Virus record (IMG/VR): IMGVR_UViG_2721755712_000001
Direction: 5' to 3' (one strand)
Length of the DNA stretch: 64,000 nt
From: a virus
Taxonomy: Duplodnaviria; Heunggongvirae; Uroviricota; Caudoviricetes
Made by a program: the position numbers and the translations under genes. How positions within the stretch are numbered: the first letter of the stretch is position 1; each line of letters starts with the position of its first letter. Positions 1-64,000 of this stretch are shown here, piece after piece. The notes beneath the pieces are model-generated. The model was not told where the DNA came from, made no database searches, and saw only the letters and a program-made list of their open reading frames with translations.

Positions 1-48
1 TGAACCAGATCTGGCAGACATCTGTGCAAATTGCAGATAGCTGTCAGA

Positions 49-525
49 TCAAACCATCGTAGGGATGTTTGTATCCACTTTGAACTCAGGTACACCAACG
101 AACTCTTTAACCTTCATCTGGTAGCCGGTTCTGTCAGTTTTGATGACTTCCTGTTTGCCCTCTATAAACTGCTCACGCCACTCGTCGCGACGGGAAGCTG
201 GCATGATCAGCAAAACGTTAGTCATATCCGTGACCTTCCTCCAGTACTCGGCCCAAATATTCTGTTTCACCCATTCCAGATCGACTTTATCCAGCCAAGC
301 TCGATTCAAACGTGAGCGTTCTTCATCTGGTCGATGGTTCAGTTGCAGCAGGCGATTAATCATGTTGTGGCGTTCGTCGCCATAAACGAAGTCGTGAACC
401 TGATACATGAAGGCGATCTCTTTCTCGCACTCGGCTACGATTTCGTGGATGACGTTCATTTCCTGACGATAATCGATAGCAGTGTTTGAGTTGGTATCGT
501 CGATGATGGAAAGAGCTGTATTCAT
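49..525 (-). CDS. hypothetical protein
   Basis: 158-aa ORF, no recognisable motif. Confidence 0.45.
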   Translation of the reverse strand: MNTALSIIDDTNSNTAIDYRQEMNVIHEIVAECEKEIAFMYQVHDFVYGDERHNMINRLLQLNHRPDEERSRLNRAWLDKVDLEWVKQNIWAEYWRKVTDMTNVLLIMPASRRDEWREQFIEGKQEVIKTDRTGYQMKVKEFVGVPEFKVDTNIPTMV

Positions 526-628
526 AATTGCACCATTAAGAAAAGATTTGTTTAATAGTGCAATTATTTCAAAAATGAAAAGGTGCTAAATAGAAATTAA
601 CAGGCAATCCTTTAAATAAAGGTATTTG

Positions 629-1243
629 CTAATCATACTTTGAGGTATTTATAACCAGGATTTTGTTTGTATAAATCTTCTTAATATCCCATGTGACATT
701 ACCGGAATACCATTGACCGTTATATACTTGGTTTCCAGTTGCACCGGTCATAGTTACATAGACAGGTCTGTCGTAATCGGTTCGTCTATAGTTATAAACC
801 CCAACCATAGCAGGCATTACTGCGCACGGATACCCCATATCTATTGTAAATTGTGGGTCAGTAATAGTGATAAGTTTTGCATCAAGGGGCATCATCTCAC
901 CGTGATACACCATTGCGCCTGCGCTGTTATACATGGCAATGCCATAGCCAGAATGTGGTAACACCATATCAGAAAAAGCATAAACTGTTATTGTTCCGGG
1001 GCTACCATTTACCTGATGCAATCTGAGAGCATTGTATCCGTTACTATGTTCATGAATAAACATCATGTTCGCCTTATTGCTGCTTTTTATGAAGAAAAAG
1101 CATGATTTGTTTGATGGGATTGATGTTTGAAAAACAGAACCTTTAGATGTAGACATTGTCCCTTTATTAATCAGATTTTGCGGAGTAAATTCAGGACTCA
1201 TCCACAAACTTCCATCTGATTGAGTAATTGACATCCCGAACAT
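629..1243 (-). CDS. hypothetical protein in AT-rich island; start moved to internal ATG after GGGGA
   Basis: Track ORF 629..1300 overlaps the upstream ORF; an internal Met codon follows a GGGGAT Shine-Dalgarno just past the upstream stop. Confidence 0.35.
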   Translation of the reverse strand: MFGMSITQSDGSLWMSPEFTPQNLINKGTMSTSKGSVFQTSIPSNKSCFFFIKSSNKANMMFIHEHSNGYNALRLHQVNGSPGTITVYAFSDMVLPHSGYGIAMYNSAGAMVYHGEMMPLDAKLITITDPQFTIDMGYPCAVMPAMVGVYNYRRTDYDRPVYVTMTGATGNQVYNGQWYSGNVTWDIKKIYTNKILVINTSKYD

Positions 1244-1245
1244 AA

Positions 1246-1527
1246 TTATCCCCAGTATGTGTATATGTAAGAACCAAGCCCCGTATATAAATTTGACCAA
1301 CTAACCGTATTTCCATTAATAGTAACATTTGGAACAGGTAAATTGATGTAGTTGTCGTTGTTAAGAGGCATTAATGACCACACGGCATGTAGTGATTTAC
1401 CCGGTGGCGGATTAGAGTACGTCTTAGAGCCTGATGACGCCGTAAATCGATCAAGAAAAAAAATAGGTGTAAGGAAGCCAGTAACGTTAATTCCTTTATT
1501 GTTGTAAATCCCTGTACCGTATGCCAT
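1246..1527 (-). CDS. hypothetical protein in AT-rich island
   Basis: 93-aa ORF with AAGGGTGAAA before the ATG. Confidence 0.35.
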   Translation of the reverse strand: MAYGTGIYNNKGINVTGFLTPIFFLDRFTASSGSKTYSNPPPGKSLHAVWSLMPLNNDNYINLPVPNVTINGNTVSWSNLYTGLGSYIYTYWG

Positions 1528-1581
1528 TTTTCACCCTTGTTTTTATCAACACAATATGGCCGATCATGCGGCCATATCAGA

Positions 1582-2151
1582 TCAATTAGAGCTTTGAAAG
1601 ACTTTGTGTGGTTGTGTTGCGAGGTTATGTCGATGGCTTAACTCACGCATCATGTCTTCAAGGCGACTCTTTGTGTCGTCGAGTTGGTCGGCCATTGCTC
1701 CCAAAAGCTGACGAACGGCCATCGGATCATCGCTGTTTAGTGATGGCATTTTATAACCCGCCTGAGAAGACATAAGATTGAACGCAGACATCAACATCGT
1801 TAGAGAGGATTTAAGCCCAGCAATTTCACGATCTTTGCTGGCAATAATCGCCTCACTCTTGTTAGTGTCATCAGTTCGTTGAGTCTCGCTCACCATATCC
1901 AAAGTCGCCTGCAACTTATCAGCGCGCTCTTTTTCAGCAAGATAATGAACACCGAAATGATGTGCTAAAGCTACAACCTGAGTTGGCTCTTCAAAGGTGG
2001 ACTCAAAATTAAGTGCTGTAACCACTCTCTCAAATATGGAAACGTCTTCTATTCCTCGAAGAATGGCTAACATTTTGACCAGTTCATTAGCATCCATTTC
2101 TTCGAATAAGGCGTTTTGTTCATCAGCTATCGCTTTGCATTTCTTGCACAT
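1582..2151 (-). CDS. hypothetical protein
   Basis: 189-aa ORF; start preceded by AGGAAAAACAC-ATG context and motif A. Confidence 0.5.
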   Translation of the reverse strand: MCKKCKAIADEQNALFEEMDANELVKMLAILRGIEDVSIFERVVTALNFESTFEEPTQVVALAHHFGVHYLAEKERADKLQATLDMVSETQRTDDTNKSEAIIASKDREIAGLKSSLTMLMSAFNLMSSQAGYKMPSLNSDDPMAVRQLLGAMADQLDDTKSRLEDMMRELSHRHNLATQPHKVFQSSN

Positions 2152-2448
2152 GTGTTTTTCCTAATGCTTAAACAAGTTGTTTTCTTATTGGCTTTATTGT
2201 GATGTGGCATAAAAGGGGAGCAAGCTAAACGTAAAGGTGCAAACTCTCTATTTCGGTCAACGAAACACAAGGGCCATTTGGCCCTTGTCATTAACACGTT
2301 GCTTTACGGACTAGCGGATAAGCGAAGTAGATCGCCAGACCAATGAGGACGCCATCAGAAATGACAGACATCATCTTTCCCGTAAAATCCACCAACACCG
2401 CTATCACCAGAAGAGCAATGACGGTCACAAGCCGGAATCTCTCAAGCA

Positions 2449-2874
2449 TTAGAGATAAGCATCCAGTGACAACTGAAGCGCCTGGGCGATCTTTTTCAGC
2501 GCCTGCTCTTCTGGTTCATCAATGCCGTCCTGGTCGGCAATATCAAGGCACAGACACAGTACATCTACTGCATCATCAGTCCCGGCCACATCCGCCAGCT
2601 CACGTAAAGCCTGGGCATTAGCACGGCGCGGTGAGGCTTCGTATTGAGCGCGGATATTGGCGCTCATCTGGGCAATCTCACCAGCAAAAGGAGAAAATGC
2701 AGGCAGAGCTGCAATTGTTTTCTCAAGAATGGAAATTTCTTTTGCATCGCATGTACCGTTGGCATAGGAGATCATGTACCCGCCCCACACGGTGGCTTCA
2801 ACCGCATCACGGTTCTCCATTTTTTTGACTTCGATAACAGCTTTACGAGTTTTCTTTTTGAAGAAACCTAACAT
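2449..2874 (-). CDS. hypothetical protein (possible TerB-like fold, speculative)
   Basis: 141-aa ORF with conserved start context and motif A upstream. Confidence 0.45.
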   Translation of the reverse strand: MLGFFKKKTRKAVIEVKKMENRDAVEATVWGGYMISYANGTCDAKEISILEKTIAALPAFSPFAGEIAQMSANIRAQYEASPRRANAQALRELADVAGTDDAVDVLCLCLDIADQDGIDEPEEQALKKIAQALQLSLDAYL

Positions 2875-2967
2875 GTGTTTTCCTTTTGCTATTTGTCAAA
2901 ACAAATTGTTTTCTGGTTACATAAATTGCTTACGCAAAGACGGTCAATGCATATGCACTAACAACCG

Positions 2968-3156
2968 TCAGAAATAACCAAGTACCGAACCGACTGGAAA
3001 AATAAAAATCCCAACTACACGAGCCAAGGTCATGCCAGCCTGAAACTGGAGATCACCTGAGCAAACGAGTTTTATAATGTTGGATACCCAACCGGCGGCC
3101 ATGAGAGCCAGAATTGCCAGCCAAATTTTCCCAAAGTGATTTGAAAGCCAGTTCAT
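2968..3156 (-). CDS. small membrane protein
   Basis: 62 aa, hydrophobic segments. Confidence 0.3.
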   Translation of the reverse strand: MNWLSNHFGKIWLAILALMAAGWVSNIIKLVCSGDLQFQAGMTLARVVGIFIFPVGSVLGYF

Positions 3157-3404
3157 ACAACCACCTTAGTCACAACATGATCCTGAGTAACTGGATGAAC
3201 TTGAGGTATCGCATCCACCGTCATCCCATCCAGAGTGACAGGACGCTCTACTGGAGTGGTGGTAATTGTCGTCGACGGAGGTGTGGTGATGGATGAACCC
3301 GGCATCAAAAGGCTCTGGCCGGCTGGAACGGCTACCGTCGCCAGTGAAACTATAATGAGAACGTAGGCCATTGGTTTCAGCCTCTTTCTTTGAAAATTTT
3401 CCAT
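3153..3404 (-). CDS. small secreted protein with signal peptide
   Basis: RKRLKP n-region then hydrophobic core; overlaps the tail of ORF 3166..3660 in another frame. Confidence 0.3.
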   Translation of the reverse strand: MENFQRKRLKPMAYVLIIVSLATVAVPAGQSLLMPGSSITTPPSTTITTTPVERPVTLDGMTVDAIPQVHPVTQDHVVTKVVV

Positions 3405-3660
3405 TCGAACTGTCCTTGTTGTTTTTCTCCTTCACTAAAGGCCGTGTACTTTTCGCTTCGCGTGAAGAACCAGAGGCAACAATCGCCCCCACGTTCGCAA
3501 CAACTGACGCTTGATTATCTAAACGTTCATTCAGCAACCGAACGGTAGTCTCTAGTTCATCAAGACGTGACATAACACGACCGCTAAACAATTCGGCCAA
3601 AATTTGACGTAAAGAACGAGGACGTTTAGTTGCAGAAGTGAAATAGGTTTGACGTGCCAT
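3166..3660 (-). CDS. hypothetical protein (C-terminal half low-complexity, extent uncertain)
   Basis: 164-aa ORF; N-terminal 80 aa look protein-like. Confidence 0.35.
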   Translation of the reverse strand: MARQTYFTSATKRPRSLRQILAELFSGRVMSRLDELETTVRLLNERLDNQASVVANVGAIVASGSSREAKSTRPLVKEKNNKDSSNGKFSKKEAETNGLRSHYSFTGDGSRSSRPEPFDAGFIHHHTSVDDNYHHSSRASCHSGWDDGGCDTSSSSSYSGSCCD

Positions 3661-3808
3661 GTGGACTCCATCCAGTGTCAGAAAGAGTTGCGGCTGGCGA
3701 TCGCCAGCCGCCTTTCTCGTTCCATCCTGGAACTGTGTCTTACCGACACATTGTCATCCTGACGCTGATAAGATACATGATTTAAAATGATAGGTAAACA
3801 CTTACTTA

Positions 3809-4453
3809 CTACTTGTTATAAACAAAACCAATATCTTTCTTGTGAGGCATATCTGCTGCTGAAAAAGCTGCGATCTTCGCGAGTCGATCACATATTTCAT
3901 TTTCACGATGCCCGGCGTGACCTTTAACCCACTTCCAGCGAACATTATGTCGACTTGCGGCCTCATCCAGACGCTTCCACAGATCAACATTCTTTACCGG
4001 TTTTTTGTCAGAAGTCATCCATCCATTGCGTTTCCACCATTTCATCCACTGTGTCATGCCGTTTTTCAGATACTGGCTATCAGAGTACAAAATAACGTTG
4101 CATGGATATTTCAAACGCTCCAGCCCGATAAGTGCCCCCATCATCTCCATGCGGTTATTGGTGGTGCTATGAAAACCATCTGAGAACTCGCGTTCCTCAC
4201 CACCATACTGGAGAACTATACCGTAACCGCCCGGGCCACCCGGATTTTTAAGGCAAGAGCCATCACTGAAGATTTTCACGGTTTTAAGCTGGGGATTGAA
4301 CTCTACGACAGGCGTTGTGGAATTGGTGCGGGGAGAATTTTTGTTTTTGTCATTTTTGCGAGTTTTTGCTTGCGATCGGGCTGGTGTCTTCGTCGTCATA
4401 TAAACTCCTGAATCAAGCGCCGCGCCGATTTTTTTTTCCTCGCGCGTGCGCAC
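3809..4453 (-). CDS. rnhA: ribonuclease HI
   Basis: [15 protein letters not shown] ... SDSQY ... [14 protein letters not shown], canonical RNase H core; basic N-terminal extension. Confidence 0.85.
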
Positions 4454-4985
4454 ACGCGTGCGTGTTAATAATTATTAAAATAAACAAATTACTTCCCAGA
4501 ACAGGTTTTTATAAACCTGAACTGAACGAACGAAGTGAGTGAAGTTCACCTCGAACGAAGTGAGAGGTTGTCTTTTCAGGTAATACTCTCCCAGGGAGGT
4601 GAGTACAAAATTTCCTCACCAACCTGGTCGTTTCATAACCTGAAAAGTTATGACCTAAGTCTACTGCCAGCTTAGGCTTGGGAAGTTATGGATGACAGCA
4701 CCCCAGAACCGAGATCTTCCCACACTTTATGAAGGGGAGTACTGGATTCAACCTCTCGAAACACCCCAGACTCGACAATCATAAAGTGACCCTTGTCTCT
4801 GCTCACTTTGGTTCCCCCTTCCCCAACCCCTAAACGGTGCCGGTTCTACGCTGGTAGTGAGCTTTTTTAAACCTGACGCCAGTGACGCTTACCCCCACCC
4901 ATCAGGTCGAGCCTCCAGTCTACGACTGGAAACTATCAGATCTTAGCACTTACAATTCACTTTATGAATAGTTTGTACTTATCTA
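4440..4985. other. ORF-free structured intergenic region (~550 bp)
   Basis: No ORF of 60 aa or more; GC-rich palindrome CGCGCGTGCGCACACGCGTGCG, direct repeat GAACGAAGTGAG x2, several hairpins. Confidence 0.5.
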
Positions 4986-5215
4986 TCATTTCGATTGATT
5001 ATTTTTTCGACCATGTAGTTGAACATTCAAGGCAAACACCTCGTTGATCAACTCACCTAAAAGCTGTTCAACAAGTTCGCGATGCTCCCCAAGATGCAAG
5101 CACTTAATTGCCCATTCGTACAAGTTGAAAGCCTGCTCACGATCTTTCATCATTTCACGAGCCTGGGCCAGAAAATCGCTCTCTACGAGCGCAACGACAT
5201 TAGTCGGGTATGACA
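4986..5215 (-). CDS. hypothetical protein
   Basis: Start moved to ATG preceded by AAGGAAACCAAC. Confidence 0.4.
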
Positions 5216-5322
5216 TGTTGGTTTCCTTAAAGTGGTTCATAAAATCGATTTTAAAGCGTCTGGGAAGGGGTTCTAGTGGATTCTGTAGTGGTGTTCAGGT
5301 CTGGGAGTCTCTGATATAAAAC

Positions 5323-5381
5323 AGCCTGCTTCCGTATATTAATAATTAATATGTAGTTATTTATATATACAGAAGCAGGCT
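5323..5381. repeat. long hairpin element, copy 1 (AGCCTGCTTCCGTATAT / ATATACAGAAGCAGGCT)
   Basis: 17-bp inverted repeat with AT-rich loop; second copy at 55599..55653. Confidence 0.7.
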
Positions 5382-5402
5382 AATTACAGACGCCAGAACA
5401 AA

Positions 5403-5996
5403 CTAAGCAGCCTTCTTTGATTGTCTTTTTTTCCTGATCACATTCGCAGGATCATACCCTCCCAGACTTTTCATGACGTCCAAAGGGATCTTGCTTATAG
5501 AGTGCCCAGCGTCCTGACAGAATCCTCGAAAAACAACGAGCATACTGCCACCGGGGTTGATGTTTACTTCTACCTGACCCAAATTGACGTCAGGCTCGAC
5601 AAACGCTACGCGGCCACCAGACAGAATAATCGTCTCATTCGCACACTCTGTTGCACGCTCATACCACTTTGTATCGAGGGATTGAGGAATTAGCATCACT
5701 GTTGTAACTCCGCGAGCCTGCTCACGTATAGCCGCATCAATCCAGGGGGAGATTTTGGAGTAGGGTGGATTGAGGAAGGCAATTGTACCTGGCTGTCCCC
5801 ATTCAGATTTCAAAGCATCACGCTCAACGCCTATGAAATTAGGCAGCTTCGCATTGTCCTTGTTGCAGGCAACGTCAACATCAAATGTCACTCCAAGATA
5901 ACGTTGAATGGCAGAAAACAGCCAGTCAGGTGTTCTCCAGAGGTCACGAAGAGAGTTGTCGCGCTTTCGCTGTTTGATTTTTTCGGCTGCAATCAT
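5403..5996 (-). CDS. dam: N6-adenine DNA methyltransferase (Dam-like)
   Basis: NPPYS catalytic motif. Confidence 0.75.
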   Translation of the reverse strand: MIAAEKIKQRKRDNSLRDLWRTPDWLFSAIQRYLGVTFDVDVACNKDNAKLPNFIGVERDALKSEWGQPGTIAFLNPPYSKISPWIDAAIREQARGVTTVMLIPQSLDTKWYERATECANETIILSGGRVAFVEPDVNLGQVEVNINPGGSMLVVFRGFCQDAGHSISKIPLDVMKSLGGYDPANVIRKKRQSKKAA

Positions 5997-6179
5997 CTTC
6001 TTTCTCGATAGGTAAGTGATTACCTATTTTTGCATTTGATTTTATGTCTGGCAATCAAATAAAACGCGCCAGAAATGCAAACGAGAAGCTCTCTGGCGCG
6101 TTTTTGTGGTGCTGGATATGTGATTGGCTTACCCAGCACTATAAAGCTCTCTATGGGCTTTATTTTCAGTAGGGGGACG

Positions 6180-6989
6180 TCATCCAATAGTGTACTCCGC
6201 TACAAACTTCTTAACGATCGGTGATTCTTCGTTCAATGTTAGATTTCCACCGTCTCTAACGGCAATTCCTGTCGCTGGAAATACAGCCATCATTTGCCCA
6301 GCCTGAGTTGACGCAGTGTTAAGCGGATACGGTTTTTCTGGATTGCTCATTAAAGCAATCTTAATACTATTACTTGTAGCCTTCTTTTCTGTGAGAAGGT
6401 GTCTCATGGAAATTACCGTGTAAACACTAATATCTGGACCTCCGCTAAACCAATTAAGAAGGTTTAATATCTTATCCTTTGCTTTGACAGGCGCGTTATC
6501 GTAAGCGTCTAAGAAAATATCTTTTTCTAAGCCCGCTTTATTGAAAAACGAATCATCTTTATCACTTAAAGTGAAGCGAGGACCTCTTGCAGTACGAGCT
6601 TTTTTATTTGTATTGCTATCATTTGACTGTTGAACTTTTAATTCTTCATTAACCTCAACACACCCTTCAACCTCAATAAATCCCAATTGTTCTGGCTCGT
6701 TTACGACAGCTTCAACACTTTCAGCATTAATTACGTTTATAGGCTCATGAGCTAACTCCAACTCATTTAAAGCGGAGCTGAAATCACCTGCTTTTTCTTC
6801 ATTGAACAGTTCTTTGGCAACATCATCAGAACTCATGGCTACGCCAGCATCGAGGCCGAGAAGCAGATCGTCAATATCATCAGTATTTTCAACCTGTGCA
6901 GCTTTTTTTACTGGTTCATCAAGTGATTGCAACATGGCTGTCAGCTCATCCAGATCATCATTTGTCATTACATTTTCAACCGAACTCAT
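6180..6989 (-). CDS. acidic hypothetical protein
   Basis: 269-aa ORF, D/E-rich N-terminal half. Confidence 0.5.
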   Translation of the reverse strand: MSSVENVMTNDDLDELTAMLQSLDEPVKKAAQVENTDDIDDLLLGLDAGVAMSSDDVAKELFNEEKAGDFSSALNELELAHEPINVINAESVEAVVNEPEQLGFIEVEGCVEVNEELKVQQSNDSNTNKKARTARGPRFTLSDKDDSFFNKAGLEKDIFLDAYDNAPVKAKDKILNLLNWFSGGPDISVYTVISMRHLLTEKKATSNSIKIALMSNPEKPYPLNTASTQAGQMMAVFPATGIAVRDGGNLTLNEESPIVKKFVAEYTIG

Positions 6990-7149
6990 GTAAGTCTCCT
7001 TCTGTTTAGTTGCATTTGCGTTTCGATGGCTACATTTTGACTAAACCTATCAGGCGGAAAAGTATTAAATACAGGCAGGAAATGATTGAAAGGCGACTGT
7101 TCTTTAAAAGAAAGCCTGCTTCAAACTCTCTTTAAAGCAGGCTTTTGTT

Positions 7150-7707
7150 TTACACAATTTCAGAGGGTAATTTAAAAAATCCGTATTTATTACGTGCCTT
7201 AAAGAAGCATTGCATCATTAAGTTTGTGTCATATAAGGCACTATGTGCTTTGGCATGATCGTATATAAAGCCAAGAGAGAAGGCCAATTCTTCAAGACGA
7301 GGACGTTTACCGTCTTCTGTGGCCCACAATCCCGATAACATAGTATCTATAACGGGAACGTCTGGCAGTCTTACTCCATACCCTGAAAACTCGTGTCTAA
7401 TAAATGGTATATCAAACGCTTCGCCGTTATGAGCAACCCACGCACTACATGCCTCCATATAAGCGCCAATTTCGCTGGCATGATTTGACAACAAAGGTTC
7501 AGCTGCCAGCTGTTCTAATGAAATGCCATGAACGGCTTGAGCTTTCGGATCTATGTTTCTGCGAGGGTTAAAACGCATCTCCAGACTATCAATATGTCTC
7601 TGTGTCTCCAGTTCATAGCGGGTAATTGCGATTTCAATAATTTTATGACCAGCAAGGAAATCCAGTCCCGTAGACTCGATATCGATGCCTGCAACAATCG
7701 TTGTCAT
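7150..7707 (-). CDS. DnaQ-like 3'-5' exonuclease (DEDDh)
   Basis: GIDIESTGL Exo I motif, H..A..D Exo III-like region. Confidence 0.75.
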   Translation of the reverse strand: MTTIVAGIDIESTGLDFLAGHKIIEIAITRYELETQRHIDSLEMRFNPRRNIDPKAQAVHGISLEQLAAEPLLSNHASEIGAYMEACSAWVAHNGEAFDIPFIRHEFSGYGVRLPDVPVIDTMLSGLWATEDGKRPRLEELAFSLGFIYDHAKAHSALYDTNLMMQCFFKARNKYGFFKLPSEIV

Positions 7708-7716
7708 CAGAACTCC

Positions 7717-8136
7717 TTACAACTTCTTAGCGCCCTTAAGTAGTGCGCTACGTACAAATTGAGCCGCTTTTTTCAAAGTTTCTTCACTGGTTTCACAGAC
7801 AATCGGATCTTTCCACTTACCTGACGCAGTGTTGAGAATATTGATTTGGTTGCTATCCAGACAAACAGAGATATAAAGCACCGTGCCACCAGCCAGCATC
7901 AAATGCATAGGAAACAGAGGCTTTTTACTGCCTTCACTGAACTGAGACATGGCGATGTTAATGGCTTCACCTACTTGTGCGCCAACAAGCCCCTGCGCAG
8001 TTTCGAATATGGCACGAATAGCCAGACGAGCCTCTCGATCGCTCATAAGAGACCGGGAATGTTCGTCCGCTACACGAATCAAAGCCTCTGTTGTTTTCCG
8101 ATCCAGTTCATCTTCAAGCAACATTTCACTAAACAT
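7717..8136 (-). CDS. hypothetical protein
   Basis: 139-aa ORF. Confidence 0.45.
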   Translation of the reverse strand: MFSEMLLEDELDRKTTEALIRVADEHSRSLMSDREARLAIRAIFETAQGLVGAQVGEAINIAMSQFSEGSKKPLFPMHLMLAGGTVLYISVCLDSNQINILNTASGKWKDPIVCETSEETLKKAAQFVRSALLKGAKKL

Positions 8137-8197
8137 TTTTTATCCTTAACCCATTTTGAGAGTTTTATTGTCGCAATGTCGAAGAGGCGAACAATTT

Positions 8198-8842
8198 CTA
8201 ATGAACGGTCACTCGGCCACAGAACCGGTTTTCTATCTTTTCTACAGCGTTATCTAGCATTCTCATCACTGATCTGGCTCTTGCTTCAACCGTGCGATAT
8301 CGGTTGGAAACGACGAAGGTTTGCAGATCCCCCCTTTGCGGATGCAGGTGAATTTTTGTCAGTTCCCCGCACATCAACGCATCAATACGAGCGACATACA
8401 GACGGTCTAATGATGCTCGTTGTGATCGCAAGTAATCTCGCTCTGAGAGAGCGACTCCCGGGCGTAAGCCAGCAATGGCGTTAAAGTTTGAAATAGCAGT
8501 TTTGTGGCAAAACTTTTCGATATCGAGGGCTAACTCAATACATCGATCTTCATTGGTATGGCCGACCAAATCCAACGTGTAGGCCATAACATCAGCAGGT
8601 GTGCGATCGATAACAAAGCCTTCAACACCACGCGTAAGTAGCTCTATATGCTTTGCTATTTCCATTTGAATCTGAAGCCGCTCATATAGAGGCATAGACT
8701 CACCTACTCGAACACCGAGTCGGCTCATCAAACTTCCGACACCAGCATCCACGTAAGGGATTCCGTAATGTTTGTCGATATATTTTGCCAGGGTTGTTTT
8801 CCCACTGCCCTGAGCACCAGTGATCCCAATCCGGTAATCCAT
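8198..8842 (-). CDS. P-loop nucleotide kinase (putative dNMP kinase)
   Basis: Walker A GAQGSGKTT near N-terminus; sits in nucleotide-metabolism cluster. Confidence 0.5.
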   Translation of the reverse strand: MDYRIGITGAQGSGKTTLAKYIDKHYGIPYVDAGVGSLMSRLGVRVGESMPLYERLQIQMEIAKHIELLTRGVEGFVIDRTPADVMAYTLDLVGHTNEDRCIELALDIEKFCHKTAISNFNAIAGLRPGVALSERDYLRSQRASLDRLYVARIDALMCGELTKIHLHPQRGDLQTFVVSNRYRTVEARARSVMRMLDNAVEKIENRFCGRVTVH

Positions 8843-9318
8843 TACGACCTTCTGTATACGATCTGCGAAAAGCCAGGCTCTTCCTCGCTGGCTCGTTGGG
8901 TAAAAACTGTTTCAACAGGCACAAAGCCTAAATTACGCATCATGCTTGCCGGGAAGAATGCATCGGCGTTTGGCACATCAACGCCGATGTGGGAGAGCCA
9001 AATCTCTTCAACATGCGGCATGAATAGCGAGTAAATTTGTTCCCCGCCAATCACCCACACAGGCTCTGGTAATCGCAACACATCATCCACACCAGCAGGG
9101 TAGAATCCATTTGGTACAAAGCCATGAGAGCGCGTCAAAACGAGGTTATGACGCTCTGGAAGAGGGCGTTTGAGACTTTCCATCGTTTTACGCCCCATAA
9201 CGACAGTGGCGTTTTTGGTGAGTCTCTTAAATAGCTTCAGATCGGTAGAACAACGCCAGGGCAGTTCGTTCGCTATGCCGATCTCATAGTTACGGCCAAC
9301 AGCAGCTATCATCTTCAT
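8842..9318 (-). CDS. frd: dihydrofolate reductase
   Basis: MIAAVGRNYEIG...LPW...VVMGRKT...VIGG, DHFR signature. Confidence 0.85.
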   Translation of the reverse strand: MKMIAAVGRNYEIGIANELPWRCSTDLKLFKRLTKNATVVMGRKTMESLKRPLPERHNLVLTRSHGFVPNGFYPAGVDDVLRLPEPVWVIGGEQIYSLFMPHVEEIWLSHIGVDVPNADAFFPASMMRNLGFVPVETVFTQRASEEEPGFSQIVYRRS

Positions 9319-9728
9319 TTGCTCACCTCATAGATGACCGGTCTATGATGAGAGTCAGCTAAAGCGGCACGGAGTCGAGGATCGTGCACCAGCGCAGCGA
9401 TAAGCAGATCGCCTTTATGCTCCGCTAATGTGCGCTTAATATGCTTCTCATAACTGGTGCCATTCGGTACGAGATGAAGCCAGTCATAATCAACGCCAAA
9501 ATCTTTCAGCCATCGTTTAGTTGGCGCTTCAAGAGTTTCAGAGCGGCTACTGATAAGCACCACTTCAGCCCCTGAGCGAGCAAAACCACGCAACATACGG
9601 CTGGTGGGGAAAATGAGTTCATCACCGGCAATGAGCTGGCCTGCATCCGCGTCAGATACTGATTTACGATGGCTGGCATTTGCCAGCACACCTTCAATTT
9701 CGCATAAGACATACATACCTCTTGCCAT
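9315..9728 (-). CDS. hypothetical protein, possible HAD-like fold with degenerate motif I
   Basis: Start moved to ATG just after thyA stop (TGA-T-ATG). Confidence 0.35.
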   Translation of the reverse strand: MARGMYVLCEIEGVLANASHRKSVSDADAGQLIAGDELIFPTSRMLRGFARSGAEVVLISSRSETLEAPTKRWLKDFGVDYDWLHLVPNGTSYEKHIKRTLAEHKGDLLIAALVHDPRLRAALADSHHRPVIYEVSK

Positions 9729-9729
9729 A

Positions 9730-10833
9730 TCACACCGCCACTGGAACCTTGATCCACGGTAGAGGGTCATAGCCAAGAATTAAAACCTCGTCCCATTTGA
9801 AATCATCCAACTCTGACCATTCATGAGGGAAAATAACGACCGGATCTGAATGCTCTGGAGCCTGTCGTTTCATTAGCTCACACACACCTTCCATGTGGTT
9901 GTTGTACAAATGCACGTCAAAGCCAAAATGCACAAATGCACCGGCCATGTGACCCGTAATCTTCGCGAGAAAATGAGTGAGAATGCCATAGCCAGCAATA
10001 TTGAATGGCATACCAACAAAAGTGTCTACGCTACGCTGTACGAGGCAGGAGTTGAGGATGCGTTTGGGGATTCCAAGTTCATCCAGTTCAGCTTCAGTAA
10101 CACTGCCGTCCATCTCCAGATCGTATAGCATCTTGGTGTAGATAGACTCGTAACCGAGGCGACTGTGTTGAAGACCAATGTCAGTTGCCATCGTTAAACG
10201 GGTTTCAAAATCCAGCTCACGACTCCACAAAGAGAAGACAAAGTGGCAAGGTGGCAGTTTCATATCCTCAAGCTCGCCTACGTTCCATGCGTTAAGCATG
10301 ATGCGACGATCGGTAGGGTTCGTGCGCAGTGTATCGACAATACGCTGTAGCTGATCGATTTCACGGGACAGCACTACGCGATCTTCACTGATACCCAGGT
10401 ATCCCTCGACTTTGTACCCGCGTTCACGGAAAGTAGCGATCTTGCTCAGATATTCACTATGGCTCACGATGCGGGTATCTTCCCATCGACGCCACTGCTT
10501 ACCGTAAACCGGCCCCAAATCGCCATTCTCATCGGCCCATGCATCCCAAATCTTAACGCCGTTATCCTTGAGAAATTGGATGTTGCCCGTGCCTTTCAGA
10601 TACCACTCAAGTTCGACAAGTAGTGGCTTAAGATTTACCGCCTTTCCAGAAATAAGCGGCACAGTCCCACCAGTAAGCATGTAGTAAGAGGGAACGTAGC
10701 AGGTGCTTAAAGTACCAGTGCCTGTGCGATCATCAGCCTGCACGCCGCTTTTAAGCACCGTCTCAATAACTTTTGCATACGATGCGTTTGTTACCTGACC
10801 GTTCGTATGCTCTCGATTCAAAAGGAGTGACAC
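9730..10833 (-). CDS. thyA: thymidylate synthase with internal insertions
   Basis: DRTGTGT, IWDAWADENGDLGPVYGKQWRRW, PPCH, MPFNIAGY; about 100 aa longer than E. coli ThyA. Confidence 0.9.
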   Translation of the reverse strand: MSLLLNREHTNGQVTNASYAKVIETVLKSGVQADDRTGTGTLSTCYVPSYYMLTGGTVPLISGKAVNLKPLLVELEWYLKGTGNIQFLKDNGVKIWDAWADENGDLGPVYGKQWRRWEDTRIVSHSEYLSKIATFRERGYKVEGYLGISEDRVVLSREIDQLQRIVDTLRTNPTDRRIMLNAWNVGELEDMKLPPCHFVFSLWSRELDFETRLTMATDIGLQHSRLGYESIYTKMLYDLEMDGSVTEAELDELGIPKRILNSCLVQRSVDTFVGMPFNIAGYGILTHFLAKITGHMAGAFVHFGFDVHLYNNHMEGVCELMKRQAPEHSDPVVIFPHEWSELDDFKWDEVLILGYDPLPWIKVPVAV

Positions 10834-10910
10834 AAAAACCTCACAAAGATAAGTAATTACTTATTCATCGTGTGAGTTTACATTCATTGAGAGAACAAGA
10901 CCAGACAGAT

Positions 10911-10936
10911 AAAAAAATGGTGGCCATAGGCCACCA
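10911..10936 (-). terminator. rho-independent terminator
   Basis: TGGTGGCCATAGGCCACCA hairpin followed by T-run on minus strand. Confidence 0.6.
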
Positions 10937-11003
10937 AAACGAATAGTCATTCCAGAGTTTTATTACGCATGTTAAATATACACAGATAGATAACTACCTA
11001 CAA

Positions 11004-11873
11004 TTATTTTTTGATCATTCCGTACATTGCTGAGGCTTTAGCTTGCTCAACAAAGGAGGATAAATCGACATCACTATAGGTTGGAGACTTCAGAATCTTT
11101 CCATCGGAAATTCGAAAACCGATCATCTTATCGGTACCATCAGCATGGCGAAATCCCAGGTCTGAAGAGTCGTATTTGCAGTTGGCCACAGCCTGGCGAC
11201 GTTCCTCTACATCAGCAGGCCATAATTTTGTCATGTTAGACCGATGAATTTCGCCAACCAGCTCGACTACATTGATACCGAGGAAATCAGCCAGTCGATA
11301 GGTCATCATGCACGCCACATAGATTTTGTTCATGACACGGCGCAGTTCCTGAATCAGCTCAGAATCCTTAACAGTCTTGTTCTCAAGTTTATCTGCCAGC
11401 TCTTCGAGCATACATGACGCCTCACGAGCTTCCTGAAATGGCATTGCCATATCATCGAAAACAGTGTTACCGGGCACAAAAATTGTCTGCATAAAGCGAT
11501 CAATGCTCTGTTCCTGCGTGTAATAGGTCATGCCGGTAGAAATACCACCTTTGATGGCGACCATCGTACCAACACCAACGTATAAAAAGTCGGCCATTGC
11601 ATCCAGCAGTTGCTCAATATCCCCATTCATTGCGGCTGGAATACCTTCCACTACAGCTTCTTCATGAATCAGGCTTGCACGGAGACGAAGCAGCTCTGGT
11701 GTCGGCATAACGCGTCTCGGATGCTGGAAGAGTTCATGAAACTGATCGACCATCTTGTAAATACTTTCAGTAGCTACACCATGACCTTCATGCAACTCAT
11801 ATGGTTCTGGCTTAAATCCAATGAGACGATCGGTGGCAAGTTTCAGGTGGTCAGTCAGTTTGGTAAAGTTCAT
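11004..11873 (-). CDS. hypothetical protein, possibly MazG-like NTP pyrophosphohydrolase
   Basis: Two E..E...D-type acidic helices (HEEAVVEG...DIEQLLD); weak. Confidence 0.35.
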   Translation of the reverse strand: MNFTKLTDHLKLATDRLIGFKPEPYELHEGHGVATESIYKMVDQFHELFQHPRRVMPTPELLRLRASLIHEEAVVEGIPAAMNGDIEQLLDAMADFLYVGVGTMVAIKGGISTGMTYYTQEQSIDRFMQTIFVPGNTVFDDMAMPFQEAREASCMLEELADKLENKTVKDSELIQELRRVMNKIYVACMMTYRLADFLGINVVELVGEIHRSNMTKLWPADVEERRQAVANCKYDSSDLGFRHADGTDKMIGFRISDGKILKSPTYSDVDLSSFVEQAKASAMYGMIKK

Positions 11874-11950
11874 GCTAGTTTTGTTCCTTCTTAATTCTTG
11901 TGATCCATTGTGGCCCAGCGTTGCCAGGCCACATAATGCTTTGTATCGGT

Positions 11951-13093
11951 TTACAGGTCTGCAAACTGGCTTAGAGAAGCCTTATCCACGGTAGAATCGA
12001 TCTGACCTACCAGATATGTGCTTTGCTCTGCCTCTTGTGGTGCAATTTGCAGTGTGTCGGTTAACAACCACTTGTTCATCCAGACCAGCGGATCTGTGGT
12101 AACTTCTGGAAATAAAGCCTTCAGGCCAAGACGATTCATAGCCAGATTGGTTCGGTATTTTACATAGGTCTTCAGAATATCCGCGTTTAAACCAATCATC
12201 GAACCGTCTTTGAAGAGATAGTCTGCCCAGTTCATTTCTTGTTCGGCGACTGATTTCATGGTGTCGTAAATGACGTTTTCTTCATCAGCAGCAATCTCTT
12301 TCCACAATAAGCCTTCGCGACCGGTACGCATGAAGCGGATCATGCGTTCAGTTCCTTCGCAATGCAGAGCTTCATCACGGGCAATAAAGCGCATAATTTT
12401 GGTGTTACCCTCAAGCAACTTCCGTTCGCCAAAGGCAAACGTACATGCAAAACTTACATAGAAACGGATCGCCTCAAGCGCATTAATGGACACCAACGTG
12501 CGGAAAAGCTGACGGTGCAAAGGGTATGGCTCCCAGCCATATTCATTTACGTACAGACGTTCAAACTCTTTCTCACCTAACGACTGGCGCTCGCAGGTCA
12601 TCCCATAAAGCCTGTCATATTCAGCAGAGATACTGATCGCTCGGTTGATGATTTCTTCATCCGTAACAATACCGTCAAAAACAATACTCGGATCGTCCAC
12701 CATGCCACGAATAATGTGGGTGTAGCTGCGGCTATGGATAGTCTCAGAGAAAGACCATGTTTCAACCCACGTTTCCAGTTCAGGAATAGAGATAAGCGGC
12801 AGAAGCGTTGCATTTGGGCTACGTCCCTGAACTGAATCGAGTAACGTTTGATAACGGAGATTGCTCAGAAAAATGTGACGTTCGTGGTCCCGCAGCTTCG
12901 TGTTGAAGTCGATACGATCACTCGAAATATCAACTTCTTCCGGCCGCCAGAAGAAAGACAATTGACGTTCAATCAACTTTTCAAAATCACGGTATTTTTG
13001 CTGATCGTAACGTGCCACGTTGACAGATTGTCCGAGGAACATAGGCTCTTTGGTTGCATCATTAGCACCCAAACGGAACGTTGAATATGACAT
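11951..13093 (-). CDS. nrdB: ribonucleotide reductase class Ia small subunit
   Basis: FFWRPEEVD and EALH/E..H di-iron ligand regions. Confidence 0.9.
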
Positions 13094-13115
13094 GTGTTTT
13101 TCCTTTTTTGATGTG

Positions 13116-13135
13116 TTTAAACAAGTTGTTATCTT
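13116..13135 (-). promoter_or_regulatory. motif A (AGAAAACAAnTTGTTTAA-like palindrome) upstream of nrdB
   Basis: One of at least six instances 15-25 nt upstream of the AGGAAAAACAC-ATG start context. Confidence 0.5.
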
Positions 13136-13193
13136 ATGTGTTTAAACAAGGCTTACAAATCAAAGATAAGGTGGGGATATACCCCACCATATG

Positions 13194-15509
13194 TCAGATT
13201 TTGCAGGCTCCGTCGCACTCATCTTCTGGCTCGACGGCTACAGCTTGCGTAAGTGGATTCTGCGCTTCGTCGTCATCACGCTTTCCTGCCCCATCTCTGG
13301 TGTTGTGGTAGTAAAGCGTTTTAACTCCCATCTTGTAGGCGAGAAGCAAATCTGACAGTAGCGTCATCATTGGGACTTTATCGCCTTCAAAGCGAGAAGG
13401 GTCATAGTTGGTATTGGCTGAAATAGCCTGGTCAAAGAACTTCTGGATGATCGCCACCTTTGTCAGATAGCCGCGGTTGTCCGGCATATCCCACAGGTAT
13501 TCATACTGTTCCTTCAGTTTTTCAAACTCAGGCACGACCATCTTAACGATGCCGTCCTTAGAAGATTTCACCGACACCGGTCCACGAGGCGGTTCGATGC
13601 CGTTGGTGGAATTAGTGATCTGGCTGGAAGTCTCGCATGGCATTTGTGCCGTCAGTGTGGAGTTGCGAAGGCCGTATTTTGCAATACGTTCACGCAGTTC
13701 TTCCCACGGCATCTTTAACTCAAAGTTGGTTTCGCCACTTTCGTCTAATGAAGAACGGTAATGGTCGATCGGCAACTGACCAATTGCGTACTTGGTCTGC
13801 TCAAACCAGTCACACTCACCTTTTGCTTCAGCAAGTCGGCAGCTGGCATCAAGAAGGTAATACTGGATAGCTTCGAACGTTTCATGCACCAGTTTATTGC
13901 CAGCGGTATCAGAATAACGAACGCCATTCTTTGCCAGGTAATAAGCAAAGTTGGTTACACCAATTCCCAAGCTACGACGAGCTTTGGCAGGCACTTCGGC
14001 TGCCTCCATCGGATAGTCTTGATAATCCAGTAACGAATCCAGTGCAGCAACGGCATAGAACGCCACCTCTTTAAGAGACTCCAGTGAACGGATGGCTCCG
14101 AGGTTAAAAGCGGATAAAGTGCATAGCGCGATCTCACCGTTCGGGTCGTCGGTAAATGCCAGTGGACGAGTGGGTAGAGTGATCTCCATGCACAGGTTTG
14201 ACTGGCGAACAGGTGCAAGAGCAGGAATGAAAGCGCCATGCTCGTTAATATGATCGACGTTCGCAATATAAATTCGGCCCGTGGACGCTCGTTCCTGCAT
14301 CAGAGATGAGAACAGCTCAATGGCAGGTACTGACTTCTTGCGAATTGAATCATCGGCTTCGTATTTATGGTACAGCTTTTCAAACAGCTCCTGGTCTGTG
14401 AAGAAGGCTTCGTACATATCAGGCACATCATGCGGGCTGAACAGAGTGATGTTCTCGCTTCTGACGAGTCGACGGTACATTAGACGGTTACTCATGACGC
14501 CGTAATCAAGATGGCGAACGCGGTTTTCATCAATACCACGGTTATTTTTCACCACCAGCAGACTTTCAACTTCAAGATGCCAGATCGGGTAAAACGCTGT
14601 TGCTGCGCCACCACGAACACCACCTTGCGAACAAGATTTAACAGCCGTCTGGAAATGCTTCAGGAATGGAATAACTCCAGTATGGGTGGCTTCACCATTG
14701 CGGATCTCGCTGCCCAGCGCACGGATACGGCCAAAACCAATACCAATTCCAGCACGACGTGAAACGTAGTCGATAATTGCGGCTGAAGCTGCACTAATCC
14801 CTTTCAGACTATCGCCAGACTCAATCAGCACACAACTGGAGAACTGACGGGTTGGAGTACGGACGCCGGCCATGATTGGTGTGGGCAGAGACAGTTTGAA
14901 CGTACTTGTAACGTCATAGAAACCTTTGACCATCTCCATACGTGTTTTGCCAGCGCAGTCGTCTTCCCAATTCTGGAACAGACACATGCCTACCAGCATA
15001 TAGATATGTTGCGGCCCCTCATGAATCTCACCAGTAACACGGTTTTGAACGAGGTATTTGCTTTGCAACTGCACCGTAGCTGCATAGCCAAAAAGATCGT
15101 CACGTTTCGGCTTAATGTAATTGCCGAGTTCTTCGATCTCTTCAAACGAATAATGTGTCAGCAAATCCTTGTCATAAACGCCCTTGTTAACGTTCTTGAC
15201 AATGTGTTGGTAGAAGTTCGGATAGTCGTAACGACCGAAGGCATCTTTGCGGATTTTAAAAATGTTCAGGCGGGCAGCCACCTGTGAGTAATTTGGTGCT
15301 TCTGGTGAGATCAAATCAGCGGCAGATTTAACCAAAGCCTCATGCAACTGGCTGGTGGTCATCCCATCAAAAATGCTGGCCGCAGCTCCCATTGCTACAG
15401 CGGATGCGCTTACACCACGAATGCCTTCTACGCCATACATTACGACGCGGTTGTATTTTTCTTCGGATAACGGCTCTGTTTGGCCGTTACGTTTTACGAT
15501 GCTTATCAT
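13194..15509 (-). CDS. nrdA: ribonucleotide reductase class Ia large subunit
   Basis: SNLCMEI active-site region, C-terminal ECDGACKI tail closely matching E. coli NrdA. Confidence 0.95.
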   Translation of the reverse strand: MISIVKRNGQTEPLSEEKYNRVVMYGVEGIRGVSASAVAMGAAASIFDGMTTSQLHEALVKSAADLISPEAPNYSQVAARLNIFKIRKDAFGRYDYPNFYQHIVKNVNKGVYDKDLLTHYSFEEIEELGNYIKPKRDDLFGYAATVQLQSKYLVQNRVTGEIHEGPQHIYMLVGMCLFQNWEDDCAGKTRMEMVKGFYDVTSTFKLSLPTPIMAGVRTPTRQFSSCVLIESGDSLKGISAASAAIIDYVSRRAGIGIGFGRIRALGSEIRNGEATHTGVIPFLKHFQTAVKSCSQGGVRGGAATAFYPIWHLEVESLLVVKNNRGIDENRVRHLDYGVMSNRLMYRRLVRSENITLFSPHDVPDMYEAFFTDQELFEKLYHKYEADDSIRKKSVPAIELFSSLMQERASTGRIYIANVDHINEHGAFIPALAPVRQSNLCMEITLPTRPLAFTDDPNGEIALCTLSAFNLGAIRSLESLKEVAFYAVAALDSLLDYQDYPMEAAEVPAKARRSLGIGVTNFAYYLAKNGVRYSDTAGNKLVHETFEAIQYYLLDASCRLAEAKGECDWFEQTKYAIGQLPIDHYRSSLDESGETNFELKMPWEELRERIAKYGLRNSTLTAQMPCETSSQITNSTNGIEPPRGPVSVKSSKDGIVKMVVPEFEKLKEQYEYLWDMPDNRGYLTKVAIIQKFFDQAISANTNYDPSRFEGDKVPMMTLLSDLLLAYKMGVKTLYYHNTRDGAGKRDDDEAQNPLTQAVAVEPEDECDGACKI

Positions 15510-15517
15510 GTATCACC

Positions 15518-15548
15518 AAATAAAGAGGGCCACTAAATATAGTGGCCC
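15518..15548 (-). terminator. rho-independent terminator between RuvC-like gene and nrdA
   Basis: GGGCCACTATATTTAGTGGCCC hairpin plus T-run on minus strand. Confidence 0.55.
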
Positions 15549-15582
15549 ATGTTAATAGATAAGCACTTACCTATCAATGAAA

Positions 15583-16152
15583 TCAAATGAGAGACTTAAG
15601 AACATCGCGCACCTGGCGGAACTGATCTGTTTGCATACCGGTATGGATGGCAGCCACCGCATCAGCCAAATGTTCGTTTTTGTTCACGAGAACATCCTGT
15701 CCAGATTGCTTACGACGCAGCCACGGTGCTTTAGGGTGTTTTTTCGTAGCCCACTGGATAATCTCTTCTTTCGATGTAGTAAGTTTATTGCCGACAAAAT
15801 GCTTGATTTCGTTTGGAGTAACCTGGATTAATGGCTTATCCACACACGCAAGTACACCGATACAAATACCGTAAGACGTCTGCGAACGAGAGTTTTGGCT
15901 CCCAACCGGTAGCTCACAAAAAACCATATTTGCCTTATCAATGATTGGCTTCGCAACACGCCATATTTCACTGGCGCGGCGCAGATCGTCACTGTTCACA
16001 CGAACGGTCTTTTTGTTACTCCCCGCTTTAGTCTCAACAAGAGTAAGGCCGTGAATCTCAAGTTCGTCCGTCTCAAGGTCTAAAGTGCCCACAGCAAGCC
16101 CAAAGTTGCTCATTGAGGGATCAACACCAACTACGCTGATTTTTTTACTCAT
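15583..16152 (-). CDS. RuvC-like Holliday junction resolvase
   Basis: ISVVGVDPS N-terminal Asp motif, size about 190 aa. Confidence 0.6.
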   Translation of the reverse strand: MSKKISVVGVDPSMSNFGLAVGTLDLETDELEIHGLTLVETKAGSNKKTVRVNSDDLRRASEIWRVAKPIIDKANMVFCELPVGSQNSRSQTSYGICIGVLACVDKPLIQVTPNEIKHFVGNKLTTSKEEIIQWATKKHPKAPWLRRKQSGQDVLVNKNEHLADAVAAIHTGMQTDQFRQVRDVLKSLI

Positions 16153-16161
16153 ATAGTCTCC

Positions 16162-16905
16162 TTACCATGTTCCCCATATAGGGTTTTCCAATAATCTCGC
16201 CTCCAACGAATTGGCTACTATTGCCGTTTGCAACGTTGGTTGGGGATAGTTTGCAAAGTCTGAATACTCATTTTCCTGCGTGACACGTTTATCTGCGGCA
16301 TGTTTAACACCACTTGCTATGAAATGACGCATGATGCCCAATAGCCTCCGACTGTCTGCACTATCGTTTGCTAAAACATGAGGGAGCTGAAGTTCGATTT
16401 CTACCATTTCTCCATACTTACCAACAAACTGTAGTTTGTCCGCACTGTACTTTTTATCCCTCCTTTGGATAAGGAAACCAGTAAAAGCATCACCTGGCGA
16501 TGCCAAACTATCCACCCGCTTATTGGCAAGTCGAATAAGGTTCGTGAAAGCCATACAGTGATGCGCACCCATTCCCCCAAAGAACCCTTCGCTATTAATG
16601 TTAAGATCTTCAGTTTCATGGGATGCAATAAACCCAGGCCCGACGTTGGGAAGATATCCCCCCTCAACAAAAGGATTAATCAGGATCGGCGCAATACATC
16701 CAGGTGGTAGTGATTTCAAACTTTGCATCAATGGCGTCTCGGATATTAGACCAAGCAACGCGGCGAATTGTACTCCGTCAATATTGTTGCTTCCCCACAG
16801 AATACGTGGAGCCGCACCATTGGAAGTATGCCCATTGATCAGTTTTATCGACTGCATCACTGCAAATACCTGCAAAAACTGCGAGCGGCTTAATTTAAAC
16901 GACAT
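16162..16905 (-). CDS. hypothetical protein
   Basis: 247-aa ORF. Confidence 0.45.
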   Translation of the reverse strand: MSFKLSRSQFLQVFAVMQSIKLINGHTSNGAAPRILWGSNNIDGVQFAALLGLISETPLMQSLKSLPPGCIAPILINPFVEGGYLPNVGPGFIASHETEDLNINSEGFFGGMGAHHCMAFTNLIRLANKRVDSLASPGDAFTGFLIQRRDKKYSADKLQFVGKYGEMVEIELQLPHVLANDSADSRRLLGIMRHFIASGVKHAADKRVTQENEYSDFANYPQPTLQTAIVANSLEARLLENPIWGTW

Positions 16906-18811
16906 AGCTGCGCCCCTCTTTAACTTCCAGCGTAATAGTTTCCCGGAACCATGACTTCATCTCTTTATGGGAGATAATCAGCACAGTACCTCGCTCGCGA
17001 GCTTTGGACTCCAGAATACCCATGAGGCGTTCAAGACCGGCTGTATCGAGTGCATCGTCAATTTCGTCGCCGATAAACAAATCGATGTTTTTACTCGCCC
17101 GGTTACTAACCAGATCCTGCAATGCCAAAGAACACGCAATGCGAACCTTCCGCTTCTCACCACCAGAGAGGGTCTGGAACGACTTACTTGAACCTTTCTT
17201 CTGCACACTAATGTTGAATTTGTCGCGATACTCACCTTTTTTAGTGACATCCATCGTCGACCACTCAGCAGTAATATTCCCGTCAGACAACGTATTGAGA
17301 TACTCGGCAGTGCGTGTATTCAGGAAAGGCGTAACAGACGTCAAAATATGAGAACGCACCCCGGCAGGAGAGTAGACCTGACGAGCTTTTTCCAATAGCA
17401 ACGTTTGTTCCTGAATAGCCTTCAACTCATCTTTTAAGGACTTGAAGGTAGACTTACTGGATACCAAGTTATCTTCGTGTCTGGCGATAAGAGCAATAAA
17501 CGGATTAATCTCTTTTGATATACGATCGACCTCAGTACGAGCACGAGTCACAAGAGACTCAATAGCAACAACCTCCTTCTCACGATGACGCAAAGATGAG
17601 AGTTGTTTCGTAAGCTCTTCAATCCGGGCAATGATAGCCGTTACATCAGGTGTCGTTTTAACAAGGGCAGACTCAATGCTTAACGCTTTCTCAAGATTCG
17701 TTTTGTGTTTAGCCATTGCCTCTGCAAGTGTCTTCGCCTGACCAATTTCCTGACGTGCTTGTTCAATGAAATTCTCCTTCACCGTTGATAGATCTTCTTC
17801 GCAGTAGGCTTTGCCACAAGTAGGGCATGGTGATCCCACTTTAGTACCAACCTCTTCTGCTTTGGTCTTAAAATTACGCGCGCGGTTCATTGCATCAGCC
17901 TGACTATTTTCTGTAGCTTTGATGCTTGCCCGAATATCAGTTATCGCACCACGAACTTTGAGCAACTTGGCGTCATGTTCTTCTTTTGAGGCTAACTTTT
18001 TGCGCTCATTTTCGATTGCCTTCTCGGTATCACGTATCTGTTCGGGAAGAGTGCGGATCTCAAGTTCAACTTCCGTTAACTCAACTTCGGCACTGGCCAG
18101 CCCAGCCAGGGCATCGTCATAACGTTTAGAACGCTCTTGCTCCCATGATTCAGAGGAGGCTTTCGCTGACTCAATTTCTGACTGTGTTGCCTCAATGGTC
18201 GAGATTGTCGACTCCAATTTGGTTTTAACCACATCCATACGTGCGGCAGCTGCATTAGCTCGCTCACGAGCAATAGCGTAGGCGCGTGTCAGTCTGTCAA
18301 CGCCAGCGGCTTCTTCTACGATGGTTTTGAGGTTTTTGTCGGACATTCCAGGTAAATCTGGCATAGCTTCTTGGCTCGCATAGATGGAAGCCATGAAAAC
18401 CTCTTTAGATGCACCGATCAGACGCTCGACGAACTCCTGCGTCAGCGCATCTTTGCCTTTCGTCATATCGCCATCTTCACCACGAACGATAAGACGATTT
18501 TTGAACTCTTTGTGTTTACGGTGACGAATGATTGCGTATCTCTTGCCTTCATCCTCGATGGTTACTGCAACACGACAGTTCTTTTCATGGTCGGTAGACA
18601 ACACATCGTCACCCTTCACACCATGAGCTGTTTCGCCATAAAGACACCACATCAGGCTATTCATTAGCGTTGACTTTCCAGAGCCATTACTTGATGCGGA
18701 ACTATCATCACTATTAACACCCTGAATGAGCACTAAACCACGCTGATCTAACTCGACCTCCGCGCTGGCGATAGCCATAAAATTCTCAACCTGGAGCTTT
18801 AAAAACTTCAT
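16895..18811 (-). CDS. SbcC/Rad50-like recombination ATPase
   Basis: Walker A NGSGKST, coiled-coil middle, CPTCG zinc hook, LSGGEKRKV signature, Walker B LFIGDEID. Confidence 0.85.
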   Translation of the reverse strand: MKFLKLQVENFMAIASAEVELDQRGLVLIQGVNSDDSSASSNGSGKSTLMNSLMWCLYGETAHGVKGDDVLSTDHEKNCRVAVTIEDEGKRYAIIRHRKHKEFKNRLIVRGEDGDMTKGKDALTQEFVERLIGASKEVFMASIYASQEAMPDLPGMSDKNLKTIVEEAAGVDRLTRAYAIARERANAAAARMDVVKTKLESTISTIEATQSEIESAKASSESWEQERSKRYDDALAGLASAEVELTEVELEIRTLPEQIRDTEKAIENERKKLASKEEHDAKLLKVRGAITDIRASIKATENSQADAMNRARNFKTKAEEVGTKVGSPCPTCGKAYCEEDLSTVKENFIEQARQEIGQAKTLAEAMAKHKTNLEKALSIESALVKTTPDVTAIIARIEELTKQLSSLRHREKEVVAIESLVTRARTEVDRISKEINPFIALIARHEDNLVSSKSTFKSLKDELKAIQEQTLLLEKARQVYSPAGVRSHILTSVTPFLNTRTAEYLNTLSDGNITAEWSTMDVTKKGEYRDKFNISVQKKGSSKSFQTLSGGEKRKVRIACSLALQDLVSNRASKNIDLFIGDEIDDALDTAGLERLMGILESKARERGTVLIISHKEMKSWFRETITLEVKEGRSYVV

Positions 18812-19040
18812 ATAACACCTCTGATACCGTGTGTTAGCTTTTGGCCTTCTTTCAATCTGAACTCCGTATGCGCCGGGAAGGATCTGCGCCTCAATACGCC
18901 TTTTCTTGTTAACCTTCCAAGATAAAACGCTACGGGATTTCCTTGTGGCGGGTAGGGCTTGTGAAACATCACCGTCTGGCCTCGTTCAAGTCTTTTCATC
19001 GTGATGGCAAAGTCTCGAAAGCTCCCATAACGACTTTGCT

Positions 19041-20126
19041 TCACACAGCCTCCGAACTCTCCGCTTCGGTGAGGATTTCCTGACACAAAATATCCAATTT
19101 ACTCAGATCAAATCCGCCGTCAGTATCGTGGACAATCTTGCAATAAGCAGATACCGACTCTCCCAGGCTATCGATTTTGCTGGTTTCAGTTGTGCTGGCT
19201 GTCCCTTCCATCATTGATGACTTACGGATGAAGTTGCACACGACACCTTTTGCACCCATTGCTTTGAGGATGTTCTGGTACTTAATGCCTTCTTCATCGT
19301 TCTCAATTACGGCGCGGAAACGCACGTAGTTGCCGCGAATTTGGTCATCAGCAACATCATCTTCCAGGTTAATGAATTTAGGCGCACTGGTTTCGTAGTG
19401 ACTGAAACTGCCGTCCGGGTTTACGATCATGTAGCCAGCCAGAGATCCAACATCTCCCCAATTTTGATGAGTCAGTGCACCGACACTGATAACTCCAGGA
19501 ATGACCTCTTTGTGGTTGTGGTAATGCCCACTAAGCACGAGACGAAAGCCGATATCCTTTAACTCCTGCGCATCGATACCGACGTCAGGCATTGTTGGAA
19601 TGGCTTTGTTAATGGATGTATGGATAACAACGTCATGATTATCACCTTCTACGCTCTTACGTAATGCTTTCAGATCGCTGATAAGCTCCGCATGATTGTT
19701 ACGCCAGCTAATCAGGTGGACAGTCACATCACCAATTTTTATTGAGTGTGGGCGTTTGCCACATACGATTACCACGCCGATAGAACTCAGCGATGCTGCT
19801 GCGTTGGCGCTATATACTGAATCGTTGGTTTCAAGATCGTGATTACCGGCCAGCATTACTACTGTCAGATCAAGCTCGTTGATAATCCACTTGTACGTTT
19901 CAGTTACGTAATGCAAAACAGAAGGGGACACAGTTCCTCGGACGTGAAATGTATCACCGGCAACCAACATGTACTTACAACCGGCCTTCTTCATGGCGAT
20001 GGCTGCTTCTTTCGTTGCTTCCAACTGTATTTCAAGTCTGGAGTTAAGCCCCTCAGCGTTCGTCGTGGAGAACGCATCCCATTTGTGGTAGTGGCAGTCA
20101 GAAATGACGCCGTATGGCAAAGTCAT
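19041..20126 (-). CDS. SbcD/Mre11-like nuclease
   Basis: Calcineurin-like motifs VAGDTFH and GNHD. Confidence 0.8.
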   Translation of the reverse strand: MTLPYGVISDCHYHKWDAFSTTNAEGLNSRLEIQLEATKEAAIAMKKAGCKYMLVAGDTFHVRGTVSPSVLHYVTETYKWIINELDLTVVMLAGNHDLETNDSVYSANAAASLSSIGVVIVCGKRPHSIKIGDVTVHLISWRNNHAELISDLKALRKSVEGDNHDVVIHTSINKAIPTMPDVGIDAQELKDIGFRLVLSGHYHNHKEVIPGVISVGALTHQNWGDVGSLAGYMIVNPDGSFSHYETSAPKFINLEDDVADDQIRGNYVRFRAVIENDEEGIKYQNILKAMGAKGVVCNFIRKSSMMEGTASTTETSKIDSLGESVSAYCKIVHDTDGGFDLSKLDILCQEILTEAESSEAV

Positions 20127-20380
20127 GTGTTTTTCCTTTGTGGTTATTTTGATACAAATTTTAAGAGCAATGAGAAGGTAAACAACTATGCATAACGGTA
20201 TGTTAGGAATGAAACGAGCGCCTTAATATACAAAATTTATAAGTAAGTATATACCTATTTATCGTGGCGCAACTTTGCTTGTCTGTATGACTAAAAATAA
20301 GACTGGATCACTGTAGAACGCTATGAGAGCTATTTTGAGGGGGCGTAGATTCTATCTACGCCAATATACGATCTGGAGGG

Positions 20381-21025
20381 TTACAGCGCGTCAGTGGGCT
20401 TTTTACGCGCTGCATTTATGCTTATGACGCCAGCTTTAGGACGTGGATCGACAAGGTTCAGTTCTTCTTCGCTATGGTATTCAAGGTCGAACTCACGTTT
20501 TACATGTCTGATGTAGATTGCAGTGAGCAGGCTATCTTTGGTCAGGAAGTGTCCGTAGGATTTGCGGATCACTTCTTCAACCTTCTCGATTTTCTCACCA
20601 CCCATGCAGAGGTGATTAAACCGGCTGTGTTTCCGCAACATCTCGTCAACTGGGCCTGAGTAAACCTTGTCTACTTTCCCAAAACGAATGATTTTTCCTG
20701 TATCTGCGGATACAAGGCAAATCAGTTTGTCTGGTGATAAACGATCTCGCCACGTTACTCCTGAACGGAGTGTGTTGAAGTAGGGCGCATCCAATCCGAT
20801 GATCGGTTTACGAAATGCGAGCAATGGAACGTACCTGATACAACTATTCAAATGAAAGTTCACACCAGCCTTATCAAGTTTAATTCTGGTTTCGTAGATC
20901 GGGCACTTCGCCGCTATACCGCAGATATCACAAAGTAACTTCTGCTTATTCAGGTTGGAATTTGATTCGATAGTGTAGGAGCCGTCCTCAAGACGACGAA
21001 CCCAGCGCGTGCGTTTTAGATCCAT
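20381..21025 (-). CDS. hypothetical protein
   Basis: 214-aa ORF. Confidence 0.45.
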   Translation of the reverse strand: MDLKRTRWVRRLEDGSYTIESNSNLNKQKLLCDICGIAAKCPIYETRIKLDKAGVNFHLNSCIRYVPLLAFRKPIIGLDAPYFNTLRSGVTWRDRLSPDKLICLVSADTGKIIRFGKVDKVYSGPVDEMLRKHSRFNHLCMGGEKIEKVEEVIRKSYGHFLTKDSLLTAIYIRHVKREFDLEYHSEEELNLVDPRPKAGVISINAARKKPTDAL

Positions 21026-21099
21026 AATCGTTTTTTCAGTAGTTATTGGCCGATGCTACGATAACTCATTAGGCATACCTTAATCTGCATTTGCCTGTT

Positions 21100-21768
21100 T
21101 TACTTATCCCAGTTATCCACTGGATAGATCCAAATAAGAGATCCCAAGTAAGATCAAATAGAAGATCCAAAGAGATCCCCGATCGCCTCTAGCCGTTGCG
21201 GTTACTGGTCTGAAAGGGTGTTGCCATCCACTATGGAGAGCAAAGAAACCTCTGTAGAGAGCTGAATAACCGCTATGAAGAGTAAAACAACCACTCTGGA
21301 GAGCTGTATATATCCACTGTAGAGAGTAGAGCACATTGTCTTTTATGGATAACTTAATGACTTAATTCTTCATTAACATACTGATATACATAGATATATT
21401 TTAAACTCTACTCTTAGTCATGATTCTTATGTCCTTAAATATCCACAGAAGAGTAGAGTTACCTGTTCTTGAAATCCTCTGATTTTTATCCACAGGCCCG
21501 ATCCAGTAATTCAGATCACAAAGAGAACCAAAGAGACCCATAAAGACCCAATAAGATCCCCGCCCACCTCAAACCGTTGTGCCATCTGCCTTCAGACATG
21601 ATCGATATCCACTATAGAGAGCGAATAATCCACTATAGGGAGCAAAGCAACCACTATAGAGAGGAGAAAAACCACTATAGACGGTAGGATAACCGCTGTG
21701 ATGAGTGCTACTATCCACTGTAATCAGCAAAGGCCACCAAAGCCGTCGAATAACAAGAGACATTTGGA
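21100..21768. promoter_or_regulatory. candidate replication origin: DnaA boxes, GATC cluster, AT-rich stretch, about 11 iterons
   Basis: TTATCCACA at 21486..21494 plus two 8/9 matches; six GATC within 21113..21180; iterons of form ATCCACTATAGAGAGC. Confidence 0.7.
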
Positions 21769-22824
21769 ATGAGCGAAAACGGCAATAAAAACATAGCGAT
21801 CGTTGAAGCATTTTCAGAAACAGATAAAAAGACAGGCGAAGTTGTTACGTTGGTTCCTAACACTAATAACACTGTTCAGCCTGTTGCTTTGATGCGTCTG
21901 GGCCTCTTCGTTCCGACGCTGAAATCGACATCCAGAGGAAGAAAGGGGCAAATGGTCTCTATGGATGCCTCTGCTGAACTCAAACAGCTGTCTCTGGCAA
22001 AAGCCGAAGGGTACGAAGACATAAGGATCTCTGGCCTTCGGCTTGATATGGATAACGACTTTAAAACGTGGGTGGGAATAATCCACGCGTTTGCCAAACA
22101 CAAGGTCGTTGGCGATACTGTCACGTTGCCGTTCGTTGAGTTTGTAAGGCTGTGTGGCATTCCGACCGCCAGGTCATCAGCGAAGTTACGCAAACGCCTG
22201 GACAGTTCGCTAAGCCGTATTGCCACAAATACCATCTCGTTCCGTAGCAAAGGCTCTGATGAGTTTTACGTAACGCATCTTGTGCAAACGGCAAAATATA
22301 GTGTCAAGCACGATACGGTCGAACTGAAAGCAGATCCCAAGATTTTCGAACTCTACCAGTTCGACAAAAAGGTTCTTCTGCAACTCCGGGCTATAAACGA
22401 ACTCTCAAGAAAAGAATCCGCTCAGGCGCTTTATACTTTTATTGAAAGTTTGCCGCCTGATCCGGCACCAATATCACTAGCCCGTTTACGCGCCAGACTT
22501 AATCTGACAAGTCGCACTATTACTCAGAATGCGACGGTAAGAAAGGCTATGGAACAGCTGCGAGAGATAGGATATCTCGATTACACGGAAGTTAAGCGCG
22601 GAAACTCGGTCTACTTCGTCATCCACTATAGGCGGCCAAAGTTACGCCAGGCACAAATATCAACAAAAATCGATAATGATGAGACGGAATATAGCCTCCC
22701 AGATGAGAATCAAGATGACATTATCGACGTTGTGCCTGACGAAAAAGAAGGCAAAATGGTCATGTTGAGTAAAGAAGAACTGGCGCTTCTCGAAGAGTTG
22801 CGCAAGGCAAAGACTCGCAAATAG
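21769..22824 (+). CDS. repA: replication initiator (iteron-binding Rep)
   Basis: 351-aa plus-strand ORF flanked on both sides by iteron arrays; call rests on context. Confidence 0.7.
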
Positions 22825-22829
22825 CCCAA

Positions 22830-23300
22830 CCACTGTAGTTAGTAGTAAGGCTCACTATCCACTGTAGTGAGCCTTACTTATATCTGTAATTCGCTATCCA
22901 CTATAGTGAGTATCGTTATCTGTTGATAACCACTGTAGGCAGTAGAATGCAAATACTGAATCAAATGTTAGTGATCACTAACACTGATGAAACAAGGGCT
23001 GCGAGGTTAGTGGTCACTGGGTATCTTGGAAAATTTACTGTCTATAGTGGTTGTTGTCGCCCTCATCTTTGAGCGTATCCACTGTGGCGAGTGGATATCC
23101 ACTGAAAACAGCAAAGGCTTACTCACCATAGTGGATACCCGCTGGACATCTCACTCCAATACTCACCATAGTGGTTGTTTGATGCGAATGAAAGGCTGTC
23201 TACTCGCTACAGTGGTTAGCAGATATGTAGGAAGAGAGGACTGCAGACCACAGTGGATAATGAGCTGATACGAATGCGGTGAGCTGGCTACTCACCGCAG
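22830..23300. repeat. downstream iteron array, both orientations
   Basis: CCACTGTAGTGAG / CTCACCATAGTGG repeated about 11 times. Confidence 0.75.
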
Positions 23301-23312
23301 TGGTTGGTGCTA

Positions 23313-23525
23313 TTAGTGTATTTTCTTCAACAGGCCCCAAAGTGTTCCGGCTTTTGTAGTCAGTTTTCCTGTTTCTGGATTGTACATACGCCATTCACGC
23401 CGCTGGTGGACGATATACCCATCTTCACGTTCCAGACGCTCAAGAATTCCAGGTTGCTTGAAACCCTTGGCACGCCAGTAGCCGCTTGTTTTCTCGATTT
23501 CCAGACCTGCCAGTGTTAATGCCAT
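23313..23525 (-). CDS. hypothetical protein
   Basis: 70-aa ORF. Confidence 0.35.
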   Translation of the reverse strand: MALTLAGLEIEKTSGYWRAKGFKQPGILERLEREDGYIVHQRREWRMYNPETGKLTTKAGTLWGLLKKIH

Positions 23526-23860
23526 TATCCAACCTCCTTGCAGTCATCGAAAAGGTAGCTTTGCTGAGAAGCGTGAACGCCATAGAAGCCCTTGTATTTG
23601 TTGTATACGAAGTGGTCTTCTCCGACGCCGGTTAATTTGCCATTACGATTTGTGAGATATGGGGATGACAACACTCGATCGTCACGCACAACATAGAACT
23701 GGTCGCCGCTGTCTACGACCATCGCTCCATATGGTGCTTTTATGACGTCGGTAAGAGCGCCATTCTTAACGTCGGCTACAGACATTTCACACTGATAAAC
23801 AGTGGTGTCGGCCACAACGATCGAAGAAAGGAACAACAGCGCGAATGGGATGGCCTTCAT
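23525..23860 (-). CDS. secreted hypothetical protein
   Basis: N-terminal signal peptide MKAIPFALLFLSSIVVA. Confidence 0.5.
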   Translation of the reverse strand: MKAIPFALLFLSSIVVADTTVYQCEMSVADVKNGALTDVIKAPYGAMVVDSGDQFYVVRDDRVLSSPYLTNRNGKLTGVGEDHFVYNKYKGFYGVHASQQSYLFDDCKEVG

Positions 23861-24036
23861 GCTGCCACCTCTTTGATTACATCAAATGCTGAATTAAATA
23901 CGAGCACGATAGCCAAAGCGTTTATGACTACGTCGTGCACCGGGGAAAAGACTTTACGAATGACACCAGTGAAAATGCAGTCGATGACAAAAGCTATTGA
24001 AACGATGAGTAACAAGTATTCAATAAAAATCTTCAT
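23857..24036 (-). CDS. small membrane protein (59 aa), translationally coupled to next gene
   Basis: Hand-translated ORF below track threshold; stop overlaps downstream ATG (ATGA). Confidence 0.3.
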   Translation of the reverse strand: MKIFIEYLLLIVSIAFVIDCIFTGVIRKVFSPVHDVVINALAIVLVFNSAFDVIKEVAA

Positions 24037-24075
24037 GATAGGTAGATACTAACTTATATAAATTTTACTGTAAAC

Positions 24076-24351
24076 TCACTCAAAAGTGCTGATGCTTAAA
24101 ATACGCTCAAGATGTTCGGCATCTTCATCACTGATTTGTTGAGTCTCTTCTACGTACCAACAGTTGCCGTTATGCCAACAAACACCATCATCATCAACCA
24201 TCACTGAATCAGCGTCATGACCTGTATATTCAACGAGAATACGCTGGATCAGCGCGTCAGTTTCTTCGTCGTTAAGGCCATCGGCTTTGACCATAAAAAC
24301 CGGAAACACGTCATAGACAGTGCTGGTAACGATTCGAACTAAAACTCTCAT
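24076..24351 (-). CDS. hypothetical protein
   Basis: 91-aa ORF with conserved start context. Confidence 0.45.
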   Translation of the reverse strand: MRVLVRIVTSTVYDVFPVFMVKADGLNDEETDALIQRILVEYTGHDADSVMVDDDGVCWHNGNCWYVEETQQISDEDAEHLERILSISTFE

Positions 24352-24406
24352 GTGTTTTTCCTTTTGTGGTTAGTGTTTACTTATTTTGTTAGTTATGAAT
24401 AGGCGA

Positions 24407-24832
24407 TCAATCTTCTTGTTTAGGGAAAAACTGTTCAATAACTCTGTCAACGGCTGTGTCTATATGGAGTAGATGCCACACAACCATATCTTTGCTTCCC
24501 ATGCCTTGTGTGAATATCACGTCATACTTACGCCATGCGCAGTGGAACCAATATGCTGAGTCATCAATTGGTAAATCCTCTCCCGCCTCTTTGAAGTATT
24601 TCAGCAGCATTGCTTGCTCTGCCGTTGGCGTTGGACCTATTTCCTGAGCGTACATACGGATGAATCGCTGCCAGTCTGTCTCGTCGGGGGTTGGATCTGG
24701 TGGGGTCATTTCTGCGATAGCGTTTCGTAGCTGATGCGCCCAATCAGGTTCAGGAAAGCCTTTTGCTACTTCATCATCAATAACATCCAGAGCCACGTTT
24801 GCGGCATCGTAGAGTTTCTTAATAGCTGTCAT
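24407..24832 (-). CDS. hypothetical protein
   Basis: 141-aa ORF; motif A upstream. Confidence 0.5.
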   Translation of the reverse strand: MTAIKKLYDAANVALDVIDDEVAKGFPEPDWAHQLRNAIAEMTPPDPTPDETDWQRFIRMYAQEIGPTPTAEQAMLLKYFKEAGEDLPIDDSAYWFHCAWRKYDVIFTQGMGSKDMVVWHLLHIDTAVDRVIEQFFPKQED

Positions 24833-24882
24833 GTTTTCTTATCCTTTTAAACAAATTGTTTTCTTAATAAGATAATTGCGAT

Positions 24883-24906
24883 AAAAAAGGCGTCCAACTG
24901 GACGCC
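24883..24906 (-). terminator. rho-independent terminator (GGCGTCC-loop-GGACGCC family)
   Basis: Hairpin plus T-run just after SPFH gene stop. Confidence 0.65.
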
Positions 24907-24923
24907 TGAACTTTTTAGGGGAG

Positions 24924-25754
24924 TTATTTCACTGTAATGAAAGGAGTGTTAGCCCCTTGAGTCATGTACTGCGGTAACTGGCCATTCCATTTATTGATGG
25001 CTTCCAGTTCCATAACGTTCGGGTTTTGACGCAGAGCTTCACCGCGCAGACGAATGGCGTCTGCTTCTGCTTGCGCACGAGCACGGATAGCATCAGCTTC
25101 ACCATTAGCCTGTTCACGTAGCATATTCGCCTCAGCTTTACGCTGTTCAACTTCCTGCTGACGTTGCAGAGTACGCTGGTTAGCCGTTACTTTGGCGTTA
25201 ATAGATTCAATGACGGTTTTTGGGTAATCAGGCTTTCCAACCCATGACAGGCTCAGTACCTCAATACCAACCGGAGACATCTCTTTCTGAATATCTTTCA
25301 GTGCGTTGTCCAGCAATTGTGCCTTACCACCGTCGATAAATGAGTCAGTGGTCATACGGCTGGCCAAACGGTTTAGAGAGTCGGCAATTTTCTGACGCAG
25401 ATCTGATTCGGTGATATCGTCTACGCCTTTGCGATAGGTCTGGAACACCGTCGTTACCTTGTCACGATTAACCAGATACGCAACGCCAATTTTGTGACCA
25501 ATAGCAGTACCGTCACTCATCTGGAATGTGAACGGTTCGTCGTAGGTCTTCATTTGTTTGAAGGTCGGGAATACGTAAAGTTCGGTGTTAAGACCTGTCC
25601 ATTGGCGACCAACGCCAACCACTTCACCAATCCCTTTGTCTTCACCTAATTTGTTTACTTTGATGCCAACGTATCCAGGCTCCACGCGATCACAGCCAGT
25701 AAGACCCATTGTGCAAATAGCCGCCAGAGCAACTGCAAGTAAACCTTTCTTCAT
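24924..25754 (-). CDS. SPFH/band-7 domain lipoprotein
   Basis: Lipobox LTGC after signal peptide; HflK/prohibitin-like core; C-terminal coiled coil. Confidence 0.65.
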   Translation of the reverse strand: MKKGLLAVALAAICTMGLTGCDRVEPGYVGIKVNKLGEDKGIGEVVGVGRQWTGLNTELYVFPTFKQMKTYDEPFTFQMSDGTAIGHKIGVAYLVNRDKVTTVFQTYRKGVDDITESDLRQKIADSLNRLASRMTTDSFIDGGKAQLLDNALKDIQKEMSPVGIEVLSLSWVGKPDYPKTVIESINAKVTANQRTLQRQQEVEQRKAEANMLREQANGEADAIRARAQAEADAIRLRGEALRQNPNVMELEAINKWNGQLPQYMTQGANTPFITVK

Positions 25755-25757
25755 TAC

Positions 25758-25958
25758 TTATTTCCCCTTTGCTTTGATTAATGAGTTAATAAACTTACGA
25801 CCACCAATAAGACCGATTACTGGAGCGCCAAAACCAACGAGAACTCCAAGCATGACGGCCAAATCACTCTTGGTAGAAATCAGCGACGGAACCAGTAAGC
25901 CATAGATGAGGACCACTGAAAGGCCTGTGGCTACTGCCAATAGATAGATTTTGATCAT
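25758..25958 (-). CDS. small membrane protein upstream of SPFH gene
   Basis: 66 aa, two hydrophobic helices. Confidence 0.4.
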   Translation of the reverse strand: MIKIYLLAVATGLSVVLIYGLLVPSLISTKSDLAVMLGVLVGFGAPVIGLIGGRKFINSLIKAKGK

Positions 25959-26010
25959 GTGTTTTCCTATGTGGTTGTTATGTGAAAATGATAAGTAAGC
26001 ACTTATATAT

Positions 26011-26033
26011 TTTCAAGAGATAAAAAAGGCGTC
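26011..26033 (-). terminator. rho-independent terminator (GGCGTCC family)
   Basis: GGCGTCCTGTGGACGCC plus T-run after recA stop. Confidence 0.65.
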
Positions 26034-26050
26034 CTGTGGACGCCTTGTGT

Positions 26051-28390
26051 TTACTCTTCTACTGACTCGGTGGGATTGTCTTTTGATCTCCGGTCGTCGA
26101 TTGCCTGTAAAGCCGCAATGATTTCAGCTAGTGGCTTCTCCCGATACATCTCGACGATCTGTGATTTGGTGTATTTCTTGTCACCAATTTCTACTCGACC
26201 GCTGGCGTTCTTTGGCAGGTATCCTTCTTCCAGCATGTACTCGACGAGCGACTCGATAACGTCGAGGCCACGAGTAGGATCGAAGTAGAATTTCCAGGTG
26301 CATTTGCCATACGGTGGTGCAACTTTGTTTTTGATGCATTCTGCGCCTACGTCCTGGCCGATCTTCTCTTTACCATCCTTCATCACCGATGCACCAAGAC
26401 GGATACGTACAGAAGCGTAGAACTTCGGTGAATCTCCACCTGGCGACGTAGTAGGGTCGCCAAACATTACACCGATTTTTGTGCGAACCTGATTCAAGAA
26501 GATGATGCAGGCGTTGTATTTGCGTGCCCACAAAGCCAGAGTAGGGAAGTTCGCACTCGTCGCACGAGCCAGTGCCGTATTGTCGTTCATGTTTAGCTGA
26601 TCTTTGTCTTTGGCTGTGCCTTCAGCCATCTTTTCGAACTTCTCGGCTTTGGAGTTCGGAACCATAGACGCAAGAGAGTCAGCCACGATACAGATAGGTG
26701 CTGATTCGGGGATAAGCTCTTCATCACGAACCAATTTAAGTATTGTGCCGATCAACTCTACAGAGTCTTCGAAGGTATCTGGCTGCTTGTATACCCACTG
26801 ACCGTCATCCTCATCTGCGTTCAGGCCATTGGCTACAGCCAGGCCAACGTCAAAACTGTTTTCATGATCGAGGAATACCGCCAGACCATCTTGTTTTTGA
26901 GCGGAGATCATCGCTGCTGTTGCAAGGAATGTGTTGTGGCTGATAATCCCGTTAGACCAGAAAGAGTGTGTTTCCGGCATCGCTACGTCGAACGTTGGTG
27001 CTTCACCTTCCTCAATAGCCACGACTTCGTCGTAGAACAAGTTAGAGCCAATTACCGCTGCCAGTTGTGCAAACAGATGCTCGTTAAAACGATTCTTTCT
27101 GCCAATGAAGGAGACATAGATTTCTCGCAGTTTGTCTATTCCGACACGATCGCCGCGGCCAATAACGTGGTCTACCAGAGCGTAGTCTTCACGGGTGGTC
27201 TTGGTGAGCGACTCGTAGAGTGATTTCACTAAGCCGCTGATGTGCGGAACATAGCCTGAGTAAGTGCGGTCAAAACCAATGTCCCGTTTGGTTGCCACTG
27301 ATAAACGTGCCGGAGATTCGAAACCAATCGTTGACAGAAAAAGGTCGTAATTAGAGCCACTGAATGACAGCCGGTAATATGTATTTTCATAACCCGCGAC
27401 GTGTTTTTCAGAGATAGTTGACGTAATCCCCAGATTCAGGAGCATGAGGCGAATTTGCTGTAGCAGCAGCCCACTCGCGCTCACAACCTCAATGCAGCGA
27501 CCATCATTGACGTGGCATTCCAGCTCAAAGTAGCCGCGAAGGAATGCAATTTGAGCCTCGCTATTGGCGCGACGCACACTCAACGGAACCTGCTTGCCAG
27601 CAGCTTTCTCATACTCCAGACCATATTCTTTAAAAAGCAGCGAACGCACCTCTTTGCTAAACAGCACATGGTCTTCCGAGCCGTTATGTTTTCTCGTAAC
27701 TGGCATCTTGTCTGATACCAGCGAAATGAGGCGGTAGTACTCATCCTTGATGAAAGGATCTGTGTTAGAAAAATTCACTGAATTTTCAGAGGCCACGTAT
27801 CCGTCAGCAATTAAATAGCCCATCAGTTTTGCGATATTGGCATCCAGGTGCTGATCGCCGAATTGATGTGTGCCAACCATTGAAGGAATCGTGTCGCCTA
27901 CACTGATTTTTTCAGCATGTCGCCAGACGACATTACCTAAGTCGTCAACCACACGGATTGGGTGACGGAACGTAGCCTCGATATAACCGCCTGATGCCAG
28001 CTTAATACGCTTGAATTTGCGACGGTTGTTCCATGTCAGGTGTGAGGTCTTCTCTATCACGCCATTTTCATTGATGAGTCCAACGTTATGCTCTACATCG
28101 CGAGTAGTGCATGTCGCTTTGTACCCTTCAATCTCAAACAACTCTTTCACTGTTACCATTCCACGCTCCGTCAGCAGCATGGTGTCTGCGGTAACACATT
28201 TCCCCGCGCTTGGTGGCCCGAATACTTCTACGATACGACCACATGGGAAACCGCCATCGTAACGACCGGAAATAGCTTTGTTTAACGGAGGAAAGCCTGT
28301 GTCAATCCAATGAGTTACTTTCTGAATTTCGTCGTTGCTACCGATTTTCTTTTTCAGAGCAAGTGCCAGTGCGGATTTTCCTTTTGCCAT
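26051..28390 (-). CDS. recA: RecA recombinase interrupted by an in-frame intein
   Basis: Exteins (64 + 293 aa) match RecA: GRIVEVFGPPSAGK|T and IFLNQVRTKIGVMFGDPTTSPGGDSPKFYASVRI. Confidence 0.9.
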   Translation of the reverse strand: MAKGKSALALALKKKIGSNDEIQKVTHWIDTGFPPLNKAISGRYDGGFPCGRIVEVFGPPSAGKCVTADTMLLTERGMVTVKELFEIEGYKATCTTRDVEHNVGLINENGVIEKTSHLTWNNRRKFKRIKLASGGYIEATFRHPIRVVDDLGNVVWRHAEKISVGDTIPSMVGTHQFGDQHLDANIAKLMGYLIADGYVASENSVNFSNTDPFIKDEYYRLISLVSDKMPVTRKHNGSEDHVLFSKEVRSLLFKEYGLEYEKAAGKQVPLSVRRANSEAQIAFLRGYFELECHVNDGRCIEVVSASGLLLQQIRLMLLNLGITSTISEKHVAGYENTYYRLSFSGSNYDLFLSTIGFESPARLSVATKRDIGFDRTYSGYVPHISGLVKSLYESLTKTTREDYALVDHVIGRGDRVGIDKLREIYVSFIGRKNRFNEHLFAQLAAVIGSNLFYDEVVAIEEGEAPTFDVAMPETHSFWSNGIISHNTFLATAAMISAQKQDGLAVFLDHENSFDVGLAVANGLNADEDDGQWVYKQPDTFEDSVELIGTILKLVRDEELIPESAPICIVADSLASMVPNSKAEKFEKMAEGTAKDKDQLNMNDNTALARATSANFPTLALWARKYNACIIFLNQVRTKIGVMFGDPTTSPGGDSPKFYASVRIRLGASVMKDGKEKIGQDVGAECIKNKVAPPYGKCTWKFYFDPTRGLDVIESLVEYMLEEGYLPKNASGRVEIGDKKYTKSQIVEMYREKPLAEIIAALQAIDDRRSKDNPTESVEE
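26933..28198 (-). other. intein (422 aa) with LAGLIDADG homing-endonuclease domain, in RecA Walker A between GK and T
   Basis: Cys1 (CVTADTMLL), block B TFRHP, two LAGLIDADG-like motifs (LMGYLIADGY, LRGYFELE), C-terminal SNGIISHN followed by Thr+1. Confidence 0.85.
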
Positions 28391-28392
28391 GA

Positions 28393-28665
28393 TCAGGCTC
28401 CTTTTGTTTCGTTGATTCGTTTTAAAGCGGCGGATTCGTTGAATACAATCGCATCGTGATTAAGGAGTCTGGATACACGAGCGAGGATTTTTACGACCTG
28501 CTCGCTGACTAATCCAAACTCGCGATCTGTCGCTTTCATTCCGGCAGCGCCTAGAATTGACGGCAGTGCGATGACAGCGTACTCACCGTGATAAAAGACA
28601 ATCTCTTTTGCCAGTTGGGTGGGGGTGGTTGTAGCGCCATTAATAATCGATTTAAGCATTAGCAA
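28393..28665 (-). CDS. hypothetical protein
   Basis: 90-aa ORF. Confidence 0.4.
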   Translation of the reverse strand: MLMLKSIINGATTTPTQLAKEIVFYHGEYAVIALPSILGAAGMKATDREFGLVSEQVVKILARVSRLLNHDAIVFNESAALKRINETKGA

Positions 28666-29603
28666 TACCTTTCGAATGGAAGAACAAACACTTCAAGGTC
28701 TTCAAGGAACGAACGGAAATTCAGCTCGTAGCACAGTTGCTCGAATGCTTTCACGTCACGATTGCCTTTGATTGTTTCGATTTCGGTAGGCGGAAACTTC
28801 GTCTCAATCAGGTTCATTAGCGTGATGTTTCTCTTGAACGCTTCGAGCATTCGACAGCCTGTTTTCTCGTTGAAGGCATTCTTCGCTAGTTTGTTGAAGG
28901 CGGTCTTATGACGCCCTTTATTAACCACGATTGAGCCGTCGTTGATGCCGCGTACCATCGTTGCGACACTTCCCCATTCATGCAGCAGCTCTTTCGCACC
29001 GCCAGCACCAATGCCACCAACACCGCTAATGTTGTCCGAGTTATCGCCTTGTAATGCTTTTGCTTCCAAAAATGCGCGAGGCGTGGCGAATCCTGTCAGC
29101 TCCGCAAATTGCTCAAAATTAACCTGCTTGTTTTTGGCGTCTTCACGCAGGCTTACCCAGCTTACGTTTTCACGAACTAACTGAAGCCAGTCGCTATCGC
29201 CTGTTAACAGATAGATGTGTTCAACGGTTGGCTGCGGTGCCATGCGGGATACCAGCAGCCCGGCCAGATCATCCGCTTCTGCATCTTTTGCAATGAGTTG
29301 GGTAACTCCAAGCGCGGTCATCATTTTGAGGATGTATGGCTTCTGGATAGCAAAGCCTTCCTTCATCTTTTTCATATCAGGATCGTCGTCGCGATTTGCT
29401 TTGTAGTCCGGGTAAAAGTCGCGACGCTTGTCACTAAATCCATCCCAAAGAATCATAGGTCGGGCATGGAGGATGGAGGCATAACGACGGACGTTCTTAA
29501 CAAAGCCGAAAGCAGCCTGTACTTCCATTTCGCCGTTGTGCAATTTGTCAGATTGTTGGTGGTAATAACCCAGGCTATTGCCATCTACGAAGAGATAATT
29601 CAC
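28659..29603 (-). CDS. 5'-3' exonuclease / flap endonuclease
   Basis: LFVDGNSLGYY N-terminus, acidic metal-binding clusters, H3TH GVGGIGAGGAKELL; start moved to GTG after GGAAGGAA because track start lies inside a terminator hairpin. Confidence 0.8.
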   Translation of the reverse strand: MNYLFVDGNSLGYYHQQSDKLHNGEMEVQAAFGFVKNVRRYASILHARPMILWDGFSDKRRDFYPDYKANRDDDPDMKKMKEGFAIQKPYILKMMTALGVTQLIAKDAEADDLAGLLVSRMAPQPTVEHIYLLTGDSDWLQLVRENVSWVSLREDAKNKQVNFEQFAELTGFATPRAFLEAKALQGDNSDNISGVGGIGAGGAKELLHEWGSVATMVRGINDGSIVVNKGRHKTAFNKLAKNAFNEKTGCRMLEAFKRNITLMNLIETKFPPTEIETIKGNRDVKAFEQLCYELNFRSFLEDLEVFVLPFERYC

Positions 29604-29618
29604 CGGTACATTCCTTCC

Positions 29619-29647
29619 AAAAAGTAAGGCGTCCGTAGACGCCTTAC
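29619..29647 (-). terminator. rho-independent terminator (GGCGTCC family)
   Basis: GTAAGGCGTCCGTAGACGCCTTAC plus T-run after SSB-like stop. Confidence 0.6.
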
Positions 29648-29663
29648 TGGTCACGTAATGGGA

Positions 29664-30692
29664 TTACAGAGAGTCCAGCTCTCTCAGTAGGTCATCCAGA
29701 CCTTCATCTTCCGTCGCAGATGCGGTTGCTACAGATGTCGCTGCGACTGCTTCAGACTCTTTGACTGATACGGCAACGGCAGCGGAACTTGCCTCTGGTT
29801 TAAATTCAGTTTCAACGGCACGGAGGATTTCTTCATCAACCAGACTGGTTGGTTCAGAAGCCGGTGTGTGCGCGGTTGCTACAGCCGTCGCTCCTTCTGT
29901 ATGACCAGTGACAGAGCCAAATCCAGGTAGTGCCGCAGCCGATGTTTTCGCGGTTGAGGAAATTGCTGGTGCAGATGCTGCGGCAGTTGGTGCAGCGATG
30001 CCAATCAGACGACCCATAGTGCGAACTGTCGACAGAAGACGAGTTTCATCAGCCTGATTTGCGTATGCGATCAGATCATGCTGGGTGTTCCAGAATTTAT
30101 CTTCGATATCGCCTTTGTAGACTTTACGCTTAGGCGAGACGTCATATTTGGTATCGCGACCAGAGCCAGTACGTTTAATCAGGAATGCGTAGCCTTCCTC
30201 TTTGCTCAGTGGATTGCCGATATCATCAGCGATGTCTTCGGTGATTGCTTTGCAGATATCATCGAATACAGTAGACGGCAGCTCGATTAACTGGCATTTC
30301 TCAGCATCTGCGAAATCCTCACGAGCAGAAAGAATGCCGTTGACCAGGTAGCGAGGAGTGGCACGCATTTGACCGATGCGTTCTTCCATTGCTTTGTTAC
30401 CCTTGTGACGAGCGCGACCTTCCATCACCATTTCGCATAGCTGACAAGCGCGACCGTGAGTATGTTGCTCACAAATATAAGCGTTGGTTGCTTCTTTACC
30501 TTCCTCGTTCTGATACTTAACGTAGTGCATACCGAAAGTCTGGAAGAACTTACCGTTTGGGTCGTCTTTATTCGGGAAGATGCGGATATAGTTGACGCCG
30601 TCTTTTAAGCGAGTCAGATCAACGTTGTTGCCACGTTTGGCGGCAATGTCTTCACGAGTTTTGTTAAGCAAATCAAGTAATGTCTTAGACAT
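29664..30692 (-). CDS. single-stranded DNA-binding protein (gp32-like)
   Basis: C..H..C..C zinc-type cluster (CEQHTHGRACQLCE), Ala/Ser/Thr-rich linker, acidic C-terminal tail. Confidence 0.5.
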   Translation of the reverse strand: MSKTLLDLLNKTREDIAAKRGNNVDLTRLKDGVNYIRIFPNKDDPNGKFFQTFGMHYVKYQNEEGKEATNAYICEQHTHGRACQLCEMVMEGRARHKGNKAMEERIGQMRATPRYLVNGILSAREDFADAEKCQLIELPSTVFDDICKAITEDIADDIGNPLSKEEGYAFLIKRTGSGRDTKYDVSPKRKVYKGDIEDKFWNTQHDLIAYANQADETRLLSTVRTMGRLIGIAAPTAAASAPAISSTAKTSAAALPGFGSVTGHTEGATAVATAHTPASEPTSLVDEEILRAVETEFKPEASSAAVAVSVKESEAVAATSVATASATEDEGLDDLLRELDSL

Positions 30693-30809
30693 GTGTTTCT
30701 CCTTGTTGTGATTTGGCCGATGGCGCTATGCGCGTTGGGCTTTCGTTCATTCGTGGCTCTTTCGAGCTGTTAAATGATAGATCAGTGCTTACTTATTATC
30801 TATCAAAAA

Positions 30810-31241
30810 TCAACGGGGAGTAATAAAGCGTTCAGAGCCTAATCGCTCTAATTCAACGATGGCCATCTTTGACGCCTGAACGATCATGTCTCGGCGATGC
30901 GAAAAGGCGGCGACAGCATGTTTGTATATGTCTGCGATGTGCCGTGCTTCATCCAACTTCTGCCGTTTAGACAGATACTGTGGGTTTGTTTTAACCTTAG
31001 CGTCCAGTACAGACTCGTTGAACTTAATGCCGTTCATACTCAAGTTCTTACGCTCTGTGTCGTATAGCTTTGCTTCAACAGCTTCAAGGTTAAGTTTTGC
31101 CTCTGCGACATCTCGATCTGCCTGCGCTAGTTTTGACCCATACTCCATTAAAAGCCGTGGCTGTTTACGCCATACTTCCTCAAGGTTGTCGCGGTCGAAC
31201 TCCAGATCGGCCATGATTTTAGAAAAAATATCAGTGTTCAC
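30810..31241 (-). CDS. hypothetical protein
   Basis: 143-aa ORF. Confidence 0.45.
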   Translation of the reverse strand: MNTDIFSKIMADLEFDRDNLEEVWRKQPRLLMEYGSKLAQADRDVAEAKLNLEAVEAKLYDTERKNLSMNGIKFNESVLDAKVKTNPQYLSKRQKLDEARHIADIYKHAVAAFSHRRDMIVQASKMAIVELERLGSERFITPR

Positions 31242-31495
31242 TCTAATAGGTTCCTACTTATAAAATATGTATCAATTATATCAAACAGAGAACGGGTTTA
31301 TGGCGTCATGTCAACTTTGTTCAGGGGAAGATATTGAGATCACCGAAGATAATTAGTTGTCTTATTTTGGTAAGCTGTGCTGACCATCTTTAGGTCACAT
31401 ACATGAGATGGATGGGGGTGTGGCATGAACGGATGAAATTCAGTCGCCGTTGACAGATGTCAACACTGTGAATAGAATACTATTATCGGAGGCGA

Positions 31496-31720
31496 ATGAA
31501 GCAACATCCGAATAAGCATATTCAAGCAGCCATTGACTATGCATTAAGTAAAGGCTGGATCTGGGTAGCTGCTGGTGGTGCTGCACATTGTTTTTGCAGA
31601 CTGCGATGCGGTAATCCAGAAGGTGAACACAAAACTCACCAAATGAGCGTATGGTCGACTCCGGGTAATCCCGAAAACCATGCCAAACAGATCAAACGAA
31701 TGGTTGATCGTTGTAAATGA
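31496..31720 (+). CDS. hypothetical protein
   Basis: 74-aa plus-strand ORF. Confidence 0.4.
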   Translation: MKQHPNKHIQAAIDYALSKGWIWVAAGGAAHCFCRLRCGNPEGEHKTHQMSVWSTPGNPENHAKQIKRMVDRCK

Positions 31721-31780
31721 TTTCAAGGCGGCATTAGCCGCCTTTTGCAGAAACTGTCCAACTATCTTCAAAGGAAAACT

Positions 31781-32344
31781 ATGGCGCTTTATAACTTCAC
31801 TCTGACGCTCTCAGGCGTATCGTATGAGACGGAAGGACTGGAAGACGCGCTGTACCAAAACGGCTGTGACGATGCGCTAATTTGCGCATATGGAAACTCC
31901 GTCTATGTAGAATTTGACCGCGAAGCACAATCACTTGATGCAGCTATCGCATCTGCGGTCGACAATATTGAATCAGCCGGTATCGGTGCAATTGTTGAAT
32001 CCGTCGACTCGGCTCTTGTGGGCTTAAGCGATATCGCGGAACTGACAGACCTGTCTCGCCAGGCAGTGGCGTTGCTCAAAGACGGTAAGCGCGGAAGCGG
32101 CGACTTCCCTTGCCCTGTACAACGCATAAAAGGCCAGTCTCCTCTCTGGGATTGGGCTGATGTGGCTGAATGGCTCATGAATAACGGACGACTTAAAGAG
32201 GGCGATCAAATTGTCCAAAATGCCCGAACTTTGAGTAAATGGAATCTGGCGCTTCGAAACAGCGTCTCGAAAGATTTCAACGAAATAGAGCAAATTGCGG
32301 AGAAACTGATTAAACGCCGCAAAGATATTGCGAAATGCGCATAA
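31781..32344 (+). CDS. hypothetical protein
   Basis: Start moved to ATG after AAGGAAAA. Confidence 0.4.
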   Translation: MALYNFTLTLSGVSYETEGLEDALYQNGCDDALICAYGNSVYVEFDREAQSLDAAIASAVDNIESAGIGAIVESVDSALVGLSDIAELTDLSRQAVALLKDGKRGSGDFPCPVQRIKGQSPLWDWADVAEWLMNNGRLKEGDQIVQNARTLSKWNLALRNSVSKDFNEIEQIAEKLIKRRKDIAKCA

Positions 32345-32673
32345 TGATGCCCGCCAATTGGCGGGCATCTGTTCTCTGTAAAGGTGTCTGGCATCGTCTG
32401 GTTCGTTAACGTTTACTAAACCAATGGTGACAAAAATTAGTTATCTTTGAAAAATAAAGGTTGCATGAAAAGAAGGGGTATGCGTTAATAGCATCGTTGG
32501 TTTGCAAGACAGACCTTATGTAAGCAGTTTTAGTAAAGCAGTCTCAGTTCAGTGTTATCTTCTGATTTCCCTTCTTCGTGAGTCTCCTCCTTAAGTGCCT
32601 AAGTAAGTCCCAATCTATACAGATCAAATTCTCGCCGCACTATGTGGCTCACAAAATTAAGAAGGTAATATCT

Positions 32674-32889
32674 ATGTCTAATAAAATGACTGGTTTAGTA
32701 AAATGGTTTAACTCTGATAAAGGCTTTGGCTTTATTTCTCCTGCTGATGGCAGTAAAGATGTTTTTGTACATTTTTCGGCAATTCAGAGTAATAATTTCC
32801 GCACTTTGGAAGAAGGCCAGCAGGTCGAATTCTCTATCGAGAATGGTGCTAAAGGCCCAGCAGCAGCAAATGTCGTTGCTCTAAGCTGA
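32674..32889 (+). CDS. cspA: cold-shock protein (CspA family)
   Basis: [17 protein letters not shown] ... [11 protein letters not shown]1/RNP2 motifs; start moved to ATG after AAGGTAA. Confidence 0.9.
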
Positions 32890-33162
32890 TTCAACGCTGA
32901 TGATCCTCATTTCTACAATAACGAAGACGGTGTAAGCCTGAGTGGATAGATTTGTAGGATTGTACAAGTTGAATAAATTAGCATGGTAAGGCCATGCTAA
33001 TTAAATCGACACAACGGCCAGTTTATTCCATAAAAGTGAATTGCCCATTGTGGCGAAATGCGGGGTTGCCGCATGAATAGTCAAAGGCAGAAGCTAACTG
33101 CCGGCATGGCAAAACAAAGTGCGTAAGAGGAGTGACTTCCTCAACAAGCGCCATAATTCTTT

Positions 33163-33190
33163 ATAAACCCGCCAACAGGCGGGTTTTCTT
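33163..33190 (+). terminator. rho-independent terminator after cspA, abutting dnaE stop
   Basis: CCCGCCAACAGGCGGG plus TTTTCTTT. Confidence 0.6.
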
Positions 33191-33192
33191 TA

Positions 33193-36100
33193 TTACTTAT
33201 TTATTGTCTCCGCGATATCAGCCAGAATGGCCTCCAGTCGCTCTCCTTCTTCCGGTCGGAAGTACAGGATATTCGGGTTAAATCCGTAGAAGACGGTTGC
33301 ATCAAGCTCTGGGAAGTACTCCTTACGACCAATCAGATCTGATGGTTTACTCTTATTGTTAAATAGTGCGGTTGAACGACTACCACACGTCAAAATGTAG
33401 GTTGGTCGTACAAGATTAATTTCTTCCCGCATAAAGTCTGTGAACTGGCCTATCTCGTCTTTGGTATAGTCTTTCTCTTTGTCCTTAACCTTCTTACAAA
33501 CACCCGTGACATAAAGATCGCCCATGCGCAGATCTCCAACTGTCAGTAGTTTTGCCTTAAAGTCGTCGTATCCGTTCTCCATGAAGTAGCCGGTACGAGC
33601 GTCATTGCCGTTCGCATTGTCCAGAATGATCATGATTTTGGGTTTAATACCAATAGTCGGGCGTATCAACTCCTCACCCAAGCCCATTTCAGCCGCCATA
33701 CGTGTCATGAGTACGTTGATTTCGGCAGAACGCTTAGGATTCATTTCGAACGGACGTGATGCTTTAACAGCGTCAATGATGAGATTGCCCATCAGCTCAG
33801 CCTGGTCGCGCAGTCGTTCAGGATCAGTTGCTGGCAGACTGCCTGGCTCAATTGACGCAAAAGCCCCTACTTTATGAAGCGACTCGCGTACACGACTGTT
33901 ACATGCACGCTTCTCGACCGCTTCATCGAATTGTGCCACTGACTCGAATTTGCCACCAACTTTCTCACGCGCACGCATAATTGCCTGACAACCATTTTCA
34001 GAACAGCCTTTCACAGCAGAGAATGGCGCATACAGTGCCTGACTGCCGTCTTCGAGTGTGCGGATCTCAATTCGGTTAGATGACACATTAACGTCTGGTG
34101 GCAATACGCGAATGCCATAGGTCAGCGCATCCTTCACCAGCCCCTGATGCTTATCCTCGCCCAGAATGGTGAGCGCAGCTGCGAAGAACTCAGCAGGGTA
34201 GTGCGTCTTTAGCCACATAGACTGATAACTGATTAAAGAATAAGCAACGGAGTGTGATTTATTGAACTGATAGGCTCCGTTTTTCTCAAATGCGGTCCAG
34301 ATCTCCTTCGCTTTCATCTCTGATAGCCCTGGATGTGACGCTGTAACGCGTACTGCGTTTATAGGTAGTTTTGCGCCGTGCTCAAGTGCCTCTTCGACAG
34401 TTTTCAGAGTTCCGTCTTCGCATTTAAAATGTTCCGCACGGTGAATGCGCTGTGTAGTGCCATCTTCCAGCTCAACGTCTATCCAGCCAGCTTGAGCCTG
34501 AACGATGAACTTCTCGCCCATGCTCTTCATTTTTTCCATGTTCTTCTTACCGATTGCGGAACGCACAGCGTCAGCTTCAGCCATTGTGAAGCCGGCAAGC
34601 AATCGAGTCGCGTTCATCGTCTGTTCCTGATAGAGAATCACGCCATTTGTTTCCGCGGTAAGTTCATCAAGAACGGGGTGTAATGATTCCGGCGTCATAA
34701 AGCCTTTGGCGACAGAAACATAGTCATCCAACATGCCTGATTGAATTGGCCCCGGCCGGAAGAGCGCAGTTGTAGCGACGACCGTTTTAAAGCTCATTGG
34801 CTCAATTCCACCACCTAAATCTTTAAGCAGCTTGCGCATTGGGCCTGATTCAAGCTGGAAAACACCTTGAGTGTACCCAGCAGCAAAACCATCCAGCACC
34901 TTGCGATCTTCAAGAGAAATGGCATCAAGATTGATATCTTCACCTGTGTTCTCTTTTATGTAGCGTTTTGCACTATCGAGCAAATCGAGAGTTGCCAGGC
35001 CAAGCACGTCCAGCTTAATTAGGCCCATAGCCTCGCAGTAACGCTTGTCAAATGCGATACAACGCGCGTCACCACGGCGCTCAACCGGTGTACGTTCTGT
35101 CAGAGGAACACCTGCTACGATCATCCCTGCCGCATGTCTACCAAAGCCACGCATAAGGCTTTGTAACTTGCAGGCTGCATTGAATGCATCAGGATATTTT
35201 GTTGCGTATTTGTCGAGACTTGCCAGTTGTTCGCGCAGCTCTTCCAATGGAAGGCTATCATCCTCGACGTTCTTCAGTTCTTTTGATACCGCCATATCTG
35301 CGGACTCCACACCATAAATACGAGCGGTATCACGTAGTGCAGAGGCTGCGCCCAGGTAGGTGAAGTTCGGAATACCCGCAACGTAATCTTCGCCGTAGCG
35401 TTCATTCAGATACTCGATCACCTCATGGCGACGTGCCTGGCTGAAGTCCAAGTCCGCATCCGGCAAGTCGAGACGCTCAGGGTTGATGAAACGCTCAAAC
35501 AGAAGACCGTGACGGATTGGGTCGACGTTGGTTATGCCTATGCACCACGCCACCAGAGAACCGGCAGAGGAACCACGACCAGGCCCAACGGGAATGCCAG
35601 TTTCACGACTATGATTCATCAGATCGCGTACCATCAGGAAGTAACCACAAAATCCCAGGCGAGTCAGCGTGTCCATTTCGTACTTTAGCCGCTCAACATA
35701 AACCCTGTTCTCAGAAGCAGGTGGTGTGTAGCCAAACTCTTTTGTGGTAAGACGTTTACGCAGCCCTGCAACAGCCAGTTTCATAAGCGTTGCAGGCTCG
35801 TCGTCTGCCATCTTTGGCAGTGCTGGCGGCAATTCATGCCAGCGCCATGTGCAGGCATCGATAATGGTATCCTGCGTTGTTGAGGCCATTGCAGCTGTTA
35901 CCGGCACATCCATGCGAACGGAGAAGGCTTTAAGCGCCTCAAGGAGATGGCGGCGACCATTGACGGCGTTATCTCGCTGGTGGGGGATACGCAGACGATG
36001 CGGCTGGTCGATTTTGATGTTGTTCGTAACCATGTGCGCAATGTCTTTAATGTCTGCATCGTCGATCGATTCGTAATAAGCGGGATAGAACGCCACTGGC

Positions 36101-36711
36101 TCTATTTTCAATGCGCTGGCGACTTTCATCGCCCGGACGTTAATCTGGTCGTAGAATGGGGTAGGGTGCGGATAAACCACACTATAGAAGTTGTCTTTTC
36201 CACCCGCTGTAATCAGTGTGCTTATGATTTTTGCAAAATCGTTGCGTTGGAACACGCTACCGATGTCGGAAGTAAGCAGGATGATGTTGCCTTTGGCATA
36301 TGTAGAAACCAACTGTTCGAGCGAGAGACGCGGTACAAAGTAGAACTGTTCTCGTGTGTTGGCCACCGTCATTAGTTCGCAGATGTCGCGATATCCTTGC
36401 TCATTTTTAATTAGAGCGGTAAACGAGTAGTTACGTCCCCGCTCTAATGATTCCATACATCTCATAGATTCTTTAGCAAGTTTAGCCCGGTGCTCGTATG
36501 TGGGATCATCAACAATGTTTAGTTTCACACCACAAATAACCGCCATGTCGTCACCAGCGGCACGTTGTAGTGGAATAACGCTCGCAATATTCATGCTATC
36601 TGCTGAAATTACAGCGGTGTAGCCAGCTTCTCTGGCAATCTTCACCGCGTTTTCTGCTTTTAGAGCCGACTCCCCAAGTGAGAAGTCAGTTCGAACCATC
36701 AGTGCTTTCAT
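33193..36711 (-). CDS. dnaE: DNA polymerase III alpha-type replicative polymerase (DnaE family)
   Basis: N-terminal PHP-like region; GPGRGSSAGSLVAWCIGITNVDP...LLFERFINPER core; 1172 aa. Confidence 0.9.
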   Translation of the reverse strand: MKALMVRTDFSLGESALKAENAVKIAREAGYTAVISADSMNIASVIPLQRAAGDDMAVICGVKLNIVDDPTYEHRAKLAKESMRCMESLERGRNYSFTALIKNEQGYRDICELMTVANTREQFYFVPRLSLEQLVSTYAKGNIILLTSDIGSVFQRNDFAKIISTLITAGGKDNFYSVVYPHPTPFYDQINVRAMKVASALKIEPVAFYPAYYESIDDADIKDIAHMVTNNIKIDQPHRLRIPHQRDNAVNGRRHLLEALKAFSVRMDVPVTAAMASTTQDTIIDACTWRWHELPPALPKMADDEPATLMKLAVAGLRKRLTTKEFGYTPPASENRVYVERLKYEMDTLTRLGFCGYFLMVRDLMNHSRETGIPVGPGRGSSAGSLVAWCIGITNVDPIRHGLLFERFINPERLDLPDADLDFSQARRHEVIEYLNERYGEDYVAGIPNFTYLGAASALRDTARIYGVESADMAVSKELKNVEDDSLPLEELREQLASLDKYATKYPDAFNAACKLQSLMRGFGRHAAGMIVAGVPLTERTPVERRGDARCIAFDKRYCEAMGLIKLDVLGLATLDLLDSAKRYIKENTGEDINLDAISLEDRKVLDGFAAGYTQGVFQLESGPMRKLLKDLGGGIEPMSFKTVVATTALFRPGPIQSGMLDDYVSVAKGFMTPESLHPVLDELTAETNGVILYQEQTMNATRLLAGFTMAEADAVRSAIGKKNMEKMKSMGEKFIVQAQAGWIDVELEDGTTQRIHRAEHFKCEDGTLKTVEEALEHGAKLPINAVRVTASHPGLSEMKAKEIWTAFEKNGAYQFNKSHSVAYSLISYQSMWLKTHYPAEFFAAALTILGEDKHQGLVKDALTYGIRVLPPDVNVSSNRIEIRTLEDGSQALYAPFSAVKGCSENGCQAIMRAREKVGGKFESVAQFDEAVEKRACNSRVRESLHKVGAFASIEPGSLPATDPERLRDQAELMGNLIIDAVKASRPFEMNPKRSAEINVLMTRMAAEMGLGEELIRPTIGIKPKIMIILDNANGNDARTGYFMENGYDDFKAKLLTVGDLRMGDLYVTGVCKKVKDKEKDYTKDEIGQFTDFMREEINLVRPTYILTCGSRSTALFNNKSKPSDLIGRKEYFPELDATVFYGFNPNILYFRPEEGERLEAILADIAETINK

Positions 36712-36895
36712 GTGTTTTTACCTTTATGGTTTTTTTGATTTTGTCATTGGGGAAGCCTACGAACTTCCCATACATCGAAATCGCAACTTCTTTTGCTGAT
36801 TGGTGACAATCGGGCTTGTCTGGACATACCAGACAAGCCTTACCAGTTTCAGAAGCAGCGATAAGAGAGCCGAAACATCCTTTACGCACGATCAA
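36686..36895 (-). CDS. small Cys-rich protein
   Basis: 69 aa, four Cys in C-x13-C-x2-C-x5-C pattern; overlaps dnaE start. Confidence 0.3.
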   Translation of the reverse strand: MIVRKGCFGSLIAASETGKACLVCPDKPDCHQSAKEVAISMYGKFVGFPNDKIKKTIKVKTHESTDGSN

Positions 36896-38127
36896 CCAAA
36901 TATTTTTTGAACAACTTCACGAGCCGCTTGTGCAGAAGCTGAAGGGAGTTTGTTAATGAAAGAACGCTCAATACCTGTCACAAAGTCGCCTCGCATCATT
37001 CCAATCTTGGCCGACAACAAAAGTTCACGAGGGCCAATTGGCTGACTGATAAGGTGCTCTTCGTATCCATCGCGAACGATACCGGCAAACTTAACCATCT
37101 TTTCTGCGTATTCATCCACGATACCGGCATTTATCAACATGTTGATCTCTGCCTCTTTGCTCATGTATTTCACATTCGAAACGATGCCAAAACGCGAAAA
37201 GTTCGCGGCGTTCTGGATGTTTGTACCCTGGTACAAGCCGGTTTCATCACCAGATCCGTTCGTGTTGCCAGTGCCAATGAAAGCAAACCGTTCATGCGGA
37301 GTAATGCGACGCCATTCTGGAGTCGCCTCTTTGATGACCAACGCTTCACCTTCCAGCACTGGCTGATACACGCCAAGAATCTGTGGAAACGCAAAGTCGT
37401 ATTCATCCGCGAGGTAAACCCAGCCATGCTTCATTGCGAGCGCAAGCAAGCCAGGCTCGAAATACGTAGAGCCATCACGCGCCAGAATTTGCCCCGTAAC
37501 ATGTGCCTCTTCCATTGATGCTGTATGTTGGGCACGGATCAACGGACGATTGAGCAAAGCACATAGTTGTGTAGGCAATGACGATTTGCCTGTTCCTGCA
37601 TGACCCCACAAATAGCCAGGTATGCCAAGTTCAAGCATCATGAAAATGTCTTTGATCAGTTCGAAGTCGCCATATACGTAGCCCTTCTTCACTTCTGGAA
37701 CGAACTCTGGAAACGGCGTATTGACGTTGACGCTAACCATGAGCGGCGTCCCACGTTTTGTTCCGAGTTCTTTCACCGTTACATTTAGCAGTTCGTGAGC
37801 TGCGACCAGATCTGTCTTGTACTCAACTGTGCCTGTGTAGCCTGGGCTACTGGTCACGCCAGATGATTTGGCCATTTCGCTTTTTTGCTCGGCACGTTTA
37901 GCTTGAATTGCATCAAGTGCCTTTTTCGATAGCGTTGGCTCATCTGGAAACTGTGTTGTGTACATTTTCAGTACGGTGTCAGGATCGGCATCTTTTACTG
38001 ACTCAGGAATGCCCTCGCAATTACCATTGGCTACATGGGACTTAAAATAGTGAAATGATTTTCCGCACCACTTGCAAACAAGGTAATCAGAAGGATTTTT
38101 TTCATTTTGCAGTGCAGTAGTAGTCAT
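36892..38127 (-). CDS. CobS-like AAA+ ATPase (MoxR family)
   Basis: Walker A GHAGTGKSS; paired with VWA protein. Confidence 0.7.
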   Translation of the reverse strand: MTTTALQNEKNPSDYLVCKWCGKSFHYFKSHVANGNCEGIPESVKDADPDTVLKMYTTQFPDEPTLSKKALDAIQAKRAEQKSEMAKSSGVTSSPGYTGTVEYKTDLVAAHELLNVTVKELGTKRGTPLMVSVNVNTPFPEFVPEVKKGYVYGDFELIKDIFMMLELGIPGYLWGHAGTGKSSLPTQLCALLNRPLIRAQHTASMEEAHVTGQILARDGSTYFEPGLLALAMKHGWVYLADEYDFAFPQILGVYQPVLEGEALVIKEATPEWRRITPHERFAFIGTGNTNGSGDETGLYQGTNIQNAANFSRFGIVSNVKYMSKEAEINMLINAGIVDEYAEKMVKFAGIVRDGYEEHLISQPIGPRELLLSAKIGMMRGDFVTGIERSFINKLPSASAQAAREVVQKIFG

Positions 38128-38222
38128 GCGTTTTTCCTTTGTTTTCTAATGAGCGTTCAACTTCTTATATAAATATATCATTATCTATCGTAAGTGGTTA
38201 CTTATCGTTAAGGCTGTTTTGT

Positions 38223-40331
38223 TCACTTTAAAATGATACGAGATAGTTCAGTAACTACAGATGAACCAAGACTATCAACGCTCGTTACCAGGGCATGATT
38301 TGAGTAAAATCTCTCCGGTGCGTCAGTCATGATGCCAATTGCCATCAAATCAATGTCAGTCTGCGTTTCAATTTGCTTCGCAACCGAACGCAAATGAGCG
38401 TCAAAACCTCTCCCAACAGCCCACGGCTCGCCATCGCTCAGAACAAGCATGATCTTCCTGTCCTCCATGCGACCGGAAAATAACGATGCAAGGCTGGCTA
38501 TGCTTTCACCATCCACGTTATTAAGAAGTGGGAATGTGTAGCCTACGCACCCCATACGTGAGCGAACTTCGCGAGAATTTACCTTTTCATTCCAATTTTT
38601 GATGATAGGTAGCATTAAAGATTCAAAGCGAGAGAACTCATACTTGACAGCCTTAAGTTCTCCTGCCGCCATATGACTACCAAATGTAGTGAAGCCTGTG
38701 ATAATGTTGGGAACATTTATTCGATCAAGGGCATCGGCGATGGTATATGCACTTGCAAGAGCCAATTGTATCGTTATACCCCTCATTGAACCTGATAAAT
38801 CAATCACTTGTTGAACACAGGCGTTAACGGCTTTAGATTCTTCTTTTTTACGAAACACGCGATCATCATTCATTGCTAATCTGTAGATACTAGAACCATG
38901 AATGCGCCCCCGACGCTGGCCCGGTATAAACTGAACTCTGTTTCTGCTTGCTATTGCTCGCTCCAGGTCTTTTGCCAGCGTCGACGAAACACCTGACGAA
39001 AGATGCTTTTCAATATATTTGTCGAAGAGCTGGTTGCCTTCAGGAACGATGCGATAGCGGCTGATTGGACATCCTCCTAAATCAATATCGGAGAATGTTT
39101 TAATAAGCCGTTTGATATGGGCTTCTGCCTGATCAATCGAGCCGATGAAGTCGTATGAGCGATTGTATGGCCTGTATTCGCTTTTCGAGCTTTCTGTTAA
39201 CTCGCTTTTAATCGTTTCGGATAGAGCATCTTCTGTCATGCCTCCGACTTCATCTTCTATGCTATCCAGCTCCTCTAAAGCCTCTTCCAGACTCATTTTT
39301 GACGGAGTTGGGATATCTGAAGAGCCGTCTTCTGTCGTTTTTCTTTTTTCGTGGTCAGCGGTTAATGATTCTGACGCCGCGTTATCAGAAGCATCAGAAT
39401 CTGATACCTCTTTATCATTTTCTGTATCATCGAATATTGTTTCTGATGATTCAGATAATTCTGAATCATCACTGTTGTTATTATCATGTTTGTGCTTACT
39501 ATGTGATTCTGATTTGATAGATTTGTGGTTATCTAACGATGAAGATGTCTCATGATCTTCGTTGTCTTCATTGTTTTCTCCAGAGGCATCCGTCTGGTCA
39601 GCGTCTGAAGGATCGGAAGTTTTTCCCGGAGCTGACTCCTTACCATTGCTTTCACTTTCAGTGTCTTTGAGGATCTTAGCTATGGTCGCAGCCACCTTTA
39701 CACAATCCTCGGTGCAAGACATGTTACGCACGGCCACATCGATACCATGTTCTTTTAATAATGAAATTGGTTTCTCAATGACAGGCCAGTATTCATCCAT
39801 GAAATCTACGAACGGTGCTTGGCCATCCCAGGCTCTTACAACCGGACAGAGAAAGAAGTTTAGAAAAAGCGCGCGCTGATCTTTGCCACAATAAGCAATA
39901 GCCTCTGAAGCCTTTGGTTTAAAGACTTTTTCGATTATAAGGCGCTGAGTTGCCATCAGATTACGTCTTGTTCCGTTAAAGACCTGACCCATTTTTCGCT
40001 CGATGAACACGTCTTCTAAGGCATTCCATAGCGACCAGGAAGGAACGCGTCCTTTTTCTCTCATTTTGTTGGACACACGAATATCGGTAAACAAAATGTG
40101 AGCAACCTCATGATCGAGAAATCCGCGCACAGCATTCATCAATGCCGGTGTTGCGTTATCCGGGATTGATGGGATGTTTACGAGAATTGGCTCTCCATCA
40201 TCGTTATAGCGTACATAAGCGTCGTCCCCTCGTTCTGCAACAGGGATGTTTTTACCTGAAAGGAGAGCGACTACTCGTTTTACACTGTCACGGAAGTCCT
40301 GAACCTCTTTGATGGAACGTTTTTTAGACAT
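38223..40331 (-). CDS. CobT-like von Willebrand factor A domain protein
   Basis: Long acidic low-complexity linker; C-terminal VWA with MIDAS DLSGSM. Confidence 0.7.
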   Translation of the reverse strand: MSKKRSIKEVQDFRDSVKRVVALLSGKNIPVAERGDDAYVRYNDDGEPILVNIPSIPDNATPALMNAVRGFLDHEVAHILFTDIRVSNKMREKGRVPSWSLWNALEDVFIERKMGQVFNGTRRNLMATQRLIIEKVFKPKASEAIAYCGKDQRALFLNFFLCPVVRAWDGQAPFVDFMDEYWPVIEKPISLLKEHGIDVAVRNMSCTEDCVKVAATIAKILKDTESESNGKESAPGKTSDPSDADQTDASGENNEDNEDHETSSSLDNHKSIKSESHSKHKHDNNNSDDSELSESSETIFDDTENDKEVSDSDASDNAASESLTADHEKRKTTEDGSSDIPTPSKMSLEEALEELDSIEDEVGGMTEDALSETIKSELTESSKSEYRPYNRSYDFIGSIDQAEAHIKRLIKTFSDIDLGGCPISRYRIVPEGNQLFDKYIEKHLSSGVSSTLAKDLERAIASRNRVQFIPGQRRGRIHGSSIYRLAMNDDRVFRKKEESKAVNACVQQVIDLSGSMRGITIQLALASAYTIADALDRINVPNIITGFTTFGSHMAAGELKAVKYEFSRFESLMLPIIKNWNEKVNSREVRSRMGCVGYTFPLLNNVDGESIASLASLFSGRMEDRKIMLVLSDGEPWAVGRGFDAHLRSVAKQIETQTDIDLMAIGIMTDAPERFYSNHALVTSVDSLGSSVVTELSRIILK

Positions 40332-40429
40332 GGCTAATCCTTTGTTATGAAAACAAATTATTTACTAGTGTGTTTAATGTAGCACTGCGCGAACAGGGAA
40401 CTAAGCCATTCGCGCAGGGAGAAGAGGGG

Positions 40430-40642
40430 TTAACAGATTCTGACGGCTAAAGACCCGGAGCCGGTATTGAGAAGCGTGAAGCGTTTGTTGTTAAGTTCGA
40501 ATATAAATCCAGTTGTGTCATTCACACCAACCTGAATCTGCTCATTCGGTAGATCGGTGAGGATGTCAGCTACACACTCATCAACTAATTTCTGTACGTG
40601 TCCGATCTCAAGAGCGATTAGGCTGGAAATAGTGGTGTTCAT
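40430..40642 (-). CDS. small hypothetical protein
   Basis: 70-aa ORF. Confidence 0.3.
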   Translation of the reverse strand: MNTTISSLIALEIGHVQKLVDECVADILTDLPNEQIQVGVNDTTGFIFELNNKRFTLLNTGSGSLAVRIC

Positions 40643-40893
40643 TCAATCAATCCATTCTAACTTATACTATGGTAAGGAATACTACTAAAATTTGTATCAA
40701 TACTGAATACATTCATATCATATGCAAGTTGATTTTCTTACCTATTTTTGGCTAATTTTTCTCCGTGCAATGGCCTTTAACCGGTCTTTTAAGTGCCTAT
40801 CGAAAAAAATGATAATAGCTTTACAACCCTAACCTTTGATGTAATATCGGTAAGCACTTACCAGAGAGAATTGAACGCGCAAAGGTTGTAACC

Positions 40894-50138: not shown

Positions 50139-51317
50139 TCATAGAGCCTTAATGCCCAAAACCTTGCTTTGTAACTCCAACTGCTTGGTATACGGTTTTG
50201 CCCGATAATAGGCTTTGATGATTTGCTCTGGCGTTGCATCGCCCGGGTCGAGTCCTTCCTCGCCCAAACACGCCACTTTGACATTAAGACCAATACTGGT
50301 CAGTCGCCTGGCTGCGGCCATCGTATTACGTATAGCTTGCTTTTCACTATCCCACATCATGATCACATTACGTAACCCACGCGCCTTGAGCGTCAGGAAC
50401 GCGCCTAACTGATCTTCTGCATCCTGAGTGGTGTTACCAGATAGATGCATCCCGAACGTTCCTATTGGTTCCACGTAATCACGTAATGTTTCTTCGTCAA
50501 AAATAGCTCGTTTAACCCCCATAACATCGAACGCCCCCTCACAGACAACTACAGTCTGTTTGCCGACTGCATTATGGCCGTTGTAGAGAAACTTACCTGA
50601 AGCTGGAAGCTGCATAGGAAAGAGGTAGCGGCGTTCTGCTGTACCGGTAATGTCTCGTCCCTGAAATGTCTTCATTACCCCATCCAGATCGTAAACCGGT
50701 ATCAGTATTCGCATATCGAATATCTGTCCTTTAACCTGATCTGTATACGGATCTACATAGGCGTGCTTACCTTCGACGCAGTATCGTAGGTCAAAATACT
50801 TTGCCATTTCAGGCGATATGTTTCGTTCAACCAGATAGTCTGGAAGACGGCCATCTATAGGAAGTTCGTAATGACGAGGGAGTGCAAGTGGTCCCTCTAA
50901 CTCGACTGTGCTTGCAAGCACTATCTCTTCTTTCTTTGGTGCCCACCCCTGGGAAAGAAGGGCGTTCTGCACATATTCCTCGAACTGTCGTCGTGATTTG
51001 CCGCTGTAGTGCTTGAGGAAGACCAGCTTATTGAACTGAATCTCTTCGGGATGATCACCAGCGAAGCATTTACCGACGCCACTGGTCAGATTGAAATATA
51101 CCTTCCAGTTGGAGCTGCCGCATACCGGACACTCCTTGATATTCACTTCACGACCGCGAGCACTCACGCCTCCACGTCGATAAACGATACCTTCAGTGTC
51201 CAACCATTGTTCAAAATCTAATTCGGTAATTAGCTCTTTCAGCTCGCTCACGATAATTCCACTTTTAATAGGCAATATTGTGACCAACCTAAATGTTGAT
51301 ATAACATAAAGGCTCAT
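50139..51317 (-). CDS. DNA primase (zinc ribbon plus TOPRIM)
   Basis: CPVCGSS...C zinc ribbon; TOPRIM-like VVVCEGAFDVMG and MMWDSE; start moved to ATG with AAAAGAAAAACAC-ATG context. Confidence 0.7.
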   Translation of the reverse strand: MSLYVISTFRLVTILPIKSGIIVSELKELITELDFEQWLDTEGIVYRRGGVSARGREVNIKECPVCGSSNWKVYFNLTSGVGKCFAGDHPEEIQFNKLVFLKHYSGKSRRQFEEYVQNALLSQGWAPKKEEIVLASTVELEGPLALPRHYELPIDGRLPDYLVERNISPEMAKYFDLRYCVEGKHAYVDPYTDQVKGQIFDMRILIPVYDLDGVMKTFQGRDITGTAERRYLFPMQLPASGKFLYNGHNAVGKQTVVVCEGAFDVMGVKRAIFDEETLRDYVEPIGTFGMHLSGNTTQDAEDQLGAFLTLKARGLRNVIMMWDSEKQAIRNTMAAARRLTSIGLNVKVACLGEEGLDPGDATPEQIIKAYYRAKPYTKQLELQSKVLGIKAL

Positions 51318-51398
51318 GTGTTTTTCTTTTGTGGTTTGGCAAAAGAAAAGTTGTTTCACCAATGAATCAAGCGTGGAGGTGTTCTCCACGCTTATTTT

Positions 51399-52739
51399 TT
51401 AGGTAACGTCTAAGATTCGCTCAATGAAGCGCATTTGTTCGAGGTTTTGTTTAACGCGAATGCTGATCCCTCCCTGCTGGTTACGTGAACCAGCAAAGTA
51501 GAGACGAGCCTCTCCTTTCGCTTCTTCTTCTTCTGTTTTGTTGATCGTTATTACCAGGTCAGCAATACGTACTTTTTCGATGTTGTCGGCAGCGTGCATC
51601 ATTGTGGCAACTTCTGACGCGCCACCTTCACGGTTTGTTTGCGATGCTGTGATACCAGCAACGTTGTGTTTGTCATAAAGAGCACGTAAGTCGGTATAGA
51701 TACTACGTATGTTGGCGCGATCATCACGAAGGTCATAACTGGCACGCATCAAATCTGCATAGTCGACAACAACCATGTCAGGCACCATGCCATTGGCTTT
51801 CATGCTGTTAAGCATACGATCCAGATCTGCCGGTGACATACTTCCTGACGGACGCTCAACAACCCACAAACTACCAATCCCCTTCGTGGCTCCCAACTCT
51901 GCCAACTTACGATGAACCTCATCGCGCCGTTCCACCAGCTTGGACATTTCTGTCTCCGACAATCTTGCATCAAAACGGTCGGATAAAATGGTGGTGTGAA
52001 CCTCCAGCGAGAGATACAGAACATTGTAGCCAGCAAGCGTTGCGTTTATGGAAAACTCACCCATTGCGGTCGATTTACCGGATTTAGCGAACCCCATGAA
52101 GAGCACCATTTCACGCTTCGCCCAGCCTTTTTGGTACAGCAACCTATCGAGCAGAGGGAGTCCAGTTGTAATGCTGTTTGGCACATACTCCTCTGAAGCC
52201 TCATATTCACGCGCTTTCAATCGCTCACTTGCGGAGGTGTAGTAGTCATAGATTCCGGTCGCTTCGTTCGATCCAATCTGCTGAACCTTGGCCATGATTG
52301 CCATCGCCCCCTGAAAGTCGCCCTTCTCTTTCAGTTCAGCAGCCTTAATCAGAGCATCATCAAACGCTACGCTTTTTGCGAAGGTTGATACCTGGTCAAC
52401 CATGTACGAGGTATCAGACAATTTTTCTGCAAGGATGCGCTTAAACGCAGCAACAACATCGGCGAATAGTTCCTCACGGATAGTCTTATCGCGTTTCGCA
52501 CGCTTAAGCATATCCAGAATCGCAGATGAAGAGGGCGCGCTCTTGTACATACGGTAATAGCCCGAAACCATATTAACCAATATGGCATTGGCCGCATTGG
52601 CAAATTGGCTAGGTACAACCAGATCTCCAGCACGAGTAAGAAACTCGTGATCACGACAAAAATAGGCCGTCAATCTGTTCTGAAAATCTTCATCAAACTC
52701 TTCGGACAGCCCGCGTCCTGTATGGCAAAGTTCGGTCAT
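51399..52739 (-). CDS. DnaB-like replicative helicase
   Basis: Walker A GFAKSGKST in C-terminal RecA-like domain; motif A upstream. Confidence 0.75.
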   Translation of the reverse strand: MTELCHTGRGLSEEFDEDFQNRLTAYFCRDHEFLTRAGDLVVPSQFANAANAILVNMVSGYYRMYKSAPSSSAILDMLKRAKRDKTIREELFADVVAAFKRILAEKLSDTSYMVDQVSTFAKSVAFDDALIKAAELKEKGDFQGAMAIMAKVQQIGSNEATGIYDYYTSASERLKAREYEASEEYVPNSITTGLPLLDRLLYQKGWAKREMVLFMGFAKSGKSTAMGEFSINATLAGYNVLYLSLEVHTTILSDRFDARLSETEMSKLVERRDEVHRKLAELGATKGIGSLWVVERPSGSMSPADLDRMLNSMKANGMVPDMVVVDYADLMRASYDLRDDRANIRSIYTDLRALYDKHNVAGITASQTNREGGASEVATMMHAADNIEKVRIADLVITINKTEEEEAKGEARLYFAGSRNQQGGISIRVKQNLEQMRFIERILDVT

Positions 52740-52782
52740 GTGCTTTCCTTTGTTTTTTAAACAAATTGTTTTCTAGTATTAG

Positions 52783-55071
<2,289 letters not shown>

Positions 55072-55491
55072 CCGTCGTGCAGCTGCGGAAAGAACGGTGG
55101 AGATAAAGTAGTCGTATGAGCAGCAATAGCGGTCAGCAAACTGGCGTGCTTTCCATAGAGACGTTTTATTGGCAGTCGACAACTCCTGATAAGGCAGGCG
55201 TTTTAACCCGGTGGTGAACGGAGCTGTTTCAAAGTGTTCGCGACCGTGCGTCAGCATGATATTTGAGTACTGACGTTTGTATGCCTCCGTAAAAAGACAG
55301 GTGGCCATGAGAGGATGCATGTCGCGGTAATCAAACCACTTCGTCTCGAAGAGTTCAGCCTCATCTTTACAGCGCGACAAACCAATGTTTTCAGCAACCC
55401 ACTTGTCCATAACAGCGGTATTCCACTCTGTCATGAAGTCGTACTGGTTGTTGTCGATGGTATCGAAAAAGATTTGGCTCATGTGGCTCAC
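55072..55491 (-). pseudogene. 5' fragment of gene split by IS insertion
   Basis: Track ORF 55015..55491 reads across the IS boundary at codon 141. Confidence 0.7.
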
Positions 55492-55598
55492 CTGGTAGGT
55501 AGTTACTTACTTATCACGATGAGCGGATGATAGCGACTGGTGGCAGTTTTTGGAAGTGGAAACGGAAGGGAGTTGTTCTGGTGGTGTCTTTTAAAAGA

Positions 55599-55653
55599 CC
55601 TGCTTCCGTATATATTTAATAAGTTACTTATTATTTATATATACAGAAGCAGG
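55599..55653. repeat. long hairpin element, copy 2 (CCTGCTTCCGTATATA / TATATACAGAAGCAGG)
   Basis: Same stem and same C/T mismatch as 5323..5381. Confidence 0.7.
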
Positions 55654-55764
55654 CATAACTTGTCGTCTTAGACGCCCAGAAGCTCTACACTTTGAGCCTG
55701 TTAAATTGATTAAAAACTTATGTGTAAAATAGAACGCATTAGTCAGTAGCAAAGAGATGCAATA

Positions 55765-56532
55765 ATGGACGATTTATCGGTATACGCGAGATCATTGGAT
55801 AAGGCTAAATACTATGTTTACTGCCTCTATGATACAGAAGACAAGATGAAAAGACCGTTTTACATAGGAAAAGGCAAATCGACTCGTTGTCTCGATCACA
55901 TCAAGTATCCCGATGACTCTCCCAAATCCATGCGGATCAAAGAACTTTTGGCTAATAAAAAATTAGGCATAGATATTCTTCGTCATGGTATGGATGAAAC
56001 CACAGCCAAACTTGTTGAGGCGACATGCATCGACCTTATGGGGGTCGGAGAGCTTACGAATAAGGTACGAGGAAGTGGTTCCATGATGGGCAGAATATCA
56101 CTGGACGCCTACCATCACTTAGTGCTGCAAGAGGAAACTGAAATTGCTCCTGAGCACGCCGGTCTTGCCTTCCTGCTAAACAGCACCTACAAGTCAGGAA
56201 TGTCCGCTCTGGCATTATATGAAGCTACGCGTGGCGTATGGGCAAAGGTTCCAAGAGACGAGAATCTCAAATATGCCTACGCTACATATGGTGGGCTAAT
56301 AATGGAAGTTTATCAGATTGAATGCTGGGTCAAAGCCGGTTCTCAGCAGTACTTTACAAGGGATATAGCTCTTGGCCCCGACACAAAACGTTATGAATTT
56401 GTTGGCAGAATAGCCGATGAGCATATTAGAAAACTGTATGTAGGCAAATTAATCAAGAAGCCACCAAGCTACGGTAGCCCTTTTGTGAAGGTTGGGGTGG
56501 TTAGGACTGAACATAGTGTTAGCGCGGCATAA
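55765..56532 (+). CDS. GIY-YIG nuclease domain protein (free-standing homing-endonuclease-like)
   Basis: YYVYCLYD...RPFYIGKGKSTRCLDH at N-terminus; 255 aa. Confidence 0.5.
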   Translation: MDDLSVYARSLDKAKYYVYCLYDTEDKMKRPFYIGKGKSTRCLDHIKYPDDSPKSMRIKELLANKKLGIDILRHGMDETTAKLVEATCIDLMGVGELTNKVRGSGSMMGRISLDAYHHLVLQEETEIAPEHAGLAFLLNSTYKSGMSALALYEATRGVWAKVPRDENLKYAYATYGGLIMEVYQIECWVKAGSQQYFTRDIALGPDTKRYEFVGRIADEHIRKLYVGKLIKKPPSYGSPFVKVGVVRTEHSVSAA

Positions 56533-56584
56533 AGCTGACACTGTAGTTATGCATTGGCGCAATGTACGCGCCAATGCATAATTT

Positions 56585-56944
56585 TTAACCTTTCTTCATC
56601 AACTCTCGTTTGATTTCATCGGTACGCATCGTGACATCGGCAGCGGTGATCGCCTCATTCAATTTCACGATGTCCTCGATTTCCTGCGGTGACTTCTCTG
56701 CCAGATGGAAAATGGCTGCTCGAATCACGTCAGAACGAGTGAACTTCTCGAAGCGAGGGATGAACTTCATCATCTCCAGCAGTTCGAAGTATTCGTCCTC
56801 CAGTGACATTGTGCGGCTTTTAATTTTCTCTTTGCCACGAGTCGGGCGTCCCTGTGGTCTGACTGGTTGGCGCAAAGGAGTTGTGTTCTTAGCCGGTGCA
56901 TCAGGCTCTTTGCGCTTTGCTAGGTCACCCATTTTCATGGACAT
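56585..56944 (-). CDS. small partition partner (ParB/ParG-like)
   Basis: 119 aa, basic N-terminus, immediately downstream of parA with overlapping stop/start. Confidence 0.45.
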   Translation of the reverse strand: MSMKMGDLAKRKEPDAPAKNTTPLRQPVRPQGRPTRGKEKIKSRTMSLEDEYFELLEMMKFIPRFEKFTRSDVIRAAIFHLAEKSPQEIEDIVKLNEAITAADVTMRTDEIKRELMKKG

Positions 56945-57612
56945 TATTCTTCTTCCTCCAGACTCAACAGATAATCTACAAATTCTTCAAACTCGGCTTC
57001 CGCCTTTTTGTCGCGCTCGCTACCGGTCATTTCAAAGATAGAACGACCAGACTCTTCCGCATCATCATAGACGTTGCGGTTATATAGATTGACTGGCGCA
57101 GACTCGATTCCAAACGTCTCAACAATCTCTTTAGCCGCCAGAATGCGAGACACTTGTGATGGCAAAGCCGGGCACTGGTTCATGACCGCGCGGACCTTCA
57201 CTTTATCGTTTACATTGCGAACATTGTCGATAATAGGATCGATGTCACGTAAAGATTTCAAATCACGACGCTTAGGACGCAGCGGGATAATGATAACGTC
57301 AGCCATCAGCATCGCTTGTCGCTGAATTTCGGAGTCGAAGCCACCAGCATCTACCACTACAAACTCAGCTCTACCCTGAAGCGATTTTAGGTGCTTAATG
57401 ATGTCATCCTGAACGTATGCAAAAGGAATCAGCTCAAGGTCTTCGTTCTGTCGACGGTCTTCACACCAGCTCGTTGTCGTGCGCTGAATATCTATATCGG
57501 TAATATAAACCTTCTTCTTCTTTTTGACTTTCAGGCAAACGGCAATTTGCTGGGCAACGGTGGATTTGCCAGGCCCGCCCTTTGTGCCGCCAACCACAAA
57601 GATCTTGGTCAT
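56944..57612 (-). CDS. parA: ParA-family partition ATPase
   Basis: Deviant Walker A VVGGTKGGPGKST; 222 aa. Confidence 0.8.
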   Translation of the reverse strand: MTKIFVVGGTKGGPGKSTVAQQIAVCLKVKKKKKVYITDIDIQRTTTSWCEDRRQNEDLELIPFAYVQDDIIKHLKSLQGRAEFVVVDAGGFDSEIQRQAMLMADVIIIPLRPKRRDLKSLRDIDPIIDNVRNVNDKVKVRAVMNQCPALPSQVSRILAAKEIVETFGIESAPVNLYNRNVYDDAEESGRSIFEMTGSERDKKAEAEFEEFVDYLLSLEEEE

Positions 57613-57635
57613 TGGAGAGTTCCCTTTGCGTATAT

Positions 57636-57655
57636 AATTATCGTCTGAAACAACT
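57636..57655 (-). promoter_or_regulatory. motif A upstream of parA
   Basis: TGAAACAACTTGTTTTCTTA, followed by ATAATTATATA before the parA start. Confidence 0.5.
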
Positions 57656-57930
57656 TGTTTTCTTATATGTGATATAGCCTAAATGCCTACGGCTGCGGTG
57701 TAAAGGTTAAATGGTAGGTTGTGATTAACAATTGGCAATCATAGCTTGTATTTGTCTGTTGAAAAAAGTAACAATGACCTCTATATTACAAGTACGGTGA
57801 TATGCCGTACACAATTTGATAATGCACACGTAATGGGCTATAGCCTTTTAAAGTAATTTTTGAGTCGAAAACTCAGTTTGAACAGAGGAGATTGATGGCC
57901 TTCCTACATCACGGCCATCAGGAGGAATAC

Positions 57931-58200
57931 ATGTCAGCACTAAAAAAGCAGCGCATCGATTTGAGATTAACCGATGACGATAAAAGCATCATCGAGGAAG
58001 CTGCCGCAATGTCTAACCAGAGCATTACTCAGTTTATGGTTAGCAGTGCATCTGAACGTGCCGTGAAAGTTATAGAGCAACACCGTAGACTAGTTCTGAA
58101 TGAAGAATCCTGGAATCTGGTTATGGACGCTATAAGCAATCCTCCGGCACCGAACGACAAGCTGAAACGAGCTGCTGATCGTCTGAAAAGCATGGAGTAG
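57931..58200 (+). CDS. DUF1778/RHH antitoxin (TacA-like)
   Basis: Start moved to ATG after GGAGGAA; small basic protein directly upstream of GNAT toxin. Confidence 0.65.
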   Translation: MSALKKQRIDLRLTDDDKSIIEEAAAMSNQSITQFMVSSASERAVKVIEQHRRLVLNEESWNLVMDAISNPPAPNDKLKRAADRLKSME

Positions 58201-58207
58201 TTTACTC

Positions 58208-58729
58208 GTGAGCAATACAACGATAGAGATTTTCTCTGGAGAGAAAGATTATGATCTAAACGGTTTTGATTGCGGCGAAGAGTCACTAAACGCCTTTTTA
58301 GCCAACCACTTAAAAAGGCAGCATGAGGGAAAAATTCTTCGTGCTTATGTGCTTTGCACTCAAGAAGAAAGGCCAAAAGTGTTAGGATATTACACTTTGT
58401 CAGGTAGTTGTTTTGAAAAGGAGTCCTTACCTTCAAGAAGCAAACAAAAGAAGGTTCCTTATCGGAATGTTCCAAGTGTCACTTTGGGTAGGCTGGCTTT
58501 GGACAAGTCCCTTCAAGGTCAAGGATTTGGCTCAATGCTTGTAACACATGCAATGCGCGTTGTGTACAATGCATCTCTTGCTGTAGGCATTCATGGGCTT
58601 TTCGTTGAGGCGTTAAATGACAAAGCCAAGGCGTTTTATAAAAGTTTAGGCTTTATCCAGCTGGTTGGTAACAACGAGCGTTCTTTGTTCTATCCTACAA
58701 AATCTATCGAAAAATTGTTCGAAGAATAA
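58208..58729 (+). CDS. GNAT acetyltransferase toxin (TacT-like)
   Basis: GNAT acetyl-CoA fold Q..G.G..L; GTG start 8 nt after antitoxin stop. Confidence 0.7.
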   Translation: MSNTTIEIFSGEKDYDLNGFDCGEESLNAFLANHLKRQHEGKILRAYVLCTQEERPKVLGYYTLSGSCFEKESLPSRSKQKKVPYRNVPSVTLGRLALDKSLQGQGFGSMLVTHAMRVVYNASLAVGIHGLFVEALNDKAKAFYKSLGFIQLVGNNERSLFYPTKSIEKLFEE

Positions 58730-58761
58730 TGTGTTCCCCTCATTTGAGGGGAACTTCGACA

Positions 58762-58977
58762 TCACCAACCACAAACCCTCTCTCCCATCGTATTGTGAAA
58801 AAGGATTTGGCGTTCGGTTTCTTCAGTCATTACATCATTATTGCTGATATAGATAGGCTCAGCCCCATCGCAGAACAACACGCTGGCTGTTTGTGGTTTA
58901 ATGACGCACCCACTTATCATACAACTCACGATGAACGGCAGAAGCATCTTTCTGACGTATTTTACTGCTCGTCTCAT
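58762..58977 (-). CDS. lipoprotein, candidate o-spanin
   Basis: Lipobox ISGC; overlaps the adjacent gene in another frame. Confidence 0.35.
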   Translation of the reverse strand: MRRAVKYVRKMLLPFIVSCMISGCVIKPQTASVLFCDGAEPIYISNNDVMTEETERQILFHNTMGERVCGW

Positions 58978-59149
58978 TCACCACTTTCACTGTGTTTTGA
59001 AGTCGTTTTCTGTCTTCCTGTTTTGCCTTCTCTTCCATTGCTCGTCGCGCCGCATTCCCGCCCATCGTGTAAGCGCCGACAAGAACGAAAAGAACGGCAG
59101 CCAGCGTAATCAAAGCAACTTTTAGCTTTGTCATCAGGCTGCCTAGCAT
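58898..59149 (-). CDS. membrane protein, candidate i-spanin
   Basis: N-terminal TM helix then charged helical region. Confidence 0.35.
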   Translation of the reverse strand: MLGSLMTKLKVALITLAAVLFVLVGAYTMGGNAARRAMEEKAKQEDRKRLQNTVKVVNETSSKIRQKDASAVHRELYDKWVRH

Positions 59150-59150
59150 A

Positions 59151-59870
59151 TTAGACCATCCCTTTCTGGTGTTTTCTTACCTGCGACCAGGCAATGAATC
59201 CTGCCACAACAATAGTGGCAATACCGAAGATGATGCGTACTGTATCCCCGCTAGAGATATGACCTTGTGCTTTATCCATAGCAGCGGAAACCTGCGGCAT
59301 AACATCGGCCAGCTGCGCCAGACCAATACCTGCTGTAACAGTTGCGCCTGCGGTTTCTTTAGTTACAGGAACAGCCTTCACGGTTTTCACCGGCTTAACA
59401 ACGCCAGCTCGACGCAGACCTTCCTCAATAACTTCTGCCGCATACCAGGTGTTCAGCGTTTTTAGCGGGCCTCGGCCATTCTCGTGGCGAATGATTGCCT
59501 CAACCAAAGGTCGAAGGATGTCGTAATCATGCAGATCGATGATCATGTCTGCGGTTACACCAACGGCTTTAGACACCTCATTAATGTAGGCGTCAGTATT
59601 GTTTTCATTCGGCGGTGCCCAGCGTTCAATAACTTCACGAATGGTATCGATACTTGTGCCGTCTTTTGCGCGACGTTTGTCGTGGTAGGTAATTAGAGTC
59701 ACCGCCAGCGCACGAATCCCCCAAACAGGGTCTTTAAACGTGCAAAAGCGCGGTTCGTCTGGATTCGCAACCAGACCTTGCCACGGTGATCCTTTATCAA
59801 GATTACCGGGGTTATTATTACGAATGCCTCTCGGAGTCTTCATCCTTGATCTCCTGTTATTGCAGTCCAT
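59151..59870 (-). CDS. putative cell-wall hydrolase with C-terminal membrane anchor
   Basis: Call rests on position in a lysis-like cassette; conserved GIRNNNPGNL; catalytic family not identified. Confidence 0.3.
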   Translation of the reverse strand: MDCNNRRSRMKTPRGIRNNNPGNLDKGSPWQGLVANPDEPRFCTFKDPVWGIRALAVTLITYHDKRRAKDGTSIDTIREVIERWAPPNENNTDAYINEVSKAVGVTADMIIDLHDYDILRPLVEAIIRHENGRGPLKTLNTWYAAEVIEEGLRRAGVVKPVKTVKAVPVTKETAGATVTAGIGLAQLADVMPQVSAAMDKAQGHISSGDTVRIIFGIATIVVAGFIAWSQVRKHQKGMV

Positions 59871-60192
59871 TTTTTACGCCATACGCGGCTAACCCCAAAA
59901 GCAGTGCAGTAATAATGAACGACGTTATTTTAGAAACAATGCCGCCAAAGAACCCACTGGAGATGGAATCTAACCGGTTAAGGAGTTTGTCCAGATTGGA
60001 GTGTTGAATACTATGTTGCGCCGGGGTCATATCACCAAAGTAGGTTTTCAGCTGATCATTGACCTCCTGGCCAATTTCTTCACGTAGCTCTTTACCTAAT
60101 TTACCAACAACCTCCCGAGCAACGATCGCGGCAATACGCTCAACTTGCTCTGTTGTAACGCCCGCCATCTCGTTCGACATGTTTTCCTCCAT
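59857..60192 (-). CDS. membrane protein (holin-like?)
   Basis: 111 aa with single C-terminal TM helix. Confidence 0.3.
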   Translation of the reverse strand: MEENMSNEMAGVTTEQVERIAAIVAREVVGKLGKELREEIGQEVNDQLKTYFGDMTPAQHSIQHSNLDKLLNRLDSISSGFFGGIVSKITSFIITALLLGLAAYGVKNGLQ

Positions 60193-60382
60193 GAAAAGTC
60201 AAATCGGGATGGCGGATTTATATCACATTTCACCCTTTTGTTGTAGGTGTGTACTTACCTATCTATGTATATACCGTTTAACGGCTGTTCAAATTCGTAT
60301 CTAGTAACTCACTAATATATCCCTATGATTGCGGCTGTGAGATCGCATTTTAAACCTCACAGCCATATAAATAATGTCTAAA

Positions 60383-63300
60383 TCAGTTACTTGTTGCCCC
60401 AACAGTACCGGCAAATTTCAGCCATTGACCTGACGGACTTCTATTACTGCGGTAGTGATAAACGAGGATTGCGTTTGTCACTCCACCGTAATCAGCTTTA
60501 TGTGACGTTGTTAAACGAATTGTATAATCACCGTTAGGTAGATTAAAAACTTCGATTATAGATTCTGCTAATTCTACAGCACCAAATCCCGTTATATTGT
60601 TGATACTGCCAGCATTGAATCCCATAGCATCGCCAAAGCCAATCCAATATCTTTTGCTAAACGCCCCATTTGATTTAAGGTGGCTAATGAATGTGGACAA
60701 ACTCATGCCCATATCCCCACCTGAAATAGAGGAAGTTCGCACAGTCATGCTTGGAAGAGCACTGCTCTTCACATAGGAACTTAGAAGATTCGTTACCTCT
60801 GTTTTCGTATAAGCATTAAGGTTAGCCGCAGTCAAAGTAATATCGGCAGAGCCATCAAACGCCACACCAGCAATTTTCCTTGCTGTCTGCAATTTTGTGG
60901 CGGTTGCTGCATTGCCAGTTGTATTCTGATTGCCAGTGGCATTCACACCAGGAATGGAGTCCCTTGATGTATATACCTGCGCCCACGCTGACCATGCCGC
61001 ATCTGTGGTATCTCTTCGTGAGCGAATGAAAACTGGCGCATGTGCACCGCTCGTACCACTCCAGCCAATAAGCAACTCGCCCTCACCAGCAGCACTCGCA
61101 CCTTTCATGTGCAATACGTTGCCATACGTGGTCGGGTAGCTAGTGCTGTACGCCTCGTACATTTGAATGCCAGCAGTGCCTTGAGTAGAGCCGCTTAACG
61201 CCGTAACTCGGCCACGAGATACCAATGTATTAATATTGATATCGCCTGAACCATCAAACTTAACACCATTGATGTTTCTCGCTGTTTGCAACTTCGTAGC
61301 AGTAGCCGCGTTGCCCGTTGTATTCTGATTACCTGCCGTATTTACACCAGGCAAATTTATGTTCGCAGATCCATCGAAGGCCACGCCGCCGATAGTTCTT
61401 GCAGTCTGCAATTTCGTTGCTGTAGCAGCATTTCCTGAAAGACTTGAAATAAATGGATGTGAACAGTAATAACCTCGTCCATTTTTAAAGTCCAAAATTA
61501 TCTGTGCATTCGTACTTTCTGATAAAGGATCAGTTGCCCCCCACTTATAAGTGGTTTGACCAACTGCATAATCAGCCGTTGGAACAATTACGTTCAAGCC
61601 CTCCTCAGCAAATATCTTGATAGGGAATGCTCTGGCTTCAACGTAAAATACACTACACAAATCGTCATCTTTCACACTTGAAATAATCGAGTGTATAGCT
61701 CGCTCAGCAGTAGAATATATTGAGAAAAAACCAGCCGCATATGAACCGCGATCAGACCAACCGCCAGGCATAACAAACCCATTAAATTCACAATTATTCA
61801 TGGCGTATCCGCCAACTGAGGAACCAGTAGTTATCACAACTCGTGAGGCTAATTCATCGGTACTGCCTCTAGATCGGCGAAAGACTATAGGATACCACTT
61901 ACCGCTTACTGCATTTGCAGGCGCTGAAAAAGTGTATTTTCTCATCCCTTTTTTATTGTCTATTTCGCTTTTGCTGTATACGTCAAGGTTCGCAGGAGTC
62001 AGCGTTATGTCCGCAGAACCATCAAACTTAACACCGTTGATTGTACGCGCTGTCTGTAGTTTTGTAGCGGTTGCAGCATTGCCGGTAGTGCTCTGATTAC
62101 CAGCCGTATTAACACCTGGCAAATTAATATTCGCAGTACCATCAAAGCTCACGCCGCCGATAGTTCTTGCCGTCTGAAGTTTTGTAGCAGTTGCAGCATT
62201 ACCAGTGGTGTTCTGATTACCCGTAGTATTTACACCTGGAAGGTTGATATTTGCAGAACCGTCGAAACCAACTCCACCGATAGATCTTGCCGTCTGCAAT
62301 TTCGTTGCTGTACTTGCATTACCATTTAATGTTCCGGTGATACCACCAGTAACAGACAACGGACCTGAAACTGTTCCTCCGGTTGTTGGCAGTGCTCCAA
62401 TATCTAACGGCGTCGGTTTCTGATGTGTGCTATACATCGTATAAACAACACCATCGGTAACGCTGGAAGGCTTACTCGCTGAATATGTTGGCGATGTATA
62501 AATAGAAACTGACGCATTTGCAGTACAATCCCAATGGATATTTACACTCGTCGCATAATTGCCAATTTCAACGTAAATATCATATGTATCGCCGGATGTG
62601 TTGATCCAGGCGAAATTCGCTAATCCGACAGCTGTACGCTTCCACAAAGCACCTGTAATTCCTTTGGGGTTTCCATTGCCTGCTCGTAGAACCAGTTCTG
62701 AAATGCCTGCCTGATGTGGGGAACCGACGTTGTAACCAGCGCCACCAATCAATGCGATGTAAACGATGGAACTCGCTTGTGGCATGGTAACCGTAGCCAG
62801 TTTGAACCACCCTGCCCCGCCAGAGAAAGACATCGTTACTGAATTTAAAGTACCAATATCTTTCGGCGTTAATGTGATATCCGCAGTCAGTGCTTTTCCG
62901 TTAACTTTTCGGTTAGATGGCACCCTGCTATTCGCATTGTCATTGGCTGCTTTAACTGCTTTTGGCGTTGCGGCCAGCGATTCACTGGTGCTGTCGACAG
63001 CACTGCTAAGTTTCACAACACCTTTAGTTGTAAGGCTTGCGTCTTCCATCGCAACTGCACCGGCAATCTCTTCAGCACGATCAGCAGCAGCTTCCGCACG
63101 GGTCGCAGCGGATTCAGCAGCAGTTTTGCTCTGAGATGCTGCCGTCGCACTGCCTGCCGCCTCTGTTGCTTTCGTGGATGCCGTCGTGGCGCTGCCCTTC
63201 GCTGCTGACGCCTGTCTGGTCGCCTCATCTTTTGAAGCAGACGCCGATGATGCCGATGACGCCGCCGAACTGGCGGACGATGCGGCTGCCGTTTTTGAGG

Positions 63301-64000
63301 ATTCTGCACGGTTTTCCGACGCTTTCGCGTTCGTTTCGGATGTCTTCGCTGCGGAAGCAGACCTCGCTGCTGCGCTGGCCTGTTCAGTGGCTTGGCCAGC
63401 CTTCGTTGTGGCTGTTGAAGCAGACGATGCGGCACTTTCTGCCGATTTTCCGGCGGCGGTGGCACTGGCTGAGGCCTGCCCGGCACTTGTTGACGCGGCA
63501 CTGGCAGACGACGCAGCCGCTGTTTTTGAGCCTGCCGCAGCCGAGGCGCTCTGTCCCGCTGCCGTTTCAGAAGACCTGGCGTTCGTCTCGGACGTTTTTG
63601 CCGCCTTCGCGGAATTTCCTGCCGCCGTTGCCGAGGAAGCGGCATTACTGGCGCTCGAGGCTGCGCTCGTTTCTGATGATTTCGCTGCCTCTTTTGAGGC
63701 CGCCGCATCCCGGGCTGAGGTGGCAGCTTCTGACGCCTTCGTGGTCGCGGTGGATGCAGAAGTGGCTGCAGATTTTTGTGACGCTGCAGCATTCGTTTCA
63801 GATTTTTTCGCAGCAGTTGCACTCGCACTTGCGGCACTTTGTGAGGATGCCGCAGCGGATGCACTTTGAGACGCTTGAGAGGCTTTTTCTCCAGCGGCAT
63901 TGGCGCTTTTTGCTGCTGCGGCAGCACTGGCCGCCGCCTCACGAGCTTTGTCGCCAGCAGCATCAATCGCGTCAGTGTTATTTTTATACCACTCAACGTT
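60383..64000 (-). CDS. tail fibre protein, 5' end beyond window
   Basis: Frame stays open upstream of the track Met at 63049 (…AAESAATRAEAAADRAEEIAGAVA-MEDASLTTKGVVKLSS…); eight or more internal repeats GNAATATKLQTAR.I.GV.FDGSANINLPGVNT. Confidence 0.8.
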   Translation of the reverse strand, partial: NVEWYKNNTDAIDAAGDKAREAAASAAAAAKSANAAGEKASQASQSASAAASSQSAASASATAAKKSETNAAASQKSAATSASTATTKASEAATSARDAAASKEAAKSSETSAASSASNAASSATAAGNSAKAAKTSETNARSSETAAGQSASAAAGSKTAAASSASAASTSAGQASASATAAGKSAESAASSASTATTKAGQATEQASAAARSASAAKTSETNAKASENRAESSKTAAASSASSAASSASSASASKDEATRQASAAKGSATTASTKATEAAGSATAASQSKTAAESAATRAEAAADRAEEIAGAVAMEDASLTTKGVVKLSSAVDSTSESLAATPKAVKAANDNANSRVPSNRKVNGKALTADITLTPKDIGTLNSVTMSFSGGAGWFKLATVTMPQASSIVYIALIGGAGYNVGSPHQAGISELVLRAGNGNPKGITGALWKRTAVGLANFAWINTSGDTYDIYVEIGNYATSVNIHWDCTANASVSIYTSPTYSASKPSSVTDGVVYTMYSTHQKPTPLDIGALPTTGGTVSGPLSVTGGITGTLNGNASTATKLQTARSIGGVGFDGSANINLPGVNTTGNQNTTGNAATATKLQTARTIGGVSFDGTANINLPGVNTAGNQSTTGNAATATKLQTARTINGVKFDGSADITLTPANLDVYSKSEIDNKKGMRKYTFSAPANAVSGKWYPIVFRRSRGSTDELASRVVITTGSSVGGYAMNNCEFNGFVMPGGWSDRGSYAAGFFSIYSTAERAIHSIISSVKDDDLCSVFYVEARAFPIKIFAEEGLNVIVPTADYAVGQTTYKWGATDPLSESTNAQIILDFKNGRGYYCSHPFISSLSGNAATATKLQTARTIGGVAFDGSANINLPGVNTAGNQNTTGNAATATKLQTARNINGVKFDGSGDININTLVSRGRVTALSGSTQGTAGIQMYEAYSTSYPTTYGNVLHMKGASAAGEGELLIGWSGTSGAHAPVFIRSRRDTTDAAWSAWAQVYTSRDSIPGVNATGNQNTTGNAATATKLQTARKIAGVAFDGSADITLTAANLNAYTKTEVTNLLSSYVKSSALPSMTVRTSSISGGDMGMSLSTFISHLKSNGAFSKRYWIGFGDAMGFNAGSINNITGFGAVELAESIIEVFNLPNGDYTIRLTTSHKADYGGVTNAILVYHYRSNRSPSGQWLKFAGTVGATSN
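60900..62400. repeat. tandem degenerate 60-100 bp repeats inside tail fibre gene
   Basis: Repeated nucleotide blocks encoding the fibre repeat. Confidence 0.7.

Follow-up and report, generated by a model that had tools for sequence, protein, structure and literature searches.

A gene-free gap in an SSU5/pHCM2-type phage-plasmid contains what we read, with a probability of about 0.8, as a stand-alone minus-strand gene for a non-coding RNA that is large (about 440-520 nt) and highly structured. The window, meaning the whole 64,000-nucleotide stretch of DNA that was analysed, derives from a phage-plasmid of this type and is here 100% identical to E. coli pCP53-113k. The RNA gene is undescribed, as the sequence, or any RNA at this locus, was found in no paper in the literature, while its core is kept almost unchanged across the phage-plasmids of this type found in E. 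coli, Salmonella and Klebsiella. The genes around the element all lie on the minus strand, and its two immediate neighbours are the following:

4399 to 3809, minus strand: RNase HI gene (Pfam RNase_H, E 2e-45), with an AGGAG Shine-Dalgarno sequence at 4405-4409
5216 to 4986, minus strand: gene for a 76-aa protein, upstream of the RNA gene

Bounded by the start of the RNase HI gene at 4399 and the end of the 76-aa gene at 4986, the gap spans 4400-4985 (586 nt). An ORF-free structured region had been claimed for 4440-4985 in the initial annotation, and this was borne out with slightly wider limits; the mechanical ORFs in the gap reach 46 aa at most, and none of them is conserved. The further claim that it is the longest non-coding stretch of the early region holds for the co-oriented gene block from 1 to 20 kb in the ORF list, but larger gaps lie beyond that block, for example near 21.0-21.8 kb. 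No Pfam family was found for the 76-aa protein, and its homologues number only 29, from Enterobacteriaceae without exception. Its AlphaFold model consists of three helices (pLDDT 79.5) and had no match in a Foldseek search against the PDB (E > 5), and a scan of the genome collection with this protein as the query returned two Kluyvera loci only. In the L096-type relatives a non-homologous structured sequence occupies the same locus beside a close homologue of the 76-aa protein, which argues against a specific pairing of the RNA with this protein.

Between lineages, identity is 94-100% in the core compared with 64-88% in the flanking coding sequences, and the edge of conservation is sharp at 4912/4913. 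The most conserved DNA in this part of the phage-plasmid genome is the RNA element, not a protein gene, and a lack of conservation, which the initial annotation had named as a ground for giving up the idea, is thereby contradicted. The core was found in all 90 of the 90 loci first collected. A second, divergent clade is 57-69% identical and homologous (BLAST E 1e-23). The element occurs in 691 PLSDB plasmids, and among 5,426 complete E. coli genomes 231 carry it. Scanning metagenomes with an invariant 22-mer of the core yielded 63 loci; seven environmental loci with the 22-mer (L102, L103, L131, L136, L149, L150 and L151) were rejected as unrelated chance or repeat matches. A third clade was sought in IMG/VR with degenerate two-part patterns, which returned known contigs only, apart from chance matches: L237, L243 and L244 from these scans were chance matches inside coding DNA, and the pattern AGAGGTTG...CAACCTCT was discarded for its low specificity.

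The Rfam scan proposed in the initial annotation was run as a permissive cmscan against Rfam 15 (4227 models, including GOLLD, ROOL, HEARO, OLE, raiA, 6S, tmRNA, RNase P, group I/II introns, riboswitches, C4 and RNAI). No family matched; three chance-level matches fell within 3500-6000, none of them in the core, and the best, sited on the GC hairpins next to RNase HI, scored 21 bits where the gathering score is 56. Loci of the divergent clade gave no match in an Rfam scan either, and ARAGORN detected no tRNA or tmRNA at this locus.

Two ORFs were considered as protein genes and rejected. The 44-aa minus-strand ORF called CYRAN_81 by the annotators of Cyrano carries frameshifts in L008, L014, L016, L057, L060 and L156 and, in the divergent clade, is without a start codon. 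In L008 only 23 aa are left of the 46-aa plus-strand ORF at 4535-4675, and in the divergent clade this ORF begins and ends elsewhere; its LERSERL stretch, common to both clades, falls on the invariant 22-mer. Substitutions counted by position modulo 3 were 46/55/56, showing no 3-periodicity.

Transcription would proceed from the gene's own sigma-70 extended -10 promoter, with a start predicted near 4933 from the promoter sequence. The transcript would open with a protective 5' hairpin, conserved in shape but not tied to any one sequence, and would continue into the core of ~420 nt with at least a dozen helices (P1-P13). The predicted 5' end is made up of these elements:

4963-4968, minus strand: -35 hexamer, TTCATA here and TTTACN/TTTAAA in other lineages
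4940-4945, minus strand: -10 hexamer TAAGAT, with TGC before it (extended -10)
4912-4932, minus strand: P0 hairpin, UUUCCAGUC GUA GACUGGAGG, at the 5' extremity of the predicted transcript

A sigma-70 promoter was found in 73 of 73 distinct upstream variants, and in all of these the -35 is placed 16-18 nt upstream of the -10 (17 in most) across a spacer of divergent sequence. Every lineage carries a TAnnAT hexamer, mostly after TGn and always 30-37 nt ahead of helix P1, and many have a GC-rich discriminator. P0 folds at -14.8 kcal/mol (z -3.2), and a hairpin beginning at the predicted +1 is present in 12 of 12 distinct lineage variants, built from at least 8 different stem sequences. The sole plus-strand promoter-like site, at 4927-4956, is directed away from the RNA.

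The several hairpins mentioned in the initial annotation understate the folding of the region. In the fold prediction that it had called for, the minus strand reached -210.5 kcal/mol (z -6.1) and the plus strand -172.1 (z -5.8), and the whole region folded better than every shuffle (0 of 100 as good). The parts of the core are listed below, with compensatory changes counted for each helix in clade-specific registers:

4492-4911, minus strand: conserved core, ~420 nt, from GCUCG... to ...CUGGGAAG
4871-4907, minus strand: P1 hairpin with invariant internal GAUGGGUGGRGG; compensatory in 5 of 8 outer pairs, 99.2% of cells pair
4802-4861, minus strand: P2 domain, a CUCAC/GUGAG stem (compensatory in 3 of 5 pairs) around invariant UACCAGCG, P3 and the purine-rich strand GGGGAAGGGGGAACCAAAG (4806-4824)
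4823-4843, minus strand: P3 hairpin; compensatory in 4 of 7 pairs
4723-4788, minus strand: P4 (CACUUUAUG/CAUAAAGUG) around P5 and invariant AGAGGUUG (4749-4756); compensatory in 5 of 9 pairs
4737-4773, minus strand: P5; compensatory in 4 of 9 pairs
4679-4722, minus strand: P6 (UGGGAAG/CUUCCCA) around the invariant junction GAUCUYGRUUCUGGGGU and P7; compensatory in 3 of 7 pairs, 100% of cells pair
4690-4703, minus strand: P7 hairpin; compensatory in 2 of 5 pairs, 100% of cells pair
4653-4677, minus strand: P8 hairpin with conserved CUGGCA loop; compensatory in 6 of 10 pairs, 100% of cells pair
4572-4647, minus strand: P9 long arm, with base CUUUUCAGG/CCUGAAAAG, middle CCAGG/CCUGG and tip GGUGAG/CUCACC
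4549-4567, minus strand: P10 hairpin, CCUC/GAGG stem, its loop UCACUUCGUUC being repeat copy 1 (plus-strand 4552-4564)
4518-4548, minus strand: P11 hairpin (UGAACU/AGUUCA), its loop being repeat copy 2 (plus-strand 4527-4539); two compensatory pairs (GC to AU, UA to CG)
4495-4505, minus strand: P13, the last conserved small hairpin (CCUG UUC UGGG); one-sided changes only (UG to CG, GU to AU), 95% of cells pair

As judged from the alignments, many of the P1-P13 helices are proven by compensatory base changes. Among 86 hand-assigned pairs 99.4% of cells pair, and both-sided changes, which come mostly from the two clades with minor variants added, occurred in 26 of the 86, compared with 15.6 +/- 2.0 in shuffles (0 of 500 reach it) and 3-7 with slid partners. 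The covariation score was 0.247 against 0.04-0.07 in controls. Independent double changes within the close clade were seen for P1, P2, P3, P4 (in L014/L016) and P8, and in the divergent clade the loop of P3 reads either GAAA or UUCG, a GNRA/UNCG tetraloop swap. When read on the minus strand, many G-U pairs are invariant or frequent and A-C pairs are few; such G-U pairs make sense on the minus strand only. RNAalifold gave -223 for the minus strand vs -191 for the plus strand. On the mixed alignment it returned a partly different fold, several helices of which were replaced by better-covarying ones.

Some parts of the core have competing structures. P9 has compensatory changes in 3 of 6 pairs at the tip and in 1 pair at the base, and the base is rivalled by a local hairpin at 4634-4652 with one compensatory pair; as this alternative also fits, the pairing given for the base of the arm is tentative. 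P10 does not vary in any sequence and so carries no covariation evidence. Part of it coincides with the invariant 22-mer CAACCUCUCACUYCGUUCGAGG, and it competes with a possible long-range pairing of AGAGGUUG with CAACCUCU (4749-4756 with 4563-4570). P11 is rivalled by an alternative 3' stem; its loop motif UCAC-N-UUCGUUC is retained in both clades, with a different loop length. There are two candidate pseudoknots: the long-range pair shows no variation, and PK1 is incompatible with P4 and P5. Long invariant tracts, namely GAUGGGUGGRGG, UACCAGCG, GGGGARAGGGRGAAYCAAAG and GAUCUYGRUUCUGGGGU, were taken as single-stranded.

Past the core, two features bear on the 3' end of the RNA:

4466-4491, minus strand: A/U-rich, poorly conserved stretch UAAUUUGUUUAUUUUAAUAAUUAUUA after the core, where conservation falls; likely the zone of the 3' end
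4417-4465, minus strand: two GC-rich hairpins (inverted repeat I2) and an A9 run, just ahead of the ribosome-binding site of RNase HI; could be a leaky terminator or a piece of the RNA 3' tail

A terminator scan past the RNA found no canonical terminator, and the 3' end would lie either in the A/U-rich stretch after P13 or past the GC hairpins near 4417. These hairpins exceed shuffles in folding by only a modest margin (z -1.6 and -2.0) and keep a CGCGAGRA motif in both clades, and the swaps of the downstream gene begin immediately past the A-run. The GC-rich palindrome reported in the initial annotation is real and lies within them, at 4441-4458 with overlapping 12-nt arms. The reported tandem repeat exists, with CGAACGAAGTGAG occurring without mismatch at both 4527-4539 and 4552-4564, but it is a spaced direct repeat, 25 nt from start to start. 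Elsewhere in the 64 kb CGAACGAAGTGAG has one near-match with two mismatches, the three matches in total being within chance, and its complement does not occur within the window. Both features are peripheral: the palindrome is outside the conserved core, and the repeat is the shared loop of two adjacent hairpins, which display the same 11-nt loop UCACUUCGUUC.

Expression of the locus was read from the published RNA-seq data of the LF82/Cyrano lysogen (Misson et al. 2023, PMC9928086, S1 Table; reads in GEO GSE154648, Cyrano record OV696614), given as log2(fpkm+5). CYRAN_81, the spurious ORF inside the core, had values of 6.8-10.35, while its upstream flank CYRAN_80 had 3.1-5.8 and its downstream flank CYRAN_82 had 2.6-5.0, which is the background level of the RNA-seq (PMC9928086). 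In these gene-level counts from one strain, the RNA locus stood 11-40x above both flanking genes in all five conditions, and its signal peaked at 6 h inside macrophages with a rise of about ten-fold (PMC9928086). The region is thus transcribed in a lysogen, where the initial annotation had counted an untranscribed region as a refutation. Together with the promoter, the 5' hairpin, the strand-specific G-U pairs and the compensatory changes, this level of expression strongly supports a non-coding RNA among the options that had been put forward (a non-coding RNA, a second origin or a packaging site), and we consider it highly probable that the locus is an independently transcribed structured RNA gene.

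The RNA would act in trans, as a folded RNA in the plasmid-prophage state, and its most likely mode would be as a component, or decoy, of a protein complex; trans-acting protein binding is offered as a tentative proposal. The two adjacent UCACUUCGUUC loops look like a putative two-fold binding site, and the near-invariance across genera suggests that the partner, whether part of the host machinery or a core protein of the phage, is conserved as well. It is possible, with slightly less confidence again, that the RNA represents a new class of large ornate RNA expressed by temperate phage-plasmids as prophages and active in its own right, whether as a ribozyme, a self-assembling ROOL/GOLLD-like scaffold, or a decoy disarming a conserved host factor or defence. 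If true, the locus, with a small gene followed by a big RNA, would be a cassette exchanging unrelated structured RNAs, as hinted by the L096-type element.

A cis-acting role would place the same sequence in a long 5' leader that controls the downstream genes through attenuation, antitermination or processing, so that the abundant RNA of the lysogen would be the terminated leader. The downstream genes are indeed co-oriented with no strong terminator called in between, an RNA 11-40x above the downstream gene is what terminated leaders give, and some mutually exclusive structures in the core are both conserved, namely the base of P9 and its local hairpin, and P10 and the long-range pairing. The co-travelling module also closes with GC hairpins and an A-run right at the ribosome-binding site of the next gene. 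However, in L007, L008, L009, L013 and the entire divergent clade unrelated genes stand in the place of RNase HI, and a test for a riboswitch or cis leader found no constant class of downstream gene but RNase HI, unrelated hypotheticals or a 200-aa protein by lineage, which therefore leaves no constant regulated target. At 450 nt with at least 12 helices the RNA far exceeds known attenuators in size, Rfam provides no riboswitch or leader family match, and the 5' hairpin together with the GC-rich discriminator of many lineages is typical of stable RNAs. We therefore regard a leader as improbable compared with a stand-alone RNA gene.

The second origin proposed in the initial annotation would correspond to a replication primer or R-loop origin, in which an RNA II-like G-rich transcript stays hybridised to DNA, is cut by RNase H and primes lytic or plasmid replication. 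The size of about 450-520 nt and the strong folding recall RNA II, whose size and folding are reportedly those described by Masukata and Tomizawa. G-clusters occur in the RNA strand (GGGUGGGGG and GGGGUUGGGGAAGGGGG), RNase HI adjoins the RNA gene in many lineages, and the RNA is expressed in the plasmid state. Just downstream there is an A/T-rich stretch followed by ACGCGCGAGGAAAAAAAAAUCGG, which may resemble the pMB1 RNase H cleavage region. Against a primer, the GC skew is monotonic at the element with no turn, neither an antisense RNA I-like gene nor an Rfam RNAI (RF00106) match was found, and the motif CGCGCGAGG is not enriched in the window. The plasmids were typed as IncFIB and have their replication gene at another site, which already accounts for replication; RNase HI is not beside the RNA in several lineages and the divergent clade, and the A-run is lost in the latter. 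A primer is for these reasons very improbable. Least credible of all is a DNA-level site (pac/cos, recombination or partition) or a small protein gene with an incidental transcript. The very high conservation at the nucleotide level would suit such a site, and a small protein could be read from the 44-aa ORF called by Cyrano's annotators or the plus-strand ORF that retains the short LERSERL in both clades. Yet both ORFs are broken or shifted in relatives and 3-periodicity is absent, and compensatory changes with G-U pairs tolerated on one strand are a signature of RNA, unlike duplex DNA, and unexpected of a DNA site. The packaging site of the initial annotation is further opposed by the terminase genes, which lie about 60 kb away; in pCP53-113k (113,610 bp) the terminase large subunit is at 65,948-67,204 and the RNA element at about 98.8-99.4 kb.

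SSU5/pHCM2-type phage-plasmids are common in clinical Enterobacteriaceae and spread resistance genes. S. Typhi pHCM2 is one of them, PLSDB lists about 310 from Klebsiella and 194 from E. coli, and 4% of complete E. coli genomes have one. RNAs this large and constrained, among them RNase P, tmRNA, 6S and ribozymes, have nearly always proved to be machines of central processes or to regulate them, and to our knowledge new large structured RNAs in well-studied hosts are rare. Annotation pipelines now miss this RNA gene or place a spurious ORF on it. With tractable E. coli and Salmonella systems at hand (Cyrano in LF82, SSU5 in LT2), the function of the RNA is directly testable.

Several known systems share features with the RNA gene. 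6S and CsrB-type RNAs are abundant, stable and structured and act by binding a conserved protein; the RNA described here is likewise structured and its two identical loops recall the repeated loop motifs of CsrB, but it matches neither model, has only two copies of the loop motif and has no GGA motif common to both clades. The immunity RNAs P1/P7 c4, P4 CI and N15 CB (Rfam C4) are, like it, non-coding RNAs of plasmid-prophages in lysogeny with a short repeat within the region. Those RNAs are 70-80 nt long and pair with complementary repeats in their own operon, whereas this one is about 450 nt, lacks a C4 model match and has no complementary target on the 113.6-kb plasmid, as a blastn-short search for antisense targets over its whole 113,610 bp gave chance matches only (best 13 nt, E 0.63). 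It resembles ColE1/pMB1 RNA II in being a folded transcript of ~500 nt with G-rich tracts, followed by an A/T-rich stretch and an A-run, with an RNase H gene near and expression in the plasmid state, but differs from it in having no RNA I partner, skew change or sequence homology, in the IncFIB type of its plasmids, and in that RNase H and the A-run are inconstant neighbours. With GOLLD, ROOL, HEARO, OLE and raiA it has in common a large size (>400 nt), many helices, long invariant single-stranded tracts, carriage by phages or mobile elements, and discovery through conservation and covariation. It matches none of these Rfam models and is smaller than GOLLD and ROOL, and unlike that group it belongs to SSU5-type phage-plasmids of Enterobacteriaceae only, with expression in the prophage state and a predicted sigma-70 promoter of its own.

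The gap between a small gene and the RNase HI gene encodes a multi-helix RNA that is under strong constraint, is transcribed independently and belongs to the plasmid-prophage state. By sequence similarity, the region matched SSU5/pHCM2-type phage-plasmids, with 100% identity in E. coli plasmid pCP53-113k, 98.6% in phage Cyrano of E. coli LF82, 93% in Salmonella phage SSU5 and about 90% in Klebsiella phage-plasmids. All local genes lie on the minus strand, and across the database records of relatives the 586-nt gap between the 76-aa gene and RNase HI carried no annotation except CYRAN_81, a 44-aa ORF of Cyrano. Family, homologue and structure comparisons gave no functional lead for the neighbouring 76-aa protein.

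Features of the locus (window coordinates)
5996-5403, minus strand: Dam-type methylase gene
5216-4986, minus strand: small gene, 76-aa protein of no known family
4968-4963, minus strand: -35 element
4945-4940, minus strand: -10 element
about 4933, minus strand: predicted transcription start
4932-4912, minus strand: 5' hairpin of the predicted transcript
4911-4492, minus strand: conserved core
4672-4806: position of CYRAN_81, inside the core
4495, minus strand: end of the last conserved hairpin, P13
4399-3809, minus strand: RNase HI gene (Pfam RNase_H, E 2e-45)

Between the methylase gene and the small gene, an inverted repeat (AGCCTGCTTC...GAAGCAGGCT, 5322-5381, A/T-rich loop of about 40 nt) was conserved across all aligned lineages and is probably a terminator that keeps transcription from further upstream out of the small gene and the RNA gene. 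The gap that follows RNase HI contains two small hairpins with GGA in the loop (GUCAGGAUGAC and GUUCCAGGAUGGAAC; 3719-3764, minus strand); they gave a weak CsrB-like match (16.8 bits, E 0.067, well short of the gathering score) and could be candidate CsrA-binding sites. The phage-plasmid also carries four clustered tRNA genes (Ser-TGA, Thr-TGT, Tyr-GTA and Asn-GTT; 45184-45837, minus strand). Positions 44776-94385 of pCP53-113k hold the host-like genes metG (methionine-tRNA ligase) and apbC, a full type I restriction-modification system (hsdM/S/R) and an S24 peptidase gene adjoining a DNA polymerase III theta gene.

In an alignment of ten lineages over 3700-5450, positions 4500-4900 showed 94-100% identity to the window, where RNase H, the small gene and the methylase reached only 64-88%. 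Identity dropped to 52-65% within a few bases right of 4912 and to 47-71% left of about 4490. RNase H was swapped for unrelated DNA in three of these lineages with the core kept, indicating that the RNA element moves together with the small gene upstream of it rather than with RNase H. The element was present in all 90 loci gathered via the small protein or by similarity (64 distinct sequences, 90.8-100% identity), and in 691 PLSDB plasmids, including Klebsiella (310), Escherichia (194), Enterobacter (88), Salmonella (49), Citrobacter (24) and Cronobacter (10). Among 5,426 complete E. coli genomes, 231 carried it, nearly always on a plasmid of about 110 kb, and it was never annotated. A divergent clade with identical locus layout was found through small-protein homologues at 60-64% identity; its gap is 57-69% identical to that of the window (BLAST E 1e-23), and it comprises L091-L095 plus loci that scans of metagenomes and IMG/VR added. 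The downstream swaps (L007, L008, L009, L013, L091) begin at about 4400-4425, just downstream of the RNA module and directly after an A-run, and continue to about 3700; the replacements of RNase HI include a betT fragment, hypothetical genes and, in the divergent clade, a gene for an unknown protein of 200 aa with a weak Tad2-like gene behind it.

The region upstream of the core diverges freely, yet a promoter was kept in 73 of 73 distinct upstream variants, all with a -35 TTYAYN, a spacer of 16-18 nt (17 in most) and a -10 TAnnAT; in most, a TGn extension precedes the -10, and the distance from -10 to P1 is always 30-37 nt. In each of 12 distinct variants tested, the predicted transcript opened with a hairpin of about 20 nt, and at least eight stem sequences unrelated to one another were used. 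A GC-rich discriminator (CTACCCGC, CCCGCCG) is present in many lineages and appears to resemble that of stable-RNA promoters. Downstream of P13 come a variable A/U-rich stretch, GC hairpins and an A9 run, and a terminator scan called no canonical terminator after the RNA.

Published RNA-seq of the Cyrano lysogen (S1 Table, Misson et al., PMC9928086; libraries yielding plus- and minus-strand profiles) gave CYRAN_81 log2(fpkm+5) values of 6.82/6.92 in BLB (LB to stationary phase), 9.34/9.02 in B1, 6.94/6.89 in B6, 8.97/8.23 in MB1 (which we read as macrophages, 1 h) and 10.35/10.30 in MB6 (macrophages, 6 h). The upstream and downstream flanking genes, CYRAN_80 and CYRAN_82, ranged over 3.1-5.8 and 2.6-5.0. 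The spot thus lies 11-40 times above both neighbours in all conditions (gene-level values, one lysogen), indicating that it is transcribed on its own. The same data hold a second unexplained, strongly expressed locus, CYRAN_43 ('hypothetical protein', OV696614 40268-40822, near integrase and repressor), by far the highest value of the element at 723-fold over prophage background (PMC9928086).

The initial annotation had described a GC palindrome, a tandem repeat and several hairpins here, and all were located: the palindrome at 4441-4458 inside two GC hairpins (4417-4465), CGAACGAAGTGAG in two identical copies spaced 25 nt start to start, and many inverted repeats. The whole region folded far more stably than shuffles on both strands (minus -210.5 kcal/mol, z -6.1; plus -172.1 kcal/mol, z -5.8), while the GC hairpins alone were unremarkable (z -1.6 and -2.0). 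Of the 90 pairs that RNAalifold proposed for a 30-sequence alignment, 24 changed on both sides. After a search of all column pairs for covarying helices, we assembled by hand a structure of 86 pairs in 13 helices, with 500 shuffles and partners slid by 1-3 columns as controls. Paired cells amounted to 99.4% (shuffled 94.4%, slid 38-54%), pairs changed on both sides to 26 (shuffled 15.6 +/- 2.0, none of 500 reaching 26; slid 3-7), and the covariation score to 0.247 (shuffled 0.147, slid 0.04-0.07). With clade-specific registers where MAFFT misaligned helices, compensatory pairs were found in P1 (5/8), P2 (3/5), P3 (4/7), P4 (5/9), P5 (4/9), P6 (3/7), P7 (2/5), P8 (6/10), the P9 tip (3/6) and P11 (2/6). 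Several double changes are independent within the close clade, such as CACUUUAUG/CAUAAAGUG to CAUUCUAUG/CAUAGAAUG in one locus (L014). In the divergent clade the P3 loop is mostly GAAA and UUCG in L094, an exchange typical of genuine RNA hairpins. The consensus fold was much more stable on the minus strand (-223 versus -191), and in the structure G-U pairs are numerous, either constant or frequent, while A-C pairs are nearly absent; therefore, the RNA is a minus-strand transcript co-oriented with the genes.

On this strand both repeat copies are the motif UCACUUCGUUC, in the loops of adjacent hairpins P10 (stem CCUC/GAGG) and P11 (stem UGAACU/AGUUCA, carrying its two compensatory pairs). Both clades have two copies, the second loop differing in length between them. 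Long invariant unpaired tracts include GAUGGGUGGRGG, UACCAGCG, GGGGARAGGGRGAAYCAAAG, UUGUCGA, GAUCUYGRUUCUGGGGU, CUGGCA and the 22-mer CAACCUCUCACUYCGUUCGAGG. Two long-range pairings are possible, though unproven: AGAGGUUG (4756-4749) with CAACCUCU (4570-4563), invariant and competing with P10, and the purine tract with CUCCCCUU, with two compensatory pairs and clashing with P4 and P5. The exact 22-mer CAACCTCTCACTTCGTTCGAGG also occurs in unrelated contexts in seven environmental metagenome contigs (L102, L103, L131, L136, L149, L150, L151), which fall into two recurring sequence families, one resembling a dispersed repeat, and show no other similarity to the RNA.

Conserved promoter, compensatory pairs and independent expression strongly support the proposal of a non-coding RNA, whereas the other suggestions gained no support: for a second origin, the site showed no GC-skew turn and no antisense partner gene, and for a packaging site, the terminase genes lie about 60 kb off. 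It is hardly credible that the locus acts as a DNA site or a peptide. CYRAN_81 is frameshifted in six close-clade lineages, and in the divergent clade its frame lacks a start codon and ends elsewhere; a 46-aa ORF on the plus strand is truncated in L008, and all that the clades have in common of it are the amino acids that the invariant 22-mer encodes. No ORF on either strand is conserved between clades, and between-clade differences by codon position (46/55/56) show no periodicity.

We favour, at a probability of roughly 0.35, a trans-acting RNA that would bind, and perhaps sequester or scaffold, a conserved protein, because the loop is duplicated, long single-stranded tracts are invariant, the downstream gene varies and the 5' end resembles that of stable RNAs, and because a search of the whole 113.6-kb plasmid gave no complementary target for the RNA. 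A cis leader, which would have to serve that variable gene, is unlikely, and an RNA II-like primer is considerably less likely still; the remaining weight goes to unnamed activities, for example a ribozyme or a self-assembling RNA.

Three loci (L096, L097, L098) encode a small protein 70% identical to that of the window. In these relatives the gene is followed by a gene-free gap of about 710 nt (3226-3938, plus strand, in L096) and two RNase H genes; the gaps of the three loci showed no similarity to the window RNA, none of its invariant motifs and no Rfam match. Positions 3250-3720 of L096 fold very strongly (-163.9 kcal/mol, z -5.75), and the L096-type gap may hold an unrelated structured RNA in the same slot.

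Rfam scans of the window and the divergent-clade loci matched no family, no tRNA or tmRNA was found in the region, and our literature search turned up no paper describing an RNA here. Within the reach of the scans, this is a new RNA family of two clades, confined to SSU5-type phage-plasmids of Enterobacteriaceae; while a member of none of the established families, it falls within a known kind, the large orphan structured RNAs of mobile elements.

Follow-up and report, generated by a model that had tools for sequence, protein, structure and literature searches.

A C-family DNA polymerase with a C-terminal UDG fold and a separately encoded epsilon-like exonuclease in an SSU5/Cyrano-type phage-plasmid

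The E. coli Pol III core (alpha-epsilon-theta) combines a C-family polymerase, whose PHP domain is non-catalytic, with a DEDDh exonuclease that has a gene of its own. A C-terminal OB fold occurs in at least 97% of C-family polymerases (Timinskas 2014, PMC3919608). The same study described, in one sentence and without phage context, a "DnaEX" variant in which an archaeal-type UDG domain (PF03167) replaces the OB fold and CTD; it occurs as an extra polymerase in some Yersinia pestis and Salmonella enterica strains and was left ungrouped (Timinskas et al. 2014, NAR 42:1393, PMC3919608). UDG domains are also attached to the replicase in phage PolA enzymes (SPO1-, SP15- and N4-like) and accompany it in the vaccinia E9-A20-D4 complex. 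Among phage-plasmids, Escherichia phage Cyrano is temperate, inducible by ciprofloxacin and kept at ~5.5 copies per cell, and its genes listed as expressed in lysogeny exclude the replication genes (PMC9928086).

The window analyzed in this study, a stretch of 64,000 nucleotides from IMGVR_UViG_2721755712_000001, shares its gene order with Cyrano (pLF82; 97–99% nucleotide identity across most of the window) and with SSU5 (~84% nucleotide identity over dnaE). It has the features of SSU5-like phage-plasmids, namely similarity and synteny, genes for plasmid replication and partition, and genes of a siphovirus, and belongs to a temperate siphovirus of the SSU5/Cyrano type, maintained as a low-copy plasmid in E. 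coli. The iterons around RepA are ATCCACTATAGAGAG-type repeats in a 21-nt phase. The first-pass annotation had viewed the replisome against those of lytic coliphages; with RepA, iterons and ParA, the element is instead a temperate phage-plasmid. The plasmids pMT1 and pHCM2, which we take to be the sources of the Yersinia pestis and Salmonella enterica DnaEX copies, belong to the SSU5 supercommunity. Different from Cyrano and SSU5, the window contains an IS21-type insertion, a divergent version of the 51-aa insertion in DnaE, and some other accessory genes (~42.5–45.8 kb).

Table 1. Annotated features of the window (all positions in nucleotides of the window).
Feature	Position	Strand	Matches
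RNase HI	3809-4453	-	PF00075 E 2e-45; NF001236 220 bits vs cutoff 160
DEDDh 3'-5' exonuclease, epsilon-like, 185 aa, without C-terminal tether	7150-7707	-	PF00929 E 2.5e-21
ORF of 139 aa abutting the exonuclease gene; putative accessory	7717-8136	-	phrog_5373 (function unassigned)
dNTP supply block: kinase-like 8198-8842, DHFR 8842-9318, HAD phosphatase 9315-9776, ThyA 9730-10833, MazG-like 11004-11873, NrdB 11951-13093, NrdA 13194-15509	8198-15509	-	
RuvC-like Holliday junction resolvase	15583-16152	-	phrog_159 E 3e-57
SbcC (16895-18811) and SbcD (19041-20126) type nuclease	16895-20126	-	
Plasmid-mode origin: RepA and flanking iterons (21218-21726, 22828-23303)	21218-23303	+	
RepA (Rep3 family)	21769-22824	+	PF01051, PF21205
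RecA/UvsX-type recombinase with intein	26051-28390	-	PF00154, Intein_splicing, LAGLIDADG_3
5'-3' exonuclease / flap endonuclease (FEN)	28659-29654	-	PF02739, PF01367
T4 gp32-type single-stranded-DNA-binding protein	29664-30692	-	PF08804 E 2e-67
UvsY-like recombination mediator	30810-31241	-	phrog_231 E 2e-4, phrog_2058, Cyrano annotation
DnaE-type (C-family) DNA polymerase, 1172 aa	33193-36711	-	Pfam PHP, DNA_pol3_alpha, DNA_pol3_finger, HHH_6
UDG family-4-fold domain of DnaE, aa ~1010-1172, in place of OB and tau-binding domains	33196-33684	-	
Insertion of 51 aa (DnaE aa 741-791) that separates the fingers from the (HhH)2 domain	34339-34491	-	
DnaE PHP domain (aa 1-290), without its metal site	35842-36711	-	
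CobS-like MoxR-type AAA+ ATPase (AAA_5)	36892-38127	-	PF07728
CobT-like VWA protein	38223-40331	-	PF11775 E 3e-82
ATP-dependent DNA ligase	47427-48749	-	PF01068; phrog_114 E 2e-125
DnaG-like (Toprim) primase	50139-51389	-	TIGR01391 E 3e-9; phrog_47 E 4e-65
DnaB-family replicative helicase	51399-52739	-	PF03796 E 4e-13; phrog_19 E 6e-88
IS21-type insertion	53118-55072		
ParA-like	56944-57612		
Tail fibre	60383-63049		

All the replication genes that the first-pass annotation had listed beside the polymerase and exonuclease (DnaB-like helicase, primase, ligase, flap endonuclease and RNase H) are present in the window, with family matches of high significance (Table 1). Their placement within 7150–36711 holds for DnaE, the exonuclease and the flap endonuclease, whereas the RNase HI, ligase, primase and helicase genes lie outside. 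This interval extends from the exonuclease gene through the end of dnaE. The gene set is already known: records of Cyrano/SSU5/pHCM2-type elements name a "DNA polymerase III alpha subunit" and an "Exonuclease, PolIII subunit epsilon" and likewise annotate the helicase, primase, ligase and CobS/CobT-like genes, so that the original observation is correct and largely ordinary. The module order is kept in relatives with as little as 24–32% identity in the DnaE C-terminal domain. The label of a bacterial-style replisome fits only in part, given the lack of a clamp and loader, the T4-type single-stranded-DNA-binding and recombination proteins and the ATP-dependent ligase. The replisome is a hybrid, in which a T4 gp32-type protein is found with UvsY-like, RecA, SbcCD (analogous to T4 gp46/47) and RuvC-like proteins. 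The RecA/UvsX intein junctions read GPPSAGK/C...SHN/T, with slashes at the splice points.

The large ORF, previously taken to encode a polymerase III alpha-like enzyme, proved to be a C-family polymerase, with matches to the palm (PF07733, E 1e-73), fingers (PF17657, E 9e-44), PHP (PF02811, 49.9 bits; cutoff 26.4) and (HhH)2 (PF14579, 59.6 bits; cutoff 25.6) domains. It scores 626 bits against the superfamily model TIGR00594 (cutoff 434) and misses all NCBIfam DnaE equivalog cutoffs (e.g., 674 vs 1002 for the DnaE1 model NF004226), and a phrog_405 match spans its full length. Identity to E. coli DnaE is 33%. The catalytic Asp triad is intact (D418/D420/D568, corresponding to D401/D403/D555 of E. 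coli) and shows no variation among 44 family members; the phage enzyme and E. coli alpha have this palm triad and the (HhH)2 domain in common. The 51-aa insertion, of a kind carried by one of the 44 family representatives, is the only stretch of dnaE without DNA-level alignment to Cyrano. In relatives, a 184-aa ORF splits the gene at this site (L004) or an intein sits there (L086), and UDG-type DnaE is often split or intein-bearing across its phage lineage.

Similar to E. coli alpha, the PHP domain of the phage enzyme appears non-catalytic. At the nine canonical ligand positions tabulated by Barros 2013 (PMC3666897), it reads M5, R7, E14, S39, K63, S96, a deleted loop, P210 and Y212, so that none of the nine ligands is kept, compared with five lost in E. 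coli. PHP degeneration is equal in most of the family. Having lost all nine metal ligands, this domain would be unable to proofread.

The C-terminus differs from that of E. coli alpha: the OB fold, the tau-binding domain and the QADMF motif are missing, and the protein has gained a UDG fold. The first-pass annotation had proposed searching DnaE for PHP, OB and clamp-binding motifs; this search returned a degenerate PHP domain and no OB fold, canonical clamp motif or tau-binding domain, and the protein ends with an alpha/beta UDG fold. This architecture is exactly that of DnaEX, which here defines an entire lineage of ~105–120 kb phages. Family-4 UDG motifs (motif A GE(A/G)PG, the uracil-recognising Asn and motif B HP(S/A)) are absent: the window sequence reads LDNAN, Gly1070 and FNP, and the family consensus is xDxPx, S/G/A/T and [NST]P. 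No conserved cysteines occur at the DnaE positions aligned with the four 4Fe-4S cysteines of family-4 UDG. Pocket-lining residues are nevertheless kept within the family (D1031, Y1067, T1069, K1073 and P1146), which makes some catalytic activity of the domain possible. The PolA-attached UDG domains of phages and vaccinia D4 suggest by analogy that the most likely role of this domain is in holding template DNA or in processivity, and not in a connection between polymerase and host clamp loader.

Neither a beta clamp nor a clamp loader was found in the window or is annotated in the complete Cyrano genome, and the element, unlike E. coli Pol III, does not encode theta either. DnaE might form a hijacked bacterial holoenzyme, binding a host-loaded host beta clamp, with the UDG-fold domain serving a side function such as uracil sensing or repair. 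The lack of a phage clamp gene in a genome of ~108 kb, the conserved (HhH)2 "beta-binding" domain and a conserved Q-x-E-L-[M/L] (aa 970–974) resembling clamp-binding pentapeptides point in this direction. However, the position of E. coli QADMF (920–924) reads NVLMT (aa 999–1003), which is unconserved in the family and lies within a predicted helix. The clamp-like peptide belongs to a family-conserved segment, QxEL[ML]PGL (aa 970–977), which is also predicted helical and corresponds in the alignment to R895–M899 of E. coli alpha, a non-clamp helix. A C-terminal clamp motif is absent because the last UDG helix forms the end of these proteins, and the missing tau-binding domain leaves DnaE without a link to the clamp loader. 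We consider such a hijacked holoenzyme somewhat unlikely.

The separately encoded DEDDh exonuclease claimed earlier proved to be intact and epsilon-like. Its closest solved structure in the PDB is E. coli epsilon (E 9e-11), epsilon is also its top NCBIfam match, and phrog_192 ("DNA polymerase exonuclease subunit") matches it with E 6e-51. Five phage orthologues all keep D9, E11, D99, H155 and D160, the residues of motifs Exo I, II and III-epsilon, which also line up with those of epsilon. In contrast to epsilon, the protein stops after the catalytic domain, at aa 185, where the epsilon linker and alpha-binding segment start; epsilon ~181–243 is unmatched, and the alignment shows no counterpart of the Q-linker, the alpha-PHP-binding segment or the clamp motif QTSMAF. 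The orthologues share merely a short tail, G-[FLY]-[FVY]-x-x-P. An orthologous exonuclease is encoded in 31/31 complete GenBank phage genomes with UDG-type DnaE, a co-occurrence that may reflect whole-genome synteny in one phage lineage. These genomes (Escherichia, Salmonella, Klebsiella, Pseudomonas nickie-like, Rhizobium RHEph10-like, Stenotrophomonas and Xanthomonas phages) are also the 31 best matches of the exonuclease query (37–100% identity). The frequent splitting of UDG-type DnaE and its constant accompaniment by a tail-less exonuclease extend the earlier description of DnaEX (Timinskas 2014).

The loss of all PHP ligands and the co-occurrence with UDG-type DnaE suggest that the exonuclease acts as a proofreader in trans. 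A physical DnaE–exonuclease complex is only putative, since the two genes are 26 kb apart and the epsilon tail and clamp motif are absent. The same three features would suit a free-standing nuclease, no polymerase subunit, involved in repair, host DNA/RNA turnover or counter-defence, as would the missed curated DnaQ cutoffs (TIGR01406, 66 vs 223; TIGR00573, 53 vs 71.5; PRK05711, 72 vs 196 bits) and matches to generic models of DEDDh nucleases, one of them CRISPR-associated (PADLOC, 87 bits). Such a role appears quite unlikely given that epsilon is the top match in both PDB and NCBIfam, that phrog_192 is annotated as a polymerase subunit, that co-inheritance with the PHP-dead DnaE is complete and that the element would otherwise have no proofreader. 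Pseudomonas phage nickie (E 2e-4) and Stenotrophomonas ANB28 have, at the corresponding position, ORFs with weak similarity to the abutting 139-aa ORF.

It is very unlikely that DnaE is an accessory, error-prone (DnaE2-like) or plasmid-maintenance polymerase while host Pol III copies the phage genome: it matches the "error-prone DNA polymerase" model NF004225 (403 bits) and DnaEX was reported as an ungrouped, additional polymerase (Timinskas et al. 2014, PMC3919608), but the DnaE1 model scores higher (674 bits), ImuA/ImuB partners are absent, DnaE is the sole polymerase in the element, and its gene lies in a module strictly conserved in relatives, phage nickie among them, with helicase, primase, ligase, gp32, FEN and RecA genes.

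The CobS/CobT-like pair reported directly upstream of dnaE was recovered there with Pfam matches, and both genes keep this position in distant relatives. A true CobS/CobT cobaltochelatase was rejected (TIGR01650, 85 bits vs 559; TIGR01651, 69 vs 759), and no CobN partner was found within the window. Judged from these sequence matches, the genes encode a MoxR-type AAA+/VWA pair and no aerobic cobaltochelatase.

Taken as a whole, this phage-plasmid probably has its own lytic replication module, in which a divergent C-family polymerase is edited in trans by the exonuclease. In the plasmid state, RepA and the iterons would start replication, presumably by host enzymes; gene content and synteny suggest that the element's own module would come into use in the lytic state. 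The DnaB-like helicase and DnaG-like primase would open and prime the fork, and the polymerase, with its intact Asp triad, would synthesize DNA. Editing would fall to the 185-aa epsilon-like exonuclease, catalytically intact and co-inherited with UDG-type DnaE. The gp32, UvsY-like, RecA, SbcCD and RuvC-like proteins may support recombination-dependent replication of the T4 kind; Okazaki fragments may be matured by RNase HI, FEN and the ATP-dependent ligase, and RNR, ThyA, DHFR and the kinase-like protein may supply dNTPs.

A more far-reaching and rather doubtful possibility is a self-contained C-family replicase that works outside the host clamp-loader machinery, with a template-gripping UDG-fold domain, a newly docked exonuclease and the CobS/CobT-like pair as accessory. 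If true, the degenerate UDG-fold domain would have supplanted the OB and tau-binding domains and would grip or scan template DNA in front of the active site, and the enzyme would be the C-family counterpart to UDG-PolA fusions and to the E9-A20-D4 holoenzyme of poxviruses. The tail-less exonuclease would dock by a new interface, perhaps the conserved G-Phi-Phi-x-x-P tail or the adjacent 139-aa ORF, and the invariably neighbouring AAA+/VWA pair would be a replisome accessory and no cobalamin gene.

All genes named in the first-pass annotation are present in the window (table below), and its observation of a DnaE-type polymerase with a separately encoded DnaQ-like exonuclease is confirmed, although its interpretation is supported only in part. 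The interval assigned to these genes (7150-36711) contains those for the exonuclease, FEN and DnaE, but those for RNase HI, the ligase, the primase and the helicase lie outside it. A CobS/CobT-like gene pair is located immediately upstream of dnaE, as had been stated.

Table. Features of the window discussed in the text.
Feature	Coordinates	Strand	Details
RNase HI	3809-4453	-	
DEDDh exonuclease	7150-7707	-	185 aa; PF00929
Exonuclease C-terminus	7150-7200	-	Conserved tail G-[FLY]-[FVY]-x-x-P in four phage groups; YGFFKLP in the window
139-aa ORF, phrog_5373	7717-8136	-	9 nt upstream of exonuclease gene
ThyA, 367 aa	9730-10833	-	~100 aa longer than typical ThyA; passes TIGR03284
ATCCACTATAGAGAG-type iteron arrays	21218-21726 and 22828-23303		Both sides of repA; spacing ~21 nt within arrays
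RepA, Rep3-family	21769-22824	+	
RecA with intein	26051-28390	-	423-aa intein, Cys65 to SHN487, then Thr488; LAGLIDADG homing endonuclease
FEN	28659-29654	-	
HicA/HicB pair	~31500-32344	+	Between UvsY-like gene and dnaE; from Cyrano annotation
DnaE	33193-36711	-	1172 aa; Pfam PHP, DNA_pol3_alpha, DNA_pol3_finger, HHH_6
51-aa insertion in DnaE	34339-34491	-	aa 741-791, between fingers and (HhH)2 domains
CobS-like AAA_5	36892-38127	-	Directly upstream of dnaE
CobT-like	38223-40331	-	Directly upstream of dnaE with CobS-like gene
YafO-family toxin ORF	42552-42962	-	Inside replication region
tRNA genes, four	45184-45837	-	Ser-tga, Thr-tgt, Tyr-gta, Asn-gtt
ATP-dependent ligase	47427-48749	-	
DnaG-like primase	50139-51389	-	
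DnaB-like helicase	51399-52739	-	
Truncated ORF	52783-53151		C-terminal half only of phrog_2500
IS21-type element	53118-55072	+	IstA-like 53204-54226, IstB 54223-55005

Megablast comparison of the large ORF gave 96% identity to the Escherichia phage Cyrano, 93% to CMS-2020a and PhiR41_1, 84% to the Salmonella phage SSU5 and 80% to Klebsiella relatives, and the Cyrano locus aligned with the whole window by blastn in collinear blocks of 95-99% identity, mostly 97-99%. The SSU5-like temperate siphovirus Cyrano exists in E. coli LF82 as the plasmid pLF82, which is present at ~5.5 copies per cell and is induced by ciprofloxacin (PMC9928086). In the window, repA and its flanking iterons form a typical iteron plasmid origin, and a ParA-like ATPase, an integrase-family recombinase and a tail fibre gene are further marks of the group. 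The identity to Cyrano and SSU5 together with these plasmid marks indicates that the element is a phage-plasmid, rather than a lytic coliphage of the kind with which it had been compared. Inserted relative to Cyrano is an IS21-type element, which truncates a conserved ORF immediately preceding the helicase gene and could alter expression of the helicase-primase operon. Four tRNA genes were identified in a region for which the record of Cyrano lists three (Ser, Thr and Asn). Toxin-antitoxin genes, namely a YafO-family toxin ORF and a HicA/HicB pair, are embedded in the replication region.

The large ORF is a C-family polymerase, as indicated by its Pfam domains and by the palm aspartates D418, D420 and D568, which correspond in the alignment to E. 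coli D401, D403 and D555 and do not vary among the 44 full-length relatives. It shares 33% identity with E. coli DnaE and matches the Thermus, Mycobacterium and E. coli alpha subunits about equally (E 6e-121 to 3e-108), which indicates that it is not a recent host-gene capture. The proposed check for PHP, OB and clamp-binding motifs revealed a degenerate PHP domain and neither an OB fold nor a canonical clamp motif. Compared with bacterial DnaE, the protein thus differs in a dead PHP metal site and in lacking both the OB and tau-binding domains and a clamp motif. The nine canonical PHP ligands are H, H, D/H, H, E, H, C/H, D/N and H, and the E. coli positions are R10, H12, D19, F44, D69, H83, G134, D201 and R203 (Barros et al., 2013, PMC3666897). 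Those of the phage-plasmid DnaE are M5, R7, E14, S39, K63, S96, a deleted loop, P210 and Y212 (0/9 canonical), and the site is equally degenerate in most of the polymerase family. Neither the OB fold nor the tau-binding domain follows the (HhH)2 domain; where E. coli has the clamp motif QADMF (920-924), the phage protein reads NVLMT, which is not conserved in the family, and no C-terminal clamp motif was found in DnaE or its family. The conserved segment Q970-x-E-L-[M/L]-P-G-L was rejected as evidence of an internal beta-clamp motif because it aligns to R895-AALM-899 of E. coli alpha, not to QADMF, and is predicted to be helical by AF2.

The C-terminal region of DnaE (~1010-1172) matches NCBIfam UDG family 4 (E 5e-7). 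A 38-homologue profile matches solved family-4 UDGs (4zbx at E 3e-22, 1vk2, 1ui0, UdgX), and a second, seven-sequence profile gave E 5e-20. As judged from the alignments, the glycosylase motifs are non-canonical: motif A is LDNAN compared with canonical GEAPG (family consensus x-D-x-P-x), the uracil-recognising Asn is Gly (S/G/A/T across the family), the motif B His is Asn, and the Fe-S cysteines of family-4 UDG are absent from the domain. Conservation within the family falls on other pocket residues (D1031, [E/D]1037, Y1067, T1069, K1073, K1076 and P1146), which shows that the UDG-fold domain is under selection. The copies reported earlier by Timinskas and colleagues are those of the plasmids pMT1 and pHCM2. 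Both plasmids were placed in the SSU5 supercommunity by a phage-plasmid survey, and the UDG-bearing DnaE architecture has already been published (Timinskas et al., PMC3919608). By analogy with the UDG domains on phage PolA enzymes, with vaccinia D4 and with the processivity proposal of Kazlauskas and Venclovas (2011), the most likely role of the UDG-fold domain is to bind template DNA or to add to processivity.

The separate exonuclease has E. coli and proteobacterial epsilon as its best solved-structure and NCBIfam matches, belongs to the PHROGs category 'DNA polymerase exonuclease subunit', and contains D9, E11, D99, H155 and D160, which are invariant among orthologues of four phage groups. 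It ends where the epsilon catalytic domain ends, counterparts of the Q-linker, the clamp motif QTSMAF and the alpha-binding C-terminal segment are absent, and it scores below all curated DnaQ cutoffs. Orthologues with 37-100% identity occur in 31 of 31 complete GenBank phage genomes with UDG-type DnaE, which are also the top matches of the query. In nickie, hairong, SSU5 and RHEph10, the four genomes that were compared, ~25-27 kb separate dnaE from the exonuclease gene downstream of it. This co-occurrence and the dead PHP site fit the rule that variant PHP domains accompany a separate epsilon-type proofreader (Barros et al., PMC3666897), although the co-occurrence could also be mere lineage-wide synteny. 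The short conserved C-terminal tail of the exonuclease might be a candidate docking peptide that replaces the long tether of epsilon. The 139-aa ORF could likewise be a candidate exonuclease partner; weakly similar ORFs occupy the same position in Pseudomonas phage nickie (BLASTP E 2e-4) and Stenotrophomonas phage ANB28.

An exhaustive HMMER search of 1.84 billion representatives matched the C-terminal domain in only 140 proteins, and a word-indexed homologue search with the same domain returned 9 matches only. There are two main length classes, ~1080-1170 aa (full polymerase) and ~380-400 aa ((HhH)2 plus UDG); the short class results from splitting of the gene and corresponds to its C-terminal half. 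In one relative (locus L004), a 184-aa ORF separates a 790-aa N-terminal part from a 385-aa C-terminal part, and in another (L086) an intein with a LAGLIDADG endonuclease occupies the same dnaE site. The 51-aa insertion in DnaE was found in 1 of 44 family representatives and occurs only in SSU5-type members. As the sole dnaE stretch without DNA-level alignment to Cyrano, it is highly divergent from that phage (~30% amino acid identity), although its flanks are 97-99% identical in DNA. The divergent insertion, the split and the intein share one site, aa 741-791, which looks like a mobile-element hot spot.

Named phages with UDG-type DnaE, all with genomes of ~84-122 kb, comprise the SSU5 group, Pseudomonas phage nickie and Rhizobium phage RHEph10 with their relatives, two Stenotrophomonas phages and Xanthomonas JGB6. 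Gene order near dnaE is kept across distant relatives: helicase, primase, two ORFs, ligase, CobT-like, CobS-like, sometimes a small ORF, DnaE, a ~160-aa ORF, gp32, FEN, RecA, and SbcD plus SbcC. The RecA intein of the window lies inside the Walker A loop (between GPPSAGK and T), whereas RecA of nickie and of three relatives (L004, L086 and L089) is intein-less (343-372 aa). ThyA matches its family model in several pieces; a hydroxymethylase role of this long protein, leading to modified DNA, was rejected because it passes the thymidylate synthase equivalog and adjoins DHFR. In the record of Cyrano the orthologue is called 'ThyX', the name of a different family, in error.

The CobS-like and CobT-like proteins, which score far below the cobaltochelatase equivalog cutoffs, are a MoxR-type AAA+/VWA pair, and no CobN was found in the window. 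Their position upstream of dnaE is kept in all relatives examined, including ones whose polymerase C-terminal domain is only 24-32% identical; since the whole module is syntenic, adjacency alone is no proof of a functional link to dnaE. PADLOC defence models gave zero matches for the pair and neighbouring proteins, and no functional work on the pair in this phage lineage emerged from the literature searches. In two relatives (L087 and L088), an ORF with a sigma70_r2 domain, absent from the window, lies between the CobS-like gene and dnaE.

Searches with Pfam, PHROGs and NCBIfam identified no beta clamp, clamp loader or theta among the ORFs of the window, including unannotated ones, and none is annotated among the 126 features of Cyrano. 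Alongside the SSB, which is of T4 gp32 type, are encoded RecA, SbcCD, a mediator resembling UvsY and a resolvase resembling RuvC; a UvsW helicase is annotated in Cyrano as well. The term bacterial-style replisome therefore suits the polymerase, exonuclease, helicase and primase, but not the T4-type recombination proteins, the ATP-dependent ligase or the lack of a clamp and loader. Combining bacterial-type enzymes with T4-type recombination-dependent replication proteins, the module is a hybrid. In the best-supported model, RepA and the iterons would maintain the plasmid with host enzymes and the replication module would drive lytic replication, a role consistent with the replication genes not being among those reported expressed in the Cyrano lysogen (PMC9928086). 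Less probably, the phage polymerase might use the host clamp. A clamp-loader-independent C-family replicase is a testable, though not surprising, hypothesis that is sharpened by the four additions of this analysis listed below; literature searches found no biochemistry of a UDG-type DnaE polymerase.

The Cyrano record names the same genes, including 'DNA polymerase III alpha subunit' and 'Exonuclease, PolIII subunit epsilon'. With the gene set in public records and the domain architecture in the literature, both are already known. Four points are added here: all PHP ligands have been lost, the UDG fold is confirmed structurally and its motifs are analysed, a tail-less epsilon-like exonuclease is co-inherited with the polymerase across the lineage, and dnaE contains an apparent mobile-element hot spot. 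The replication machinery of SSU5-type phage-plasmids is of practical interest, since these elements are frequent in clinical Enterobacteriaceae and can harbour resistance genes. The UDG fold would be a third independent case on a replicative polymerase, in the C-family after the A-family and B-family, and this DnaE family provides a natural test of whether PHP nuclease loss is tied to a separate epsilon-type proofreader.

Follow-up and report, generated by a model that had tools for sequence, protein, structure and literature searches.

An iteron-type replicon lies within a phage gene set

The 64,000-nucleotide (64-kb) stretch of viral DNA analyzed here, referred to as the window, carries a repA gene surrounded by short repeats at positions 21100 to 23306. 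This locus raises the question of whether a phage is maintained as a plasmid and, if so, from which site its replication starts. Reading of the sequence alone had led to the prediction of an iteron-type plasmid origin inside a phage gene set.

We defined the iteron by its 14-nt core, WCCACTRTAGNGAG, counted all matches with up to 2 mismatches, and used shuffled sequence as the control. The 64 kb contained 21 matches, compared to 2.8 ± 1.8 expected from the shuffles, and 0 of 100 shuffles reached 21. All but one of the matches (20 of 21) were located inside positions 21227 to 23304. Upstream of repA, the iterons are direct copies on the plus strand, spaced by 21 to 23 bp and grouped in two blocks. 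Block A (21226 to 21331) contains 5 copies, starting at 21227, 21248, 21269, 21290, and 21313 (spacing of 21 to 23 bp). Block B (21606 to 21729) contains 6, starting at 21608, 21629, 21650, 21671, 21692, and 21714 (21 to 22 bp), and ends 42 bp 5' of repA. The copies at 21269 and 21692 have 3 mismatches each, yet both are in register. Downstream of the gene, an array of 11 to 12 copies (22827 to 23306) runs in both orientations, with six copies on the plus strand (starts at 22829, 22858, 22897, 22929, 23078, and 23098, the last one weak) and six on the minus strand (starts at 23038, 23122, 23162, 23203, 23244, and 23291, that at 23244 being weak). The spacing of this array is irregular (20 to 109 bp, mostly about 30 to 45 bp). 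Its iteron number differs between relatives, in which blocks with one or more iterons have been inserted or lost, and is lower here than in the aligned relatives. The original prediction of about 11 iterons on each side of repA was accurate in number; its statement that they occur in both orientations is true downstream only, since all 11 upstream copies are on the plus strand.

The repA gene (21769 to 22824, plus strand) encodes a 351-amino-acid initiator of the Rep3 family, comprising the WH1 and WH2 domains. The similarity to iteron-binding initiators on which the prediction hinged is evident from the Pfam models, as Rep3_N (42.2 bits, 1.3e-10) and Rep3_C (22.6 bits, 1.3e-4) both scored above their cutoffs (22.4 and 21.1, respectively). 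The comparison that had been proposed, with the RepFIB and P1 initiators, revealed homology to both: RepA is 60% identical to RepA of F RepFIB (E value of 5e-143) and 49% identical to P1 RepA (E value of 5e-93). Identity to SSU5 RepA amounts to 91%. The protein ends in a C-terminal tail of about 58 residues, to which the RepA of F RepFIB and the PhiR41_1 Rep have comparable tails, whereas P1 RepA has none. No solved structure was matched by the RepA sequence at E values up to 1. An iteron-like sequence is also present inside repA (22620 to 22635, plus strand): ATCCACTATAGGCGG provides the codons for I-H-Y-R-R, including an AGG arginine codon, and recurs in SSU5 and in most of the Rahnella relatives, whereas F lacks it. 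It is of uncertain significance.

Across the region, identity is 99.4% with phage Cyrano/pLF82, 99.9% with IncFIB-typed E. coli plasmids, and 83% with SSU5, pHCM2, and pMT1. Moreover, the 64-kb window is colinear with Cyrano at 95 to 99.8% identity over most of its length, and this synteny and near-identity place the element among the SSU5-like phage-plasmids. The replicon was detected in 129 of 5,426 complete E. coli genomes, at 172 places, all of them plasmid and none chromosomal, and the plasmids carrying it measure about 100 to 190 kb. In public plasmid records, MOB-suite classifies the near-identical plasmids as IncFIB by sequence, which is also the type published for the replicon (PMC7969092). 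The Cyrano plasmid is present at about 5.5 copies per chromosome, and Cyrano virions have been assigned by elimination on electron micrographs and then quantified (PMC9928086). The genes flanking the replicon are phage DNA metabolism genes, and the element codes for a helicase, a primase, Pol III alpha, and recombination proteins of its own. Repeats far above chance and homology to RepFIB and P1 support the iteron-type plasmid origin in a phage gene set. The further claim of a plasmid-maintained phage is supported by the near-identity to Cyrano, the exclusive occurrence on plasmids, the Rep3 initiator, and a P1-like origin core. The element is an E. coli SSU5-like phage kept as a low-copy plasmid via repA and its repeated binding sites. 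We consider it very likely that positions 21100 to 23306 constitute the plasmid-prophage replicon of this phage-plasmid, with iteron-controlled theta replication of the RepFIB/P1-oriR type and its main origin presumably in the more distal of the two origin units described below. The original prediction correctly marked the window as a plasmid-living phage. By sequence, both replicon and element are already known from the SSU5, pHCM2, and pMT1 group, and the finding as originally stated adds little, because it re-identifies a catalogued replicon.

The upstream region consists of two tandem origin units

The region upstream of repA contains a complete origin unit twice in tandem, M1 (21100 to 21331) and M2 (21480 to 21729), in which a DnaA box, GATC heptamers, a linker, and 21-bp-spaced iterons follow one another. 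M1 begins with a pair of DnaA boxes (21104 to 21121, plus strand), TTATCCCAG with 2 mismatches and then TTATCCACT with 1 mismatch; the latter nonamer also forms the second box of P1 oriR. The adjoining GATC heptamer cluster (21127 to 21184) has GATC at 21127, 21140, 21152, 21164, 21174, and 21181, which amounts to six sites per 58 bp at intervals of about 10 to 13 bp. The six GATC sites that had been reported within 60 bp are thus real, and six were reached in only 30 of 20,000 trials of random placement. This cluster is the sole spot in the window with at least four GATC per 60 bp; over the whole 64 kb, GATC is neither avoided nor enriched (4.1 per kb). The linker between the heptamers and the iterons (21185 to 21225, plus strand) is richer in G+C and aligns with the linker of P1, RCS47, and PhiR41_1.

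M2 carries a perfect DnaA box, TTATCCACA (21486 to 21494, plus strand), one of only two in the window. Its heptamers (21500 to 21559) read GATCC at 21500, GATCA at 21514, GAACC at 21525, GACCC at 21535 and 21545, and GATCC at 21555, so that the outer heptamers keep GATC and the inner ones are without it, a pattern found again in relatives. Both the perfect box and the near-matches that had been predicted upstream of repA were recovered, the latter as three one-mismatch sites (21113, plus strand; 21344, minus strand; 21439, plus strand) and one two-mismatch site (21104). No known RNA was found in the region in Rfam at E values up to 1.

The two units are separated by a variable spacer (21332 to 21485) with a GC content of 28% overall, 22 to 28% at about 21335 to 21440, and 20% in the 60 bp lowest in GC. 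Within it are a sigma-70-like site (21373 to 21400, plus strand), a 12-bp perfect inverted repeat (21404 to 21415 and 21449 to 21460), and two DnaA-box-like nonamers (21344 to 21352, minus strand; 21439 to 21447, plus strand). The AT-rich stretch noted in the original prediction does exist, but it is a variable spacer between M1 and M2 and not a conserved part of the origin. Compared to the 28% GC seen here, the spacer has 33 to 40% in Rahnella and 41 to 53% in SSU5, pHCM2, pMT1, Erwinia, and Pantoea, which makes it AT-rich in the Cyrano/window lineage only. Furthermore, 51% of the spacer columns are invariant among 9 relatives, the lowest value of any segment, compared to 74 to 84% for the cores and iteron blocks. 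A role as a general unwinding element was rejected on account of this lineage-dependent GC content and low conservation.

At the junction of the last two iterons of block B (B5/B6), we identified a candidate repA promoter with the extended -10 element TGCTACTAT (21703 to 21711, plus strand). Of 46 double-module loci, 43 have the motif TGnTAnnAT, in every match TGnTAnTAT, between the last two iterons of block B. A two-hexamer promoter scan did not pick up positions 21703 to 21711 and placed its best match in the lineage-specific spacer. We infer from the sequence that TGCTACTAT may serve as the repA promoter.

The replicon shares its parts with RepFIB and P1

SSU5, pHCM2 of S. Typhi, pMT1/pFra of Y. 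pestis, and Cyrano/pLF82 have the same replicon, and all of them agree in the two-module layout upstream of repA and in the array downstream. Outside this group, one close known system is the RepFIB basic replicon of F, P307, and pO157, along with REPI of pColV-K30. As in the window, a DnaA box and five GATC heptamers precede the five upstream repeats of F RepFIB, and control repeats in both orientations occupy the downstream side; however, F has one origin core where two stand in tandem here. The iterons of F share the CTGTAG centre with those of the window and differ in the rest, so that incompatibility with F RepFIB is doubtful and should not be assumed.

The P1 replicon (oriR with incC, repA, and incA) has the same order of parts, and its origin core is homologous in DNA. 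Seven cores (M1 and M2 of the window, M1 and M2 of SSU5, P1 oriR, RCS47, and PhiR41_1) align over the DnaA box, heptamers, and linker, and M1 equals P1 over 22 nt counted from the second DnaA box. In the P1 record, the corresponding parts are annotated as a DnaA site, five Dam sites, the incC iterons, PrepA, and the incA iterons. In both elements the downstream array starts with direct copies and continues with mainly inverted ones, and both phages lysogenize as a plasmid. Conversely, the P1 iteron GATGTGTGCTGGAGGGAAA is unrelated to the one found here. P1 has 5 iterons in its single unit and 9 more in incA, compared to 5 plus 6 upstream and 11 to 12 downstream in the window, and P1 parAB adjoins incA, whereas parA lies 34 kb off in the window.

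The upstream repeats of F RepFIB (BCDD') belong to the origin, and its downstream repeats (E-K) to control and incompatibility (PMC11983097). By analogy, block A would hold the iterons of the origin, as BCDD'D'' do in RepFIB and incC does in P1, and the downstream array would serve copy number control, like P1 incA and RepFIB repeats E-K. Block B would be the repA operator and possibly a second origin.

A working scheme can be drawn from P1 and RepFIB. RepA monomers would bind to the iterons of the origin and, jointly with host DnaA at the neighboring box, would open the GATC heptamer region; the P1 origin is opened by DnaA with strong help from RepA (PMC5043065). Firing would require Dam methylation of the heptamer GATC sites, and after passage of the fork the hemimethylated origin would be held silent by SeqA. 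RepA bound to the promoter-proximal iterons would repress its own promoter, for which TGCTACTAT is the candidate. Finally, pairing of the downstream array with the origin iterons by RepA (handcuffing) would keep the element at few copies per chromosome. Methylation dependence was reportedly described for P1 by Abeles and Austin in 1987, and Gammie and Crosa are said to have described a role of methylation in REPI of pColV-K30 in 1991 (both papers are listed in PMC2865523).

M1 is the presumed main origin

Fifty loci, distributed over eight named genera (Kluyvera, Buttiauxella, Yersinia, Rahnella, Erwinia, Pantoea, Cedecea, and Xenorhabdus), share the tandem two-module origin. Across these double-module loci, M1 has more GATC sites than M2 in 44 and fewer in 1. 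The six GATC of M1 are invariant in 9 relatives amid varying bases, which is consistent with Dam dependence. Among 13 representatives from the eight genera, nearly all have five in-register GATC heptamers in M1, the sole exception being one Xenorhabdus locus with one GATC missing. In M2, the DnaA box is retained in nearly all sampled lineages, as is GATC at heptamers 1, 2, and 5. From these sequence comparisons, M1 is taken to be the main origin and M2 chiefly the repA operator, although M2, with a DnaA box and three or four GATC, may still fire.

The reverse assignment, in which M2 is the firing origin and M1 is auxiliary or redundant, for example as a RepA/DnaA sink or a backup origin, appears unlikely to us. 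M2, not M1, corresponds to P1 oriR by position, since it lies directly before repA, as does the lone core in P1, RCS47, PhiR41_1, and about 25 Pantoea loci; however, M1 resembles the P1/F-type core more closely (nhmmer scores of 115 for M1 and 89 for M2). The perfect DnaA box belongs to M2 alone among the modules. A single heptamer without GATC is tolerated in single-origin replicons too (GGTCC in P1, GAACC in RCS47), but in M2 the GATC is absent at heptamer 4 in all sampled lineages and at heptamer 3 in most, lost by different substitutions in different lineages, whereas M1 keeps its five in nearly all. The M2 core is conserved as well as the M1 core (75% and 74% invariant columns in 9 relatives, respectively), yet in two relatives (L051 and L028) no M2 core is recognizable, while the promoter-proximal iterons and an M1 with five iterons and five or six GATC are still present.

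The conservation of the M2 core exceeds the needs of a mere operator. Both modules might be working origins, M1 fully gated by Dam and SeqA and M2 less sequestered, so that M2 could serve under abnormal methylation, e.g., immediately upon infection, during rapid amplification, or in hosts deficient in dam. We regard this two-origin arrangement as doubtful. It would fit the double layout with the same asymmetry in 50 loci of eight genera, and no plasmid with one module only was seen in the SSU5/pHCM2/pMT1 group, where 334 records have at least 80% of the upstream region within a single match; the partial upstream matches are other replicon types that share the origin core alone. The argument is, however, purely comparative, the M2 core has been dropped by some relatives, and the distance between M1 and M2 varies from about 200 to 408 bp between loci, with no conserved helical phasing. 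In addition, the double layout also occurs on Rahnella and Pantoea plasmids not known as phages, and thus does not represent an adaptation to the life cycle of a phage.

One may speculate, at similarly long odds, that a large enterobacterial clade of RepFIB-like replicons, among them those of pMT1, pHCM2, and SSU5-like phage-plasmids, carries two tandem P1-type units with a conserved division of labor, the distal one fully methylation gated and the proximal one acting as operator and methylation-relaxed second origin. If true, such a division would form a layer of copy number or establishment control of which we found no description for iteron plasmids, and functionally distinct units would extend the P1/RepFIB model of iteron control in a small but real way. 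The tandem duplication is the sole mildly novel point of an otherwise known replicon. We found no description of a tandem origin in the literature, in a search outside which the primary pMT1 and RepFIB replicon papers lay, and nothing relevant in the literature on pMT1 iterons.

A lytic-phase phage origin, instead of or besides the plasmid origin, is very improbable. The element encodes the replication and recombination proteins listed above and has no lytic origin assigned, but the whole cassette is homologous to the plasmid-mode origins P1 oriR and F RepFIB and also occurs on Pantoea and Rahnella plasmids. Moreover, at this locus sister phage-plasmids have another RepA and another set of iterons, as expected of an exchangeable plasmid maintenance module. 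In PhiR41_1, CMS-2020a, and the Klebsiella pKpn-type SSU5-like phage-plasmids, the replicon likewise lies between a 214-amino-acid gene (ASCH in the Cyrano record) and a cra-like gene, with flanks up to 97% identical. The origin core beside the 214-amino-acid gene is common to the PhiR41_1 type (70 to 79% identity), which differs in a RepA of 49% identity, iterons of the sequence GTATGCTGTCAGCGG, and a single origin unit. That the repeats arose by chance or form a purely transcriptional operator, with replication starting elsewhere, can practically be dismissed, given 21 iteron matches where shuffles yield 2.8 and never 21, the homology to the mapped P1 oriR and incA, and the retention of these features across genera.

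The downstream array contains a conserved motif

Within the downstream array we noted a conserved motif that is not an iteron (22964 to 23022). It includes a 16-bp palindrome, GTTAGTGATCACTAAC (22966 to 22981), and a degenerate copy, GTTAGTGGTCAC (23009 to 23020). Compared to the Tus Ter core, the motif agrees at 9 of 11 positions, and because of the two core mismatches we do not claim a Ter site. A half-iteron for RepA dimers is unlikely, as the motif is also present in PhiR41_1 despite its different iterons.

The medical relevance of the replicon is by association, since pMT1 of Yersinia pestis and pHCM2 of Salmonella Typhi are maintained by the same replicon. Carriage of resistance genes has also been reported for phage-plasmids of the SSU5 group (PMC9600943; bioRxiv 10.1101/2025.09.12.675607). 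Curing cassettes have been tested on F RepFIB (PMC11983097), and a parts map comprising the origin units, candidate promoter, control array, and conserved motif is useful for the design of such cassettes.

Methylation and maintenance genes of the element

Enterobacterial hosts normally supply Dam. The element itself encodes a phage-type N6-adenine methyltransferase of the Dam family (5403 to 5996, minus strand), with matches to Pfam PF05869 (2.4e-38) and TIGR01712 (114 bits; cutoff, 97), in agreement with the Dam-like methylase originally proposed. Its GATC specificity is putative, and self-supplied methylation of the origin is possible.

Two toxin-antitoxin candidates had been named. We found a TacA-like antitoxin (57892 to 58200, plus strand) followed by a GNAT acetyltransferase toxin (58208 to 58729, plus strand). 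The second candidate, "HicAB" (31496 to 32344), goes back to the annotation of the Cyrano record alone and is not supported as a toxin-antitoxin pair, since neither Pfam nor PHROGs returned such a name.

The predicted parA was located at 56944 to 57612 (minus strand). It encodes a small ParA ATPase and forms a partition operon (56585 to 57612, minus strand) with an overlapping gene for a 119-amino-acid partner (56585 to 56944, minus strand), which is probably a centromere-binding adaptor. The Cyrano record names this partner RelE/ParE, a name without family support. According to Youngren et al. in 2000, the par system of pMT1 is reportedly of the P1 type, in contrast to the small ParA encoded here.

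A RepFIB/P1-type replicon within a phage gene set

The sole long open reading frame of the interval, repA (21769-22824, + strand), encodes 351 amino acids and is set among repeats. Comparing its product with the RepFIB and P1 initiators had been proposed as a check. RepA was 60% identical to the plasmid F RepFIB initiator (E 5e-143) and 49% identical to P1 RepA (E 5e-93), and it matched the Pfam families Rep3_N and Rep3_C, both above their cut-offs. P1 RepA lacks its C-terminal tail of about 58 residues, whereas F RepFIB RepA and PhiR41_1 Rep have a comparable one.

The region was 99.4% identical to Escherichia phage Cyrano, the former "plasmid" pLF82, and the window is colinear with Cyrano across most of its length. 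Several E. coli and E. marmotae plasmids of about 100 to 170 kb were 99.9% identical. Identity was 83% to Salmonella phage SSU5 and about 83% to pHCM2 of S. Typhi, pMT1-type plasmids of Y. pestis, and plasmids of Enterobacter, Citrobacter, and Raoultella. All related plasmid records examined were typed IncFIB, and all but one were non-mobilizable. Among 5,426 complete E. coli genomes, 129 carried the region, in 172 places, all of them plasmid. The genes neighboring repA serve phage DNA metabolism (SbcCD, RuvC, ribonucleotide reductase, gp32-like SSB, UvsY, and RecA). These results bear out the original prediction of a plasmid-maintained phage; the replicon and its family were known before, as was the element's status as a phage-plasmid. 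Cyrano is present at about 5.5 copies per chromosome; on electron micrographs, virions were attributed to it by elimination, and they were quantified (PMC9928086).

Other SSU5-like phage-plasmids (PhiR41_1, CMS-2020a, and the Klebsiella pKpn type) have a different RepA and different iterons, but the genes on either side are common to them and the window, as is the DnaA-box/GATC origin core, at 70 to 79% identity (window 21026-21200 compared with L015 and Klebsiella plasmids). This combination suggests that replicon cassettes are swapped by recombination inside two conserved stretches, the origin core and the cra-like gene.

Iterons, DnaA boxes, and GATC sites

The iteron core is 14 nt long (WCCACTRTAGNGAG). 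Allowing up to two mismatches, we detected 21 matches in the 64-kb window, against 2.8 ± 1.8 expected from dinucleotide-preserving shuffles. Twenty of these, and all 15 matches with at most one mismatch, lie within 21227-23304. Upstream of repA, eleven copies form two blocks with a spacing of 21 to 23 bp: five in block A (starts 21227, 21248, 21269, 21290, and 21313) and six in block B (21608, 21629, 21650, 21671, 21692, and 21714). Downstream, six direct copies on the + strand (22829, 22858, 22897, 22929, 23078, and a weak one at 23098) are accompanied by six inverted copies on the − strand (23038, 23122, 23162, 23203, a weak one at 23244, and 23291). The predicted iteron numbers therefore held on both sides of repA (11 upstream and 12 downstream, weak copies included), whereas the predicted mixture of orientations applies only downstream, every upstream copy being on the + strand.

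The predicted perfect DnaA box (TTATCCACA) lies at 21486-21494, and boxes with one mismatch were located at 21113, 21344 (− strand), and 21439. The sole other perfect copy in the window, at 15836-15844, has no obvious origin context. The GATC cluster was likewise recovered, with six sites within 58 bp (21127-21184). Elsewhere in the window, no 60-bp stretch reaches four, and random placement produced such a cluster in 30 of 20,000 trials.

Two tandem origin units upstream of repA

According to the P1 record, the left end of P1 oriR reads cTTATCCACATTATCCACTGGATAGATCCA and continues with GATC heptamers, GATCCCTGATCG, a G+C-richer linker, and the incC iterons. Window 21100-21225 is recognizably the same sequence. 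A second whole origin unit, more diverged, was found at 21480-21605 ahead of block B, with the same order of DnaA box, heptamer series, linker, and iterons. Seven cores (both from the window, both from SSU5, and those of P1, RCS47, and PhiR41_1) align throughout. The eleven upstream iterons therefore represent two tandem origin units, 381 bp apart. The distal unit, M1 (21100-21331), contains a degenerate-plus-good pair of DnaA boxes, six GATC sites, and five iterons; the proximal unit, M2 (21480-21729), contains the perfect DnaA box, the heptamers GATCC, GATCA, GAACC, GACCC, GACCC, and GATCC, and six iterons.

We compared nine relatives: the window, SSU5, pHCM2, pMT1, Enterobacter, Raoultella, Citrobacter, and two divergent E. 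coli plasmids. Invariant columns made up 74 to 84% of both cores and both iteron blocks, compared with 51% of the spacer. All six GATC sites of M1 were invariant, while the intervening bases varied. A core profile search was then applied to 80 loci encoding RepA relatives (62 to 91% identity, one genome per species). Two modules were present in 50 loci, reference loci counted too, and double-module loci came from Kluyvera, Buttiauxella, Yersinia, Rahnella, Erwinia, Pantoea, Cedecea, and Xenorhabdus. P1, F RepFIB, RCS47, PhiR41_1, and a separate Pantoea clade have a single module. Across the 50 loci, M1 had more GATC sites than M2 in 44, as many in 5, and fewer in 1 (means, 5.6 and 3.9). Among 13 representatives, nearly all M1 units had in-register GATC at all five heptamers. 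M2 retained it at heptamers 1, 2, and 5; heptamer 4 lacked it in 13 of 13 and heptamer 3 in most, with substitutions varying by lineage (GAACC, GACCC, GTTCC, GGCCA, and GGTCA). No M2 core was recognizable in two relatives' loci, L051 (Pantoea) and L028 (Phytobacter), which retain M1 with five iterons plus a promoter-proximal iteron block.

M1 may serve mainly as the origin and M2 as an operator, since M1 matches the family core better, its GATC sites are almost completely conserved, and it persists in loci that have lost the M2 core. The assignment remains uncertain: M2 sits in the P1-like position and its DnaA box and three GATC sites are conserved across genera. We found no published description of the tandem duplication or the conserved GATC asymmetry in the literature covered, and we do not claim the tandem origin as new.

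The predicted AT-rich stretch upstream of repA is present (22 to 28% GC around 21335-21440) and corresponds to the spacer between M1 and M2. Spacer GC is 28% in the window, 33 to 40% in Rahnella, and 41 to 53% in other relatives. The AT-richness is lineage specific, and the stretch is therefore not a conserved unwinding element. Within the spacer, 21373-21460 contains the region's best sigma-70-like match (TTAACA, 16 nt, TATATT; + strand), with a perfect inverted repeat of 12 bp immediately after it (21404-21415/21449-21460; RNA fold, −20 kcal/mol; z = −3.35). Both are absent from SSU5, pHCM2, and pMT1.

A candidate repA promoter and the downstream array

The last two block B iterons, B5 and B6, are bridged by GAGTGCTACTATCCACTG, which includes the extended −10 sequence TGCTACTAT at 21703-21711. 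Of 46 double-module loci, 43 have TGnTAnnAT, in every match TGnTAnTAT, at this junction, typically 63 nt upstream of the start codon. We consider TGCTACTAT a candidate repA promoter, although a simple two-hexamer promoter scan missed it. According to the P1 record, PrepA is likewise embedded in the incC iterons, and this placement would imply autorepression by RepA.

In layout, the downstream array is similar to P1 incA: direct copies come first, then mainly inverted ones. Alignment of window 22827-23306 with loci L004 and L007-L012 of relatives showed that segments of tens of bp, each carrying at least one iteron, have been gained or lost. In iteron number the window falls below the aligned relatives, and E. 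coli CT01 has several more; the differing numbers might set different copy numbers. In F RepFIB, control and the displacement of a resident replicon are exerted by repeats E-K, downstream, and the upstream BCDD' repeats belong with the origin (PMC11983097).

A conserved non-iteron 12-mer, GTGRTYACWAAC, was also seen within the array (22964-23022), and likewise at L015 2422, L017 2782, L018-L026, L038-L045, L055, and L062. In the window it forms a perfect 16-bp palindrome with a central GATC, GTTAGTGATCACTAAC, accompanied by a second, degenerate copy. Of the 80 RepA-relative loci, 17 have the 12-mer, invariably downstream of repA and often paired about 40 bp apart, with 24 matches against about 1 expected by chance by our estimate. 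PhiR41_1 also has it, though its iterons differ from those of the window. Within repA, an iteron-like sequence at 22620-22635 uses an AGG arginine codon (ATC CAC TAT AGG CGG). SSU5, pHCM2, pMT1, and most Rahnella relatives have the same codons, which are variable in Erwinia, Pantoea, and F; the sequence may be a genuine RepA site inside the gene or simply reflect shared ancestry.

Proposed mode of replication

By its homology and anatomy, the region is most likely a RepFIB/P1-type iteron-controlled theta replicon. By analogy with P1 and RepFIB, RepA would bind the origin iterons as monomers and, with host DnaA occupying the neighboring box, open the GATC-heptamer region, reportedly the place of opening in a P1 study. 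Dam methylation would be required for firing, and hemimethylation would lead to sequestration by SeqA; model replicons are said to depend on methylation in titles of papers cited by PMC2865523. RepA bound to the B iterons would repress repA, and RepA pairing the downstream array with the origin iterons would limit copy number. Opening of the P1 origin depends on DnaA, aided by RepA (PMC5043065).

The predicted Dam-like methylase is encoded at 5403-5996 (− strand) and belongs to the phage Dam family (PF05869 and TIGR01712). The element could methylate its own origin but would not need to, since Dam is present in its usual hosts.

Maintenance and accessory genes

The prediction had also listed parA and two toxin-antitoxin candidates. 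ParA (56944-57612, − strand) is a small ParA. A TacA-like antitoxin and GNAT toxin pair (57892-58729) is well supported, whereas the "HicAB" pair (31496-32344) found no support from Pfam or PHROGs names. A 119-amino-acid gene (56585-56944) overlaps the end of parA, downstream of it. The Cyrano record calls it a "RelE/ParE putative toxin," but it has no Pfam, NCBIfam, or named PHROG match; from its position, it is more plausibly the DNA-binding partner of ParA, a partition adaptor.

Adjoining the par operon, segment 55664-56586 is absent from Cyrano and holds a 255-amino-acid open reading frame (55765-56532) with a LEM-3-like GIY-YIG nuclease domain. An IS21-family element (53118-55072; istA, 53204-54226; istB, 54223-55005) is inserted relative to Cyrano and splits the CYRAN_31 homologue. 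At the junction, a 4-bp overlap in the Cyrano coordinates fits a target duplication. Finally, four tRNA genes (Ser-tga, Thr-tgt, Tyr-gta, and Asn-gtt) lie at 45184-45837 on the − strand, compared with three (Asn, Thr, and Ser) annotated in the matching area of the Cyrano record.

Follow-up and report, generated by a model that had tools for sequence, protein, structure and literature searches.

This locus raises a simple question: how could a RecA-like recombinase work when its ATP-binding loop is interrupted by several hundred residues, and what are those residues? The window, by which we mean the whole 64,000-nucleotide stretch analysed, is an SSU5-like phage-plasmid. Its 779-aa precursor ORF (26051..28390, on the minus strand, as are all features below unless stated), recognised from the ORF list and from Pfam and phrog matches, shares 96.9-97.1% DNA identity with phages Cyrano and PhiR41_1. 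The upstream sequence, read directly, holds a Shine-Dalgarno-like AAGGAG (28398..28403) with the ATG 7 nt downstream. We consider it very likely that the insert is a canonical class-1 LAGLIDADG intein seated between the Lys and Thr of Walker A in an SSU5-like phage-plasmid recombinase, and that it is the intein catalogued as RecA c2; that it splices and cleaves DNA is what we infer from this.

Taking the insert out of the 779-aa ORF leaves 357 aa. The N-extein (aa 1-64; 28199..28390) aligns to E. coli RecA (GRIVEIYGPESSGK) and ends in the Walker A residues GPPSAGK (28199..28219). The C-extein (aa 487-779 plus stop; 26051..26932), delimited by allele comparison and by the E. coli RecA alignment, contains the L2 loop NQVRTKIGVMFGDPTTSPGG, and its first residue, Thr487 (26930..26932), is both the Walker A threonine and the +1 nucleophile. 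The Pfam RecA profile finds two stretches in the unspliced ORF and one contiguous stretch after in-silico splicing (PF00154, profile positions 31-257 of 262, E 2.3e-42, 145.7 bits against a cut-off of 27), with Walker A, Walker B, L1 and L2 now in a single run. The spliced extein and E. coli RecA align continuously through Walker A (GPESSGKT) and L2, both of them conserved, and the exteins therefore rejoin into a complete RecA alignment as the original prediction had proposed. That prediction called the gene a RecA ORF, which is right for the family and wrong for cellular recA. Against the cellular-RecA equivalog TIGR02012 the spliced extein reaches 153.7 bits, short of the 325.3 cut-off, and all 252 places where the gene occurs in complete E. 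coli genomes (5,426 genomes) are on plasmids, with none chromosomal; for these two reasons the host gene is a RecA-family recombinase of phages and phage-plasmids and not cellular recA. It matches phrog_97 ('UvsX-like', E 1e-91), and among PDB structures RecA (E about 1e-31 to 1e-35) is a nearer match than phage UvsX (9gbg, E 2e-9). Its neighbours in the window are genes for an exonuclease, an SSB, an SbcCD-like protein and Pol III alpha, and the annotations of phage Cyrano give UvsY and gp32-like for neighbouring genes.

The insert at the Walker A Lys/Thr of this recombinase (GPPSAGK/T, where the slash marks the insertion point) is a class-1 intein of full length in which a LAGLIDADG endonuclease is nested. 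It runs over 422 aa, from Cys65 to Asn486 of the precursor (26933..28198). In the profile search it exceeds the cut-off for Pfam Intein_splicing (PF14890; 46.6 bits, cut-off 35.8), for the intein N-terminal region (TIGR01445; 35.5 against 24.5), for the intein C-terminal region (TIGR01443; 17.8 against 15.6) and for LAGLIDADG_3 (PF14528; 65.8 against 22.5, over intein aa 215-292). Block A, CVTADTMLL (28172..28198), supplies the nucleophile Cys1, and C1 and T6 are invariant across homologues. Block B, GGYIEATFRHPIRV (27950..27991), has the TxxH of class-1 inteins as T76-F-R-H79, and neither T76 nor H79 varies in alignments A1 and A2. Blocks F and G (PTFDVAMPETHSFWSNGIISHN; 26933..26998), placed by TIGR01443 and the homologue alignment, end in His421-Asn422, so that the C-terminal junction reads ...IISHN/T, with His-Asn followed by Thr +1 as in class 1; in the same blocks P401, T402, D404, V405, H411, S412 and F413 are invariant in alignment A2. 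Further cysteines are Cys50 in the N-extein and Cys30, Cys228 and Cys235 in the intein. The original prediction had the anatomy right: the insert boundaries are exact to the nucleotide, the insert lies within the ATP-binding loop, the initial Cys, the T..H of block B, the two LAGLIDADG-like motifs and the HN before Thr were all found, a combination far beyond chance, and its masses of about 39 kDa for the spliced product and about 47 kDa for the intein compare with calculated values of 39.0 and 47.5 kDa (86.6 kDa for the precursor).

The nested homing-endonuclease region covers about intein aa 111-385 (27044..27868, approximate bounds taken from the secondary structure of the model) and is predicted to consist of a LAGLIDADG core with a helical C-terminal extension. 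Motif 1 (block C, KLMGYLIADGYV; intein aa 124-135; 27794..27829) includes LMGYLIADG with the putative catalytic Asp132, and its ADG is kept in the homologues P0004-P0006. Motif 2 (block E, FLRGYFELECHV; intein aa 219-230; 27509..27544) includes LRGYFELEC with Glu227, or alternatively Glu225, as the putative catalytic residue, and there is thus an acidic residue in each motif. The last residue of motif 2 is Cys and not Gly, and full endonuclease activity is therefore not guaranteed. In Foldseek, the AF2 model of the intein (pLDDT 81, pTM 0.85) is closest to the TliVMA intein (7qss, E 3.5e-21), and its other matches include PI-TkoII (2cw7), PI-PfuI (1dq3), PI-SceI and I-DmoI. The splicing domain is predicted to have the HINT fold, matching the mini-intein and hedgehog Hint structures 1am2, 4e2t and 1at0 with rmsd of 2.2-3.6 Å, and the modelled endonuclease has the pseudo-dimeric alpha-beta-beta-alpha-beta-beta-alpha LAGLIDADG fold, with Foldseek matches to the endonuclease domains of PI-TkoII and PI-PfuI and, at a TMt of about 0.6, to I-DmoI structures including 4un7. 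Three plus-strand ORFs lie antisense to the intein (26864..27223, 27512..27715 and 28011..28262), with no supporting evidence for any of them.

Natural intein-less alleles match the predicted spliced junction residue for residue. Those of CMS-2020a (357 aa) and SSU5 (358 aa) read GPPSAGK/TFLATAAM with no residue gained or lost, and a further 63 intein-less alleles are present in IMG/VR. At the DNA level the junction runs from ...CCAAGTGCAGGGAAA into ACGTTCCTT... in the common intein-less allele and from ...GCCGGTAAA into ACCTTTTTG... in the SSU5-type allele; a synthetic intein-less junction cognate to the intein-carrying flanks would be ...CCAAGCGCGGGGAAA followed by ACATTCCTTGCAAC.... The full gene is found on 236 PLSDB plasmids and in 113 complete E. 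coli genomes, plasmid-borne in every case, and in E. coli MS 145-7 it also lies on a plasmid (99.6% nucleotide identity). The intein is present in about 45% of E. coli SSU5-like plasmids and missing from the rest. The 20:63 ratio of intein-plus to intein-minus alleles in IMG/VR should not be taken as a frequency, because single-segment (intein-less) matches are favoured among the 80 best tblastn loci. We found no further intein in the window's typical intein hosts, since the Pfam matches of the RNR large subunit, Pol III alpha and the DnaB-like helicase are uninterrupted. Some other accounts of the insert can be set aside. The single continuous frame, with Hint blocks at either end, speaks against a group I intron and against an endonuclease gene standing on its own, and Cys1, His-Asn, the +1 Thr and a precise empty site speak against a bacterial intein-like or hedgehog-type Hint domain. 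Composition gives no sign of a foreign origin, with GC 0.482 and GC3 0.524 in the intein against 0.486 and 0.500 in the extein.

How, then, might the recombinase become active? Our data establish the anatomy and predicted fold, the precise empty site, the conservation and the signature of horizontal spread; the splicing chemistry and the endonuclease activity are what we infer. The 86.6-kDa precursor would be translated with a split P-loop, and because of that split it would be unable to bind ATP. Cys1, aided by Thr76 and His79 of block B, would undergo an N-S acyl shift, and attack by Thr +1 would form the branched intermediate. Asn422 would then cyclise with the help of His421, releasing the 47.5-kDa intein, and an O-N shift would rebuild the GKT peptide bond to give an active 39.0-kDa recombinase, which may act alongside the adjoining gp32-like SSB, UvsY-like mediator and 5'-3' exonuclease. 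If two phage-plasmids were to co-reside, the free intein, whose metal ligands are likely to be Asp132 and Glu227, could cleave the Walker A coding sequence of intein-less alleles, and repair off the intein-containing copy would transfer the intein together with a few flanking bases, that is, homing. A search of the literature found no splicing or DNA-cleavage experiment on this intein.

Population data speak to the homing step. The intein is 97-99.9% identical across exteins that share only 80-86% identity, its dS is at most 0.10 against 1.2-2.4 in the flanking extein, and intein-plus and intein-minus alleles are mixed in three of five extein clades. Close to the junction, G(-7), G(-4) and A(+3) occur in 20/20 intein-plus and 0/63 intein-less alleles, an association that is descriptive and not a probability, the IMG/VR sample not being phylogenetically independent. 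Because a near-identical intein sits in divergent exteins and the junction-proximal markers always travel with it, the pattern points to recent, repeated homing; as a signature read from allele sequences it is indirect and strong. The intein-plus allele L003 and the intein-less L056 have exteins that are 99.1% identical, and up to about 130 nt from the junction positions -7, -4 and +3 are the only differences between them. Ordinary homologous recombination also shuffles alleles, as crossovers within the mosaic inteins of L075, L067 and L001 indicate; in L075 the N-extein is identical to that of the window and the C-extein 84% identical.

General recombination could therefore move the intein without its endonuclease, and it is possible, if rather doubtful, that splicing has been kept while the endonuclease is dead, with patchiness and low divergence coming from general recombination between co-resident SSU5-like phage-plasmids together with vertical descent. 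The single-crossover mosaics and the long exchanged extein segments would fit, SSU5-like phage-plasmids encode recombination machinery of their own, motif 2 is non-canonical in its ELEC end, and the endonuclease domains of the homologous RecA P-loop inteins P0007, P0012 and P0013 are decayed. Against this, the acidic residues are kept in both LAGLIDADG motifs, the 422-aa intein ORF, endonuclease region included, is open in all 20 sampled alleles, and dN/dS between the two intein haplotypes is well below 1 (about 0.15-0.2, a figure for the whole intein and not for the endonuclease region alone). Exchange tracts can also be very short, and the three-position tract separating L003 from L056 is better explained by break repair at the site than by random crossovers.

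Two other readings concern splicing itself. That the insert is a non-splicing, decaying Hint/endonuclease remnant or a bacterial intein-like domain, leaving the recombinase a tolerated pseudogene, seems highly improbable. Host RecA could perhaps serve the phage-plasmid, and the insert is missing from about half of the family's E. coli plasmids; yet C1, T76, H79, H421, N422 and T+1 are all present and invariant among homologues, the insert joins in frame at a precise point and costs the exteins no residue, the exact 779-aa protein recurs on 452 contigs, and extein dN/dS in intein-containing alleles is 0.01-0.03, as expected of a functional gene. It is also unlikely that domestication has turned the intein into a conditional switch that gates the recombinase by a signal such as redox, ssDNA/DNA damage or temperature, in the way reported for the Pyrococcus horikoshii (Pho) RadA P-loop intein. 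In such a case the intein might keep the recombinase from maturing, and so inactive, during the plasmid (lysogenic) state until DNA damage, ssDNA or redox released splicing, a scenario to which we give little credence. The insertion point is shared with the conditionally splicing Pho RadA intein (PMC4513877, PMC5790916), Cys50 of the N-extein or Cys30, 228 or 235 of the intein could in principle trap Cys1, and the intein persists in roughly 45% of E. coli SSU5-like plasmids. However, Pho-like packing of intein against extein was unfeasible in the E. coli precursor model of Topilina et al. (PMC4513877), the homing signature accounts for persistence without any benefit to the host, and intein-less alleles are equally common. 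We therefore keep to the intein that splices and homes; in a modest version, an actively homing element may now be spreading among clinical Enterobacteriaceae phage-plasmids.

The original prediction suggested that this insertion site might be undescribed, which proved incorrect: the intein and its site were catalogued in 2015. Topilina et al. (NAR 43:6631, Table 1, PMC4513877) list an enterobacterial RecA insertion point "c2", residues 65-486, in E. coli 2780750, E1520 and MS 145-7, Enterobacter cloacae BWH 29, Salmonella enterica 557928 and others, at the P-loop site common to archaeal RadA inteins. For Lys/Thr, Kelley et al. (2016, PMC5050341) use the name 'classic' P-loop intein insertion. 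With identical coordinates, the same Walker A Lys/Thr of a RecA homologue and the same host genera, the c2 inteins and the window's are one and the same. What is new is the host: c2 was treated as an intein of bacterial (E. coli) RecA, whereas the gene lies solely on SSU5-like phage-plasmids and is their recombinase instead of a chromosomal recA. Literature searches under SSU5, phage-plasmid and phage-like plasmid names returned nothing relevant to this intein, and a search for a UvsX intein found none. The discovery value is accordingly small, with intein, coordinates and insertion point in print since 2015 and annotation pipelines already naming the gene 'LAGLIDADG family homing endonuclease' or 'Hint domain-containing protein', although such RefSeq product names conceal that it is the element's recombinase. 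The natural polymorphism is clean and bears the signature of recent repeated invasion, which makes this a convenient mesophilic, genetically tractable system for intein homing and P-loop splicing in E. coli.

Among known inteins, the archaeal RadA c1 P-loop inteins share the homologous Walker A insertion point and Thr +1, and Foldseek pairs the splicing domain of our model with the Pho RadA structures 4e2t and 2lqm. P. horikoshii and Thermococcus sibiricus (Tsi) have RadA mini-inteins and T. kodakarensis and T. litoralis full-length ones, and c2 was judged to stem from a separate invasion, its intein sequences bearing little resemblance to those of c1 (PMC4513877). The Pho and Tsi inteins have no endonuclease, unlike the window's, and temperature-gated conditional splicing is a Pho RadA feature. 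RecA inteins from Actinomycetota and Anaerolineae MAGs and from metagenomes (L086-L093; P0006-P0009, P0012, P0013) have the same junction (GPESSGK/C...SHN/TT) and are 26-45% identical to the window's over the full length, but their exteins are bona fide bacterial RecA; P0007, P0012 and P0013 have decayed or shortened endonuclease domains, and in some of the group's roughly 1,200-aa RecA ORFs a second intein is probable. Mycobacterial RecA inteins likewise interrupt a RecA-family recombinase (M. tuberculosis site a, 252-691; M. leprae site b, 206-570), and that of M. tuberculosis carries an endonuclease domain. Their insertion points are at the monomer-monomer interface and not in the P-loop (PMC4513877), and the lineage is unrelated, with the model NF007072 matching the window's intein weakly (24.6 bits). 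The P-loop inteins TerL1-a, DnaB-b, MCM-a and RFC-a occupy the same Walker A position with Thr or Ser at +1 in other host proteins, with low similarity beyond the splicing blocks and LAGLIDADG core; the RFC-with-intein model NF003157 aligns across the window's junction, including GPPxxGK/C, at 79 bits, and the RuvB P-loop intein P0014 is distantly related. The solved inteins TliVMA, PI-TkoII, PI-PfuI (Foldseek E 3.5e-21 to 1.6e-17, TM 0.6-0.7) and PI-SceI (1vde; E about 1e-8 to 1e-7, TM about 0.45) have the same architecture of HINT with a nested two-motif LAGLIDADG endonuclease, at 10-20% identity and in archaeal or yeast hosts with other host genes and target sites.

The 779-aa product of the ORF at 26051..28390 (-) is genuinely interrupted by an intein of textbook type, inserted at an established hot-spot. 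The insert, Cys65-Asn486 of the precursor (26933..28198 (-)), is 422 aa long, starts with CVTADT and ends with IISHN before a Thr, and its deletion leaves a protein of 357 aa; the original prediction of an intein in a RecA-like ORF thus matches exactly in coordinates and lengths. Profile searches bear it out as well: the insert scores 46.6 bits against Pfam Intein_splicing (cut-off 35.8) and 65.8 bits against LAGLIDADG_3 (cut-off 22.5), passes the cut-offs of both the N-terminal (TIGR01445) and C-terminal (TIGR01443) intein models of NCBIfam, and likewise matches NCBIfam models of intein-bearing RFC, IF-2, GyrA, DnaB and VMA. The exteins rejoin, as had been anticipated, into a continuous RecA alignment. 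Pfam RecA covers the precursor in two stretches and the in-silico spliced product in one (profile 31-257/262, E 2.3e-42), and the spliced product aligns with E. coli RecA through Walker A (GRIVEVFGPPSAGKTFL versus GRIVEIYGPESSGKTTL) and also loop L2 (NQVRTKIGVMFGDPTTSPGG on the window side). Calculated masses are 86.6 kDa for the precursor, 47.5 kDa for the intein and 39.0 kDa for the ligated exteins, and the composition of the intein is not anomalous (GC 0.482 vs 0.486 in the extein). Exact empty-site alleles are the strongest evidence for the intein that sequence comparison can offer: phage CMS-2020a (flanks 97.6-97.8% identical) and SSU5 have alleles without the insert, and their proteins read GPPSAGK/TFLATAAM across the junction (slash), with zero residues gained or lost, equal to the predicted ligated extein.

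Counting from its first residue, the intein has C1 as block A, T76 and H79 in block B (GGYIEATFRHPIRV), Asp132 in LAGLIDADG motif 1 (KLMGYLIADGYV), Glu227 in motif 2 (FLRGYFELECHV), where Cys replaces the usual final Gly, and His421 and Asn422 in blocks F and G (PTFDVAMPETHSFWSNGIISHN), with Thr at +1. In alignments, homologues show no variation at C1, T76, H79 or the residues of block F. An AlphaFold2 model (pLDDT 81.2, pTM 0.85) predicts a beta-rich splicing domain (~aa 1-107 and 387-422) around a helical/sheet endonuclease region, and Foldseek matches it in the PDB to the TliVMA intein (7qss, E 3.5e-21, TM 0.69), PI-TkoII (2cw7), PI-PfuI (1dq3) and PI-SceI, as well as to mini-inteins including the Pho RadA intein and to the monomeric LAGLIDADG enzyme I-DmoI.

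The suggestion that the insertion site might be undescribed did not survive comparison with catalogued RecA inteins. A survey of RadA/RecA inteins (Topilina et al. 2015, NAR 43:6631, PMC4513877) recognizes five insertion points, a-e, and its Table 1 lists under 'c2 (65-486)', residue numbers identical to ours, Enterobacter cloacae BWH 29, Enterobacter sp. MGH 26, Salmonella enterica 557928 and E. coli 2780750, 2865200, E1520, HVH 139, HVH 43, KOEGE 10 and MS 145-7. The intein is therefore already known, catalogued in 2015 under the same coordinates, and the P-loop is a general hot-spot for inteins (Novikova et al. 2016). Kelley et al. 2016 (PMC5050341) name the Lys/Thr position as the 'classic' one for P-loop inteins. 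In a complete E. coli MS 145-7 assembly, the window gene is found on a plasmid at 99.6% identity. A protein identical over all 779 aa is encoded by 452 contigs and falls in a 90%-identity cluster with 1,496 members, and a dedicated PHROG exists for the precursor (phrog_9666, match 1-779/779). In PLSDB the gene lies on 730 plasmids; its coverage reaches 80% or more in 236, which we took as intein present. The gene is present in 250 of 5,426 complete E. coli genomes and its intein-containing form in 113, and every one of its 252 places is on a plasmid, with 0 chromosomal. Database names for the protein include 'Protein RecA', 'recombinase RecA' and 'LAGLIDADG family homing endonuclease'. GenBank submitters call the gene 'recombinase RecA' and leave the intein unmentioned; PGAP (RefSeq, PLSDB) names the whole precursor 'LAGLIDADG family homing endonuclease' or 'Hint domain-containing protein', masking its role as the element's RecA-family recombinase. 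On one E. coli plasmid from a turkey faecal isolate (CP059946.1, 59990-63109, where the record annotates no gene), the intein-containing gene is matched in two pieces spanning 3,120 vs 2,340 bp, which implies an extra ~780-bp insertion inside it, possibly an IS element.

The host gene is not cellular recA: its protein falls below the cut-off of TIGR02012, the cellular RecA model (153.7 vs 325.3 bits), is plasmid- or phage-borne only, and belongs to PHROG 97, 'UvsX-like recombinase'; by sequence it is far nearer to RecA than to the phage UvsX structure 9gbg. What we add is the correct assignment of the intein's host to phage-plasmids. The region shares 97% identity with Escherichia phages PhiR41_1 and Cyrano and has a relative in Salmonella phage SSU5, which makes the window an SSU5-like phage-plasmid. 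The recombinase gene belongs to a module for replication and recombination, alongside a 5'-3' exonuclease, a gp32-like SSB, a UvsY-like mediator (so annotated in Cyrano), SbcCD-like nuclease subunits, a replication initiator and a Pol III alpha-type polymerase. Between the exonuclease and recombinase genes, abutting both, is a 90-aa ORF (28393..28665 (-); phrog_2207, E 1e-53) also kept in SSU5 (SSU5_059) and E. coli plasmids, and downstream of the polymerase gene an AAA_5 ATPase (411 aa) and a CobT-like VWA protein (702 aa) form an adjacent pair (36892..40331 (-)). The commonest intein hosts elsewhere are the ribonucleotide reductase large subunit, Pol III alpha-type polymerase and DnaB-like helicase. 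No second intein was seen in the window's copies (13194..15509 (-), 33193..36711 (-) and 51399..52739 (-), respectively), all uninterrupted; of the nine large ORFs scanned, the recombinase is therefore the only one seen to bear an intein.

The mechanism can be predicted from established intein chemistry. With 422 residues inserted in its Walker A loop, the precursor would neither bind nor hydrolyse ATP. Splicing would proceed by an N-S acyl shift at Cys1, trans-esterification onto Thr+1, cyclisation of Asn422 and an O-N shift restoring the GK-T peptide bond, and the ligated exteins would form an active recombinase partnered with the SSB, mediator and exonuclease encoded next to it. The released intein is expected to cut intein-less Walker A alleles when one cell holds two phage-plasmids, and repair of the cut allele would copy the intein in. 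Our literature search found no demonstration of splicing or DNA cleavage by this particular intein. That the insert is a non-splicing remnant is very improbable, given that the catalytic set is complete, the exteins of intein-plus alleles are under strong purifying selection and the gene is abundant. Domestication as a conditional switch, by analogy with the Pho RadA intein, seems unlikely too, since Pho-like packing is a misfit in the E. coli precursor model of Topilina et al. (PMC4513877).

The alleles bear a population-level signature of mobility. Across 83 alleles from IMG/VR, four phage records and the window (20 intein-plus, 63 intein-minus), intein DNA is 96.5-99.9% identical (dS <=0.10) vs 80-86% (dS 1.2-2.4) for the surrounding exteins, and both allele types are mixed in 3/5 extein clades at 10% divergence and 5/21 at 2%. 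The extein of a Klebsiella phage allele (L003) is 99.1% identical to that of an intein-less allele (L056) and 85% to the next intein-plus extein, and its intein matches those of two other alleles (L074, L078) at 99.9% identity. Around the junction, G(-7), G(-4) and A(+3) occur in 20/20 intein-plus alleles and in combination in 0/63 intein-less ones, and in every nearest-neighbour pair these junction-proximal synonymous sites differ, even where the remaining extein is nearly identical. Homing with short co-conversion tracts would produce this signature; rapid invasion of alleles that have the exact cognate site would produce it as well. In three inteins (L075, L067, L001) a single crossover has combined the two main haplotypes, window-type and Klebsiella-type, into a mosaic, and L075 joins an N-extein identical to the window's to a C-extein from a different lineage; ordinary recombination therefore acts too, with breakpoints inside the intein. 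Such mosaics, and the ELEC variant of motif 2, could suggest that the endonuclease is dead and the intein spreads by general recombination only. We consider this a minority possibility, however, as the ORFs are intact in 20/20 intein-plus alleles, whole-intein dN/dS is low (~0.15-0.2 between haplotypes) and the exchange tracts are very short. The alleles form a tidy natural polymorphism suited to homing studies in E. coli.

Homologous inteins (26-45% identity) share the site GPESSGK/C...HN/TT in metagenomic RecAs and in MAGs of Actinomycetota and Anaerolineae, where the host protein is a genuine cellular RecA, and a site-specific ('allelic') intein family spans phage and cellular RecA homologues. 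In three bona fide bacterial RecAs (P0007, P0012, P0013) the intein, 241-363 aa long vs 422 in the window, no longer has LAGLIDADG motif 1 or the greater part of its endonuclease domain, and these look like later homing-cycle stages. A P-loop intein in the cellular RecA of an Actinomycetes MAG (L097:2001-3275, CAVZKY010000037.1) is apparently decayed, with an N-junction of GPESSGKSTAAPTP/MSW... that omits Cys1 and a C-terminus of ...SHD/TT (Asn to Asp); this could reflect a remnant unable to splice, or else an error of assembly or frame. Four other RecA loci from Actinomycetota MAGs (L087, L090, L091, L093) have frames of ~1,180-1,215 aa with the P-loop intein, long enough to permit a second intein at another RecA site.
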